DNA of 64,000 nucleotides from Epithemia pelagica (lineage: Eukaryota; Protista; Bacillariophyta). Shown piece after piece: positions 1 through 64,000 of the stretch (the stretch's first letter is position 1; every line of letters begins with the position of its first letter). The stretch covers positions 372,001 to 436,000 of the forward strand of contig OX337242.1 of NCBI GenBank assembly GCA_946965045.2. The letters run 5' to 3'. The translations under genes were made by a program, and so were the position numbers. The notes under the pieces were generated by a model. It searched no databases, had not been told where the DNA came from, and saw nothing but the letters and a program-made list of their open reading frames with translations.

Positions 1-177
1 CCCTCACCCGTCGAAAACAAGGAGGTTATTGGCGGAGTAGTCGATGAGTCGGGTACCGCGGAAAAAGCAAGAAAAGAAGGCAGAGGAAGGAAAAAGAAAA
101 GTCGTACCGCAGTCGATGGTAAACCTCCGAGACCTGCGCGACGGGCCACCGGAGAGAAGAATCTCAATCCCGTTATC

Positions 178-1203
178 GTGTCCAGCACTTCCAGAGATTC
201 CGATAGTGCATTCTCCAACAAATCCGCGAGGTCGAAAAATTCGGATGCAGGTTCGAAAACCAAAAAGAAGACTCGACGAAACAACTCAATGGACACAGCG
301 TCTTCGAAATCGTCTCAGAGCTCGTCCGATTCAATCGCTAAACATCAGGACAAGCAACAAGAAGAACCTCCTCTATCTGTCGGCGCAGACTCACCAGCAA
401 CGGTAGAACCGTCGGACCGAAAGACGAAGCGCCGGTTTGCTGGTGGAAAACGTTCCGAACAAACTCAAGAGAAAGGAGGCCGTCGTCGATTGAAAGGCTT
501 TCTACGATCCGCCGTGGGACAAAAGTCGAACAATAACAATACTCAAACCATTGACAATGCCTCGGGACCCGCCAACCACAGCAACGAAATGAACCTGGAT
601 GACAAAACTGGTTCCAAGGCTGCAGAGAACACCCGCAGTGCTTCTCCGGTCGAAGATGTCCCTCAAAAGACCTCATCAGCTGCGAATGACAGTGAAAGTG
701 ACTGTTTTAGTGGTGTCGTCTCATCTGAAGAAGATGATAAAGACATTGTCCCAGACGCCGATACGAATCAACTAGTGTTATCAGTAAAACAAGTGAGATC
801 GTCAGCGATTGAAATCACCACTGCCGATTCGATGGACTCAGAGCTAGCGTCAGCGTTGCTGGAACAATCATCGTCCCGACTGACGGAAGTATCTTCCATG
901 GGAGCTGACTCCATGATGGACGAGGAAGTTGATGCGTCCTCCTGGAAAGTCAGCGTTCTAGACGGAGATACTTGGAACGCTGCAATCGACTTGTTGGGAA
1001 TATCCAGGGTGATGGGATGCGAGTGTCAAGATGACACGAGTCAAACAACCCCCGTAAATGCACAATTCTTTGACAATGCCATGACGGATTCGGCCCGTCA
1101 TGTCATGTCGCCCTGGTGGAATGATGAACGTCGATCCCGCCGAAAACCGTCCTCACGCAAGAGCCGTTCCAGACATTCCTATTCCGCATATGACCGAAAC
1201 TAA
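178..1203 (+). CDS. Hypothetical disordered S/K/D/E-rich protein (341 aa) with a conserved C-terminal DxWxxAxxLLG...TPVxAxFFDxAMxxSAR segment; start uncertain
   Basis: Long ORF with a GTG start (an upstream exon is possible); residues at 967-1104 align with the C-terminus of the 10340-11581 gene. Confidence 0.75.
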   Translation: MSSTSRDSDSAFSNKSARSKNSDAGSKTKKKTRRNNSMDTASSKSSQSSSDSIAKHQDKQQEEPPLSVGADSPATVEPSDRKTKRRFAGGKRSEQTQEKGGRRRLKGFLRSAVGQKSNNNNTQTIDNASGPANHSNEMNLDDKTGSKAAENTRSASPVEDVPQKTSSAANDSESDCFSGVVSSEEDDKDIVPDADTNQLVLSVKQVRSSAIEITTADSMDSELASALLEQSSSRLTEVSSMGADSMMDEEVDASSWKVSVLDGDTWNAAIDLLGISRVMGCECQDDTSQTTPVNAQFFDNAMTDSARHVMSPWWNDERRSRRKPSSRKSRSRHSYSAYDRN

Positions 1204-2102
1204 ATACCATCAACCATGTAACCAGATAATAATGTATACACATGTTTCGTGCCGAATTCCTCTGGAAAAGCGCTAGCATATTGTACGGTACACTAGACAC
1301 GGAGACTTGTCGTAGAGAGGCGGCACGTATCATGTATCATGTATCATGTCGTCCATTGAATGCACGATACATAACGCGACGTCATCGTTTGATTTCCTTT
1401 TCAACTTACCCATGGGACCCGATGAATAGGAATGAGTACAACAGGTCGATTTTTTCCCAGTTCCCTGAATAATCGGTAGATTGTTGTGGGGGAGACCTGC
1501 GTCCTTCTGGGGGTAGGCCTATCAGAAATCCAGAAGCAGAACTGCCCCTTTACACCGACGCATGAGCCCCCAAATCCGCCAAACATGTGTGTGACAGAAG
1601 TGACAACGCACAATGGCGCATCGGAGCTGCTCCATGTCGACAGATACCCACAACAGACGATACGTTGATTCCTCCTTTCAACGCTCTGACATCAACCGTT
1701 GAGGGGACAGCCAAAATCGTTGCGTCCTCGTTCTGTCATAATATGTTCCGTGTGCGAATTAACAACAGTTGAAATCATGACAGTGTTCCAGTCTGTTGAT
1801 TGGACGGAGCGCACGGACGCCCTTCAAGACATAGGACAAGCCCCACCCAGGGTTCACACGGCAACGCGCAACGTACACCAACGAATGCCCACAATTCTGA
1901 GAGGCCTATCCCAACGGCAAGAAATGGTATCACCTTCCCCGTGTTACGAATTTTTGAGGTGTCCTTTAGCGAGTCTCTGTGCACATCGAATTGTCTTGCC
2001 GTGTTGTTCTCTCCTTGTAAGAACCAACCCACATGAAACTGTGCTTCCATTAATACAACAAATCCCTCCTGATTCGGGCTTCCCTGCTCATGGTACATCA
2101 TC

Positions 2103-5100
2103 ATGATGAGGCGACATCGTTGGAACGATGATCTACAGCAACCACAGTTGCAGGATCGGACAATGTCCAAGACGGAGAGCTATCGTGACAGTCCGCAAAT
2201 CCACGTTGTCACATCCGACTTGTCGTCCCGGAAATCTTCTCGCCGGTTGACTCCCAAGAATAACAGCAGTAGCCCAATGAGAGCTTCCATGACGGAAAAG
2301 ACAGCTCCGCAGCAAAGTTCTTATGCCGAGCCAGTGATTGTAAATACAGATTATGCTGTTAGAAAAGAACGAGAGAAAAGCCGACTTCGGCCCATCAAAC
2401 CACCACCAGCCCATCGCAGAACAAGAAGTACAGGTGCTGGAATGGCTAGGGCGCACAGTCACCTGGTGTTTGCCCCTGATGCTTTTGATCAAGAGGGGAA
2501 TCAACTAGAGCATCATCAACAGCAACATGACGAGGAACGAGAACCACGAGATGAACCTCAAGCGAGAAAAGGGTCACCAAAACGGAAATCAAAAGACACG
2601 TTCAAGCCAAATCCCATCGCCCTCAAGAGATGCCCAACTCCTGTAATGGTAGTTTCCATGAATGACGCCGACAAGAACCCACCAAGGGCCCAGAGAGGCA
2701 CCGCTGGTCGGAAGAATAAGGGTGCACCGGTAAAGCTTATTCCAGCAATCTATAAGGAACCCACTTTCCTTGCAGTGAACAAAAAGAAACTCAAGAATCC
2801 TGCTATAGAAGCTAAGCGACAACAGAGTGAAGACACCAAACCCACTTCGTTTGTTCGCTTCACCAAGGTTGCGAATGAGAAACGTTTTGATGAGCACTCG
2901 GTACCTTCCCAGATTTCGGAGGACGATACGGCAGAAGTGGTACTCAAGTTCATGCAATCGGCAGATGATCGGAGCGTTAGCACAATCGATTTTCACGAGT
3001 ATCTTAGTCCCACAATGATGCAAGCGGCAGTCGATGATCTCATTGATACCGCTGGAAATTTCATGGACCATGCATGGTGTACGAGCCTTGCCACTCCTGC
3101 CGTGATGGCGACACCTTCACAACCATCCAAACTGGCTGAAAGCAGACAAGAGAACATGATCTCGATGATAAGCTCAAGATATTCCTGTGGGGACAATCCA
3201 GTAATGGATGGTATGAGAGAAGACATACCGGATGTGGACCACCTTTGTCGCTCCATGGCCGTGGGTATCTCCTCTAGCACGGCCATTGAGCAGTTCTCTT
3301 CTCAGGGAAGAGAAAAAGATGGCAAGGAGAAAGACGACGCAAATGCGTTGGAAGATTTGCTCGAAGCACCGGAAGAAGAGATTGTATTCCAGGGAGAAGG
3401 GACCAGTCAAGAAAAACGAACGGATATGGATCAAGACGAAGAATTGGATTCCGTCTTGAACCAAGATGCGAGACCAACTGTTGACACCGAACAAACGTCC
3501 CTGGGATCTACCAAGACTGCTCCGGAGGATTCGTCCACTCCCATTAAACGCTTCTTCTCTGCGGTTGGCCTGTGGAGCACCTGGGCGAATACACTGACTT
3601 CTGATACTCAAGAAACAGCCACAGAAACAAAACTTGAACCAAAGGAGGGAGACAAACATGAACCCCAAGATGCCAAGGCCGAGAAACCGGATGAGAAACG
3701 TATCTCGTCGGACGATGAACCGAAGAGCGCTGAAACCGATATCAAAGTAGATGGCGGTGCAGAAGATGAAGGAACGCCCAAGCAAGATGGCAATGATTCG
3801 CACGACCAGGAACCGGAGCATGGAGATGGCGATGCCTCTGCTGCCAAATTCAAGTTGCAAGCACCAAAACTAGCCAAAGGACCGCGGACAACGGACCGCA
3901 AACACAGTAATCTCATCAAGCAGAGAAAATCACAAGACTCACAGGACACTCTCAGTACAAAGAAGAAGAAAAGTAGTGGATTCCTAGCGGCCAGTAAACG
4001 ATTCAGTAACATACGTCGCCAATTGAGACAAGACAAAAAAGAACCGGCCGAGAAGAAAGCCAAAGAAGGGTCTACATCTTCGAAGAATGAGGAATCGAAA
4101 ACCCCACCGAAATCTATGGAAAACAATGAACAAGGTACGGGTTCAACTCTGAAGCAAGCAACCGATGAAGGCCTCAAAGTGAATGAGAACTTGCTGGTCC
4201 AGACAAACGAGGGACTTGTGGAATCAACTCAAGAGAACAATTCAAAAGTGGAACGAGGGCATCTTGGCCCTATGGACCGGGCGGTTGATCCAGGCAAGCA
4301 ATCGATTCCGATACTCCGAGCATGGAGGCGATTGAATCGAACAAGCTATTCTGTTCTGAACGAACCAGTGACAGACTTTTCGAAAACAGACACCAGGCAC
4401 CACGACCATTTGACAAGCGAAGGAGTATCAGAGTCCAATGAAGATTCCTTGGTGGAGCACGTACATGATTTGGCAACGAAGAGCGATATTGCTAGTCTCG
4501 AAGATGACGAGTGGAGACCTAATGTTAGCTCGGAAGGCGAACATGAAACGGCCAAGTCACCAAACCGTGAATTTACATACACAGCAGAATCTGGCCCCGC
4601 AAAACGCGAGGAGGAGTCGGACGTCTCCGAAATTCCTGACCCTCCGGAAGGGATGCCAGGTCTTGATGGCTCACCGAAACCATCTTTTGGAACAGAGTCA
4701 TTCGACGCGTGTTTGAACGAAAATGAAACCCGAAGACACGACGCTTCACCAGATCAATCCTTGGAATTGAATCGCGATCAGTCACCTGTTCCTGAAGCAA
4801 TCGACCCAGAACGTTTCAAATCTCTTCCTTCTGCTGAACATGAAGAATACGACAAAAAGGCGGCGAAGGGATATGTGGGTTCATCTTGTACAAGTGAAAA
4901 TCAAGAACCCTTGAATATCACGTCGAAACAAGAGCCCGACCGTCCCATGACAAAAGAATCGGTGTCGGATTCGTCTCGTGGGGATATTCCTTCTTCGAAA
5001 TCAACTTGTCAACCTCCCAAATCTATTCTCCGCTCTCCAACCCTGAAAGAAGATTTGGGAGAAGGAACAACGTTCAAGTCAAACGCCACAGGTGAAATTA

Positions 5101-5660
5101 CACCCAGCTCACTGAATGTTTCTGACCCACCCAAGGATATGATTGACAGTATCGAGGATAGTACACATTCAGAACACGAACTTTCCCTTCAGGCAGATCG
5201 ACCGTCGGTTACACCGTATGATGCCGGACATGCGCATGGGACAACCAATGAGAGAAATGGCTTCTTTGCCCGTAGACAGCGGACGATGGATTCCCGTGCT
5301 TCTGTTCATAGCGGCGGCCGTGCAGCACCCAATTCTGGTGCTATTCAAGATCAGGCAAAGTCAAGTGGATCATTACCGTCAAAACGCGACGGTAAGCTTT
5401 CTCACCATCTCTTGACATCGCCATCGCAAGACAAAGGCGAGAAAAGTCTGTCTGTTATGATTGACATGGAAAACACAGTACTTTTTGATATGGACCCTTT
5501 TGTGTCGGATGAAAGATCACACTTTTCCTACGTGTCCTCGTTGGATTCCTCCTCCCTCTTTCTCATGAATGAAACTGAGATCAGTGAGACGTGGAAGTCG
5601 GCTGTTCACGAACCACTGTACGACGCAAAACCGAAGTGGGTGCGAAGAACGGCAAGTTGA
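2103..5660 (+). CDS. Large hypothetical intrinsically disordered protein (1185 aa)
   Basis: 3.5-kb uninterrupted ORF with an ATG start; S/E/K/D/P-rich; no recognisable domain or signal peptide. Confidence 0.8.
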   Translation: MMRRHRWNDDLQQPQLQDRTMSKTESYRDSPQIHVVTSDLSSRKSSRRLTPKNNSSSPMRASMTEKTAPQQSSYAEPVIVNTDYAVRKEREKSRLRPIKPPPAHRRTRSTGAGMARAHSHLVFAPDAFDQEGNQLEHHQQQHDEEREPRDEPQARKGSPKRKSKDTFKPNPIALKRCPTPVMVVSMNDADKNPPRAQRGTAGRKNKGAPVKLIPAIYKEPTFLAVNKKKLKNPAIEAKRQQSEDTKPTSFVRFTKVANEKRFDEHSVPSQISEDDTAEVVLKFMQSADDRSVSTIDFHEYLSPTMMQAAVDDLIDTAGNFMDHAWCTSLATPAVMATPSQPSKLAESRQENMISMISSRYSCGDNPVMDGMREDIPDVDHLCRSMAVGISSSTAIEQFSSQGREKDGKEKDDANALEDLLEAPEEEIVFQGEGTSQEKRTDMDQDEELDSVLNQDARPTVDTEQTSLGSTKTAPEDSSTPIKRFFSAVGLWSTWANTLTSDTQETATETKLEPKEGDKHEPQDAKAEKPDEKRISSDDEPKSAETDIKVDGGAEDEGTPKQDGNDSHDQEPEHGDGDASAAKFKLQAPKLAKGPRTTDRKHSNLIKQRKSQDSQDTLSTKKKKSSGFLAASKRFSNIRRQLRQDKKEPAEKKAKEGSTSSKNEESKTPPKSMENNEQGTGSTLKQATDEGLKVNENLLVQTNEGLVESTQENNSKVERGHLGPMDRAVDPGKQSIPILRAWRRLNRTSYSVLNEPVTDFSKTDTRHHDHLTSEGVSESNEDSLVEHVHDLATKSDIASLEDDEWRPNVSSEGEHETAKSPNREFTYTAESGPAKREEESDVSEIPDPPEGMPGLDGSPKPSFGTESFDACLNENETRRHDASPDQSLELNRDQSPVPEAIDPERFKSLPSAEHEEYDKKAAKGYVGSSCTSENQEPLNITSKQEPDRPMTKESVSDSSRGDIPSSKSTCQPPKSILRSPTLKEDLGEGTTFKSNATGEITPSSLNVSDPPKDMIDSIEDSTHSEHELSLQADRPSVTPYDAGHAHGTTNERNGFFARRQRTMDSRASVHSGGRAAPNSGAIQDQAKSSGSLPSKRDGKLSHHLLTSPSQDKGEKSLSVMIDMENTVLFDMDPFVSDERSHFSYVSSLDSSSLFLMNETEISETWKSAVHEPLYDAKPKWVRRTAS

Positions 5661-6216
5661 AATTTAGCAGTAGAAAGACATGCGCACTCAAAGATCAAAG
5701 CAACCGTGGTGAAACTCCATTAGTAATTCAATATTAGGAATTCTGTTCAGAGGCTGCACCAAGTTGTTATAGGTTTTCGTACGACATAACGAGTTACTCG
5801 GGAGTCCTAGGTAGGTAGATTGAACTACTCGTCTTTTGAAAGGAGAATGCTCCTAGTTTTTCCGCGAGCACAGACAGCACAGCAGTCGCACAAATACTGT
5901 GCTCAAACGAGGTGCTCCTTGTGCGATTGCAAGCAATGGGGACCATGGCAAATGGCAACTGGCACCATGCGCACCTCCTGCCTGTTCTCCCGTCGAAAGA
6001 AGCAAGAGCACGCTCCAACTCTCTGCCTTTTTTCGATCTCGATTCAACGTCTTTTTGGAGCACCAACAAATAATAATGGAGGATGCATCAGTGCTTGGAT
6101 TGGGTATACTTATATATTTTTCTTTCGACAGCAAGCTTCAACGCAACGAAGAGTTTGGTCTCATTGGAACTTGTATGTGTTAAATCCAATTCCACCAGAG
6201 AGCGGTACAAGACATC

Positions 6217-7011
6217 ATGAAAGAAACTAATGTACAGGTTGCAATCTTGAGCGAAGGGCATTCGTTTGAGCTTGTCAAACTCAATCCTCATGGCATGAAA
6301 AGGCTTACCACGAGCGCTACTCGCCCCATACAAGAACGCTTTGGTACCAAACAAAACTGGCAGCAACTACTTCAGCTCCAAACCCTCCGCGAGAGCCATC
6401 CAGTCATTTCCAAAAAGGACCTGCTGCATTCTGTCAGAATTGCATCCATCGAAGATAGAAATGACATTGGAGAACTTGTGTCCATCAATGCACGAGAAAA
6501 ACGGGACGGTCATCCATCTCGCTCCAAACGAAACAAAAGTAGCCCGATGTGTTCACGCAAGACTACCAACACCCGTGTGCCAAGACTTCCACCGAAAAAG
6601 CGTCCCCAGAAACATCAAACGTTACAACCATTCTCACAAGGAGAAAAATTGCCTGTACTGAGAGAACAAGTTCACGAAGACGAATCGGTCAGCCCCGAAC
6701 CTTTCATGTTCGAGAGAAATGATAACGATGTACGAGATGACGTTGATGCAGCCTCGCATTATTACGATGACGATACAATCAGTACCAGTGGCTCCATCTA
6801 TGCTCGAAACAATGCGAGCGCTACCCCAGAAGTCGTGGTCGAAATTCCTTCCACCTGGAAACAACAACAACAACAAGACGACGACGAAGAGTCCGAGGAA
6901 AACTTTGTGGCCGTTCTGAGCATGGAAGAGGCATTCGAACTTGTCGAGATTAGTCCTACCATGAAAGCTCAGCTGATGATGCAACGTCCCCAATTAATGG
7001 AGGACAGATAA
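6217..7011 (+). CDS. Hypothetical protein (264 aa) with a C-terminal VAVLSMEEAFELVE motif
   Basis: ATG-initiated ORF; the motif is shared with the 19778-23458 protein. Confidence 0.7.
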   Translation: MKETNVQVAILSEGHSFELVKLNPHGMKRLTTSATRPIQERFGTKQNWQQLLQLQTLRESHPVISKKDLLHSVRIASIEDRNDIGELVSINAREKRDGHPSRSKRNKSSPMCSRKTTNTRVPRLPPKKRPQKHQTLQPFSQGEKLPVLREQVHEDESVSPEPFMFERNDNDVRDDVDAASHYYDDDTISTSGSIYARNNASATPEVVVEIPSTWKQQQQQDDDEESEENFVAVLSMEEAFELVEISPTMKAQLMMQRPQLMEDR

Positions 7012-7568
7012 CCATGATGTAGCAAACACCGATTGGATCGGCATTGGCTTTATCATTTGCTGTTCAATTGTAACCCCAATATTGTGTGTTAGAACCTAAG
7101 TTACTTTATCTCATGAATGCTTTTCTATCATTCGCCGAATCGTTGAGCACAAACTAGGATCATGACAATGATGTAGCATTCAGGATCACAGACTCTAGGA
7201 AAGCGTAGGCAATTTGCCTGTTGGACATGCAGACAGATCATTTCTGTAGAATCCATCTTGTTCTGACAACGGGCCGTTGGAGCAGCTAGTTGCGCCATGA
7301 AAATCACCCTGTGCACGTGGGTTCCATAATCAAAGAACTGCGCCATACCACCTCGACACATGGACAATTTGTGCCTCAAACTCGTGTCTCTATTTTTTCC
7401 CTCAGAAACATCAAACACAAGAGGTGTCATCAGGATGACCAGAAGTATCCACCCATACTTTCACAGTTTTTCGGACAAGACGGTTGATGGAAGGCAACTT
7501 TGAAAACGTCAATCACTCAAACCAAGATTGTTGCTGAAGCAAGACATTGACGCTGTCACTTTACTAAC

Positions 7569-8114
7569 ATGAATGAAATCAAGAACGCCCAGCGAAAACT
7601 GCCAACAACACCGAACAAGCGCATGTCACCACGACCGGAGACACCTGGCTCCAATCGATGGACCGGTCAACGAACATGGCCCATCTCCGCAAAGCAAGTT
7701 GACCGTGACCACGGATCTAGTGATACTGACTCAACGGATGTGAGCTCTCAATCCCATGACGACGACAGTTCAAGGAAATCCCAGGACTCCAAAGCCACGG
7801 GCACTTTCTCCACCTACAGACAGGATCATCGGAAGGAAGATACTCTGTTATATCACATGTACTTAAAGGCTGAGATCGAGCAGCTGAGTCTTATCTCAAG
7901 ATTTGAGGACAAAGAGGAGTTCCTGGATATAGATGTGGCGATACAATGGATATGCTTTCAGTTAAAAGGATTCGATGAAGAGACAGAGGAAAATGATCTT
8001 GTGATAAGCGACAGCAGAAGCGTTGCTCAAAGTACCAAAGAACGAAGTCATGAAGCGGACAATATTCCGGAATATATTTCATTTCATCGGTCTGACGCCG
8101 GGAGGGTCTTCTAA
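7569..8114 (+). CDS. Hypothetical protein (181 aa)
   Basis: ATG-initiated ORF with a disordered N-half and a helical-looking segment YHMYLKAEIEQL...DVAIQWICFQL. Confidence 0.6.
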   Translation: MNEIKNAQRKLPTTPNKRMSPRPETPGSNRWTGQRTWPISAKQVDRDHGSSDTDSTDVSSQSHDDDSSRKSQDSKATGTFSTYRQDHRKEDTLLYHMYLKAEIEQLSLISRFEDKEEFLDIDVAIQWICFQLKGFDEETEENDLVISDSRSVAQSTKERSHEADNIPEYISFHRSDAGRVF

Positions 8115-8726
8115 CGATGGCCGATTGCCTTCGTGATCTTCTGTTAAGAAACAAAGCTGTTCAATTCGTTTTAGGTAATGAATATTAGTTTCGCTCCTAG
8201 GGGTTGTGTGTTTGTTCTTCTACGATCTGATGCGTCGTTCCAAATGACGACGGAAGGAGTTCACATTGCAAGGTTGATCTCAAAAAGAATACCTCGCATT
8301 GATAGCAATGGTAACGGCCATTCCTTTTCGTATTTTGTTCGTTCTTCATTCTTCAGTGAGAGTCCCTATTGAATGCCAAAAAGCAATCGCACCTATCTGT
8401 TGCAGTCATTCGACGGCGAACAAAGCCAATACATCGCAAAATTTTGTGGAAAATGTGCGCAACGGTCAAACTTACCGTAAGGGATTGCGCGCCGCGCGCT
8501 CAGAATCACGCCAAATAAATAAGTGTCACACCCGGCGCGTGAAAAATTACTTTGTTGCACTACAGGCGCGCCAACGGTCATGAGTTCCGTCAGAGTTATG
8601 CGCCACGTCCGCGCACAGACATGCAGCATATTCAAGACTCAGTCACATCCTCTTCATACAATATACTACTTATAGAGTGGCTATTTGGCGATGTCATAGT
8701 GCGCGCGGTGCAGTTCGTTTACGGGG

Positions 8727-8797
8727 TCCGGGGGACGAAAAATTCCACCGCGATAGATAATACTACGCTATCGCGGTGGAATTTTTCGTCCCCCGGA
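8727..8797. repeat. Perfect 30-bp inverted repeat with an 11-nt spacer
   Basis: tccgggggacgaaaaattccaccgcgatag (8727-8756) is the exact reverse complement of 8768-8797. Confidence 0.95.
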
Positions 8798-8908
8798 GCC
8801 CATATGGCAAGGATGTTCGACCGCGCACATTTCAATAATCACCGAGCACGTGGTGAACACATTTTTCCTCGGAAAGATTGAATCTATCTTCATGTCTCCC
8901 ATCCATCT

Positions 8909-9475
8909 TTGAAACAGAGCCATAAGAGGGTCTGGTATTGTGGTCCAAAGGACTTGAAGGAAGGAGAAGAAATCATGGTCAAGTCGGTTTTCGTTCCACC
9001 ACGAACAGGACGACGAATAATCTACAAAGAGGAAAACAAGAGCAGTAAAATAGGAAGCAAGAAATCCAGCATGAAGAACAAGAACTACAACCATACCTCC
9101 GACAACCGCGATGACACCGAGGAGACGGAAGGCCTGTTTCTTCCTCCAAGCTTTGACCGTGGAGAATCTGTCATCACCACATCAATCGACGATGACGGAC
9201 TCGACTACGAACCTCGGCATATTGAGAAGTACCGAGAATCATCGATGTTCAACTCCTATGAACGCTCGATAAAGAGGACGGTACAGTTCCAGTATGACAA
9301 AGACGCTGACGACGACTCTCTATCCGAATATTCCAAGTTGTCAGAGCCCTTTGCCGCCTCCCTCAATATCTTGAGGGATACATGGCTGACTAAAGCTGAG
9401 ATTTTGGGCTGCACGGACGACGTTGAGAAAATGGAAGACGAAGACTCTTCCAAGCGGACTTTCTGGCTATTTTGA
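8909..9475 (+). CDS. Hypothetical protein (up to 188 aa) with KRTVQF and LRDTWLTKAEILGC motifs; start uncertain
   Basis: ORF with a TTG start (first ATG near 8975); motifs are shared with the neighbouring genes. Confidence 0.65.
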   Translation: MKQSHKRVWYCGPKDLKEGEEIMVKSVFVPPRTGRRIIYKEENKSSKIGSKKSSMKNKNYNHTSDNRDDTEETEGLFLPPSFDRGESVITTSIDDDGLDYEPRHIEKYRESSMFNSYERSIKRTVQFQYDKDADDDSLSEYSKLSEPFAASLNILRDTWLTKAEILGCTDDVEKMEDEDSSKRTFWLF

Positions 9476-10339
9476 TTGCGTCAATGGAAAGGGAAAACCT
9501 TCACCTCCCACCATCAGCTTTCGTCCTGGGTAACCTCATCATTGATCCTCAACTGTTCAATTCCATATACGCTACATTTGATATTGTCATGCATGTTCCT
9601 TTTTAGCCAGAAGTATATAAGTTCGTGTTATTATACATTTCGAGTATCGCCTTATTGTGAATGAACATTGGTTAAACATTGTTAGCCGTTCACAGGACAG
9701 GGATTGCTCAGACAAAGATAAAGTACGATGGAAATGTTCTTTCAGAGACGATTTGACTTGTACCGTTTCGTTAAGACCGACAACAGTTTAAGCTAGACAG
9801 GGGAGTAGCCCGTTCCGCCTCTAGACATGTAGAATAACCATTGGGCTTGAACCTTCATGGGACATTGGGATTTGGTGATTGTGAGTCGAAATAATTGCCC
9901 CATGCGTTGGATTGTACACATATTGTACATCAGCTATCAGCTCGTACACTACGAACTTATAGTATTCTCTAGGAGTAAAGAAAAGATGTGTTTTCCTGTC
10001 TGTGTCTCCCCACGCGCGCACTTTTCTCCCAGTTACTTTCTCTCCAGATCTTTTGGGCCGCGTGCGCAATCGTTCTCCTCCTCCTATCCATCTTTCTAGA
10101 GAGGGCATGGTGCACTGCGACGTCAAGGTTCGCAATCCAACGGAACCACCAATCTCAACGCCTGTTGTTCGCAGAAATTCTCCCAACAGCAAAGGCTTGT
10201 ACAAGCTTGTAGGAGTCTCCAACTAAAAATTAAGAAACGTCACGCACCAGAGGTCACAAAGCGGCCGACCACAAGAACAACAAGAACAACAAGAAGAAAA
10301 CCTCATTATTTCTTCTTGTAAATCCATCAGTGTACCACA

Positions 10340-11581
10340 ATGCAGGAATCATCGGCCCAACCAAAGCAAACATTCTCCTCCTCCTCACTTCTTGAAACAA
10401 ACAAGAACCGTGCCAGTCGAACCGCCATTGCCAAGAGTCTTGGCAAGAAGAAGAACAAAACCAAGAGTCGGTCGTCGGCAGAAACAAGTGCCACTGGAGA
10501 CCTACCAACCGATCTGCTCAAAAGACAACGGCAACAAAAACGGCTTTCCTTGGAATGGATCCGTTCCCAGGCTACCAAGTTGGCGACACGGAAACATCCC
10601 AAACGATTGGCCGTTCTTGCTGTCAGTGTACGTGCGAGGAGAGAGAAAGAGAGAGAAAGTCTACGATATTTTGAATGGTTGGCGGAAATTCTCACACAAA
10701 CGATTTTTTCTTGTTTGCTTGGCTCTCTCGTCATGCTTGTGTGTATGTGTATGTAACGCCAACAGAAGAGAAACAAGGATATCTTGCAGCAAGAGTCGAA
10801 TGTCACGAATCAAACCTGCAAGACGACTCGTCCCGACGCATTGTCTCTGTTCATCCCCACTTCATCCGACAAGGACCATGCCACACCTACCACAGGCGAC
10901 GAGGTGACAACCAAACCACGCATCGTCACAGACCCGGAGGCATCCAAGGACACGGTTGAGCCAGACCAAGGCGAGGCCCCTATTGTCTCCCTGCAGGGAG
11001 ACGACGACAACGACGAAAGAGTGAAACAAGAGGCGGCCCTTAAAATTGTTGGATTCCTCAAGAAATGTTCAGCTCTGAGTCGTGACGACGCAGATAATGA
11101 CAGCAACACGGATTCAGAGGATTCGGATTCGGATTCGGAGACTTCCAGTTGGTCGGGACAAATGGAACAAGCCATCAAACGGGTGGCCTTTGATGATGAT
11201 GATGATGAGGACTACGATGACACGGACCAAGGCACGTGTGATTACAATTTGAACTTGACCGACGATGACGACGACACTCGGGGAGAACTGGTTCAAGCCG
11301 CATCGTCGTACGAATCTCTGAACGAATCGGATACCAAAGACGAAGCGGAGGAGGAGGAAGAATCGCCCTTTTTGAGAGATGCGTGGTTGTCGGCCGTCGA
11401 ACTCTTGGGCTTTTCCAAATATGTCGCCGAAGCCGAAAACATGAGTCAATTGACACCAGTCGATGCCGCCTTTTTTGACAAGGCCATGGATCAATCGGCT
11501 CGATACATTGCCGGAGACTTTACCACGACCCCCAAACCCTTGCGAGACCCGCCGCAGTCCATTGCCTTTCGTCGATTCTAA
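10340..11581 (+). CDS. Hypothetical acidic protein, predicted two exons (10340-10627, 10790-11581; about 359 aa); paralogous C-terminus to the 178-1203 gene
   Basis: A phase-0 GTACGT donor at 10628 and a TTGCAG acceptor ending at 10789 join two ORFs in frame; contains KRVAF and LRDAWLSAVELLG. Confidence 0.7.
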
Positions 11582-12160
11582 CCCACACACAATTCTTGTC
11601 CATCGACCTATCTATATATACAAACAAATTCATCCTGTATTTGTCTGTTGAGGGAATCTCTCTATAACATTATGTCTTACTATATAGCTCCATTCATTCT
11701 TTTCTTCTCTAGTGTCTACGCTGTCATTCGATCCATCGAGACCGGAGAGCTCCCTCTCCTTCTTGCTTGCGCCCTCTGTTAGTTTTTTTCTGAGTTTGTG
11801 AGGGCAAGTTTGGGGGATGCAACGGATGGACCATAAGAAGAGTTTGGGGGATGCAACGGATGGACGATACTTATGTGCAATTATGGGTGATCGATTCGGT
11901 GCTCGGACTCGTTAACTCGCGAAAGATATGGGCCCTTTCGCCAAAGTGCGTTACCTACATCAGTCCGCTGTCACAAAATGCGTTAAGTGTTGTGTGGCGC
12001 GCGTCTCTCCTTCCATCAACGCATGATGAGGAATGAGGACTGCCGCTCCTTTCCTCGCACCAGAAAGTGGAGACACATTCTCTCTCATTCATTCTTCTCA
12101 ACCGACCTGAGATTCCCCAGAGGTGGAGGCAGAGCAGCATCGTCCACTATCATTATCATC

Positions 12161-13198
12161 ATGACCGCAACACTGAATGCTACCACCACTACAGAGATGG
12201 AGGAAACCGAAACTCTGACTGTTGCTACAACCATGAAAGACGGTGTCACCAGCAAGAATGATGGACCGGAATCGCAACCACCAACAAAAAATGATGAAGA
12301 ACCACAAGTTTTGTCGAACAACAACGACGAGGACGAGTGCGAGACACGACAAGACACGGAGCATGTTGTGGAAGGAGACGCCAAAGAAGACGAGGAGAAG
12401 AAGGACCCGAATGACAGCGAATCCAACGACAGGGAGGACGAAACGAGGGAGGTGGTGGTTGACACTGCAACCGATCAGGACTAACAAGACGACGACGCCA
12501 TGAATGACACCCACAAGGAAGAGATCACCGACAATGAGGACAATGACGACGACGTTTATGATACCATTCCACAATCGCTCATCGACCTCCAAAACAAGAA
12601 CAAGAAGCAGCAGCAGCAACAACAAGACAAGGACAACGACGACGGCTTTACCACTTCCCGTTTGAGTACCATGGGAAAATTAGAAGTCTTGACAGAATTT
12701 TTTCGAACTGACACGCTCTTGGAATGGCTCGTACCACCCAAACCATCGCCTCGACAGGTACACCTGCAGAGCAGCAACAGCAACATTACTAGTACTACGA
12801 CTCCAACGGATTCATCTTCTCCAGTCTCCACCTCGCCCTCCACCAAGGAACCAACCGAACAACAAGAGGTTTCCGATCCTACTGCTACAAACAGCAACAA
12901 CCAGGACCCTTCCAAGGATACGACAAACAGTCCCAATGCCCCCGCTAGTGGTGGCGGTCCTCTGTTTCGTACCAAGAGCATTTTGAAAAAGTGGAAACGT
13001 GCCATGAGTCCCTCCAAACAGCCACGACAACAACCACAAGACCGCAAATCACCTCCTCTTCCTCGTACTCGCAAAGCCAAGGGCAAGATTCACCGCAGTC
13101 GTCCAGATCCCGTCATTTTGACAACCGCTCCTTCCATCCACTCTGTGCAATCAAATGCCCCATCACCGGATGCCCATTCTGTCCAAGGAGAATCCTGA
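12161..13198 (+). pseudogene. Hypothetical low-complexity protein interrupted by one in-frame TAA (12482-12484); possibly a null allele, a sequencing error, or two short genes
   Basis: ORFs ending at 12484 and starting at 12500 are in the same frame, with continuous D/E/N/T-rich composition across TDQD*QDDDAM. Confidence 0.55.
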
Positions 13199-14109
13199 AA
13201 AGTGGGGTTTTCCAAATGAACTGGAGGGGAGAGAGGCACCATTTCCTCCTCTTGTGTTTGGGTGGCTTGGAAACACAAGGTGACCTGTCCAGGAACCATA
13301 GTGGGTAGAGTTCTAGAACGGGCAGTTTAGTATTCTTTTGCATAGAGATAATACTCCTCTAGGAAGAAGTCTGTCGTCGAGTACCAGAGGTAGCTCTGCT
13401 AGAGAGAAGCAACGCCTCCTTGTTAAGCAACGCCTCCTTGTTCTAAAGTGGGGGTGCCGAGCCGTTGAATCTCATCTCCCCAATATCTTGCTTCGCGCAC
13501 CTCTTGTTTTCCCCAAGCACCAAAACACAGAGAGACATGTGACCATCTCCATCGTCGCACTTTGGTGTTGGAGATACAATACACGAGTCTAGGAGTTGGT
13601 GGTTGGCACTGCCGTGGGCAGTTTGCTCGAACCATTGCCCTTGGCGGCGCACCTCGTCCGTGTGGCATTATTTCGAAATGTATCTATTTAAGGCCCCAAC
13701 GTCCCCCATAAATCGAATTTGGATGGCCTCTCACGACTCGAGACGACGGGCTTGCGATTCTGGATAGTCGTATTCGTAAGCTGCATCCTCTCTCCCACAG
13801 AACTACCTAAACCAGAACGTTGGATGGATGGATTTGGGGAGAGACGCTATGATGATTGGAGAATTGAAATGGACCCGTTGATGATTCCGAGTGCAAAATG
13901 CCTTGTTTTCACCTCTTACATGTGCCAACCATCCAACGCGTCTTTTTTGTGTGTGCGGCTCACTGCGTTTTGGAAATATGGAACGATCCAAATTCACACA
14001 CACAGCCTCTAGTTAATTCCGTCCGACACTCTTCATTTGTTGCCGTTTGCATCCGAACAGCCGACGAATCCTCACCTCCCTCCACGACGACAACAAAACA
14101 ACGACCAGG

Positions 14110-15801
14110 ATGCGGACGACGACTGAGAATCCTCCGCCCTTTTTGGTGACGACGATGACGGAACGGGTGGTGCAGACCATTTCGACCACCGATTCCATTG
14201 AATTGGTCCACGAACCACCCACAACAACCACAAGTTCCATGGAACGCTCCGTCACGTCGTCATCTCGTTCTCCTCCAAGTCAACGAGTGTGGACCAGTCG
14301 TCGTCGCTGGTTCTCCACCACCACCACCAAGGACACCAAGGACGACAAGGAGGTCTCGCCGAACGAAGCAGCAGCCGCAGAGGATACCAGCAACATGGTT
14401 CAAGTCTTGGACCCCACGCCAACGACTCAACATGACCACAAGGACGATCACCAAGAAGCACAAGAGACAGATCCCCAAGACACAAAGGACATCGACAATG
14501 ACGACAATAAGGTCATTGTTTGGGACTCTACCCCCCAAGCTTCGCCCCACCCTTCCACGTTGTCGTCGTCCATTGTCATTTTGGATCCGAGTCCAGCCAC
14601 CGAGCCATCCCCGCAGGAGCCAGTCGACTGGAACGAGTCGTCACCCCAAGAACCACAACAGCACCATGGTCGTCGCGTGCCACGGCGTTCGAGTATTACC
14701 AAATGGTCCTTGTCATCGTCGTCGTCTCGTGACGACACAAAGGTGACTGAGCTCCCCGAGAACAACAGCCACCAAACTCAACCGCCGCAGCAGCAGCATT
14801 CCGACGGTACTACGACTAGGGAGGAGGATGCCTCCACCGTGGCCATTTCCAACCAAACGAACAACAAGAAGCAGCAACCCGTGACTCTGCCAAGCCTCCT
14901 TCCCACGAAAGAGACGGTCCGTGGCCAGAATCAAAAACAAAAGAAGAAGAAGAACCAGAGGAATTCGAAGTCCACACCCAACCAGAACCTACGCGTCGAG
15001 AACGACGGCAACCCCAACGACACCAAGAAGCTCCAGGAACAAGACTGCATTCAAATCTTTGAAGCCACCCACCAGCCGTCCATGGGATCCCCAGTAGTAG
15101 TACCATCACCCGACACTCCCATGCCGAACCAGCGACTGCAAAACACGAGCATTCGCAGTCATCATCCCACAAGCATCACCACCAAGACTCGTTTGGAACC
15201 ATCCATCTCCCAAAAACTTGCTTGTGTCGCAGCTCCCTTTTCTTCCAAAAAGACTCGAGGAACCACCAAGAGTCGGAAAACGTCCCAACAGTCGACCCAA
15301 GACACTCCTTCTCCTCCGTCGTCGTCGTCTTCTTCTTCTTCCAAAAGTCTGCAAGAAAAATCGTTGAAACAGCCAACCTTCGTTCCGTCTTCCAACTCGG
15401 TTTCCCTCCACAAACGTGTTGCCCACCCCAAGATTACCAAGAGTTGGATCGATGAAGACGACGTCAAGGAAGTGAAATTCGTCGACGATGACGACGACTG
15501 GATGGGTGGTGACACGGGAGAACGAAAGTCCTATTTGGCCGATGCCTGTATCGTCGGAGCCGAACTCTGTGGTGTTTCCACCCACGATATTGAACACTTG
15601 TTGGAAGATACCCTGCACGATATGCGACATGCCAAACAAATGGAACTCGAAGCGGCCGAACGATACAAGAAGAGCAGTCATTATCGTGCCCTGCCGCCGC
15701 CGTCGTCGTCGTCGTCGTCATCGTCATCCTCCTTGGTGGCCAAACCAACCAGCACCAACAACAACATCAGCGCCATGTCCCTGTTCACTCTGCAAACTTG
15801 A
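14110..15801 (+). CDS. Hypothetical T/S/Q-rich disordered protein (about 563 aa from the first ATG) with KEVKF and LADACIVGAELCG motifs
   Basis: Long ORF 14047-15801; first ATG at 14110. Confidence 0.75.
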   Translation: MRTTTENPPPFLVTTMTERVVQTISTTDSIELVHEPPTTTTSSMERSVTSSSRSPPSQRVWTSRRRWFSTTTTKDTKDDKEVSPNEAAAAEDTSNMVQVLDPTPTTQHDHKDDHQEAQETDPQDTKDIDNDDNKVIVWDSTPQASPHPSTLSSSIVILDPSPATEPSPQEPVDWNESSPQEPQQHHGRRVPRRSSITKWSLSSSSSRDDTKVTELPENNSHQTQPPQQQHSDGTTTREEDASTVAISNQTNNKKQQPVTLPSLLPTKETVRGQNQKQKKKKNQRNSKSTPNQNLRVENDGNPNDTKKLQEQDCIQIFEATHQPSMGSPVVVPSPDTPMPNQRLQNTSIRSHHPTSITTKTRLEPSISQKLACVAAPFSSKKTRGTTKSRKTSQQSTQDTPSPPSSSSSSSSKSLQEKSLKQPTFVPSSNSVSLHKRVAHPKITKSWIDEDDVKEVKFVDDDDDWMGGDTGERKSYLADACIVGAELCGVSTHDIEHLLEDTLHDMRHAKQMELEAAERYKKSSHYRALPPPSSSSSSSSSSLVAKPTSTNNNISAMSLFTLQT

Positions 15802-16062
15802 CAGGTGCCGTCCTGAATACTACGAAAACTAAACAACACTGGGGACAATGTGACATGTATTACTTCCTTGGAAGTAATCGTCATGGTATATGTATATTGG
15901 ATTGTGTTAGTTCGCTCCATCCTCCATGGGGACAGCTACAAACGTTTGTCAATTCTTGGTGAAACACTGCTAAATCATACTCCTACTCCTAGTAATATCG
16001 TTTTCTCTGTAGAGAGAGATGGTACACAGTAGACATCATAGCAAGAGCAGAGGCGGGACTGA

Positions 16063-16116
16063 TTTCACGTGACTCAGGTTCATGAGGGCTGACGGACAGA
16101 CTTTTCACGTGACTCA
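16063..16116. promoter_or_regulatory. Two copies of tttCACGTGACTCA (overlapping G-box and AP-1-like bZIP sites)
   Basis: An exact 14-mer at 16063-16076 and 16103-16116, about 500 bp upstream of the ATG at 16607; function inferred from consensus only. Confidence 0.45.
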
Positions 16117-16606
16117 TCTAGTTGGAGTCGTGAGTTACGGAGCAGAAATCCATGCGGGATTCGAAAAAATGAGTCCCTAGTAGCGAGCCATCACATCCAG
16201 AGGGGCATAAAGAATTCTCAGCGAGCATGCCGAAGTCGCGAAGATTTGGCGACCACATTTTCCCCCAGGCCGTTTGAAAAAACCCCACAAACCACCAAGA
16301 AAAAGGAGATCCGGTCGGGAAGCTGAACGCGTCGCACCATCTAACTAAATATTATTGTCAATGGGCGACATCTCCAGTCAGCGAACTGATGGCCAATCCA
16401 GAGACTGGACAGTTTCTCGTCCGACGCCAAAAACACATCTTGCTAAGAGAGGTCTTGTTGTGGTTGGTATCTCTCTCTCTCTCTCTCTCTCTCAAAATAG
16501 GAGAGTGCCTTTGGCGACAGTTGGACTGGGGAGAGAAGAAACCTTGGAGGTTGGTAGTTAGTCATTGTCGTTGTTGTTGGAGTGGAACGACAAGGAGACA
16601 ACAACC

Positions 16607-18742
16607 ATGGTGGGAAAACAATTGATGCGGTCCCATCAAAGGCCCTCCAAGAACAACAACAAATTGGGACGTGCCGTCCACAACAAGAAGCCGTTCCGAC
16701 CCAAGCTTGCGGTAGAAATTCAAAGCTTTGGAGAAAAATCTGAACTCGTCCAACAATCTCCTCGAGGAGGAATTCCGGTAGCCAATGAGGAAGAGGATGT
16801 CATTAAGGTCTATCCCAGTACTCGTTCCGTTGCTTCCGCTTCTACGACTACGACGACTCGAGGCGATGGCAGTCAAACCTTGAAAGCTCTTCAGGCGGCA
16901 CAGCACAGCAACAACCACAGTACAACCACAAGGACTGGAGGAGCCGATGCAAGTTTGACCTTGAAGTCTCTGCCACAGAGCAAGAGTCAAAAAATGGCCG
17001 CCCATCAGAAACGATCGAGTACCAACACTAGCACCACCAAGATGAGCGGCACCAAATCCGTTGCATCCACACCGTCCGCCGCCTCGTCTTCCCAGCTAGT
17101 ACAACCAAGAAAACAAAAACTTCGGACGGTAACACCGCCCAAAAAGAGACGACCTCCGACAACGCCTGGATCCACGTCGTCGTCGGCAGGGGCCTCCTCC
17201 ATCATTAGCTCCGATGCCGTCTCTCGAATGACCGAGGATTCGTCCATTGAAAGTCGTCGAGATTTGTTTCAGGATGCCAAGCAATTGTACCTCTTGTCGG
17301 TGGCATTGAAACAGGAGCAGCAACAACAACAACAAGCAGAAGACCCCAAGGATTTGGATGGGCGAGCGTCTGTCGTTTCCAAATCCTCGGCGGCATCCTC
17401 CACATCGTCCCGACGGTCGGTCTCACCAATGAAAAAATCCGACCCCACTTCCCTGGTCGTGCTCAATCCCAGCCCCCAGGGAGCCAAATCCAAATATGGC
17501 AGTACGAACAGTAGTAGTGTCCCGATGGACGATTCGAATCGACCCCTTTCTCCGCCTCGTCGCACCTATGGCGGTGGCGGCGGCATGTCCAATCTGCCGT
17601 TTTTTCCCGAACAGCAGCAACAACAACAACAACAGCGAAGGATGATTTCCGATCAGCGATTGGTGGGAGGAAGCAATCTCAAGGAACTTTTATCGGCCTT
17701 GCACAATGGATATTCGGTTGAAACCATTGATGCTGGTGCTGCCTCCAAGAACAACAACAACACTGAAAATGCCGCCCAACAACCACAAGCGCAAACGTCC
17801 AACAACAACAACAAAGCGTCCACAAGCTGGTATTCTTGGCCCTTTTCCTTTTCGGCCTTTCGATCGGACAAAAAGAGTTTTTTTGGAGGAGGCGGAGACC
17901 CAAATGCGGAGAGTTCCACGACCAACCAAAAGACCACCACAGAAACCACTGTGGCCTTGTTGCATGCCGAAGAAACAGTCGAAGTCGTCAAGACGGAAAT
18001 TGCTTCGGAATCACTCGTGGTCTTGGAACCCAAACGAAGACAACAACAGCAACAAGAACAACAAGAAGAGAAACAGAAACTTGCCAAACCGAAAAAGAAA
18101 AGGAAACAACCAAGCAGAAAGCCTCTTTTGGGACTGCCCAAACAACGTTCGTTGGAATCGAGTGGTGGTTCCTGTTCCACACCTCTCTTGCCAGTCGTCT
18201 TGGAAGAAGTAGACGAAGAAGAAGGTGTCACCTTATCCATGGTCGACGAGGATCCATCGTCCAGTACTGGTAGTACTGGTGGCGGCAAGGGACGACCCGA
18301 GGATGCTTCTCCTCCTCCAACAACAACAACAACAACCGCAGAGGAATCCGAACGGGCGACCACCACCACCACGGCCATCGAATGTACCTTATCCACTACG
18401 GAGGAACACGAACCACAACAACAAGCCACTACAACTACGAATGGGATCCTGTCTCCGGCACGCGAAGAAAGACATGATCATGGTCCGGACACAATTCTCT
18501 GTTGCGTACAGCAGCAACAACAACAACCACAAGACGACAACCATCAGGATTCGGGCAATACTACCACAGCCAGTACAACCAGCAGTCGCAACAACAGCAA
18601 AACGGACAACAACAACAACAATAATAGAAGTACTGGTCCACAAACGAAAACAAAACTGGGACGAGTCACACGATCCCTGATTACAGATTCCAACGATGAA
18701 GATGATGAGGAAGAGGAAGAAGAGGAAAAGGCTTGTTCGTAA
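16607..18742 (+). CDS. Hypothetical S/T/Q/N-rich disordered protein (about 711 aa)
   Basis: Long ORF 16565-18742; first ATG at 16607. Confidence 0.8.
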   Translation: MVGKQLMRSHQRPSKNNNKLGRAVHNKKPFRPKLAVEIQSFGEKSELVQQSPRGGIPVANEEEDVIKVYPSTRSVASASTTTTTRGDGSQTLKALQAAQHSNNHSTTTRTGGADASLTLKSLPQSKSQKMAAHQKRSSTNTSTTKMSGTKSVASTPSAASSSQLVQPRKQKLRTVTPPKKRRPPTTPGSTSSSAGASSIISSDAVSRMTEDSSIESRRDLFQDAKQLYLLSVALKQEQQQQQQAEDPKDLDGRASVVSKSSAASSTSSRRSVSPMKKSDPTSLVVLNPSPQGAKSKYGSTNSSSVPMDDSNRPLSPPRRTYGGGGGMSNLPFFPEQQQQQQQQRRMISDQRLVGGSNLKELLSALHNGYSVETIDAGAASKNNNNTENAAQQPQAQTSNNNNKASTSWYSWPFSFSAFRSDKKSFFGGGGDPNAESSTTNQKTTTETTVALLHAEETVEVVKTEIASESLVVLEPKRRQQQQQEQQEEKQKLAKPKKKRKQPSRKPLLGLPKQRSLESSGGSCSTPLLPVVLEEVDEEEGVTLSMVDEDPSSSTGSTGGGKGRPEDASPPPTTTTTTAEESERATTTTTAIECTLSTTEEHEPQQQATTTTNGILSPAREERHDHGPDTILCCVQQQQQQPQDDNHQDSGNTTTASTTSSRNNSKTDNNNNNNRSTGPQTKTKLGRVTRSLITDSNDEDDEEEEEEEKACS

Positions 18743-19777
18743 CGGGCTTCTTTTGAGTGGGTGGGCAAAGGTCGGAGAAACCAATCGTGGTGGTTGATAG
18801 AATGCGTCTGGAGAGAGGGCACACACAAAAGTCGTTCCAACAACACGCTACTAAAAAATCCAGACAAGAGATGAGGATGAGGATAATGGTATACGAGTGT
18901 CACCTATATAGTTTCAGTAAGGAAATAGTTTGAATGGTGACTGTATTTATTACGACTGCTACGGCAGTTCCATGGCCTCCTCTCCACCACGCAGTATAGA
19001 AGTAGGTAGACGTATCCTTCTCCATTGGCTTAGATTCCATATCCTCCCTTGGAAAAAACATTGCTTTATAAAAGACTACCGCCGATACTGCTAAAGGAAT
19101 TGGTAACATCTTCACCATCGAGGCACCATCTGTCTGTCTTTCCAACAACTCCTTGCTTTTTATTTGGAATTTGGGGATAGCAAACGTGTCATACAATAAT
19201 ATGGCCTCATTGCTCTAGTTAAATAAATTACATATGCCATCGATTACTATCAAGAATCTAGACCGCAAAAACGCAGCTCATATGTGACAAATTTTTTGTT
19301 ACACTTAAGCCGTATCGCATTCCTTTTTCGTGAGGGTATTCTTCTGTATAGCCCGTGGCGAGGGGCTATTCAGATAAGCCTTGCTCCGCGCGCTTCGCAA
19401 ACGTGATGGTGCGCGTTGGAGAGGCCCATTTTTTGCGGCCTTGATTCCGGAATCGGAGATTGGCGACGATCGCAAACCAAATACATAGAGAGCATCCTGC
19501 AGCATGTAACACTCATGGTCTCTATCTATACCAGTATCCACACGCCGAAATGTATCCTGGAAACAGCCATTGGTGGCAGTAATAGAGAAGTTCGATTTCT
19601 CGGCAAGAACCAAGAATCATCAGCGCACCTCGTTTGGCGGCGTAACAAGGTGATTGGCTCCAAAAACAACCGGAGGCAAACACTCGTGCTCCTTCTGCTT
19701 GCTTTATTGTTTGGTAATAAAAGGAAGGGCATTCATCAGTGCCTTGCTTCTTCCCATCCCAAAAGACAGTCGTCATC

Positions 19778-22700
19778 ATGCAGGAACCATCAGCGTTTCC
19801 ATTCACCATGATGAAAGGAGCCAAAGAATTCTTGGCCTTGCCTCCCTCGTCGTCTCTTGCACCTCCCTTGTCCAAGGCTTCTATTGTGGCCGCCTTGGAT
19901 GCCTTGGATGCCAGGATGCAGGAGGCCACCAAGAATACCAAGGAGAAGCTTTGGCCAGCAGAGCCACCATCACAAAAGAGTAACGACAAAACGCCGAGCA
20001 GCAGTGAACCAACGGAACCAACGGAACCAACTAGCAGCAGCAATCAAAACAACAACAACAACAGTTTCAACTTGTCGTCGTATGCCGATTCCAATGCCAT
20101 GGCGACCTATGTGACGGATCTTTTGGCCGCTGCCAAGGAACTAACCTCCAACGAAACGAATGGACAACAACAAGAGGATTCGCCAAATAATATGAATGCT
20201 CAAGATCACTTGGCGGCCCTGTCCAGTGCCTTGCACGATTTGCTTTTGATGGAACAGAACAAGGACGACAGCAAAGAAGACCACCAAGAAGAACAGCAAC
20301 CACAAGACGACGGCCAACAGGCTGCGTTATCCCAACAAGAACAACAAACACCTCAACAACAAGCAAATGATACCTTAACCAATGCTCTGAGTGATTTGCT
20401 CTTGTTGCAATCTCCTCGTCATGCCTCCTCCTCCATTACAACGACGGGTCGAACAACACCAACATCAACGACATCCCTGGTGCCAGTAAAGAGACGAAAG
20501 AAGCTTGCTCTCCGTGCCGCCACTTCTGTGGAAAAGAAGAACAAGAAGAATACCAACAAGGAAAAAGCTAGCACATACGACGACGACGACAAGGCCAAAC
20601 AAGACGACAGGAATACAAAGAGTACGAGTGCTGCGTCTCTTTATGATTCGGAGGAAACTGCTGCTGCTTCTCACGTACACAATAGTGACCTAATGACCGC
20701 CATCGACCAACAACATCCCGAAGACGAGGAGTGTTCTTATTATTTGGCACAAGACGTGGAAATGGTCAAGACCAATACGTTTGAAAGCAAGGATCAGCAA
20801 CCATCCGTTGTGTTGGCGAAGGAAAAGGCAATCGTCAAGGCATCACCAGCCTTCTCCAATCGCAGGTTTCCTTCTCGTCGCGGTCACAACAAGAAAAAAG
20901 GCACGTCGTTTCGAGAACCACGATGGAGTGCCAAGAAACAACCGAAACAACAACAACAACAACAACAACACGTGCCGACCGCCGCCGAAGCACATCCCTT
21001 GCATATTTTACAAGATGATGGATTTTCGGTGGAAATGATTACGGGGGAAAATGAACAAGAAGCAGCCTCGCTCATTCTCCAGCACCAAAAAGAACTGGAC
21101 GAGCAGTCCCTTGCCGTGTCTTCCAAAAAGAGGAGCAGCAGCAACAAGAACAACAACATTACCAAGTCTGCAGAACCTCCAGTGGATACTATGGCATCAG
21201 AAGCGGCAGATACGAGCCAACACTCTTCCTCCTTCACGGAAAACGTGGTACAGAACGCAGCATCTGCAGCTATGACCCCAGAAGAATGTATTGATCCTCA
21301 AGGACAAGAGCAACTACCTGATGAACCATACAATCAGGAAACTGAAGCCCAAGTATACACGGAAGAAGCCGAAGTAGACACTGAAGAAGCTGAAGTGGAA
21401 AAAATCAATGACTCAAGTGGTGAAAGGAACGACAACCAATCCGTTCCTCCCACCTCGTCGTCCTTCCCGCCCGTTGTCGATAAAATGCCTTCGTTTTCGA
21501 ATGGAAGGCAAACACCCGTTTTGGATGTCGTGGTCCTTCCTGGCAGTGACAGCACCGACAATAGTACCTTGGAGTATAGTGCGAGCAAATCGCCACGGCC
21601 GTCCAACACCTATCAGCCCCTCGTCATGGTGGAACCCAAGCAAAAGGTCATGGTGGAACCCAAGCAAAAGGTCATGGTGGAACCCAAGCAAAAGATGCGA
21701 CAACGTTCCAGCTTGCCACGAAGACCCAGTATGTTGGGGTCCATTCGAGGAGACGGCGGACAAAGCCGCAACAGCTCCTCCTCCAACAGTCGTCGGTCCG
21801 AAACTGGGCCGTTGCCTCCTAAGAAGAATATGCGTGTTTTGAAAATGTCCATTCGTCGTGCCGGAGAGGAAAAATTGGTCGAATCCTTGAACTCGAAACG
21901 GACGCCGTTTGCGGAGGAATCGGCGGAGGATCGCAATTCTCAATATGTCATGGTCTTTGAGCCACAGCAACAGTCCTCACGGAAAAAGAAAGTCGGAGGA
22001 GGAAAACAACTCCGAGCAGAAGAAGACAACTCCACAAAGTCGAGTGATTCTACCAATCCTTCCTCTCAAGGGTCCGATCAAGGATCGGCTGCAAGTCGTC
22101 GACTGGTGGTCCTGAATCGGAGACGTACCCGATCCAGGCGTGGTCCGTTTATGCGTTCCGTACAGCCCGATGGAAAGCTATCGGGATCGAGTCATCATCG
22201 ACTTGAAATTCTTTCCGTGTCCCCATCCACAAACAATGGAAATTCCGAGTCGTCCTCTAGGAGAAGGGTGGTGCAGGAGAAAAAGCGACCGGGTGTGACA
22301 ACGCTCGGCAAGAAGGATGAGGGTGCCGTTGCGGTTCTAAGTTCGACAAAGTCCTATGAAGTTTTCAATGTGAATAACAAAACCAAGAAACTTTCAAACT
22401 GTCTTGTTGTCTTTGAACCAAAAAATAAAAAGGACGTACAAGAACCCAAAACGTACAGGGATGTATATGAACCCAAAACCAACAAGGAGGATGTCTATGA
22501 ACCCAGAACCATCAAGGAGGATGTCTATGAACCCAAGACCAACAAGAATGTGTATGGACCCATGACCAACAAGGAGGAAGCCTTCGAGTCTTCTCCACAC
22601 ATCAACAATGGTCGATCTCAGAGAATGAGAAGAATGGAGTATGCCAATGACCTCTCCATTGGGTCTTCCACCACAGCAAATGCTACCACGGGAACTCGAA

Positions 22701-23458
22701 TGTCGGCCGAATCCCAACAACAAAACTCCTCCTTGATGATGATTCATCCCAGAACGAACAAAAAGTCCGACACCTACATCCTGGAGGAGCAAGGTTCCGA
22801 TACATCTTCTGGTATCTTGGAAGAAGATGCCATGGCATTCAATGGCAGCATGATGGATAAGGAAACTGAAGCTGAGGAACCATCCGGTCATCATGCATCC
22901 TCAATTATGGGTATCACCAGCAAGCGATCGGAACTGGGTTCCATCCTCTCGGTGGTGGAAGAAGGAGAAGAAACGGTCGAGGAAGAGGCGGATGACGAAG
23001 CAGTACCAGAGACGAAGAACAAACGTGGAGCACGACGAACCCGTCAGCAGCTTCGAAAGGCACAATCCGAAGAAACGGATTTGGACGAGGCTCTTGTGGC
23101 TGTCATTAGTATGGAAGATTTGGAACTGGTGGACAATGATGATGATGAATATGGAGGAGGACGTCCCACAACCATTAGTGATTTCATTTTCACCACGGTA
23201 GAATGCTTTACCTGTGCCGATGAAGTGGAAGACGATGAGGTGGTGGATGATTTCAGTCGCATTACACCCATTGGAAACCACGAATTTGAAGAAGCCATGT
23301 CGAGACAACCTACTCTCAAGGGTCAGCCACCAGCTTCCATATCCGACTTTATGGAACGCCGTCGTCGCCATCGACGCAACAGTTTGGGATCTGCCGATGA
23401 CAGCCGAAGGTTTCCGTTTAGCGTTTCGTCCGGAATCAGCTCTCTCGGGTTCTACTAA
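19778..23458 (+). CDS. Large hypothetical disordered protein (about 1226 aa) with internal VMVEPKQK and DVYEPKTNKE repeats
   Basis: 3.7-kb ORF 19739-23458; first ATG at 19778. Confidence 0.8.
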   Translation: MQEPSAFPFTMMKGAKEFLALPPSSSLAPPLSKASIVAALDALDARMQEATKNTKEKLWPAEPPSQKSNDKTPSSSEPTEPTEPTSSSNQNNNNNSFNLSSYADSNAMATYVTDLLAAAKELTSNETNGQQQEDSPNNMNAQDHLAALSSALHDLLLMEQNKDDSKEDHQEEQQPQDDGQQAALSQQEQQTPQQQANDTLTNALSDLLLLQSPRHASSSITTTGRTTPTSTTSLVPVKRRKKLALRAATSVEKKNKKNTNKEKASTYDDDDKAKQDDRNTKSTSAASLYDSEETAAASHVHNSDLMTAIDQQHPEDEECSYYLAQDVEMVKTNTFESKDQQPSVVLAKEKAIVKASPAFSNRRFPSRRGHNKKKGTSFREPRWSAKKQPKQQQQQQQHVPTAAEAHPLHILQDDGFSVEMITGENEQEAASLILQHQKELDEQSLAVSSKKRSSSNKNNNITKSAEPPVDTMASEAADTSQHSSSFTENVVQNAASAAMTPEECIDPQGQEQLPDEPYNQETEAQVYTEEAEVDTEEAEVEKINDSSGERNDNQSVPPTSSSFPPVVDKMPSFSNGRQTPVLDVVVLPGSDSTDNSTLEYSASKSPRPSNTYQPLVMVEPKQKVMVEPKQKVMVEPKQKMRQRSSLPRRPSMLGSIRGDGGQSRNSSSSNSRRSETGPLPPKKNMRVLKMSIRRAGEEKLVESLNSKRTPFAEESAEDRNSQYVMVFEPQQQSSRKKKVGGGKQLRAEEDNSTKSSDSTNPSSQGSDQGSAASRRLVVLNRRRTRSRRGPFMRSVQPDGKLSGSSHHRLEILSVSPSTNNGNSESSSRRRVVQEKKRPGVTTLGKKDEGAVAVLSSTKSYEVFNVNNKTKKLSNCLVVFEPKNKKDVQEPKTYRDVYEPKTNKEDVYEPRTIKEDVYEPKTNKNVYGPMTNKEEAFESSPHINNGRSQRMRRMEYANDLSIGSSTTANATTGTRMSAESQQQNSSLMMIHPRTNKKSDTYILEEQGSDTSSGILEEDAMAFNGSMMDKETEAEEPSGHHASSIMGITSKRSELGSILSVVEEGEETVEEEADDEAVPETKNKRGARRTRQQLRKAQSEETDLDEALVAVISMEDLELVDNDDDEYGGGRPTTISDFIFTTVECFTCADEVEDDEVVDDFSRITPIGNHEFEEAMSRQPTLKGQPPASISDFMERRRRHRRNSLGSADDSRRFPFSVSSGISSLGFY
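21623..21694 (+). repeat. Perfect 24-bp coding tandem repeat x3 (VMVEPKQK)
   Basis: gtcatggtggaacccaagcaaaag occurs three times in succession. Confidence 0.95.
22430..22580 (+). repeat. Imperfect 27-30-bp coding tandem repeat, about 5 copies (DVYEPKTxKE)
   Basis: Repeated gatgt(a/c)tatgaaccca(a/g)aacc units. Confidence 0.8.
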
Positions 23459-23737
23459 TATAGTAAGCAAACTCATTATGTGCTCTCACCAATGTGCAAC
23501 GAGATTGCTCCAAGTGAACCGTTTGGTGGTGTAAACACTTTTTAACAAAGATACTAAAATATGTTGTCCTGTTAGTACTCCTTCATTGTTTTTTTTTCCT
23601 TGTTCAATGTCGTGAATGGTTTGTACAAAGAGGTGATTAATTGACAAAGGACTTGTTGAGTCACGCAATTTGATCGTAACCTCCTTTCTTCCCCGGAGTA
23701 GTACCTTGCAGTGCTGTGTTTGTCTTTGTTGATAGTA

Positions 23738-26095
23738 TTACATGATTTGTTTGGGATATTGGGCCAGTCGTAAGTGGAAGCGGCCATTAAAGAGTTGGGC
23801 GCCTTGTTTTTCTCGCACGGCGGCGCGGGCCCAGGCGGGCGAGGCAAAATGCACCAAAAAGGTGGATGTGGTGGGCGGCAGGGGTGGATTGTGCACCGGG
23901 GGTGCCTGTGGATTGGTACCCCCCTGCAAGTGCGTTTGTTGGTCCGCCACGTGGGGGGTCCAGGGCACGATGCATCCATAGTCGTCGCGAGACGATGGCA
24001 CAAAGGCCCGAGGCGGACGCGGTGTCCAACCCGTCTCCTCTGTTGTGGTTGTGGTGGTTGGGTCGTCGTTGTCGTCGTCGTTGAGATGCGCGTCGTCGTC
24101 TCGCCCGTCCCAATGCTCGGGCGTAGGAGTGGTAGGAGATTCTAGGATGCGGGTGGGAACAATGCCTCGGTGTTTTAATTCGGCTTGGGTGGCCAAATCA
24201 AAGCGCGAAAAGGTTTTGAGCAAGGAATCAATGGTAATGGAAGCCGGGCAATCTTCCAATCGAACCGTGGCATCCGTCACCAAGACACCCGTGGGTGGCC
24301 TATAGTCCTCATTTGTGTTGTGATTGTCGTCCTGATTTGTTGGCGGCGGCGACGAAACAACCACACCACTCATGGATGAGTCTGTCCTAGTATGGTTGTT
24401 GCTATTGGTAGAACTGGATGGCGGGGCCCCAGCATCATTGCCAGCATGATGCGCCAGGAGGGTGACGGGTTTCCAGGCACAATAAATGGCGTGTTGTTGG
24501 GCATACCGCAACAAGGCGTAGGCGACACTGCGATGGCGCACTTGGATCAACCATCCCCGTGGCCGTCCGTACAAGGACAAGCGCAATTTGGCCGTTTGAA
24601 TCCACCGCGTTGGTCGACCAAAGACGAGGGAGGACGAGGACGACGAATTCTGCAATTCGTCTTCTTGTTCTTCTTGGTGGTGTGGTGCTTCCGGAACGAC
24701 GGCTTGCACGTCGGACCAATCGGAAAAGGTGGGCAGATGCGGCTGCCCCGTTTGGGAATCCCACGATTGAATAGGAGCTTCCAAATTCCAAATGCCACCC
24801 TCGGCTTCCCAAATGGCATCGAGGGCCTCTTCCAGTCCTTGGACCATGGCCTCCAAGGAGGAGAGGGGTGGAATATTGTCAAGTTCCATCCAATTGGTTG
24901 TGGGAACGGGCACGAGCAAAGAAGCAGCCGAAGCAGCAGCAGTGCCATTTTTGTGGGTGGGACGGTGCCGGCGTTGCCATTCGTATTGTTGCGTCAAATA
25001 GTCGGCCACTGTAAGAATCGTTTGGGGTCCATCCTCATGATTGGTCCTAATACCAGCAGCCGCAGTAGGGGAGCAGGCAGAGGGAGGACGCAAGGTGGAG
25101 GTTTCCTTCCAGGGCAAGGGTGCGGCCATATTTTGGAGAGGAGTTTGATCGGGCGGACCGCCCGTAGACCCTGGTGGTGATTGTGGCGGTGGAGACCAAG
25201 ACGAGGGTACTGGTTTGTGGTTGCTCTTCTTGTTGTTCCATGGCAAGGGCATGGCAAAGGGAGACGACGACGACAAGGACGGCGAGGCGGCTGGAGTTTG
25301 TCGTGGTGATGGTGGTGGTGGTGCCATGATGCGTGACGGTCCCGGGTGGTGGGGAACCATTCTTGCCGGAGGATGATGACGGTGGTGGACCAGTGGTGGA
25401 ACAAGAGGGGGAGCAGACGCCATGGGACGATGACGAGAAGAATACGGAGACTGGGACGCACGAGTGTTAGTGCTTTGGTGGTGGTGGTTGGTTCGGGGTG
25501 CTGCACGAATGGGCCAGACCCGAGACGATGCTCTGGGTTGTCGTGGTGGTGGTGACGACGACGACGACGAAGAAGAAGAAGAATCATTGGTCTTGGGTGT
25601 CTCTGCCGACACTGGCAACGATAGGTTGTCCGTAGTTGTATCAGTGGCTTGTGCTGCAGTTTGTGCCTCTGGCATGGAATGGTCCACCGGGTCCATATTG
25701 TTGTTGGTCTCGTTGTCGTTATTGCTCTTATTGTCGTTGTCGTTGAAAAGTGTTGGTGGTTTCAAAGAATCGGAACCATTGGTTAGGAATCGACAGGGAC
25801 TCACAGCAACAGCACCACCACAAGACGACGACAACGACAAGGATGGAGTCGTGGTCCGATTCGTACTAGTAGTCTTTGGATGACTCTGTCGCAACAGCAA
25901 CATTCGTGGAGTGGCCGAGTGAAGCGTGGATGTGGCAATCCCTTGTTGTCGTCGTCGTTGTCGTGAACCAATCGTCGTCGTCATCGTCATCGTTCGTAGT
26001 CGTTGTTGGGTGGCTGTGGCAAGCCCCGCACCCAGCATGGTCCTGGTCGTCGTTCTCCTGGTTCGGGTCGTCCTTGTCGTCGCTAGTGTGATCAT
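23738..26095 (-). CDS. Putative organellar RNA-binding protein with two degenerate RRM/qRRM-like domains and an R/T/S-rich mitochondrial-type presequence (785 aa)
   Basis: LDNIPP...GRPRGWLIQVRHRSVAYAL and VRLEDCPASIT...FLVHFASPAWARAAVREKQG resemble RNP2/RNP1 elements; the N-terminus is Arg-rich and lacks acidic residues. Confidence 0.55.
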   Translation of the reverse strand: MITLATTRTTRTRRTTTRTMLGAGLATATQQRLRTMTMTTTIGSRQRRRQQGIATSTLHSATPRMLLLRQSHPKTTSTNRTTTPSLSLSSSCGGAVAVSPCRFLTNGSDSLKPPTLFNDNDNKSNNDNETNNNMDPVDHSMPEAQTAAQATDTTTDNLSLPVSAETPKTNDSSSSSSSSSSPPPRQPRASSRVWPIRAAPRTNHHHQSTNTRASQSPYSSRHRPMASAPPLVPPLVHHRHHPPARMVPHHPGPSRIMAPPPPSPRQTPAASPSLSSSSPFAMPLPWNNKKSNHKPVPSSWSPPPQSPPGSTGGPPDQTPLQNMAAPLPWKETSTLRPPSACSPTAAAGIRTNHEDGPQTILTVADYLTQQYEWQRRHRPTHKNGTAAASAASLLVPVPTTNWMELDNIPPLSSLEAMVQGLEEALDAIWEAEGGIWNLEAPIQSWDSQTGQPHLPTFSDWSDVQAVVPEAPHHQEEQEDELQNSSSSSSLVFGRPTRWIQTAKLRLSLYGRPRGWLIQVRHRSVAYALLRYAQQHAIYCAWKPVTLLAHHAGNDAGAPPSSSTNSNNHTRTDSSMSGVVVSSPPPTNQDDNHNTNEDYRPPTGVLVTDATVRLEDCPASITIDSLLKTFSRFDLATQAELKHRGIVPTRILESPTTPTPEHWDGRDDDAHLNDDDNDDPTTTTTTEETGWTPRPPRAFVPSSRDDYGCIVPWTPHVADQQTHLQGGTNPQAPPVHNPPLPPTTSTFLVHFASPAWARAAVREKQGAQLFNGRFHLRLAQYPKQIM

Positions 26096-27480
26096 GACGT
26101 TTGTGCAAGTGTGTCAATAGGACTAGAGTATATGTAGTTGCTGTGTGGTGGTTGCTGTGGATTCCACTCGGACCAGAATCCAACCCACCACAAGGACACA
26201 GTGTGCACGGATCGATTCTTGGAACACATCGACATCTGCTGCCACAAGATACCATTCGAGATCTTTCTCTAATACAACCGAGCGTGCTATATCTACCTGA
26301 ATGGATCGAGAGTGGAATCAATATATTTACCTTGACCACGAATGGTACTCCCCCCTCTCATGCATCCCGCTTGGATGTACATTCCTCCACACGCACCCGC
26401 TCCGGACCATGGCAAGACGACAGATACAGGTCTATCTCTCTCCTCGAGGTCCTCTATCATCATCTACCAACTCTGATACTGTAGTAGAGAGAGAAACGGG
26501 AGGAACCCCAATCTCCCTCTAGAAACACCATCCACCAACATTGCTGTGTGAGAGAAGAGAACGAAACGACAGGTCCTCCTCCGACTGCGACTTTGGGGTA
26601 TACAGGCACACCGGAGAGAGAGAGAGAGACATATATGTTGCTGCAGCAGACTCGCCAGGCAGTGTCCATTCGACTACCATAGACTGTGACGAACTCGAAA
26701 GGTCTTTTTTGGTCAAGCCCCAACAACAACCGAGACTCTTTTCCCTTGGTGGGCAAGGAACCAAAACCAGATATACACACGACGGTCCTGGATAGATACT
26801 ATCTACTACGCAACCTCTCCTCTCTACTAGAATTACAATAGTGCAGGAGTTTGTGTAGAATAGCATCATCTCCCCTCCTCTCCATGATGTTGTTGTCCCC
26901 ATCCGGCATGTCGTCCAGTGATGATCCCCCTTCTATGGGACCCGCCGTAACTTTTTGCGTCAGCAGCAAGTTGCCGATCTTCGGACCTACAATATCGATG
27001 CACTTGGAGGTTGCGGGTGTCGTCGTGACCCATCTATATGGCTACCCATCTAGCTACTCCTAGCTACTATATTAAAGAGTCCCCCAAGACCGGAACAAGG
27101 TGTTGTGTCGAGTACGGTAACCTTACTTCGTAAGCTAGCGATTCTCCCTATATATCATCGGTGAACTGCCGTTTCACCACTAGATATAGACTCGCACTCA
27201 TAACCTAAACACGAGCAGCGATGATTCATACTCCTAACAAGAGCCAATTTCCTCTAGTCTACACACACCTCTCGTCACCACGACAAAGTCTCGTTGCAAA
27301 ATGGTGGGTAATGGGATTTCTCGGGAGGAAATGGGATTTCTCGGGAGGATGGACTTGTGGCAGTGTTGAAACACACAAGCTTTTGTATGGAACACGGGTA
27401 CACTCGACCAATCGTACCAGCAATCCTGGACAAGGTTATTCTTGTGCATCCCGCTGGATGAGGAGGGAGCGTGGTCGGTT

Positions 27481-27815
27481 CCACCCAGCATGGTCCTCGT
27501 CGTTCTCCTGGTCTTGGTCGTCGTTGCTATTATTTTTCTCATGGCATTTGTGTCTGTGTAAAAAGTAATGTGTAGTTGTTGGGTGGTGGTTGTGGATTCC
27601 ACACTCGGCACCGCCACAAGAACAACCCACTTCCGAAGGATACCGAGATCTTTCGACGTTCGATTACACCCAGGCGTGTTGTTTCTACAAGAAAGGATGG
27701 AGAGTTCAAGCAAAAAATATAGTTGGACAACGATTGTTACTCCCCACGTCATACTGTACGCTTGGATGTACGATCCGTTCCGGATCGACCCTCTCTCCGG
27801 ACCATGGCAAGACGA
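27481..27815 (-). repeat. Diverged direct duplicate of 26031-26420 (upstream region plus first codons of the RRM-like gene)
   Basis: Shared blocks cccagcatggtcct.gtcgt, tggattccac, cgagatcttt, cgcttggatgtac and ctccggaccatggcaagacga occur in the same order; the peptide TTKTRRTTRTMLG matches TTRTRRTTTRTMLG. Confidence 0.85.
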
Positions 27816-27941
27816 GGTAAGGAAAACTGCGGGAACTATGCCGCATGTCTACTCTGCATCTCTAATGGAGGCGCTCATATGATCTACTCGTAGGTATGTC
27901 CGCTGACGCGGATTTAGAAGGCGGTCCACTTCTCGGAGCTA

Positions 27942-29756
27942 TTGCCCTTCTCGGAGTCAATAGCCCCTCCTCGTGCCTCCCCACTCCGCCGAGCGGATGT
28001 AGAATTACCACCACGTCATCCATTCGTTCCTCCTCCTCATCCTCCAAGCAGCCGCAGCCCCAGTCATCATCATCATCATCAGCAGCAGCAGCTTCACAAG
28101 GAGCATTCGAAGCAGCACCCCAGGATGCTCCATGCTCGTCCTCCTGTGCATCCGCAGCAAGTCGTCCTCTTCCGCCCGCTGTGCCTCCAAGCACTAGTAC
28201 TTCCAACATGCCTACAAACAACAACAACAACAACCACAACAAGACGGACCGAAGGTCTCTGTTCATCTCTCAAAATTCGACGGATCGATTCGTCATGCGA
28301 GATTTGGTATTCTGGTCCCGACAAGCCTCGATTTTTGACCTATGACAGTCATACCACCAAGAGTTGGGGCGGTGGTGGCGGTGAGGAGGATACGGGTCTA
28401 TCCTTCTATGATGCTTGGTCCCATGCGGCGGCGTCCGAAGCTCCCATCAAGTCTCTGTACTGCGATGATGATGATGACCAGGACGACGACCCAGAACAAG
28501 TAAATGACGAGGAAGATCTTACATTTGGGGAGGATTGTGCAAGCGGAGTTCTGGGGCTTCCCCATTCCTCCTCTCCGAAGCATGAGGAGTATTACCGTCC
28601 TGACTATGTGCACTGGTCTCAGAAAAGTGACAGATCCTTGTTTGAACAGGGACCGGACAAGCCATCCTCTCCAGCAAGCCGTTCCGATAGTCGTCAACGC
28701 GTGTCGGGCCTTTCCTCTTCGTTTTCGTCGTCGTCGTCTTCCTTTTCTTTTTTGTATGATGAAGACTCGTTGGGGGATGATTCCTCCTCATCCACTAATA
28801 CCAGTACGACAATGGAGGACTTAATGAGAACCACCACCACAACGACACCAACAGCACCAGCTCGTTTCAGTCCAGAAGGTGCTGTCGTTGCTGGTAGTTT
28901 GTCGCCCTCCTCTTCTGTGCCTATTGAGGCATCACGATCCTTGTACCATGACGATAGCAGTGAAAGCAGCAGTGAGGAAATCGAAAACGTGGTGGGCGAG
29001 AAAGAGGAGCAAAAACACCAGCAACAAGACCACGAGGTGAACGAGAACCCATCCGTACTACTACCAAAGGAACAGCACCATGGATCAGAGGATGAGGACG
29101 AGGACGATCCGTGTTATTCCCACAGCTATGGTACCAACCAACAGCAACACCGACTGCTATATACAAAACAATTGTCGGTTTCGTCCTTGGTATTGGGTCA
29201 ACAACGACATCATCATCATCATCAACGGATGAGTCGACCACGTAGTGCTCGCCGACACTCTGCTACCTCATTTGATCGTCATAGACTGCAATCTTCTCGT
29301 AAGCTCTTGGGACCGCAACACGAAGAAGATGAAGAGGAGGAAGAAGAAGTGGACGATGCAAGGATTGAAGAAGAAATGGACCTTGATGGAACACGGCCAG
29401 TAAGCAGTGGACTTTCAACGTCATCGTCGTCCTCTTCCTTGGTGTCCCCAACTTTCAGCAAAAGCAAACTAGACCATTGCATTCGCTCAACCGCTGCTTC
29501 AAGCTCAGATATGAAACGGATACAAAGCGACGCACTCAAATCATCCTTCCTGTCGCGTTCTTCACCGAGCAACAACAACAACAACAAGAATCACCACACA
29601 GACCTTTTGCCAGTTCTTGACATGGATCTAGATCCTCACGCTTCATCCACACATCATTATACCCATGTGGGGGAACCATCGTCCTCTCACCAAGACACTG
29701 TCCAGACGAGGCTTCACATGATTCCCCTGTCGCCCTGTTCAACCGTCGTGTCCTAG
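27942..29756 (+). CDS. Hypothetical S/D/H/Q-rich disordered protein (up to 604 aa); true start unresolved
   Basis: Long ORF; its TTG start falls inside a dispersed repeat, so the N-terminus is doubtful. Confidence 0.65.
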   Translation: MPFSESIAPPRASPLRRADVELPPRHPFVPPPHPPSSRSPSHHHHHQQQQLHKEHSKQHPRMLHARPPVHPQQVVLFRPLCLQALVLPTCLQTTTTTTTTRRTEGLCSSLKIRRIDSSCEIWYSGPDKPRFLTYDSHTTKSWGGGGGEEDTGLSFYDAWSHAAASEAPIKSLYCDDDDDQDDDPEQVNDEEDLTFGEDCASGVLGLPHSSSPKHEEYYRPDYVHWSQKSDRSLFEQGPDKPSSPASRSDSRQRVSGLSSSFSSSSSSFSFLYDEDSLGDDSSSSTNTSTTMEDLMRTTTTTTPTAPARFSPEGAVVAGSLSPSSSVPIEASRSLYHDDSSESSSEEIENVVGEKEEQKHQQQDHEVNENPSVLLPKEQHHGSEDEDEDDPCYSHSYGTNQQQHRLLYTKQLSVSSLVLGQQRHHHHHQRMSRPRSARRHSATSFDRHRLQSSRKLLGPQHEEDEEEEEEVDDARIEEEMDLDGTRPVSSGLSTSSSSSSLVSPTFSKSKLDHCIRSTAASSSDMKRIQSDALKSSFLSRSSPSNNNNNKNHHTDLLPVLDMDLDPHASSTHHYTHVGEPSSSHQDTVQTRLHMIPLSPCSTVVS

Positions 29757-30259
29757 CGACCTTTTGGACGCTTTCCTGGAAAACAGAGAAGTAGGATAGT
29801 CCCATGATGCAAAGCTGAATCGTTCGACAAGGATTTCTTATCCAAAACACTCCATAATGCCTGTATCAATGGCTTGTCTCTATCATTGCAAGTTGAGTTT
29901 GAATCCATGCTATGGACTCCTTCCGCACGGCCCATCCACCAGAATCTGCTGAAATGCAATGATATATGGTTGATTGCCTCTCATATGGTCATGGGAATTG
30001 GTGAGATGTCGCGATCGCCGCGACTGGACTGTGCTTCATCGACTCGAGACTGATGAGTTTTGCTCCGAAAAGCCAGGTCGGATCACATGCCAAAGATGCT
30101 GGATGTTCATCTGTGAATGCTAGACTATGGTAGTGTTCGTCTTTTGTTGGTAAAAACGCTACTTAAATCCTCATTAGACGAAACGTGCATTCATCTTGCG
30201 GAGAGAAAGTAGGTTCACCTGATTTACAGGCGGCACCAAGACGAGACGTACAATACACG

Positions 30260-31531
30260 CTATGTTGCGCAATGAAATTGAAAAGGTGGAAAGGGCGATT
30301 GTTCCATGGGCGGACCCGAACTGGCATTCAAGAGTTTGTAAAATTCTTGATTGTAGGGTTCAAAAATATCAAACCATTTCTGCTGCAGTTCACAAGATGG
30401 CATGTCTTGGTCCACGGCATGTCTGTAGTTTGACTGGGGTACCACCTTACGATTGGGACTGTTTTCAGTGCTTTCTTTTGATGGTGGTGGTGGTGGTGGT
30501 TGCTGCAGAAAGGCATGCAATCGTTCCACAAATCTCTGTGGATTCGTCTTCAATTCGTCGTAACTGAGCAACAAAATTTGTTGGGATCGATCAAAGTGGA
30601 GAAACCATTCCTTTACCCAGCGCGCATAAACACTATAAAAGCGATTGTCTCCCTTTCCATTGGTCAAGGTGGGCACGATCGTTTGGTCCATGCGTTCTTC
30701 AAAGGTGACGAGGGAAGAAGTGTTGGTTGTCCCATTGTTGGAATCTCTGGTGTCAAGCTTGGTTCGCTGAATGGCCCGGGCAATTTTGGGGACTTTGCCG
30801 GTTGGATTGGTTTTTTGAGAGTGTTCCAAATGATGGTACCAGGACAATTCTCGTGCCACTGGCTCGCGCAAAATAATAATGACTTTGATGGAGCGGAATT
30901 GTTCTGGTGTGGCATGAGTTTTATAAAACTGAGCAATGCGAGCGGCACGAGAAAAGGAAGCTGGTGTGGCATCCATCCTGAGAGGGGTAAATTCCGGTGT
31001 TGGTGATTGTGGTTGACAGTTTTCGTAGAGACTGGAATAATAAGAGACGCCTTTACGAAAGGTACCACCATCAAAGAAATGCGGTTCCTTGTCTTGATAG
31101 TCTCTCATACCAGGAAGTATACGTGCAATACACAAGGGATGATTGGGAGTAGGAGTGGACGTTGTTTTGCTTCCAAACGTTTGTCTCAGATAGTCGAAAA
31201 CGGCTGTGGTACCTGACTTTTGCACCCCCGCCAGAAATACATTGGGAAGAATAAACTCCGGAGTTGTTGTCTTATTCGTTCTGGTGTCATACGAATCAGA
31301 AACTATAGCGTTATCTTGGTTCTTGTTTGTTGGATGTGTCTTATTGTTCATATTGTTTGTTATGGTGTTTATACGATGAATTGTGCCATGTTTGTTGTTC
31401 TTGTTGTTCCCCTTTTGGAAAAGCACCCATTCATCTTGCATCATCATCAATAGGGCAACCATGGCACATCCCAGGACGACCCACATCCATACGGATCGCA
31501 TCGAAAGTGAGGGTCGTGAAGCCTCATTCAT
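30260..31531 (-). CDS. Golgi-type sulfotransferase, heparan sulfate 3-O-sulfotransferase-like (423 aa)
   Basis: 5'-PSB loop LPNVFLAGVQKSGTT, KEPHFF, 3'-PB motif IILREPVARELSWY, and an N-terminal signal anchor VWMWVVLGCAMVALLMMM. Confidence 0.9.
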   Translation of the reverse strand: MNEASRPSLSMRSVWMWVVLGCAMVALLMMMQDEWVLFQKGNNKNNKHGTIHRINTITNNMNNKTHPTNKNQDNAIVSDSYDTRTNKTTTPEFILPNVFLAGVQKSGTTAVFDYLRQTFGSKTTSTPTPNHPLCIARILPGMRDYQDKEPHFFDGGTFRKGVSYYSSLYENCQPQSPTPEFTPLRMDATPASFSRAARIAQFYKTHATPEQFRSIKVIIILREPVARELSWYHHLEHSQKTNPTGKVPKIARAIQRTKLDTRDSNNGTTNTSSLVTFEERMDQTIVPTLTNGKGDNRFYSVYARWVKEWFLHFDRSQQILLLSYDELKTNPQRFVERLHAFLQQPPPPPPSKESTENSPNRKVVPQSNYRHAVDQDMPSCELQQKWFDIFEPYNQEFYKLLNASSGPPMEQSPFPPFQFHCAT

Positions 31532-32393
31532 CGTTTGCTTGACAACTTACAACAACCTTGGGCTGCGAAAGATAGAGGGTTGGGCCGAATCAAGAGATAA
31601 AAAATAAAAGAAGCCATACCAACTACCAGTAAGGTTACTGCGTTCAATGACCGAGCACTTATTATAGGAGACTATGGGGGTTTGGGGGGGGGGAGACTCG
31701 GGGGAGATTGGGGGATGAATCTAGCGAGGTGTCAATAAATACTCCTAGCAAACATAGCGTGTCCTCTATCTCTAGAGCAAAAAAACCAGGATCGAGAATG
31801 GGAGGGCGCGGATTGAGTTCATAGCAATGACACCATCTTTTCGTCGATGCCTGCGAACAGGCCAATTGGATGCACGGTGGGTTGATGACTAGGTAGCATC
31901 TCAAGGGCTAACCTCATTCATTGGCATACACTGTACGATAAGAGAACGACATTGGACCTCTTGTCGTCGAAAGGAGGGCTGATGGAAATTCATCCGACAC
32001 GGCATCGATGAAACATTCCGCCTGGTTCAAGAGGGATGACAGAAAACCCAACCGCAGGAAGTCAATAAGGCGCGTGACAATAACAGGAGCTAAGCAAGCA
32101 CCGACTGTAGTATGAAACTCGGCGCGTTGCATCATAGAGTTACTTTTATGTCCTATCATACTTCTCTGTTGCATGCAATGTAATCGTTAAACAAATAATA
32201 ATGCAATGTGGTGTTAGGATTTCCAATAATACTTGCTCTCATCTGAAATATTGTTCCAGTAATACAACTCAAAGGGCACCAAAGCCTTTGAATCTTGTTT
32301 TCCAGTTACCGTGGGAGTGCGTTCGAGGCACTGTCGTTTCGGAAGTGAGAGAGACAGACGTAGATGGATGCCATCACCATGGTGTCTGTTTCT

Positions 32394-34256
32394 CTATAGT
32401 TCCATGAGACTTCGTGTGGAACCTCCGGAGCAGACATAGAGGTCGTTCATGTGGGCAATCATGGCCGTGGCATCCACAATGGCTCCATTGCGCATCCAGG
32501 GCAAGGAATGGACATCGTGTTCGGTGAGACAAATACCACCCGACCACAAACCACCAACACCACCACCCGTTTGGTGAATGCGTTCCAACATGCTGGTCCG
32601 AGTCGGCATGCGATTGCGCATGTACCATTGATAGGTGAGTTGACGACGTTGCGCCGGGGTCAGCTGCTTTTCTTCACGAGTTTTATTGTCCTGGTGGGTG
32701 TGCTGCTCCTCCATCACCAGCGTTCGACTACTACTACGGTGGTTGGTGATGGACAATTCCGTATTTTCGTTCGTATGCGGGTCCAAATGACTTCCTTGCA
32801 ACACGGCCTTGGCTCGATTCAAACGAGCTCGAAGGGCACGACGTTGCGTCTCCTTCTCGGATGGCTGCGACGAACCAATGGGGGAAGACGTTGTGACAGG
32901 CTTGTGGAGGTATTTTGTCGCAAAGGTCCGCGTGGATGCAACCTCATCCTTGTCTTGGTCCTTGTTGTCGTTGTCCTCTTTCTTGTCTGGGAGAACAGAC
33001 TGAAATGGCTTGGAACCTTGTGCCGGAACCGTCTTGGTTGGTAGCTCGATATCATTGGCATTCGGGTCTTGTGATTGTGGTGGTTCTTGCAACAACGTAC
33101 TACTGCTACTACGGTAGTAGCCATAGGTTCCTCCTCGTTTGACCTTGTTGTTGCTTCGAGTCGTTGTCGTTGTTGTCGTCAAACTGGAGTCCGGCTTGGT
33201 GTTGGTGCTCATTGTCATGGAGTTGGACAATCGAGGCAAGGATCTTTGGCTCAGGTCTGAGACAAGACTACGACTCGCATAGCCCTGGTTCCCTACCACG
33301 ACACTCCGACTGTGCAATGGCGAATGGCTTCGTCGCAAGTCTCCTCCACCACCACTTGTTGGGTTCCTTCCACTCGTCACACTACCCTTGTGGAGCGTTA
33401 ATTCGCGAGACGATTCACAACGAAACACGGCCAAGCGTCCAGGAGACAAGCGTCGACGAGGAGACGATTGTGACACTGTGTTGTTGTTGTTGCTGCTGCT
33501 GGAACCATACAAGGGTCGATTGGAACGGATGGATGGTGCTGGTTGTGGGATGGTGGCGGTCGGCAAGGATTGTTCTCGAATTTTGTAATCCTCCTTGAGA
33601 AACGAGGAATGATCCGAACACGAAGAATCCTCTTCAGTTTCTGTCATGTCTTCGGTGGGATCCTCCTCCTCCTCCTCCTCATCGTCGTCATCGTCTCTTT
33701 TATACAGACCATTCTTCTTTTTCCAGGTGGGGGGTTGGTTGTGATCCGACAACAAGGATGATGACAATGATGACGACGATGACCCGAGCAAGGATCGGGA
33801 GGAAAAGGATCGAATGGGAGTGTAGGGCTCGTTGTTCGGAGAAGAAGTCGTAGTCGTAGTCGAGTTGGAGGTGTTGGTGTGTCGAAAGCTGGCCGATCGA
33901 TCCAAATGATAGCGACCCGAGTGTCGTGCGTTGGTCAATGGTTTGGATCGCGCATTTTCATGACAAAAGAGGGGACGATTGCTCCGTTCGTCTAGCTGGC
34001 TCTTGCGGGAGCTCCCTGGTTGGGTCAAGTGGCCGGTTGGGTTGGTACGATGACCCTTGTACCACCAAACGTCCTGATGCGGATGCTGACGATAATGATG
34101 ATTCTTCTCGGGCTTGTACTCATGGTCCACAAAGGCACCACCCGCCACGGATTTTGGCATTCGTTTGGGACGAGTTGAATGGACATCATTCGTAGTAGAT
34201 GAGGGTAGAGACGTGGCTCGAGAGGGTTGCTGCTCGAAAAGTACCGATGAGACCAT
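32394..34256 (-). CDS. Hypothetical S-rich protein (620 aa) with an unrecognised C-terminal YxWYxRxxMP...DVxxLPW domain
   Basis: ATG-initiated ORF; the domain at 32460-32663 aligns with 39083-39259. Confidence 0.8.
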   Translation of the reverse strand: MVSSVLFEQQPSRATSLPSSTTNDVHSTRPKRMPKSVAGGAFVDHEYKPEKNHHYRQHPHQDVWWYKGHRTNPTGHLTQPGSSRKSQLDERSNRPLFCHENARSKPLTNARHSGRYHLDRSASFRHTNTSNSTTTTTSSPNNEPYTPIRSFSSRSLLGSSSSSLSSSLLSDHNQPPTWKKKNGLYKRDDDDDEEEEEEDPTEDMTETEEDSSCSDHSSFLKEDYKIREQSLPTATIPQPAPSIRSNRPLYGSSSSNNNNTVSQSSPRRRLSPGRLAVFRCESSRELTLHKGSVTSGRNPTSGGGGDLRRSHSPLHSRSVVVGNQGYASRSLVSDLSQRSLPRLSNSMTMSTNTKPDSSLTTTTTTTRSNNKVKRGGTYGYYRSSSSTLLQEPPQSQDPNANDIELPTKTVPAQGSKPFQSVLPDKKEDNDNKDQDKDEVASTRTFATKYLHKPVTTSSPIGSSQPSEKETQRRALRARLNRAKAVLQGSHLDPHTNENTELSITNHRSSSRTLVMEEQHTHQDNKTREEKQLTPAQRRQLTYQWYMRNRMPTRTSMLERIHQTGGGVGGLWSGGICLTEHDVHSLPWMRNGAIVDATAMIAHMNDLYVCSGGSTRSLMEL

Positions 34257-35668
34257 ACTGCTTCTTCTTCTTGTTTCACCTACAAATATGTTCTTGACTC
34301 AGAAAAAGCGTGAATAGTCAAGCAATGGCACGGTGATTCTTTTTGTAAGGCAGATTGAAATGGATGCAATCCAACGGAGAGAGAGAGAGAGAGATAGGAA
34401 ATGAGTTGATGAAAATCGCGTGAGCAAGTGTGCTTGTTATTTTTTATATGGATCAAACAACAACACTACTTTTCGCGTGGCTGAAACTGCATGTCAGGAA
34501 GGAGAGACGACTGTGTTTTGTGTTCTGGTTCGGATGGACTCTTGCTTCTCATTCCGATGCCGACTCTTTTTGGCTCAATCATAGAAGCTCTACGAGTATT
34601 CGTGGAAGTATAGTATTAGGTGGGAATAGGGGAATCGATGACGTGCGTCAGTCTTGGGCAGTCGATCCAATGGCTACCTTCTACGATTGAGAGGACAGTA
34701 AGAGAATCAAAACAAGAAGAAGCACCTAATCCTGAATTCACTGGATGAAAAGGACCGTTGGCATCTAGATGAAGTTGGCCGTTCCTACGAATGGTACAGT
34801 CCCTGTGCTATAGTGTTTCTCGAATATACGGAACGTTTGGTTTCTGCGATTTGAGATGGTGGTGGCTCCAAAAGAGATTCTCGCGTATGTTTGTAGTGTA
34901 CAATCCATAATGAGTTTTGGTAGATCCTTGTACTCAACATAGTGGGCGTGTTCGCCGGGAAGCTTGTTGAGACCGTCGTAAACAGGACATATAGCGTAGT
35001 AGTGTACTATGAGTTACCTACAAAAAAGTCGCCGATTGGTCGCTTGAAAAGAGGAAGCAAGGTTCTCATCAAAACCTGAGATTACCGAAGTCCGTTCGTC
35101 GTCCGATATCAGTCAAGGATGTGTTCTGGGACACTTGCGCCCAATTGGATATGGGACCATCTTCAATAGCCCAATTGAATATCTGAGCAACAACGGACAA
35201 CTCAGTGCTCAAGGCACGACTGAATGATACTTTTGAATTGTGTGTTTTCTGATTTGGAGTCCCATAACGCTTCGTTGTGCTTTGAAATGTTTTCTGGGCT
35301 TAATGAGGACCACACTCCACTTGTCTTGTTGATGTACACAGGAAGGTCATTTCCCATTGTTTCGGGTTGCGCCGATCTCCAACTGTGAAGCGAATAGTAC
35401 TGACGAAGTCTTTGTTGTTTATGGAAACCTCGATGGGCGTCTGTCGCACACTGTATGGTTCTCAGTTGGCCAAGACCTTTTTTTCCTTGCCACATTGTTC
35501 GTGAGTATATTTTACTGCGTTCTTCTGGTTGTTTTGATCCTTGCTGTTCATGTTGTGTTGTTTTTGTTGCTGTGAGTCAACCAATTCTACTACCGAATCT
35601 CGTATTCCAACAACAACAACAAGAGTCGACCGAGTGTATTGTCAGTGTCGATTGAGAACGACGAGATT

Positions 35669-38600
35669 ATGAGTCGAACCAGTCTCTTGACAAAATCCCC
35701 ATCGACGCGAACGGTCGAGTCCAATGATGCGGCGTCCCAACAACAACAGCCACAACCACAACAACGTCCCTCCTCAAAACTTGCGGCTGCCTCCAAAGCC
35801 TCGAGCAACCGCAGTTTATCCAGCAACAACAGCAACAATAGTAGTACGGTCAAACCATTACCACGTGCCAGTGTGACACGCGAGGGGAGCAATCGGAGCC
35901 TGGCCTCGTCCGATTGGGCCACCCCTCGACCTTCCAACAACACCAATTCCAATTCCAACAATCATAGCAGCAATGTCCTGACGTTGGACGATGGAACCGT
36001 GGATACCAATTTGGACAATTCTTCGATTGAAGATTTGGGGGCCTCGTTGGGATCCTTTCGATCGAACACGCGCATCCAAAAGGTCAAATCCTTCAAGGTG
36101 GCCAATACTCACAAGGAAAGCATGGACCACACGGCCGCCGCCAAGCTTCATGCCTCGTGTGGGTCCTTGACGAGCAGCAACAACAACACTCGCAAGGGAC
36201 GAAAACAAGCACGACACTCCTCCTTCCAACACTCGCGGAGCTCGGAATTGCCGGCGTCCAACACCACCAAAAGCAAAGGAGAGTCCAAAAACGAAGACAA
36301 AGATGTTACTGCCCCCCAACGCTCCCCACCCCGTCGATCCAAATCGGAAAAGGCCGAACCCACCCATCAAAAACCCAGCAAACTGGAACAATTGCAAGCC
36401 CATGCGGCAAGCCTTCGTGCCCAAGACAAACAACAAGAAGAGGAAAAAGAAGAAGAAGAAGAGTCTCGTCGCCGTGCCACGGTCAAACGCAGCCAGAGTC
36501 TGCGCAACAACACGAGCAAAGCAACTTCTTCTTCATCTTCTCCAACCACAACCACCAAATCGCGAGCTCGAAGCAAGAGTCCCCATCCCAAAAAGGGGAC
36601 CAGCAAACCAGTCGAAGAAGGAGGCATCACTCCTACTACGAGCACTTCTGCTTCTGTAGCCAGCCGCAGCAAGACACCGTCGACTCGCAGCAAAACACCC
36701 ACGCGCAGCAAGACTCCGTCGACTCGGAGCAAAACTCCCACACGCAGTAAAACACCGTCCACTCGCAGCAAAACACCCACGCGCAGTAAAACGCCCGTGT
36801 CGACTCGCAGTAAAACACCATCGACTCGCAGCAAGACACAGTCCCGCAACAGTAATAGCAGCAAACCAATCAGTAGTGCGGCGAGCATTGTGAGTACCAC
36901 GTCGTCGTCGTCCTCGTCGTCACTCATGGGCAAAAAGATTATCGTGACCACAACCAGTCCAACTCCCACTCTACGCAGCAAAACACCCACCCGGAGCAAA
37001 ACACCCAGCCAAAAAGCTTCCACAGCGTCTCCGGTAGTCTCGTCTACTACTACCAAACGAACCGGTGTCAAACGAAGTGCCAGTCTCAAACCGACTCGAT
37101 CCAGTCCTCTCATGGCGGCCAACAGCATGGCCCTGCGAAGCAAAACGCCCACACGCAACCACAGCGCCGTCCTCAATACTCATAGCAGCACTAAGAGTCC
37201 TCATACACCTTCTTCCCAAACATCTAATTCCACCAAACGCAAATTGGTGGCCACCAAACTCATCATGGTTCCTCGATCACCCGCCACTCCGTCGTCGTCA
37301 ACGACCACAACAGCAACCACCACAGCAGCGTCGTCGTTGCGAAATCCTTCGCCCAGTCCCAAACAACGTGTTGCCACCAAGGTGTTTGTCCTCAAACAAC
37401 GCAACACCAATCCTAGTACTAGTAGTAGTAGTACGACGACGAATACCAACGAGATCAAAGGAACGACGCCAGCGGAGAGTACGAAACCGTCACAGACCAG
37501 CCGGAGTAGCAGCCGAAGCCGAGGCTCGTTGGGCAAATCCAAATCCTGCATGCAATTGCAAGATGCCATGAGCACCACGAGTAGCAGCAGCAATACCAAC
37601 AACACCAATAACAAGACGACACATCCGGGGCCCACGAGTATTTTGAGAAACAAGGGAGAGAAACACACGACCACCGAGTCCTCGTCTCCTACGGCTGCTA
37701 CTCCTACAAATAAGAGCACAACCAACAGCTGTAGTGCCAAAACGAATACTACCACTAGCACCACCACCAAAACTGTGGCATCCTCCAAATCATCCGATAC
37801 CAAGCAATCCACGGAACCAAAAACCACCACGTCTCCTACCAAACCATCCACAACGACACCAACAACAACAGGTACCGCGTCCACACGGCCCAAAATGCCT
37901 CGAAAAAATGAGTCCTCATCCAGTCGAACACTAAACAATAATACCACCAAGGCGCCAACGTCAATACAACCACAAGGAGACAAGACCAACGTGCCCATCA
38001 TCTCCTCCAATGTGTCCAGTCTCAAAACCAAAAATGATGGTGTCCCCAAAACCAAACCAATCAAGGAGATATCAAAACCGGCATTAGTATCGGTATCCTC
38101 CTCGGCTCCCAATACCTCTCGAATGGCATCCACCAAACCGGGTTCCTCATCGGCACAACCACAACAACAACAAGGCGCGACCAAGGCTCCCAAGATGACT
38201 GGTCCATTGAAAGAAACTCCTTCGACAACCACATCTACCACCACCACCACGACGACAAAGGCATCTACCAGCACAAAACCATTGACCGTAGCGTCGGCTA
38301 AATCAACGAAACTCACCAAACCAGCCACGACCATTTCCGCCGTGAACAAACCACCACAAGAAGAGATACCACCGACGCCCACTTCAACTACAAGCACTGC
38401 TGCGTCTCAATCGGAACCCGTCTCGTCCGTTCAGCCTGTGGCTACTACCGAAACACCCGATTCCGACGGGTCCAATCCGAGCAAACAACCAGCAGGAGTT
38501 GTTGACGTGTCTACAACGAATAGTGACCAACAATCACAAGTGGAACCGTCGACTTCGGTCGTACCTAAACAAGAGCAACACGAAGAGCTTTCGACAAGTC

Positions 38601-39286
38601 CAACGGCAATACTACCTGTACAGGCCGACGAGACGAATTCTTCTGCCTCTGCAGTGGCCACCGAGAAATCGACTCATACTGAATCGTCCAAATCCTCCCA
38701 CCAATCGCTTGTGGAACCAGCAACGACTGTCGTCGCTGAAAAAGTCGAGGAAGAACGTCGGTCCGAAGCAATAACAAAGGAAGCCAAGGGATCGAGTACT
38801 GAATCAGGGGCGTCTATATCAGAAACGGCGGAACCTGCAGCGCCTACCAAACAAACGTCTGCAGAAGAAGAAGGGCACACTGTATCCAAGGAACAACCAT
38901 TGGGCACTGTCAGTTCGGAAACGGCACCCCCAAAAGAAGAAGAGGAGGAGGAGGAGAAACCAAACGGTGCAGAGGAACCACCGCAGTCTCCGTCCTCCAA
39001 GCCTTCCGCGGATTCTCCCCCCTTGCCCTTGGCCGCTCCACCCTCTCCTCGCGTCGCGGCCGCACTGTCGTGTTTGCATACCATGAATGAATTGCAACGA
39101 TGTCAACGTGCCTACAATTGGTATGTCCGATGTGGCATGCCGCACAAAAATCGCATGAAGGAACGGGTCAAGGCCGAACCTACCTTGGGATTAACGGCGG
39201 ACGATGTCGATTTGTTGCCCTGGATGGCGGGAGGATACATTGTCGATAGCGCCGCCATGGCACAATTGCAACGATCCGTCATGTAG
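35669..39286 (+). CDS. Large S/T/K/P-rich protein (about 1205 aa) with RSKTP repeats and the same C-terminal YxWYxRxxMP...DVxxLPW domain
   Basis: 3.6-kb ORF 35639-39286; first ATG at 35669. Confidence 0.85.
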   Translation: MSRTSLLTKSPSTRTVESNDAASQQQQPQPQQRPSSKLAAASKASSNRSLSSNNSNNSSTVKPLPRASVTREGSNRSLASSDWATPRPSNNTNSNSNNHSSNVLTLDDGTVDTNLDNSSIEDLGASLGSFRSNTRIQKVKSFKVANTHKESMDHTAAAKLHASCGSLTSSNNNTRKGRKQARHSSFQHSRSSELPASNTTKSKGESKNEDKDVTAPQRSPPRRSKSEKAEPTHQKPSKLEQLQAHAASLRAQDKQQEEEKEEEEESRRRATVKRSQSLRNNTSKATSSSSSPTTTTKSRARSKSPHPKKGTSKPVEEGGITPTTSTSASVASRSKTPSTRSKTPTRSKTPSTRSKTPTRSKTPSTRSKTPTRSKTPVSTRSKTPSTRSKTQSRNSNSSKPISSAASIVSTTSSSSSSSLMGKKIIVTTTSPTPTLRSKTPTRSKTPSQKASTASPVVSSTTTKRTGVKRSASLKPTRSSPLMAANSMALRSKTPTRNHSAVLNTHSSTKSPHTPSSQTSNSTKRKLVATKLIMVPRSPATPSSSTTTTATTTAASSLRNPSPSPKQRVATKVFVLKQRNTNPSTSSSSTTTNTNEIKGTTPAESTKPSQTSRSSSRSRGSLGKSKSCMQLQDAMSTTSSSSNTNNTNNKTTHPGPTSILRNKGEKHTTTESSSPTAATPTNKSTTNSCSAKTNTTTSTTTKTVASSKSSDTKQSTEPKTTTSPTKPSTTTPTTTGTASTRPKMPRKNESSSSRTLNNNTTKAPTSIQPQGDKTNVPIISSNVSSLKTKNDGVPKTKPIKEISKPALVSVSSSAPNTSRMASTKPGSSSAQPQQQQGATKAPKMTGPLKETPSTTTSTTTTTTTKASTSTKPLTVASAKSTKLTKPATTISAVNKPPQEEIPPTPTSTTSTAASQSEPVSSVQPVATTETPDSDGSNPSKQPAGVVDVSTTNSDQQSQVEPSTSVVPKQEQHEELSTSPTAILPVQADETNSSASAVATEKSTHTESSKSSHQSLVEPATTVVAEKVEEERRSEAITKEAKGSSTESGASISETAEPAAPTKQTSAEEEGHTVSKEQPLGTVSSETAPPKEEEEEEEKPNGAEEPPQSPSSKPSADSPPLPLAAPPSPRVAAALSCLHTMNELQRCQRAYNWYVRCGMPHKNRMKERVKAEPTLGLTADDVDLLPWMAGGYIVDSAAMAQLQRSVM
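36665..36843 (+). repeat. Coding repeat of alternating RSKTPST / RSKTPT units, about 9 copies
   Basis: Seen directly in the translation; further copies near 36975-37010 and 37135-37155. Confidence 0.9.
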
Positions 39287-40538
39287 GGAACCATTGAAAG
39301 GAAACCGCAATTTTTTTCTCGAGGGATGTAAATACATTGGAGCAATGTGACAGAGAAAGACACGTCAGGCAAGGGGATGTGTGTGTGACTGTAGATCATG
39401 GCGGCGGCGACAAGTCATTCCGGTCCTGCACTATGGACATGGGGGGAAAAGGATCCAGACACTGGATGACACACTGGATCATCCTTTTGCAGTTTTTGGG
39501 GAACAAGGGGCGAAATTCTCGCAATACAAATCTCTCTATCCAATGTATTAATTGTTGTTGTACCTCTCTCTAATTATTTTTTGTTTCTCATCATGGAGAG
39601 TATTGTAGCGCACTGAAGCATTCCCGTTGCAACAAGTGTTTTCCAATCCACGGAGACTATGCCCTCTTGTGTATGAGGTGTCCTTGGCTGTACGGGGCGT
39701 TGCGGAAGGAGAGCACATGCAGAACATGGGCCACGACGACTGTCGAGAGAGATTTTTTGTGGATAGTAGCAGTCCCATAATTCATTCCATCCCTCCTATT
39801 AGAAGCTCCTACTCCAGGACTTTCTACCTACTAGATAGTTTCATTCCGTTCCCCCAACAGTATTTGAATTATTGGTTTGCACCACTTTTTTGTGTTCTAT
39901 TCGGGTAGCAGCCCGATTCGGTCCATAGTTCATTTTCAGTCCCATTTTGGGAACAGAGAGGGCCACCTGCCCAACGCCTGAGAGTTCTGAGTATTTAAAC
40001 TATGGTAGAGCCTTTTTTCCATAGTAAAATTGCAACCGATGAGAAGTATGGTTTTTCGGAAGAAACCATTGGTCTGTCCCTACCAAGTCCGGTGTCCAAG
40101 CGGGATGACATTGTTCACTGGCAACTTTTCTCCCAACCAATAAACAAGAAGATTCTCGTGATTGGTGTTAGTCCCTGCCAATACCTTGCATACACTCCTG
40201 CTCAGAAGTTCGGTTTCGCAATAGTCCTGTAGGAGAACGTCCTACCAAAACTGAGGTTCGAAAGCGTGCATCTCACGAACCACACCATACAACGGTCCAC
40301 ACTCCATAATATGGCATGCGGGGCCGAAGAAGCGACTATCGCAAACCGCGCAAGACCCAAAGACACAGACCATAAAACTCGAACACACTCAAACTTGTCT
40401 TCATTGATATCAACCTGGTTGTTGGTTGTTGGTTCATTCCATACACCGCCAAACACAAAAGCAAAGCCCATCGTATCCCTGTTACTAGCTAGTGAAGCCC
40501 CTACTACTACCACTCAAGCAAGCATCTAAAACATCATC

Positions 40539-41462
40539 ATGACATCGCGTTCGTCGTCTGCCCGCCAAAGCAACCAACACTTTTTGACCCCGGCCGAACA
40601 ACGTCGGTTGTTAAAGGACTATCCGGGAGGCAAGGGTGTTGTGTTGGTGGGTGGATACGATGGAGATCCCACCGAAGACGTGACCGATTACAGTGAAAGC
40701 AGCAGCAAGATTGTCGAATGTGTCAAACCTACGAAAACCAAGAGCAAGAGCCAGAAACCAACATCGAAATCTTCCTCGTCCTCCAAGACAAAATCTTCTT
40801 CTTCTTCCAAGACCAAATCTTCCCACAAGAAGAAGAAGAACCAGGAAGCCGACCATGACAAGAAGGACGACGACAAGGAGGCGCGTCGTCGCAAACAAGA
40901 AAAAATGTTATCCTGGGCCTCCAAATACGATGCCGTCCAGTCCCCCGTGCCACAAGACATGACACCGGTGCGCTTTACCGCTCGATCTCAGGATTTGTAC
41001 AGTCCCCACGATCCTCATGTCATGGCCGTACAAGAACAATTGAAACGAACCCATGAACAACGCATGGCCCGGGTCCAACAACGCTTGGCCTTGCAACAGG
41101 CCCAGGCCGACCAAGCCGCCGCGGAAAGTCGCAAACGCATGACGGCCTGGAATCATCGGTACGAAACTCTGGATTATGATCAATTGCATGCCAAGACGGT
41201 AGCGCAGGCTCGACGCCAACAAGCGGCCGACGACCAAGTGGCACACCAACACGCCCAAGAACGCGATTCGGCCCGACGCGTGCAACGACAAAAAAGTGCT
41301 CGCACCTTGCAAGAACGACAACACGAACGAGCGCAACGACTCGAACAAGCACGAGAACGAATTCGACAACAACAAGCACAGGAACAACAAGAGGCGGCCG
41401 CACGAGGTAAGGTGATTTTGGAATGGAGCAAACAATACGAAGTCGTTGCCCGAAAGGACTGA
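40539..41462 (+). CDS. Hypothetical protein (307 aa), Q/A/R-rich coiled coil with three WxxxY[DE]x[VL] motifs
   Basis: ATG-initiated ORF; SWASKYDAV, AWNHRYETL and EWSKQYEVV. Confidence 0.75.
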   Translation: MTSRSSSARQSNQHFLTPAEQRRLLKDYPGGKGVVLVGGYDGDPTEDVTDYSESSSKIVECVKPTKTKSKSQKPTSKSSSSSKTKSSSSSKTKSSHKKKKNQEADHDKKDDDKEARRRKQEKMLSWASKYDAVQSPVPQDMTPVRFTARSQDLYSPHDPHVMAVQEQLKRTHEQRMARVQQRLALQQAQADQAAAESRKRMTAWNHRYETLDYDQLHAKTVAQARRQQAADDQVAHQHAQERDSARRVQRQKSARTLQERQHERAQRLEQARERIRQQQAQEQQEAAARGKVILEWSKQYEVVARKD

Positions 41463-41898
41463 GAGCTCTCTGGTGTTTGGTAGTGGTGATTGTTTCCTGC
41501 ATCACATATCATCTTCTCCTGGAAAGATCCTCCTCCTCCTTCTTCTTCTTCTTCTTCTTCTTCGTTCTCTGTGCTCATTTGTCGTTGTTTATTCTTTGTC
41601 TTTTTGGATCCGAGTGCCGCTATCGAGAGAGCGCTCTAGTAGTAATAGTAGTAGAAAAGTTTCGTGTTGAACCTATGATTCTAGGTAGTTCATTGATTGC
41701 ATGGACAGCTTATTCATTCTCCTTGTGGGAGTCCTTCTAGCAAGAAGTTTAAGAGTACTATTCAATATTCCCTAACAAGGATAACTGTCGTATATGGTCT
41801 CTACAATTTTTTCTCTCTCGTTCTGCTCATGGCCATTTCCTCCCGGAGTGTTGGTGTCGTCGTGGAAGTCCCAAGTATACACGATCCTCTTTTTTTGG

Positions 41899-43369
41899 TT
41901 ACGGACATTTCAAACTGTCTCGCGTGTCCATGCCCGTGACGGGATTGGTCCCCTGCGCAGTGGGATGTTGACACAAGTATTTGCGTTGATCGGGACGCAA
42001 ATAGGTTTCACTCCAATCCGATCCCGAAATATCTTTGACGCCTTCAAACAAGGTCGCACCCGAGACGTAGACCTCGTTGAGAATGGCATTTTTCAAATTG
42101 GCTGTACGTATATATGTGTAAGGATGTATGTAGAGAGAGTCATGGAACGAGTGAACATGTATTTATGGAGAGAGCGAGGAGGAATGGAATAACGAGTGAA
42201 CAAGCACAACAACGGAACAAACCGAGACGGAAGAAAGGATACAAGAGTAAATAGGTCGTCGTGAGAGTTTCCCCAAAAGCAATGTTTGGATTTTAGATCC
42301 CAAAAACCGTAGTACTCCTCGTACCTCGATTGAATTGAGCCATTTCGACATTGGCCAAGGTCATGTCCCTGTTCATCATGTTTTATTGCGCAACATAGAG
42401 GATTTATACAGCACACACACACACAGAGGAGAGCGTCAGTACAACCGGAAACACACCCAGAAGAACCCATCACCACACGGAAGAGTTTCTCCCTTCTCCT
42501 CACTCTACTACTATAACAGGCAATTGTACGTACGCATTTTCAAAATTGGATCCATCCAAGGTGGCATCAAAAAAGGAGGCTCCGACCAGCTTGCAATTTT
42601 GAAAATTGGCATCCCGTACAATGGATTGTTGAAAGGCCACACCATTCAAGTCTTGGCCTTGAAAATTGGATCCATCCAAATTGACCCCCCGCGTAATGGC
42701 AATGGTTCGGCCGGATCTAATAGTAAAGAGAAAAAAGACAACGAGAGAGTGAGTGTGTGTGTGAGCATGGGCAAGAAACACACACAAAAGAGACAGAGAA
42801 ACAAGCAAACGACACAGGACGAGTTGAGTATACAAAGATATGCCCCATGCGAAACCGCAAGCGATTGAATCTGACGACAAGCACCACAAATCAAAACAAC
42901 AAGAAACAACCACCACAAACCACAAAAAAACAACAGCAACAACGTACTGGGCGGTTGATGCTCCTCCCGTGGTAATTTTGGCATTGGCACTGGATGTGGC
43001 ACCCAAATCATTGGCGGCCCAACAGGGACTTGTTGTCGTGGATACAACCAGTGCCACCAGTACCATTCCAAGAGTCGCCATCCGGGCCGCCCTGCGGGGC
43101 AGTTGATTCCACCACCCAAACTCGTCTACAAAAAACGACGAAGCACAAGAAACCTCATTGTCATCGGAGTGGCTGTTGCCGGTACTTTGTAGTAGGGTGA
43201 CGCAGGGATTGGGAGGAGTAGGAGCCATTCGCGTGGTAGTAGTACTGGTGGGAATGGTCGTTCTCAATGGCGGTGGAGATGATGGTTGAATCAAGAATCC
43301 CATGGACGTGGAACACACTGACAAGCACCATAACAGAAACAATCCAACACTGGAGTGTCGCGTCATTGA
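41899..43369 (-). CDS. Thylakoid-lumen pentapeptide-repeat protein; 4 exons (43369-42948, 42716-42534, 42368-42325, 42101-41899)
   Basis: Three GT-AG introns with GTAC donors restore one frame: [105 protein letters not shown]...[24 protein letters not shown]. Signal peptide ends SMG-FL, followed by an RR and hydrophobic lumenal signal ending CWA. Confidence 0.9.
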
Positions 43370-44463
43370 TCGTCGTGTCGTCATTTGGGTCCAACTTTTT
43401 GTGTTTTTATTTGTGGGGGCCGTCAAACGGGTATCTTGTTCTGCTTTTTCTTTTACTTGCCGTTTTTGGTTGGGAATGACGACAAGGATCTCGGACAGAC
43501 GGATCTTATTGCTGATGTTGTTGTTCTTGTTGCGCAGATAGCAGAGAAACTAGAAGCTGGTGTCAGGATGCACGACGACTGTTCGGATGATGATGATGAT
43601 GGCAATGAGTCAACCGAAAGATCTCGCCATCGTCCCACAAAAAGATCCCCTTCCCCCCTCGCCGTACGTACGCGACGTCCATCGCCTTCCGGTCGCATCA
43701 AAGTGTCCCATAATAGGGTCGCGCAAAGAAATCCGGTCGCGGAGCGGTCGAATGCCAGACGTCACCCGTCACGTTCGACCATGAGATCTCGAGTGTTACA
43801 AGCTGGTTCACGTTGCGAAGTGCATGAGTTTTTCAGAGTGGGAAATTGTATACTACACTTTATCCCACAGTACCCCAGCGTTTCGAGCCAGTTACTTTTT
43901 CATCTCCTCATATTTTGTCGCGCACATATCGTAAAATGCAAAATGCAATAACGACAAGTGACCGCTTCATGCGACAATGGCCATTCACCAGCCGAGATGC
44001 GAAGCACCACCCAACCTAATCGATAGGATAGATATAAAAGTAGTAGGAAATCATAGGGGTGACGCGCATCTCGACCTGTAGTTCAGTCTCCACAAGGAGT
44101 GAACGTATTTCCACTGCTGAGCATCGTGGACAATCATTCTCCATCTCCTTAGCTGCGCCCATACAAACAAATTAAACCTACTTCGTCTATTAGTTGCAGC
44201 AGTTCTTGTGCTTGCGGCCATGAATGGCATCGTATTTGCCCAAACATTGGGACGTCCCATTGTCACTGTCATTGTCATGGGTGCTGTGCTGCGGAAAATC
44301 ACTATAGAATTTTATGTACGATTTTTTTCCAGTACAGTCTTTTACACTAATATATTCATGCACCGTGCAACGTGAACCAGCTGGTAGAGAATTGCGCGCA
44401 AGAGCCGGAAACAATCCAGCTCTCGGTCAACAAAGGCTCCACAATCAAGCTGGGCGCTGGGCT

Positions 44464-46320
44464 TACCCCCAAGCGCCGGGGGAGTATTGAGTCGCACTTA
44501 AAAAGGGCTTTCGTATACTCACCCCCATGGCGCGATCCTGAGCTCTCGGTGTTGATACAAAATCCCAAACCACACACATTATCTCCCCACATTCATTACG
44601 GTGGCCGAGGTACGGTGCCTGTGAACGACCTTATCAATGTCTTCATCTTCCCACCGAAAGCATCGTCTCTCTCAGAAGCAAGCCCAAGAGGCTTTTGAGG
44701 CGCAAGGTGCATCCGAAGCGTCCCGAGCGTCAATGCAAGATGGCAGAAACAACAGCATCGCCAAAACTCAGAACGTATCTTCACAAGAGCTGAATCCTCC
44801 CACCCCTTCTCCATCCAATCCGTTTCCTTTCTTTCATTGGTCCAAGTCACCACCTTGGCTCTTCCTATCTACCAAACCCCTTTGGTGGTGATGATACCGC
44901 AGCACAAGGTCATCTCGAACCGAACAGCGCACAACCAACAAGCAACAGAGGTGCATCTTCCCTGTCCTTCCACCTTCTACACCGTCGTCACTCTTTGGGA
45001 CAAGTCGAGTTTGCAACTCAATCTTCGCCGGTCAAAGCATTGTATATCTCGCAAGTGTTTGAGGAGGAAAACCAAGAAGCAACTAATACCAACAATCCAA
45101 ACAACCACAACGATCCACCCAACAAAACCGCCGTTCCGCTTTCCACTCCTGAGATGCATTGCTTCAATGTATGGTTCAATCTTTCTAGTTTGATTCTCAC
45201 ACCGGCCATGGTTGTTGGTTTCATTTTGACCTTTGATTGTACCTGCGGCGTTGGTTGTCATTGTCATTCTCAAATCCAACCCACATGTGGTTTCGGCCAA
45301 TACAGCGGCCACAGTGGCTACGGCCTATTTGCCTAACTATGTGCTTTCCATTGTGACAGTGGCTGGGTGGGCAGCCATGGGACAGTACATTACCCTGCCC
45401 GATGAGAATGGTCAAACAATATGTGATCGACCATTCCATCTATTGTATTTTTATTTCCACGTTGCACCGCTCTTGTGGGCACTTGGACCAAAGCATGAGC
45501 GACACAACTGTTGATGGATCCTGTCGGTGATGAACGCTATTTCATTTGCACTTATTCTTTTTCCTTGTTGACACATGAATGACCCTGCACGTTGCTATTA
45601 CATTTAAACCATAAAATGATGTTTAGACTATCATGCGATTGTTCAATTTGAAGGATTCTCCTCCCACACACACTTTTGAATCTTATCACTAATTTCGTGT
45701 CACTGAGTGCTTTTACGAAAGCATGGTATGGGAATGGACAATGGTGACTCCACAAAGAAAACCAGCGACGGCTCGCACGGCGGACTTCTCACCACCGGTG
45801 GCGCGGACAAGAAGCAGAGGACACATGATGGGAGGGGAGGTAGGTTGCAGAGTGTGCCGCTTGCCAGTCCGTGAAGGAAAGCAATACGGGCTGCTCGAGT
45901 AGGGGTAACGCATGAGGGTTATTGATAGGAAACGGGGAAGCGAGTTGGACGGGTTGAATAGAGGTGTCGTGGGAGTTTGTTGCATGGTCATCACTGTCGT
46001 CGTTGTTGTTATGACGGAGGGCTGATAGAACCTCTGCAGTGGATACAGATTGGTTCGTTGCAGGTACCAGTGACGTCGTAGATAGCTCTTCGATAGTGTT
46101 AGTTTCCTGGGAAAAGTGTTGGAATGGGTTGGAAGGGTCCATGATTGATGCACTTGGCCTCACAAGTTTGGATCTGCGGTGAAGGCGTTGAGGTGCAAAT
46201 GATTTTGTATCAACACCAAGAAATCGCCAAATTTGGAGGACGCGCCATGGGGGTGAGAACACGAATGCATATTTTCTCCGACTCAGGCGGGATTCAAAAC
46301 TCACCCGGCGCTTGGGGGTA
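44464..46320. mobile_element. Non-autonomous Mutator (MULE)-like DNA transposon, 1857 bp
   Basis: Exact 10-bp direct repeat gcgctgggct at 44454-44463 and 46321-46330; imperfect TIRs at 44464-44564 and 46201-46320 with three identical 17-bp blocks; degenerate CxxPF...W...HxxH-type peptide inside. Confidence 0.85.
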
Positions 46321-46413
46321 GCGCTGGGCTGCGTCGAGCATTCTCCCCCGACTAGCAAACAAAGACTAGCCACGCCAAAAACAACACACCCTGCAGGCCT
46401 GCAGAACCAACTA

Positions 46414-47369
46414 CTCCCTCCGGCCTTTTTTTATCGCACAATCTATTTTTCGAAAAATCAGTCGCATAAACACCCGTCGTAGGACCTGGTACATTTCTAC
46501 AGGAGGATGGCCGGCTCATTCGGAGTCGAATTTTAGAGATGAACATTCAATGTGACACGCGCCACAACTCAACTATCCTTCTATCGCGTGACACTTTTAA
46601 CCGTTTCTGTAACAGCAGTCGAAGAACACATAGGAATCGACCACGCGCGCGTGCGTTGGATGAAATTTCGGGGGAGTTAATTAAGTCCACCGCGTGCGAG
46701 TTGCTCTGCGCACTCTCATAGCCTACTTATGATGGATCGATGAACTCCAAAAATTTTGGCGACGAAAGACAAAACACCTCTGGCAAGGTGCCATTCAGAT
46801 GGGGAAGGATAGATGAATGTCTATAGAACGTCCACAGTCATTAGCCGGCAAGTCTATGTACTTTACCCCCTCGCGGGCCTGGCTGGAGGGTGCCATCGAA
46901 ATTTCGGGGGAGTTAATTAAGTCCACCGCGTGCGAGTTGCTCTGCGCACTCTCATAGCCTACTTATGATGGATCGATGAACTCCAAAAATTTTGGCGACG
47001 AAAGACAAAACACCTCTGGCAAGGTGCCATTCAGATGGGGAAGGATAGATGAATGTCTATAGAACGTCCACAGTCATTAGCCGGCAAGTCTATGTACTTT
47101 ACCCCCTCGCGGGCCTGGCTGGAGGGTGCCATCCCTTGGGTGCGCCTGGGGGGCCAGAACCGGTACGCCAAAGTTTGGATTGCGTTTTTAGCCTCTTTTA
47201 GTTCCATGTAGCTCTTCAGGATTGTGAGATGGAACATATAAATTATACATGGAAATTTGAGTCTAGTAATAAGCTTTCGATCTATATAATTTTTAGCGCG
47301 AACGGGCTGACGCTCGAGACGTTATGTCATTTTTCTCAACTTCGTGCGATAAAAAAAGGCCGGAGGGAG
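46414..47369. mobile_element. Tc1/mariner (Stowaway-like) deletion derivative, 956 bp
   Basis: Perfect 26-bp TIR ctccctccggcctttttttatcgcac flanked by TA on both sides (46412-13, 47370-71); internal stop-containing HTH-like peptide LARGVLSFVAKIFGVHRSIISRL* on the minus strand. Confidence 0.9.
46662..47133. repeat. Identical 236-bp tandem duplication inside the mariner-like element
   Basis: 46662-46897 matches 46898-47133 with no differences seen. Confidence 0.95.
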
Positions 47370-47629
47370 TACCTAGGAGTACCTACGGACTCTCTACTCC
47401 TATGAGTACGGACTACGGAGAGACCGCTTCCACCCGGCAGTAGTGACCATATTTGAGTCCCGAAAGATCCATGACAAATTTGATCACGTAGGAGGTGTCA
47501 TCAGATGCATGCTTATGGTTGTGACTTGTGAAGCCCCTTCTACTCCCTACTCGTTTCACTTTTTGTCTTGGGTCACAAATCACGAACTCTTGGACATCCT
47601 CGACATGGCACCATCATTGGAAAAAGACG

Positions 47630-48726
47630 ATGAGTGTTTTATCAACGCATCGGCGACCTTGGTTCATTTGCTGTATTGCGATCTTTGTTCTCCACTTGTC
47701 CAACCTGCGAATCAACCTGACATCAACAACAACAACAACTCGGATTCAGCATCAAATTCTTTGGGGGTCACTGATGAACTGGACTCCAACAAAACGGATA
47801 ATAATACAACAGTGGATTCAACCACCAAAAAACATGGTCGAGAGTCTGGTTTGGAGGCAACTGAAATCCAACGATCATCAAGCAACGCTGCAGACTTGGA
47901 CCGTTCCTGGTCTCCGGCTTGTCGACCAACATGGGGCAACGATCCATCGAAAATTACTCGTCTCTATTTTGCCCATACTCGAAAAGCGGGAGGAACCTTA
48001 CTGAGAGCCATGCTGAGGAAGTTTACAAGGCTGCATAATCTTACGTATGCGTCAGCCGAAGGGGGCCCCGTCGAATCTCCCAAGCGTAGTGATACCTTGT
48101 ATGTGACCAATTTACGGCATCCCGTCTCTCGAGTGATAAGCCACTACAAATACGAAGGACGCTGGAGTTGCCGACAAACCATGATGAAACCAAATACGTC
48201 CATTCCTACACCAGAAAATGCACAAAGTCTCAAAAGCTTTGTCGACAGCGAATCTTCTATACTAGGAACGACGCCACCAAGAATCAAATCAATACCATGC
48301 TCTCCCTCCATACCGCCAACGAATCGATATTTGTGGGTGTGTGCCAAGAACTGCTACATGCGTTGGTATGGCAAGGACTTTAACTGTCTCCGCAATGTCA
48401 CCGATAGCTTCGAGACAGCGGTGGAAAATTTGTCAGAATTCAACTTGATTGTTGTCGTAGAACGTCTACAGGATCCCGTCTATTGGCATGGATTGACGCG
48501 CATGTTTGGATATCCCAATTCCACCAGGTTTAGACAGAGTGCTTACTGTGACAGTGAATCCAAGTTTTGGAATGACAAGTTTCCCCAGGTTATAAGTAAC
48601 AAGTCAATGGCTTTTGTGCATCAAGTCAATCACCGTGATATTCAGTTGTTTCATCATTTGACGCAGTGTCGGAACCAAGAGGTCTTTCCGGAACTTCCTA
48701 CAGTCTTTTCATTAGAGGAGCCATGA
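47630..48726 (+). CDS. Sulfotransferase of the Sulfotransfer_2/HS2ST-like type; signal anchor and catalytic domain appear to be in different frames
   Basis: LYFAHTRKAGGT (5'-PSB) and YVTNLRHPVSRVISHY (3'-PB) lie in ORF 47443-48726; a type II anchor MSVLSTHRRPWFICCIAIFVLHL starts at ATG 47630 in another frame. Confidence 0.8.
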
Positions 48727-49555
48727 GAACGGACCATCCCATCCACACAGTACAACAGGAGATATCGTACCAAAGAGCAATCGAGAAGAAAAGTGAATGA
48801 ATAATGAATGTACTTTATCAAGTCGAAAACCCTGGTCTATTGGTGCTACAGCCGCAACTATCCTGGTCTCTCTTGATACTGACCACAAACATAACAACCA
48901 TGCAGGACCCTTCTCCTGTTCAGACCTTCAACGAGATGCTTCAGGTATGAAAACTTTATCTTATTTGTGTAGGAGTAGTTTGTGGACGACGCATGTATGG
49001 TAGTGTTGAGACAATATCTATAGTTTACGGGACGTTTGTTGATTGCTGAACCAAAAGTTGTCCCTCGTCGCCACAAACAATAACGACGACACGATTCGCA
49101 TTCCTTTTGAACTCCATGGTGTGGCCAGTTTCTTTTACACCCGAAAGCCTTCCCAGGATCCACACTACGACGACGACACAATGGGATGATGATGGCAAAT
49201 GGCAATGCGAGTCAAAAACGCCCCATCGTCCTTCCTCCGTACGTACTCGCGACCAATCGCTCTCCGGTCGCCAAAGGATGGTCTGTACGATCTTCGATGC
49301 GTTCTTCTGATATGTATTGAGTCTCCAACAAGATAGTTGTGTGTTTGTAAAGGATTCTTGCAAGAGCCTGGAAAGATCCTACTCTCTGTCAAATAAGGTC
49401 TTCCAATCAATCTCCTCCTCCTCCTCCTCCTCCTCCTCCTCAAGCTGGACTGCTGGGAACAATACCACGCCAAAACAAGGGAGACCCTGCAGAACGTCGA
49501 CGACACGAACCAACAACACAACCATTCGAACAGGACAACCTCCATTCCCCGTAGC

Positions 49556-51097
49556 ATGGATGCGGTACAGTCGAATTATCCGACGACGACGACGACGACG
49601 ATGACGACACCCAACAAGGATGATCCCATTGGAGAATGGTTTTCCAAAATTTGTCACCATGCCGCTGCTGCTGCGTCTCGCTCTTCATCGTCGTCGACAG
49701 ACAAGGAGGAAGAGCGAGTTCCCCTACCCTCCAATTATTATTCGTATCTACTCGTGATGCAATATTCCGTCCGTCCGGCCTTGCGATACCAACAACATAT
49801 CGACCACAACGACAACAAGAACAACACCAACATGTCGTCGGCGGAAGTGATTTATCAACGAGCCGGTGTTTCGACACCCTGGATGCGGGCCCGTGGTGAT
49901 TGGTACAGTCCTCCCCACTGGCTGCGTCATGTCACGCACCAATGGTGTCGCCAAGTCATGGCGGCGGCGGCGGTGGCAACGGAGACTCCCCCACGATCCT
50001 CCTCCTCCTCCTCTGGACCCATCATGGCAGGTCGGTTGATTTGGTTGGCCACAACACCCACAAATGATGACGATGAATGCTGGTGGTCCACCGTTGTGCA
50101 ACGACAGAGTCCCACCATTCAACTGGTGGAATCACGACTCTGGGAAGACAATCCCTGGGACTGGGACCATGACGACGACGACGACGACAACGACCGAAAG
50201 GACGACCGAGAGGACGAGCGAGGAGGACTCTTGAATTCCTTGTCAGCCTTGAAGGCACACATTTTGGAATTGATGATACGAGACAATACTACGGGGGACG
50301 AGGAGAAACATACCAATCGCAACCATCATTCTGGTCATGTCGCCCTGGTCGTGTCGAGTTGTACGCCTCTTTTACTGCGTCATGGATGGTACCGCATGAA
50401 TCAATTTTGGCAAGACCTGATTCAGAGTGTGTCGGTCGGCCGCAACACTCCGACCAGCGTCGTCCTCGTGTTGCCCGTGGCGACCGAAGTGGGAGCCGCC
50501 TTGGAATCTGGACGACGACGACACCAAATACACGTGCAGGCGCTCCAAGACATGGCCCAGGGACTCTTGCACGTGGACCAAGGACAAGCGACCTGGTGGT
50601 GTCGGGGGATTCGAGAACGACATGCCCTGCGACGAATGACCTTGGGATATCGCTTTGTCGTGCCGACCACCACAACAAACACAACACCCGCAGGAGGCAA
50701 CAAGTCTCTCCTTCCAGTAGAAATGGTGGTGGTGGTCCCCGACACGGCGAGTCACAACCACAACAGCACATCAACACTAGCCGACCCGGATCCGCATGAC
50801 AAGGACACCCGCAAGGACAACTCCCACCCGTCGTCGTCGTACCAAGTACAATCATCATCATCATCCGGCCATTCGGTGACACCCAAGAACAATAATATTA
50901 AGAAAAAGATGGCCTTGACTTGGAGTGAGGAGGGTCGTCAAGGAGTGGCCCGAGATGGGACCACTCCTCCTACTACTACGGAACCAGACATGGCCGCCAC
51001 CACCACCACGACGCGTCCCACCATTTTTATGCAAGACAACGATCCCGAATTTGACGATTATGACGAAGAAGATCCCGATGACGATTTGGATATCTAA
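49556..51097 (+). CDS. ELP5: Putative Elongator subunit 5 (Iki1)-like protein (513 aa)
   Basis: The C-terminus IFMQDNDPEFDDYDEEDPDDDLDI* matches the characteristic acidic DPDDDLDI end of ELP5 proteins; the rest was not verified. Confidence 0.6.
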   Translation: MDAVQSNYPTTTTTTMTTPNKDDPIGEWFSKICHHAAAAASRSSSSSTDKEEERVPLPSNYYSYLLVMQYSVRPALRYQQHIDHNDNKNNTNMSSAEVIYQRAGVSTPWMRARGDWYSPPHWLRHVTHQWCRQVMAAAAVATETPPRSSSSSSGPIMAGRLIWLATTPTNDDDECWWSTVVQRQSPTIQLVESRLWEDNPWDWDHDDDDDDNDRKDDREDERGGLLNSLSALKAHILELMIRDNTTGDEEKHTNRNHHSGHVALVVSSCTPLLLRHGWYRMNQFWQDLIQSVSVGRNTPTSVVLVLPVATEVGAALESGRRRHQIHVQALQDMAQGLLHVDQGQATWWCRGIRERHALRRMTLGYRFVVPTTTTNTTPAGGNKSLLPVEMVVVVPDTASHNHNSTSTLADPDPHDKDTRKDNSHPSSSYQVQSSSSSGHSVTPKNNNIKKKMALTWSEEGRQGVARDGTTPPTTTEPDMAATTTTTRPTIFMQDNDPEFDDYDEEDPDDDLDI

Positions 51098-51671
51098 GAG
51101 GGAACAACCGATACTCGAATCGAACCAAACCGACCAAAGGGCAATTACTGTCGTTTTCCAAAAAAAAAGAAAACTGGAGAATCCCACATGTGGACCAAGA
51201 CGGCAAGCTCGGGGTGTCGACCATGGTTTGTTGGTTCCAAAAAGTCGTACCCACACTGGAGCTATCCAGCGACAAAAAAGTCACTCGCACAAAACACCAC
51301 TGTGGACTGTAGCAACACCAAAGGAGTGCACCAACCAGCAAGACATGGAATGGAGAATGTGACTTGATTTTTTGTGTTTGACACTTGTACTATAATATCT
51401 GAGGGCCACTCGATAGTGGTTTCATTGTCAAAACGAAACCAGGAGTACCTAGTTTAGGGGGTCATACCAAAACTGAACAAGTACCAAAACTGAACAAGAC
51501 GAGCATACAGGCTACCAGTAGTAGGAGTACATGCGGATAGCTATAGAGATTTCTTTAGAATATACTCCAGGCCTTGAGTGGTATCAACAATCAACAGGTC
51601 GTTCCTTCTTCTTCTTCTTTTTCATGGACACGTCAACACACAGATATTATATCATCACGGCAATTGGATTC

Positions 51672-52229
51672 TTATCGTTCCATTGGGTTGGGCATGGGGG
51701 TCCCAAATCGCAATTGATGATCTCGGACGCATTGTCTCCAATAGGCTTCGGGACCGGGACAACAATACAAGACACAACAGTCGTCGGGTTGCTCCGTCAA
51801 TCCATGTTTGAGTTCGTAGGCTCGTTTCAAGGTTTGACCCTGCTGCACCAGCCAACAGAGACCACCACAGGCACCGCACATGCGGCAGAGGTACAAGTGA
51901 CAACATCCCGCCAAGTGCACTTGATCGGACAAGCCCACATGGGCCGAAACGCGAAACAGCTCAAGCCATTTGTGACGGAACAGTCGATTTGGTCGAAGCC
52001 GTTACATGTGCGGCCGCCGGAGTCACGGGAACCACACTTGCCGCGTGGAAAGTCAATGTTCATTCAGGGGTGTCAATTGCACGATGGTACGTTCCATTGG
52101 TGTTCATGATCTCGACATGATCACATTCATCGTCTTACCAGTGTCGTCCTGGTTCCAGCCTTGGTGGACAGTGCCGAAATTGAAGCCACCTTTGAAAATG
52201 TCATTGCCCTGTTCAATTTGGTTCGTCAT
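51672..52229 (-). pseudogene. PLAC8-like Cys-rich protein or remnant; no clean gene model found
   Basis: LKRAYELKHGL...DDCCVLYCCPG...WRQCVR resembles the PLAC8 C-terminal half; upstream pieces lie in other frames without a fitting splice acceptor. Confidence 0.4.
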
Positions 52230-52920
52230 GAACACGCCATGACAAGGAATGCAGTGCATCGAGCCTATGAACAGCTCACCGATACCATTAATGATCGTTT
52301 TGACACCCTCACTCTAAAGCTCTTCCCTCCTGCTCCTGCTGGCAAAAAGCACGGCAAAAAGGAAAAGGGCAAGCGGCATTCAGTATAATACGCAATCGAT
52401 TTGGCTGCTTCGAACAGAAATTGAAGAGGATTGTGTTTCGGTAGACGAAGTCCTCGTACTTGGAACATGGGTGAGCATCGAAACAAAGGGGTTTCGATTC
52501 TCTGTTTTTTATTTTGATTTTACAACCTCTGTATAGTCTTGTTATCACTGATGCTTGTTCGTAGTGTACGGATTTGAATATTTATTCGTATCTTCTCCTT
52601 GGGGCCGTCATGCAGCACCAAACAGGTGAATGTGGTCTCGTTCTACCTTTACCACTCGTCGTCCTACCCTTCCCCACTCACTGAGCACTCACTGAGGAGT
52701 AAGTCACTCCCCACACTCCCACTACCTAAGCCCCAAAAATTACTGTACTTAGATTTTTTATTCTAGTGTAGTGTAGGAGTTCCCATTGTGTTGGTGCATG
52801 CTGCTGTGTTCTGTGTTGTCTTGTGTCGTTCGTGGTCGGGTCGCGAGAGGAGTGGGGGATGGAAGATCTAAGTATTCTGTCACACTATTTATACAGCAAG
52901 CACGCCTCGGAGTTTGATTG

Positions 52921-53380
52921 GCATGCAATAATTGAGAGAAATTTGATACTTAGACATAAAGCGTTATAAATCATCCGATATAATCGGATGAGGTCGCTTA
53001 AGTAACGCGGTTATTTAGAAACAATTAAGATTTCCTAGTGCCATATCGAAAGTAGGGCATGCTAAATTGTATAAAACTAATTAGGCTCACGACTACTAAG
53101 TATCCATTCAGAGAACCGATCACTTAGGAAGACCGAAAATTACCTAGGGTGCGCTGGCACGACTCCTCGTGACAAAGGAAGCTAACATACTTTAATAGCC
53201 CCGGAGGACTCCTCGTCGCAGGGCGCTCCTCGTGGCTTAACTCCTCGTCGGGCAATAGCTTCTCGTCGTGGAATGCCCCCACGATCCGCTTAAGCGGATC
53301 TCACAGGGGCAGTCCACTCCTCGTCGCTATTGCCCTTCTCGGAGTTTAGCCACTCCTCACACCCTAGCTCCTCCTCGTCC
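52921..53380. repeat. AT-rich stretch followed by a cluster of CTCCTCGT-like motifs and palindromes; probable repeat-element fragment
   Basis: About 34% GC over 52921-53100; about 7 motif copies in 53161-53380; 18-bp perfect palindrome at 53283-53300; 20-bp exact match to 27938-27957. Confidence 0.5.
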
Positions 53381-54249
53381 ACCCTCAGCTATTAAAGTAG
53401 ACTTACGACCCGCTCTACCCTTTCCTCTAACTACAATTCCGCGCAGCTGCATGTTCCTTGCTAACTCCATACCAGACTAATCTTGTGATCGAGTCTGGTT
53501 TCTCCCTGTAGAAGCCAAGTTCTTATGAAGAAGAATATACATTTCCCCTTACTCGAAGAAGACGTGTCCCGTAGTCGGACCGCGGGGGAGCTCCACATTT
53601 TCTGCATCGCCTTTTCGTTCTACATGAAGGAACCACGATGAGGAACAGGTTGTGAACGAGAGATTGCAACTGCTGGATCCTTAACTTTCTATGCAAAGCC
53701 TTTTCTCCTTTCTTGCCACTGCTTTGGAAGGACATGCCTCAATTCTCTTGTCTAGACAATTGTATAACATTCCAAATCCACAACTAATTTATCTCCTATA
53801 TATATTCCTGGTACTCAATCCATCCGCCAATGTCCGTGTTGTAAAGATTGAATGCCGTTCAGTTATGTGGATGGATCTAATTCGTAACGTGAGAATGATT
53901 CGTTCTTGGTTCCCATTCGACAAATCCTTCTCCCGGACACGCCACAGAACGTCATTGTTTGTTCGATAGGCGATTCCCCCTTGTGATTGATTGATTGAAT
54001 ATTGAGATGAAGTGGTGTGGTGTGGTTGGGACAACAAAACACGGAATCATGAGTATGTCGGTCTCAGTCCAGTGAAATGAGGGAGTGAGCGTATATGAGT
54101 GTGCGTGTGTGCATGCGTTTATGGCAAATCTATAGTGTGTGAAAACGTGAAACAAGACAAGTGATTTTTTTTCAATCTTGAAACAACAAGGGTCTGATGT
54201 GTACTGATCCAATCCATTCTTCTTCCGACTGCGCCATTCCTTCTACAGG

Positions 54250-56640
54250 TTATTGGCTCATGCCAAAGCCATGGGTGAATTCTTCAAAGCTGATTTCGCC
54301 ATTGCCATCTTCATCCAAGGCTTGAAACAATTCGTCGGCATCTTGCAATTGTCGTTCCTTGGGCAACCGTTTGTTGAGCAATTGGACGCCGGTCCGAAAT
54401 TCCTTGGGCGACAGTTTGTCATCGCCATTGATATCCAAAAATTTGAAGACTGTCATGAGCATTTCCGAGTTTTGTGCCAAGGTTTCGGCGGCATGATGTT
54501 GGGTCTTGTCAATGGAATCCGATCGATGCAATCGCAGCGTATGCGCTTGCAAAAAGTCTTGGACGGAAATGGTGGTGGAGGACCAAAAGGACGACGCGGC
54601 AGGGGCCAACCGAGGTTGCAAGGTCGCCCATGGCATGCCTTCGGCCGTGACAATCGTGGACGACATGACTTGCGCCCATTCGTCAATGGTCACGGTTCCC
54701 TCGGGGGATTGAATCTTGCTAAAGGCTTGTTCCAATTGACTTCGGTGACAGCCAATCAATTTCCGGACCTTGGTCAAGGCATGTTCCGTCATTTCTTCGT
54801 GAGCTTCTTGCGTCGAGGCAAAAATGTCGGAATAGGAATAGGATTCCGTTTGGTAGGCACCCGTGGGCAACAAGTGCAAGACGGCGCCTTGATTGGATCC
54901 CGTTTCGGCCGGATAGGCGGCGGCACTAAAGACGGTCAAGACCGACGTGGTGGCATTGCCCTCGTCGTCGCGACCACAGTGTTGGTCGCGAACGCCGTCC
55001 GCCACAACTTGATGACCCCGGACCAAATACATGAGATTGTGTCGCTCCAAAAAGCCACGGGCCACCTCCTTGCCAAACACAATACCCAACCCACGAGGAT
55101 TGGCCGCCGTCACCGTACTGGACGAGGCGGACGATGTCGCCGGATCGGACCACAGGAGACCCGTCACCAGCTTTTCCACTTCCGTCTGTGGTTTGACGGA
55201 GGTTTTCATGCGTTGTCGAAATTCCTTGGGCAACTTGCGGAGGGTATCCAATTCAAAATGGTCATATGGCAACCCACCATGGACCACCAACGCTGTGGGT
55301 GTTTGCAAGGCCAAGGGAAAGGCTCCAAACAAACGACCCATGGCGGACCATATTTGATGCGTCACATCGGGCGTCGCTTCCTGGTTGGAGGATGATTTCG
55401 TATTGGGCGCTTCATTGGGATACTTGAGTCGAATTTCGTCTTGAAAGCCATAGACCGAGGCGACCATGACATCTTCGTGATTCCCTCGTACCAAATAGAC
55501 TTGTTTCGGAAAGGCCAATTTGAGAATCAACAAGGTCAACAAGACTTCGAGCGATTGTTCTCCGCGATCCACAAAGTCGCCATCAAAGACCACAATATTC
55601 TGTTTTTTTTTGTTGTCGTCGTCGTCGTCATTGTCAGTTTTGCCGTCGAGCAATTGCTGCAAACTCGTCTTGTGTAACAAGTGCGTCAAACTGCGCATGG
55701 ATCCATGCAAATCACCGACTACGGAAATGACTTGGTTCGTGTGATGCGACAAGTCAATTAAATTGTCCTCCTCGGCCAAGACTTCGGTGGCCGCCTGCAA
55801 GAGTTGCAACAAACTGTGGACTTCTAGCAAGCATCCCGCGGCAATGCCATCCAACAAATGCAAGGCATGGTCGCGCGACAAGTGTTTCCAATCCACACCC
55901 TCCATACAAATCGACGACGACGAGGAGGTTCGGCTCGATGTGAGACTTCGTTTTGTTTCAAACTTGATGGGTTGTGGCGGTTCTTGTGCTTGTGGTTGTT
56001 TCGGTGGTTGCGATTCGGGTTTGGTAGTCTCGGTGGGTTCGCGGCCTGGTTCGCGGGTCACCCGTCGCTGGGCCATGGTCACGTAGCGACGCAACAAGCC
56101 CTTTTTTTCGGTAGCCAAATCGTGCAAATCGTGAATGATTTGGGCCAACCGCACTTTTTCCATTTCTTCCTTGGCATCCAAGGCCACCAACAAATCAAAC
56201 GTCGTCTTGGCCTCGGACGGAGACGACAAAAAGGAGGAGGAGGACGACGACGAAGAATTGGACGATTTGGATCGCTTGGAGGACGATGACGACGAAGATG
56301 ACGACACGGAACCAAAGGGGGCGGCAAAGGAACTGTCGCACAATGTTGGTGTCGCAATCGACAGGGATGGCCACCAGAGTGATTGATCTTCACCTCCTGT
56401 TGGCAGGTTGTGATAACAAACCGAACCAGCCGCTCCAACAGCAGCCACGGCACCCACCGATCCCCAAAATTTGTTGTGGTTGTTATTGTTGTTGTTATTG
56501 TGGTTGGTCTCTTGCGCCACTGCAGCCATTCCTCGTTGTGGCACTACGAGCGCTGCATTCGAAGCAGTACGCGAACGTCTCACGGTAGGAGGACGGTGCG
56601 CCACCGCCATGGACCGAACCGAAGCGACAGAGCGATACAT
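54250..56640 (-). CDS. PPEF: PPP-family Ser/Thr phosphatase with C-terminal EF-hands (PPEF/RdgC-like), about 796 aa from the ATG at 56640
   Basis: GDLHG, GDFVDRG, RGNHE, HGG, WSDP, RGHQ and SAAAY motifs; EF loops DINGDDKLSPKE and DEDGNGEISFEE. Confidence 0.9.
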   Translation of the reverse strand: MYRSVASVRSMAVAHRPPTVRRSRTASNAALVVPQRGMAAVAQETNHNNNNNNNHNKFWGSVGAVAAVGAAGSVCYHNLPTGGEDQSLWWPSLSIATPTLCDSSFAAPFGSVSSSSSSSSSKRSKSSNSSSSSSSSFLSSPSEAKTTFDLLVALDAKEEMEKVRLAQIIHDLHDLATEKKGLLRRYVTMAQRRVTREPGREPTETTKPESQPPKQPQAQEPPQPIKFETKRSLTSSRTSSSSSICMEGVDWKHLSRDHALHLLDGIAAGCLLEVHSLLQLLQAATEVLAEEDNLIDLSHHTNQVISVVGDLHGSMRSLTHLLHKTSLQQLLDGKTDNDDDDDNKKKQNIVVFDGDFVDRGEQSLEVLLTLLILKLAFPKQVYLVRGNHEDVMVASVYGFQDEIRLKYPNEAPNTKSSSNQEATPDVTHQIWSAMGRLFGAFPLALQTPTALVVHGGLPYDHFELDTLRKLPKEFRQRMKTSVKPQTEVEKLVTGLLWSDPATSSASSSTVTAANPRGLGIVFGKEVARGFLERHNLMYLVRGHQVVADGVRDQHCGRDDEGNATTSVLTVFSAAAYPAETGSNQGAVLHLLPTGAYQTESYSYSDIFASTQEAHEEMTEHALTKVRKLIGCHRSQLEQAFSKIQSPEGTVTIDEWAQVMSSTIVTAEGMPWATLQPRLAPAASSFWSSTTISVQDFLQAHTLRLHRSDSIDKTQHHAAETLAQNSEMLMTVFKFLDINGDDKLSPKEFRTGVQLLNKRLPKERQLQDADELFQALDEDGNGEISFEEFTHGFGMSQ

Positions 56641-58659
56641 GATGATGATGATATTGTTGTTGATGTTGTTGTTGCGTTCACGTGGTCCAACCAAGTACCT
56701 CTAGGTGCGCTGACAGAGCCAGAATCGAGAGTCGAGAGCAGCAATGAATCGTTTCACAAGAAAAAGTTTGACTCTCTCAATACTTCATGCTCTGCCTCCA
56801 ACTCGGACTGGTGTCGGGTCTGTTTTGGGGCAAACTCTACAGCGGTTGCCGTGCGACACTGAAAATTTTGGCCTCACTTCGGCACTCGACAAACTTCCCA
56901 ATTCCCTCTACCTGATTACTATTGCTCTTATTCCCTTCTTTTGCGCTTTTGATCGTTGATCAATGATGCAGAGAGGGAGAGGAGGTTTGCACTTTGCAGC
57001 AGCCGCGGTGAGCGGTGTCGTTTGTCGTTTGGCATGAACTTTGCCCACACACAACACAATCGAAGAGAAAGGAGGAAAGAAAGTCGTCGTTCCAACCTTT
57101 CGGGTTTCGATAAAACAGGATTGAATGAGAGGATTGGTCCAATGAGAGAGTAGAAAGAGTGGCTCCCTTGCCCCTTGCTCTCTGCCGTGTCTGTCTCCTT
57201 TCTCACGGCACGACGCCTGGAGCCTGGAGTCTGTTTGGGGAGGTCTGACGAATGACGACGACAACAACGACAGATGCCATTCGTTTTCGTTTTATTTAGT
57301 AGAGTGCATCATTTACCTTTATGATGAGTGTGTACTATTCCGAGCAGCCTCGTGCAGCAAGCTGTCGTACGTGGTGTCGTTCATGGTCCCAAATTTTGTT
57401 GGGAGTATCCCCAAAACATGAGACCACGTCATTGTGGAACAGATCGCGCGTGTCCACGGTCTCCATGAGATTAGTGCGACCTAAGAGCTTCAACAGATTT
57501 ATTTAAAGCGACTCACAGCGATTCCATTGGTTCCCGCGGGACTATGTACGGGATCCATCACTCGGGACTTGTGTGTGCGTTTGGTTTTGTGGTTGCAGCA
57601 AAAATTTTTCGCCACCATGTCCATTCATTTCATTCAACACGAACGGAAGCCTCCAAAACCATCACCGATTGACGGTCAAGATCCAAGAAGAAACAGTATC
57701 ATGTGGGAAGGGCATCCTGTTCCGTTTGTCTTGAAGATTTGGAAAAAAAGAGAACAGAACATGTGAGTGCGCCGCTACACTACTCTGTCTTGGTGTGTTT
57801 TGTTCCTGGTTCTCAGCACTCCTTGTTGGTTCCCCCTCCTACTAAGTACTACTGGCATGGGCATGCCAGGGTGCCACTGCTCCATACTGTAACTGTATTC
57901 CGTTCGATACTATCCAAGAATGTGCATAATTTCCGTGCGGAAATGGTGACTCGTTCATGGATAGCATGGAACGAACTATAGGATTGCCGTTGTTGGATTG
58001 CCAAAACGACCATGAGTGGTGCAACGGTCTGGAAATCTCATTGCCACAAGCCACCTGACGATACTGTCCACAACACGGCCGCAAGGAATGCGTTTCGGAA
58101 AATTGCTCAAGACACGGTTGGATTGTGGTTGGGGAGGAGAGAACCGCGGCCAGCGATGGTGAATTTTGACACTTGGCACCCTGCAGCCATGATCCTATTC
58201 GTACCAAACGATACGAGGTTACCCTCCTGCAGTCACAATCCCTCAAGACCCACAAAGAAGAAACGCGTTACGGTTGGTGAAGCAACAAGTTCCGTTTGTC
58301 GTGGTAAAAAAGAGGCGAACCCAACATGCCCGAGAGGGATCAAGCATCCATAAAACACACAAGAGACAAGCTAAAAACGCACTCCCAAAAGGACAAACGG
58401 CTGTCACGGTGGCAGGATTGAAAGAAGATCAAGGTCCAGTCAATTCCGTTCTTGTTTATGGAGAGTTTGGCAGATCCCTACAAGCAAGGAACAAGAGTCG
58501 TTGGGGACGTGCCGCGATGGTGGTGTGCCATCGAGGAGTCTACGACAAACCGAGAATCCGTCAGGAATGGTCCGTCCCTGTAGGATCAATGTGGTTGCTG
58601 GTATTGAGAACTTGAACCGTGTCGTCGGTTGATGTTGTCACTACCAGCAATCATACTGG

Positions 58660-59130
58660 TCCTAGTGGAAGGGACCATTCATGACTGGTTTTTGTTTAAG
58701 GCTTTGCAAAGTCCAAATATTCTACTGAGTCAAGGAGTGACTCGACCTCGACTGAGTGTAGTGTTTGGACCTTGCAAAGCCTTGAAGGATACCAGCCATC
58801 ACGCTGGTCTTTAAAGGGACCATTCCTGACGGTTTGTCTCGTTGTTGTGGGAAGCTTGGACAAATCCCAATATTCCACCGAGGGCCCAGGTCGAAGAGTG
58901 TGTCGACCTCGACTGTCCGTGGAGTATTGGGATTTGTCACATCCTTGTGACCATGAGGAAGCAATCACGCTGGTCTTAAAGGGACCATTCCTGACGGAGC
59001 CTCGGTTTGTATCGTTGTTGTTGCAAGCTTTGACAAGTCCAAATACTCTACCAAGGGCCCAGGTCGAAGAGTGTGTCGACCTCGACTCTCCGTGGAGTAT
59101 TGGGACTTGTCACAGCCTGGTGACAATGAG
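58660..59130. repeat. Three tandem units (periods about 146 and 163 bp), each containing a 20-28-bp stem with a nested inner hairpin
   Basis: aagggaccattc recurs near 58670, 58816 and 58979; stem arms at about 58697-58725/58758-58785, 58859-58878/58919-58938 and 59032-59051/59092-59111. Confidence 0.9.
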
Positions 59131-59751
59131 GAGACAATCGGAGGGAACTGTTGGTTGGTCATTTCTTCCCGGTCCACGTGGATGACTCGCTCCGACTTGC
59201 TCCCGTTCGATCCGAGTCGATAGTTCAGGAGCTTAGCAGGAGCGCTCGCATGGGCTTGTGTATCTATCGGTCGTAGGTTGCGATAGGACAGACGAGTACG
59301 ACTGTACGTTGCTTTCTTGCTTGAATACTTTTAGCAAAGGACTGTTGGTTGTATCTTCCGTCGAATATATACGGATCCTCTCGTGACCCACAAGAGTCCA
59401 GTCTTCGTTCCAAAGGTTGCCCCATAATAGTTTGGGTCCTACTTCTCCCCCCTCCAACGATTGAATCACGCCATACGGAAACCATTCCCCCATGAACCGT
59501 GCATTTGGAATTTTCGTGAAGAAGGCGCGCAAATAAGAAAAACGGAGTTTTCACGAAGTGCGAGTTGGAGTTTTTGCGATCCACGGTAGAGCTTGCAGCA
59601 CTCCTGTCATAATTTTTCATCTCCAGAAGAAGCACGATTATCGGGGCTGACACTGGGAAAGCGCTCCATCAACCCCGCACAAAGAGAGGACACCAAGACG
59701 CACGAAGAGACTCTGTTTCACCAGGATTCACAATAGTCGAGCTCTCGAAAA

Positions 59752-60467
59752 ATGTCGTCGCGGGAGATTCACCATAAAGAGGAGCGCCCATATTTTGTGT
59801 TTGGCGTGCCCAAGTCTGAGCCCATTCGTAGAAGCGAAAAGGAGGAGGACAAATCCAAGCGAGCCGCGAGACCTCAGGGTTCTTTTTCTTCGGACGCAAG
59901 CAAAGGACTGTTTCTTCGGAGACCAACGAACAGAAAGAGTCTATGTTGTCGGACAGGATCGAACACAAGGAGGATGGGAAAGTCAGTGCCGTGGCGAGCT
60001 CTCCAGAGTCTTTCCACCCTGGCAGTAAGAGAAGGAAGGAAGACAAAGTCAGTGAACCGGTGAGCTCTCCGGAGTCAATGTATCCTCTTGGCAACAAAAA
60101 GAGGAAGGAGGACACAGCCATGCTCCCTGATTGTTTTGGCTCTCAAGTGCCTTTGAACAACGAAACGACGGAGTATGATGATGTCATCGTTATGGGATCG
60201 GTGAGCTCTCAAAAGTCTCTCTTGCTCGGCAGTAAGAAACAGAATGAGAACAAGAACAGGTCCTTTGCACGTTTTCGAAAGTTCCCGATCCTTAAAGCGG
60301 AGGACACGGCGACTCCTCTATTGGAACGTGTTCGTCAACTCGAAGAATGGAAAGCGGGCGCCATGATTCGTTTGGAACGTTACGAAAGTTTGTTGGAGCA
60401 GAACAAGAGGTTGGAAAGTCGATTGAACGAATTGCAATACTTGATTCTGGGAGAGCAACAAGAGTAA
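59752..60467 (+). pseudogene. Unit A copy of the coiled-coil gene, frameshifted
   Basis: MSSREIHH (59752) and the C-terminal ORF (to 60467) are in different frames because of a net 32-nt insertion near 59880-59915 relative to unit B. Confidence 0.75.
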
Positions 60468-61142
60468 TGCTTTATGAGATGCATTATTGACAATTCCACC
60501 AAGACACGTAATATTCGATATTGAAAGTTTAAACCACGACCCGACTTGTTGCTCCCATTCGATCGGGAGTGGTTATTTCAGGAGCTTTGCACGAGGCTTG
60601 TGAATCTGTCTGTTGTGGGTTGCTAGGACAGACGAGTACGACTGTACTTTGCTCTCGTGCTTGAATTTACTATAGCAAAGGCCTCCTTATCATGCAGTCA
60701 AATACGCATCCTCTCGCGACCCGCAAGAGTCCAGTCTTCATTCCAAAGGTAACTCCACAGTTTGGGTCCTTCTCCCCCCTCCAACGATTGAATTACGCCA
60801 TACGGAAACCATCCCCATGAGCCGTACATTTGGAATTTTCGTGAATAAGGCGCGCAAATGTGCAAATCGAAGAAAAACGGAGTTTTCACGAAGTGCGCAG
60901 CGGAATGAGTTGAGTTTGTGCGATCCACGGCAGAGCTTGCATAACTTGCCACATCCGAGTTGAGTTTTTGCGATCCACGGCAGAGCTTGCAGCACTCCTG
61001 ACATAACTTGCCATATCCAGAAGAAGCACAATTATCGGGGCTGACACTGGGAAAGCACTTCAACACTGCGCAAAGAGTGGAGACCAAGACGCACGAAGAG
61101 ACCCTGTTGCACCAGGATATACAATCGTCGAGCTCTCGAAAG

Positions 61143-61838
61143 ATGTCGTCGCGGGAGATTCACCATAAAAAGGAGGGCCCACGGTTTGTGTTTGGCGTGC
61201 CCAAGTCTGAGCCTATACGTAGTAACGAAAAGAAGGAGGACAAATCCAAGCTAGCCGCGAGACCTCAGAAGGCTTCGGAGACCAACAACCAGAAAGAGTC
61301 TATGTTGTCGGACTGGATCGAACAGGGAGAGGATGTGATAGTTAGTGGATTGACGGGTCCTCCAGAGTCTTTCCACCCTGGCAGTAAGAAAAGGAAGGAG
61401 GACAAAGTCAGTGAACCGGTGAGCTCTCCAGAGTCAATGTATCCTCTTGGCAACAAAAAGAGGAAGGAGGACACAGCCATGCTCCCTGATTGTTTTGGCT
61501 CTCAAGTGCCTTTGAACAACGAAACGACGGAGTATGATGATGTCATCGTTATGGGATCGGTGAGCTCTAAAAAGTCTCTTTTGCTCGGCAGTAAGAAACA
61601 GAATGAGAACAAGAACAGGTCCTTTGCACGTTTTCGAAAGTTCCCGATCCTTAAAGCGGAGGACACGGCGACTCCTCTATTGGAACGTGTTCGTCAACTC
61701 GAAGAATGGAAAGTGGGCGCCATGATTCGTTTGGAACGTTACGAAAGTTTGTTGGAGCAGAACAAGAGGTTGGAAAGTCGATTGAACGAATTGCAATACT
61801 TGATTCTGGGAGAGCAACAAGAGTATAATGCTTTATGA
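61143..61838 (+). CDS. Unit B hypothetical protein (231 aa) with KKRK-type basic motifs and a C-terminal coiled coil of about 45 aa
   Basis: Intact ORF from ATG 61143; LLERVRQLEEWK...LLEQNKRLESRLNELQYLIL shows a heptad pattern. Confidence 0.7.
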   Translation: MSSREIHHKKEGPRFVFGVPKSEPIRSNEKKEDKSKLAARPQKASETNNQKESMLSDWIEQGEDVIVSGLTGPPESFHPGSKKRKEDKVSEPVSSPESMYPLGNKKRKEDTAMLPDCFGSQVPLNNETTEYDDVIVMGSVSSKKSLLLGSKKQNENKNRSFARFRKFPILKAEDTATPLLERVRQLEEWKVGAMIRLERYESLLEQNKRLESRLNELQYLILGEQQEYNAL

Positions 61839-62380
61839 GATGCATTATTGACAATTCCACCAAGACACGTTATATTCGATATTGAAAGTTTAAACCACGA
61901 CCCGACTTCCCATTCGATCGGGAGTGGTTATTTCAGGAGCTTTGCGTATCTGTCTGTTGTGGGTTGCTAGGACAGACGAGTACGACTGTACTTTGCTCTC
62001 GTGCTTGAATTTACTATAGCAAAGGCCTCCTTGTCATGCAGTCAAATATACGGATCCTGTCGTAAGCAACAAAAGTCAAGTCACTATTCAAAAGGTAACC
62101 CCATAGTTTGGGTCCTACTCCCCCTCCAGACTCCAGCCATACCTGTGGGATCTTTTGGAAAAATACGGAAGAAAATTGGGGTTTTCTCGCAGTGCGAACA
62201 GCGGAATTCGTTGGAGTTTTCGTGAATAACGCAGAGCTTGCAGCAATCCGGATATCACCTGCCGTATCACTGTTATCGGGGCGGACTCTGCGAAATCGCT
62301 CCCTCAACCCGAAAGGAGTGGAGACCAACACGCACGAAGAGACTCTGTTGCACCCTAGGATATCGTCGAGCTCTCGAAAG

Positions 62381-63805
62381 ATGGCATCGCTACGAGTAGT
62401 CATTGTAGTGCCGAGCTCTCCAGTGCCTTTCGCCCCTTGCAGTAAGAGAAGGTACGAGGAAGAAGTCAGTGTACCAGTGCCTTTCGGTCCTTGCAGTAAG
62501 AAAAGGAAGGAGGAAGAAGTCAGTGTACCAGTGCCTTTCGCCCCTTGCAGTAAGAAAAGGAATGAGGAAGAAGTCAGTGGACCAGTGAGCTCTCAAGAGT
62601 CTCTTGGCAACAAAAAGAGGAATTAGGACCAAGTCACGTCCCCTTGGGACTCTCAAAAGGCTCTGTGTGAACGAAGGAGGAGAACAAAGCCACGACCTCT
62701 TGGGGCTGTCGAATGGAATTGCCGGAAAAGAAGGAGGAGAGCAAAGCCACGACCTCTTGGGGCTGTCGAAAGGTTTCGCCTGAAGAGAAGGAGAAGAGCA
62801 AAGTCATGAGCTCTTGGGGCTGTGGCAAGGAATTGCCGGAAAAGAAGGAGAAGAGCAAAGTCACGACCTCTTGGGGCTGTCGAAAGGGTTCGCCGGAAGA
62901 GAACAAAGCCATGAGCTATTGGGGAAAGGCTTTGCCTGAAAAGAAGGAGAAGATCAAAGTCACGACCTCTTGGGGCTGCCGAAAGGCTTTGCCTGAAGAA
63001 ACGGAGGAGAACAAAGCCATGAGCTCTTGGGGCTATCGAAAGGCTGTACCTGAGAAAAAGAAGGAGCGCCAAGTCACTTCCGCTTGGGGCTTTCGAGTGG
63101 CTCGGTGGGAAGAGAAGGAGAAGAACCAAACCACGGTTCCTTGGGGCGGTCGAAAGGCTGTGTCTCCTGTTGGAAACGAAAACAAAGAGTCTTTGTTGTC
63201 CGAAAACAACGAAACGACGGAGGAGGAAGACAACGTTTGCCAATCGGTGAGGTCTCAAGAGACTTATTCGTTCGGCAGTCAGGAACCGAAGAAGAACAGG
63301 TTGGATGGTCCATCCATGGTGTCGTCGTGCTTCCGGTCCCATGACTGTCGACAAGACGGGATCTTGATCAATTGTGGTGGCGACGCTGAGCAGGGCATGG
63401 AGTGGAATTCGAATCACGACTTCTCCACTGGTAATGTTGCGACTGGCGGCTAATCCTCGCACCGGTACCTTGGGGAATTGTTCCACGTTGGCCACGACGG
63501 CATCGACATCGTCGTGCCAATCTTCGTCCGGCAAGGCTTTCATGTAATCCAAATACTCAAAGGTTTGAATTTCCAGCAAGGTTTCAATCCCCAAGACTAG
63601 GACCGTTCAAGTTTTCGAAAGTCACTGATCCTAAACGCGGAGGACAAGGTTAGTCCTCTTGTGGAACGTGTCCGTCAACTCGAAGAATGGAAGGAGGGAG
63701 CCATGATTCGTTTGGAACGAAACGAAAGTCTGTTGGAGAAGAACAAGAGCCTGGCAAGCCGATTGAACGAATTACAATACTTGATTCTGGGAGACCAACA
63801 AGAAT
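62381..63805 (+). pseudogene. Unit C copy: premature TAG at 62624-62626, frameshift near 62672, two minisatellite expansions and a 300-bp insertion
   Basis: Homologous N-terminal context (ctctcgaaagatg) and C-terminal VERVRQLEEWKEGAMIRLERNESLLEKNKSLASRLNELQYLILGDQQE at 63601-63805; residual ORF 62713-63453. Confidence 0.75.
63301..63600 (-). pseudogene. Captured fragment of a SET-domain (Rubisco LSMT/SETD-like) lysine methyltransferase gene
   Basis: An open minus-strand frame reads [26 protein letters not shown], matching the N-terminal SET motif RGLxAxxxIxxGExxxxIP; the flanks match contiguous sequence in units A and B. Confidence 0.8.
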
Positions 63806-64000
63806 AATCCTTTATGAGATGCGCGCATGATTGAGACTTCCACCAAGACACGGTATGTATAATCTGTTATAGCCACGACAGATTCATAGTTTTTCAAGTA
63901 GCGAGCCCCGTCGTGGGCGGATTTGCATATATATTCTATTGTACGCCCAGGATGATTGCTGTCTCTTGTGTGTGTCATGAGTTGGATCTGCCTCACAAAC

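Follow-up and report, generated by a model that had tools for sequence, protein, structure and literature searches.

A tandem family of disordered proteins with recurring short modules on chromosome 15 of the diatom Epithemia pelagica

Introduction

In the Chlamydomonas pyrenoid, a short helical motif, the Rubisco-binding motif, is common to otherwise unrelated disordered proteins and serves as a docking label. A conserved C-terminal label is also known from Braarudosphaera bigelowii, the host of UCYN-A (the nitroplast), in which the uTP, a C-terminal targeting extension, is carried by host proteins that are imported into the endosymbiont (PMC12176269). Both B. bigelowii and Epithemia are algae with a Crocosphaera-related nitrogen-fixing endosymbiont, the host lineages and endosymbioses being independent. 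Epithemia is among the few eukaryotes in which this endosymbiont, the diazoplast, is permanent, and the contribution of the host is an open question. Three of the six diazoplast-enriched host proteins of Epithemia clementina belong to a single domain-less orthogroup, OG0000250, that E. clementina has in common with E. pelagica alone (PMC12377750). These three members were reported by Frail et al. (2025) as enriched in isolated diazoplasts; the gene numbers of two of them differ by 18, and one is duplicated on another contig (PMC12377750).

Here, we analyze a gene cluster on chromosome 15 of E. pelagica, a nitrogen-fixing, diazoplast-bearing diatom. What is new is a multicopy, clustered family of disordered proteins, known so far from Epithemia only, with named motifs and coordinates. 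The family resembles OG0000250 in its restriction to E. clementina and E. pelagica, the lack of domains, the presence of several paralogs, the neighboring gene numbers and the duplicates on other contigs; it differs in that the paper describes no motifs for OG0000250, for which the localization evidence is cell-fraction enrichment (PMC12377750). Likened by description, it shares with the uTP the conserved C-terminal motif blocks common to otherwise unrelated host proteins but, unlike the uTP on its enzymes, the Epithemia module sits on disordered orphans and is not always terminal. The likeness to the pyrenoid proteins lies in one short helical motif as a putative common docking label; the motif sequence, organism and partner differ, and the Chlamydomonas genes form no tandem array.

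Results

Gene content of the cluster

The window is the 64,000-nucleotide stretch at positions 372,001 to 436,000 of contig OX337242.1, and coordinates are given relative to its first letter. ORF analysis showed the + strand of 178..23458 to be filled by long ORFs. The initial annotation had described ten consecutive + strand gene models, and the run proved to be longer still: about 17 same-direction ORFs extend from window position -18361 to 23458, the left end lying about 18.4 kb outside the window, while same-strand runs elsewhere contain at most 4 ORFs. The orientation of the ten models was right, but one model (g1) was truncated and another (g7) consists of two ORFs. The models and their modules, with HMM bit scores, are the following.

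1..1203, +, g1: the last 401 codons of an ORF of 1074 aa (L006:479-3703)
916..1167, +, C-terminal module of g1 (98.5 bits, family HMM)
2103..5660, +, g2: 1185-aa disordered ORF without an HMM-detectable family module
6217..7011, +, g3: 264 aa, with a two-strand motif at each end (6232-6288 and 6901-6957; 27.3 and 26.5 bits)
7569..8114, +, g4: 181 aa, no family motif, status as a gene uncertain
8909..9475, +, g5: [KR]x[VI]xF and acidic tract from 9275-9289 onward, then the helix 1 region of the C-terminal module (9329-9460; 46.8 bits), helix 2 missing
10784..11581, +, g6: KRVAF and poly-acidic tract from 11177-11191 onward, then a full C-terminal module (11330-11578; 90.8 bits)
11987..13198, +, g7: two ORFs in the same frame with a single TAA between them (12482-12484), no family motif
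14110..15801, +, g8: KEVKF and poly-D from 15466-15480 onward, then a diverged helix 1 region (15511-15690; 42.2 bits)
16607..18742, +, g9: 711 aa, with a single two-strand motif (17945-18001; 19.5 bits) and, additionally, two VVLxP-type strands
19778..23458, +, g10: 1226 aa, with two-strand motifs (22322-22378 and 23090-23143; 21.1 and 14.9 bits), a C-terminal module (23132-23350; 75.6 bits) and internal repeats (21623-21694 and 22442-22578)

The ORF of g1 starts at window position -2021, and the model called at 178..1203 with a GTG start covers just its last 341 residues. Two of the gene products, g1 and g5, are identical to database proteins (P0003 and P0012, respectively).

The expectation that the proteins lack recognizable domains and signal peptides was confirmed. 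Pfam gave nothing meaningful among 20 proteins (10 + 10), a profile search of the PDB returned 0 matches, and a protein atlas contained no usable match for g6. The sole Pfam match above the cut-off, Cu-oxidase_2, was judged spurious, as it fell in u2, an upstream ORF, on an acidic repeat with 98% identity. No signal-peptide-like hydrophobic stretch was seen at the N-termini of the cluster proteins when inspected by eye, in line with the proposed intracellular location. Using BLAST with composition correction, the proteins could be aligned only across short modules. Comparison of the all-versus-all runs without and with the correction showed many of the weak matches to be compositional. Several common cell-cycle and nuclear signals ([ST]P, [ST]Px[KR], KEN, D-box and basic runs) were no denser than in the other disordered ORFs of the genome.

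Two recurring modules

The C-terminal module is built from a pair of short, acidic and amphipathic helices, with DxWxxAxELLG as the first and TPVDAxFFDxA as the second. A [KR]x[VI]xF strand with a poly-acidic tract stands ahead of the module in about half of the members, and a polybasic tail usually follows it. In g1, the order is helix 1 (DxWxxAxxLLG), an acidic linker, helix 2 (TPVNAxFFDxA), PWW and the basic tail. The two-strand motif is 19 residues long, hVAhLSxxExFELVKxxP, and has shorter, VVLxP-type relatives. As g10 holds both module types, the two subfamilies are tied together. AlphaFold2 modeling of the g6 module (window:11327-11578) predicted one helix at residues 14-26 and another, separate from it, at 47-62, with pLDDT of about 80-85 for the helices; since the helices are independent and the pTM is 0.28, the modeled module has no compact fold. 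For the two-strand motif, the pLDDT was 80-88 with no secondary-structure call and a pTM below 0.3. Membrane anchoring through the C-terminal helices was considered and judged unlikely, because the helices and linker are net acidic; the tail is basic.

A search of the 60.5-Mb genome with the C-terminal HMM gave 10 matches, every one of them on chromosome 15: 8 in the main cluster and 2 at 185-195 kb. The same chromosome carries a second cluster of six co-oriented minus-strand ORFs, and paralogous C-terminal modules are present in 8 ORFs of the main cluster and 3-4 ORFs of the second, which bears out the proposal of a tandem family. The module is internal rather than terminal in s1, a paralog in the second cluster. 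The two-strand HMM placed 8 of its 9 whole-genome matches inside the cluster. A model trained on three upstream genes alone recovered two further matches genome-wide, both at the cluster: the N-terminal copy in g3 and a cluster-flanking ORF. Both HMMs thus match almost exclusively the main cluster and the second, minus-strand cluster.

Motif recurrence was far above chance, whether judged against the same proteins after shuffling or against other ORFs of the genome totaling about 44,000 aa. The patterns used for this were written after the cluster had been seen and the density comparison is therefore biased, making the HMM scans the cleaner test. The initial annotation had named an equal motif density in random disordered proteins, together with a lack of shared expression or synteny, as evidence against its proposal; shuffles and background ORFs were both exceeded, and the whole-genome HMMs confine the motifs almost entirely to the cluster. 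The claim of short motifs recurring in otherwise unalignable proteins holds for seven of the ten models (g1, g3, g5, g6, g8, g9 and g10), in which an HMM-detectable module was found. It fails for g2, g4 and g7, where neither the C-terminal nor the two-strand HMM found a module, and the proposed linkage of all ten genes is not supported. Near its C-terminus, g2 has only a weak look-alike of the module. These three may be unrelated to the family or not be genes at all.

Relatives and constraint

A profile search with the C-terminal module against 1.84 billion representative proteins gave 17 matches. Three of them (P0010, P0013 and P0018) seem to reflect repeats or low complexity, and the remaining 14 come from E. 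pelagica, its twin assembly or E. clementina. The family had been proposed to be old; this age is not supported, as relatives were detected only inside Epithemia. A metagenome locus scan with the C-terminal module produced no confirmed match, and word-based protein searches returned only own or twin copies for g6 and g3. For u1, the first upstream ORF of the cluster, the word-based search returned nothing, not even the protein itself, low-complexity candidates having probably swamped it.

The copies in the twin assembly are 88-99% identical. Among these, the C-terminal modules and two-strand motifs are unaltered and the linkers variable: the copy of g3 (P0019) shows three differences, none within the two-strand motifs, and that of g10 (P0007) shows 67, none of which falls in the last 136 aa. 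In s6, a gene of the second cluster, 4 of 132 differences are in the last 137 aa. The copy of g6 (P0001) is 96% identical and has a Val to Met change in KRVAF.

The E. clementina relatives have neighboring locus tags, from ACA910_008789 to 008809 (a span of 20), their clustering being judged by locus-tag order, and near-identical copies of them are present on further contigs. The counterpart of g1 is P0014/P0021, the C-terminal module of g1 being 45% identical to P0014 over 86 aa. The ortholog pairs g1/P0014 and u4/P0016 (u4 being an upstream ORF of the cluster) have the motif islands alone in common, and the two-strand motif was not found among the E. clementina proteins examined. Altogether, the C-terminal block is common to 11 proteins of E. 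pelagica and at least four of E. clementina, which cannot be aligned outside it. The suggestions of fast evolution and of constraint confined to the motifs are both upheld, the former by twin copies of only 88-96% identity and by E. clementina relatives alignable at the motifs alone, the latter by the placement of the differences in g10 and s6.

If the models were unrelated orphans or noncoding, their common motifs would come from chance or biased composition. This would fit the lack of a detectable motif in g2, g4 and g7, the in-frame stop in g7 and the compositional nature of many weak all-versus-all matches. It is opposed by the HMM scans of the whole genome together with the leave-out test, by the comparisons with shuffled proteins and background ORFs, by the retention of the module in a second species and between the twin assemblies, and by cluster ORFs as long as 1447 aa. 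For seven of the ten models, we regard such an origin as largely refuted, and as an account of the cluster it is extremely improbable. The cluster is a tandemly duplicated family of nonsecreted, intrinsically disordered proteins, restricted to Epithemia as far as detectable.

Putative functions of the modules

We consider it probable that this Epithemia-only tandem family, with its short modules in disordered proteins, supplies multivalent adaptors or scaffolds, a role suggested by the architecture. The products would dock a shared partner; the modules would fold only upon binding it and would tether the linkers, which are long and free to diverge, to one common partner protein or a few.

The strand motifs VAVLS, VVLEP and FELV could instead be SUMO- or Atg8-interacting by beta-strand addition, making the proteins poly-SUMO or autophagy adaptors. 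A SIM has the form h-h-x-h beside Ser or acidic residues, and a LIR the form [FWY]xx[LIV] after acidic residues; by eye, the strands fit these general patterns, and they are repeated within single proteins. Both patterns are, however, too permissive to be diagnostic, and what is conserved here, a two-strand element of fixed form followed by Pro, is explained by neither SIM nor LIR. As read from the motifs, SUMO or Atg8 binding seems very unlikely.

For the DxW subfamily, the sequence pattern allows another candidate role, that of PP1 regulatory or targeting subunits: [KR]x[VI]xF would be the RVxF site, and the acidic tract and the helices would make secondary contacts. PP1 partners are typically disordered, with acidic residues after RVxF, which counts for such a role; the proteins here are likewise disordered and otherwise unconserved in sequence. 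In u6 (an upstream ORF), g5, g6 and g8, helix 1 is preceded at a distance of 25-125 aa by an RVxF pattern with an acidic run after it, and looser versions are found at a comparable distance in P0011 and P0015 of E. clementina. Combined with an acidic run, the pattern reaches about 6-9 times the density seen in background ORFs, although it is short and was defined after the proteins had been seen. Unlike in PP1 interactors, only about half of the members have the site: a match to [RK]-x(0,1)-[VI]-{P}-[FW] is missing or degraded in g1, g10, the upstream ORF u5 and the second-cluster members. The cross-species instances fail a stricter pattern. The change in the near-identical copy of g6 affects the key Val, no second PP1 motif was seen in these proteins, and we know of no counterpart among PP1 docking motifs for the two helices, the most conserved parts of the family. 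We consider PP1 targeting unlikely.

The similarities to OG0000250 raise the possibility that the family is this diazoplast-enriched orthogroup and that the two-helix module serves as an address tag or a docking site, bringing fast-evolving host proteins to the diazoplast or its envelope. The orthogroup that accounts for half of the diazoplast-enriched E. clementina host proteins is Epithemia-only and domain-less (PMC12377750), and the chromosome 15 family is the same, as well as multicopy and clustered; its E. clementina members spread across 20 locus tags, with near-identical copies on other contigs, and the uTP provides a precedent for a conserved C-terminal label (PMC12176269). Nevertheless, OG0000250 was compared by its published description, 1,109 families are Epithemia-specific, and nonspecific enrichment was not excluded by the authors (PMC12377750). 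The cluster proteins have no signal peptide, their polybasic tails resemble nuclear signals more, and the internal position in s1 does not suit a terminal label. We therefore think both the identity with the orthogroup and the labeling role quite unlikely. If true, this family would be the first case in which the host encodes machinery specific to that young endosymbiosis. Even if the link to the diazoplast fails, the family offers a clean natural case of conservation limited to short putative binding modules, with haplotype and cross-species comparisons and a common Myb-type promoter box.

Spacer boxes

In the non-ORF DNA of the cluster, CAACGG, a Myb core, occurs at 1.93/kb, about five times the density elsewhere (0.38-0.55/kb). 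The extended consensus is YCAACGGAY; the 9-mer is not enriched across the whole window, the enrichment being that of the 6-mer core in the spacers only. The second cluster shows no enrichment of CAACGG. In plants, MYB3R factors bind MSA elements with the core AACGG, and the same core is found inside the spacer box. The mitotic genes Ndc80, MAP65 and BUB1/Mad3 of this genome differ from the MSA system in having no CAACGG within 800 bases upstream (three genes, with starts taken from ORFs), and a role of the box as a mitotic (MSA, G2/M) signal is therefore not supported. The TPX2 Pfam model had no match in this genome.

There were no boxes in the spacers preceding g1, g3, g9 and g10. The other six of the ten models are preceded by 12 boxes, which are paired and lie 30-650 bases ahead of the start codons.

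1696..1917, two CAACGG boxes in the spacer before g2
7267..7279, two CAACGG boxes, overlapping and inverted, before g4
8460..8577, two CAACGG boxes before g5
10138..10531, two CAACGG boxes before g6
11820..11859, two CAACGGATGGAC boxes, 34 bases apart, before g7
13462..13880, two CAACGG boxes before g8

Many of the cluster genes are probably cotranscribed through these Myb-type spacer boxes.

Layout of the gene cluster

The ten models of the initial annotation (g1–g10) occupy positions 178..23458 of the window (G000:C18:372001-436000), which lies on chromosome 15 of Epithemia pelagica (assembly of 60.5 Mb), and we found this interval to be filled by long + strand ORFs. With the ORFs of the 40 kb left of the window included (negative positions; u1–u6 and u4b), the co-oriented run extends to about 17 ORFs, while same-strand runs outside it contain at most four. 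The claim of ten co-oriented + strand genes was right about orientation and underestimated the length of the run, but two models required correction, as g1 is the tail of a longer ORF and g7 is split by a stop codon.

-19784..-19068, minus strand: ORF flanking the cluster (stretch L004), with a look-alike of the two-strand motif described below that is matched by both motif models
-18361 to 23458, + strand: co-oriented run of about 17 ORFs
-2021, + strand: start of the 1074-aa ORF that ends in g1
10784-10906, + strand: putative start of g6, ATG in a near-identical twin copy and GTG in the present assembly, where the first ATG is at codon 127
11987-12484 and 12500-13198, + strand: g7, two same-frame acidic ORFs split by a single TAA at 12482-12484
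23738-26095, minus strand: right-hand neighbor (785-aa ORF), of low complexity in its N-terminal part and, by appearance, resembling an RNA-recognition motif at its C-terminal end

The TAA in g7 may represent a nonsense allele or a stop that is read through, or it may separate two independent ORFs.

About 70% of the residues of the proteins are disorder-promoting. Pfam gave no meaningful match for any cluster ORF, and by inspection the N-termini carried no signal-peptide-like stretch, in agreement with the annotated lack of recognizable domains and signal peptides. The one match above the cut-off (Cu-oxidase_2, 24.9 bits, in u2) lies on an acidic repeat and looks spurious. Read from its first ATG (L005:2955-3060, left flank), u6 begins with a hydrophobic stretch ending in Ser-Ala-Phe that recalls diatom signal or plastid presequences; this may be a mere upstream extension of the ORF.

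Short modules shared among the genes

Uncorrected BLAST among the proteins produced many weak matches, which were compositional. Composition-corrected BLAST left three kinds of similarity only: the C-terminal modules, a short beta-like element at the C-terminus of u1 and u2, which lie farthest to the left, and one segment common to u4b and the Epithemia clementina protein P0016. In the C-terminal module, defined from alignments A1, A2, and A5, an acidic linker joins helix 1 (DxWxxAxELLG) to helix 2 (TPVDAxFFDxA), and a polybasic tail usually follows. In u6, g5, g6, and g8, the module is preceded by [KR]x[VI]xF and a poly-acidic run 25-125 residues upstream. The two-strand motif, defined from alignment A3, spans 19 residues (hVAhLSxxExFELVKxxP) and is carried by u1, u2, u3, g3 (twice), g9, and g10 (twice), with g10 containing both module types. 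The annotated picture of ten proteins linked by short motifs and not alignable overall was borne out for the seven models with a detectable module (g1, g3, g5, g6, g8, g9, and g10), which align at the modules only, but not for g2, g4, and g7, where the motif HMMs detected none.

In a six-frame search of the genome, all ten matches of the C-terminal HMM lay on chromosome 15: eight belonged to the cluster, and the other two fell at 185-195 kb. The latter region holds a second cluster (G000:C18:184267-204207, stretches L007-L009) of six co-oriented minus-strand ORFs (s1–s6) for disordered proteins, with the C-terminal module in three or four. Genome-wide, eight of the nine matches of the two-strand HMM fell inside the first cluster, and a model built only from three upstream genes had just two further matches, the N-terminal motif of g3 and the minus-strand ORF flanking the cluster. 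On the density check that the initial annotation had put forward, pattern counts exceeded those in shuffles of the same proteins and in other ORFs of the genome totaling about 44,000 aa, a comparison biased by the patterns having been written after seeing the cluster.

Relatives in databases

Searching 1.84 billion representative proteins with the module profile, we found 17 proteins, of which P0010, P0013, and P0018 were rejected as probable repeat or low-complexity matches. The remaining relatives form three groups: ORFs of the same genome, copies 88-99% identical to these, and five E. clementina proteins; no other diatom was among the matches. Neither word-based searches with g6, g3, and u1 nor a metagenome scan yielded anything further. 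The near-identical copies all lie on one 1.59-Mb ENA contig, which fits a deposited alternate haplotype of the species. The same contig (1,592,775 bases) encodes P0017, a 400-aa family member that the query used did not find in the primary assembly and that may reflect presence/absence variation between haplotypes. The E. clementina locus tags are 008789, 008792, and 008809 on one contig and 019880 and 019882 on another, and their order suggests a gene order compatible with u4 ... g1. Apart from a basic start at the N-terminus, the C-terminal module, and a TH-x-[DE]-FF-[LI] motif present in duplicate, g1 and its counterpart P0014 have nothing in common. The family matches nothing described; lineage-specific arrays in which short motifs hold disordered proteins together are already known as a general kind.

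Constraint and candidate functions

The analysis showed a tandem family of disordered proteins, young or fast-diverging, with constraint on short modules only, as the annotation had proposed. Between g10 and P0007, there were 67 differences along 1226 residues and none in the last 136; between s6 and P0008, there were 132, four of which fell in the last 137 residues. No change was seen in the two-strand motifs. The annotated tandem arrangement and fast divergence stood, but the supposed old age was not supported, relatives having been detected only in Epithemia.

AlphaFold2 modeled the C-terminal module (16 aligned sequences) as two separate helices (pLDDT ~80-85, pTM 0.28), suggesting two putative binding helices and no compact domain; the two-strand motif was locally confident (pLDDT 80-88). 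The modules would be docking sites that fold upon binding, making the proteins multivalent adaptors for a shared partner. The net acidic charge of the helices and linker speaks against an attachment to acidic membranes. The RVxF-like strand might dock PP1; only about half of the members have the pattern, and one g6 difference from the near-identical copy turns the Val of KRVAF into Met. The hydrophobic strands might also act by SUMO- or Atg8-type strand addition, for which the patterns that they match are permissive.

As a third reading, the family may be linked to the diazoplast, the nitrogen-fixing cyanobacterial endosymbiont of Epithemia. Of six host proteins found enriched in diazoplasts isolated from E. 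clementina, three are reported to fall in OG0000250, an Epithemia-only, domain-less, multicopy orthogroup; the gene numbers of two of these members differ by 18, and one is duplicated on another contig (PMC12377750). By its description, OG0000250 resembles the cluster family. The uTP of the UCYN-A host (PMC12176269) is a precedent for a C-terminal label, which the module of the cluster proteins might be.

Spacer boxes

The Myb-type core CAACGG occurs at 1.93 per kb in the non-ORF DNA of the cluster and at 0.38-0.55 per kb elsewhere (rest of the window, left flank, second cluster, and fifteen randomly chosen 10-kb segments), with no enrichment in the second-cluster spacers. Twelve boxes lie within 178..23458, two each before g2, g4, g5, g6, g7, and g8 and none before g3, g9, or g10. 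The extended consensus is YCAACGGAY, a 9-mer not enriched over the window as a whole. In the literature, the CAACGG core marks G2/M genes of plants. The 800 bases upstream of Ndc80, of MAP65, and of BUB1/Mad3 contained no box, and generic patterns (CDK, KEN, D-box, basic runs) were not enriched in the cluster proteins. The spacer enrichment thus makes common Myb control of the cluster genes plausible, but the three mitotic genes do not support a G2/M role.

Internal repeats

Within u2 lie 3.0 copies of a 306-bp unit that are 98% identical (L004:4358-5280, window -15642..-14720), suggesting recent internal amplification. The tandem repeats of g10, a perfect 24-bp unit in three copies (21623-21694) and an imperfect 30-bp unit in 4.8 copies (22442-22578), each encode a short hydrophobic-Glu-Pro strand motif per unit, and it is thus the motif itself that is being amplified.
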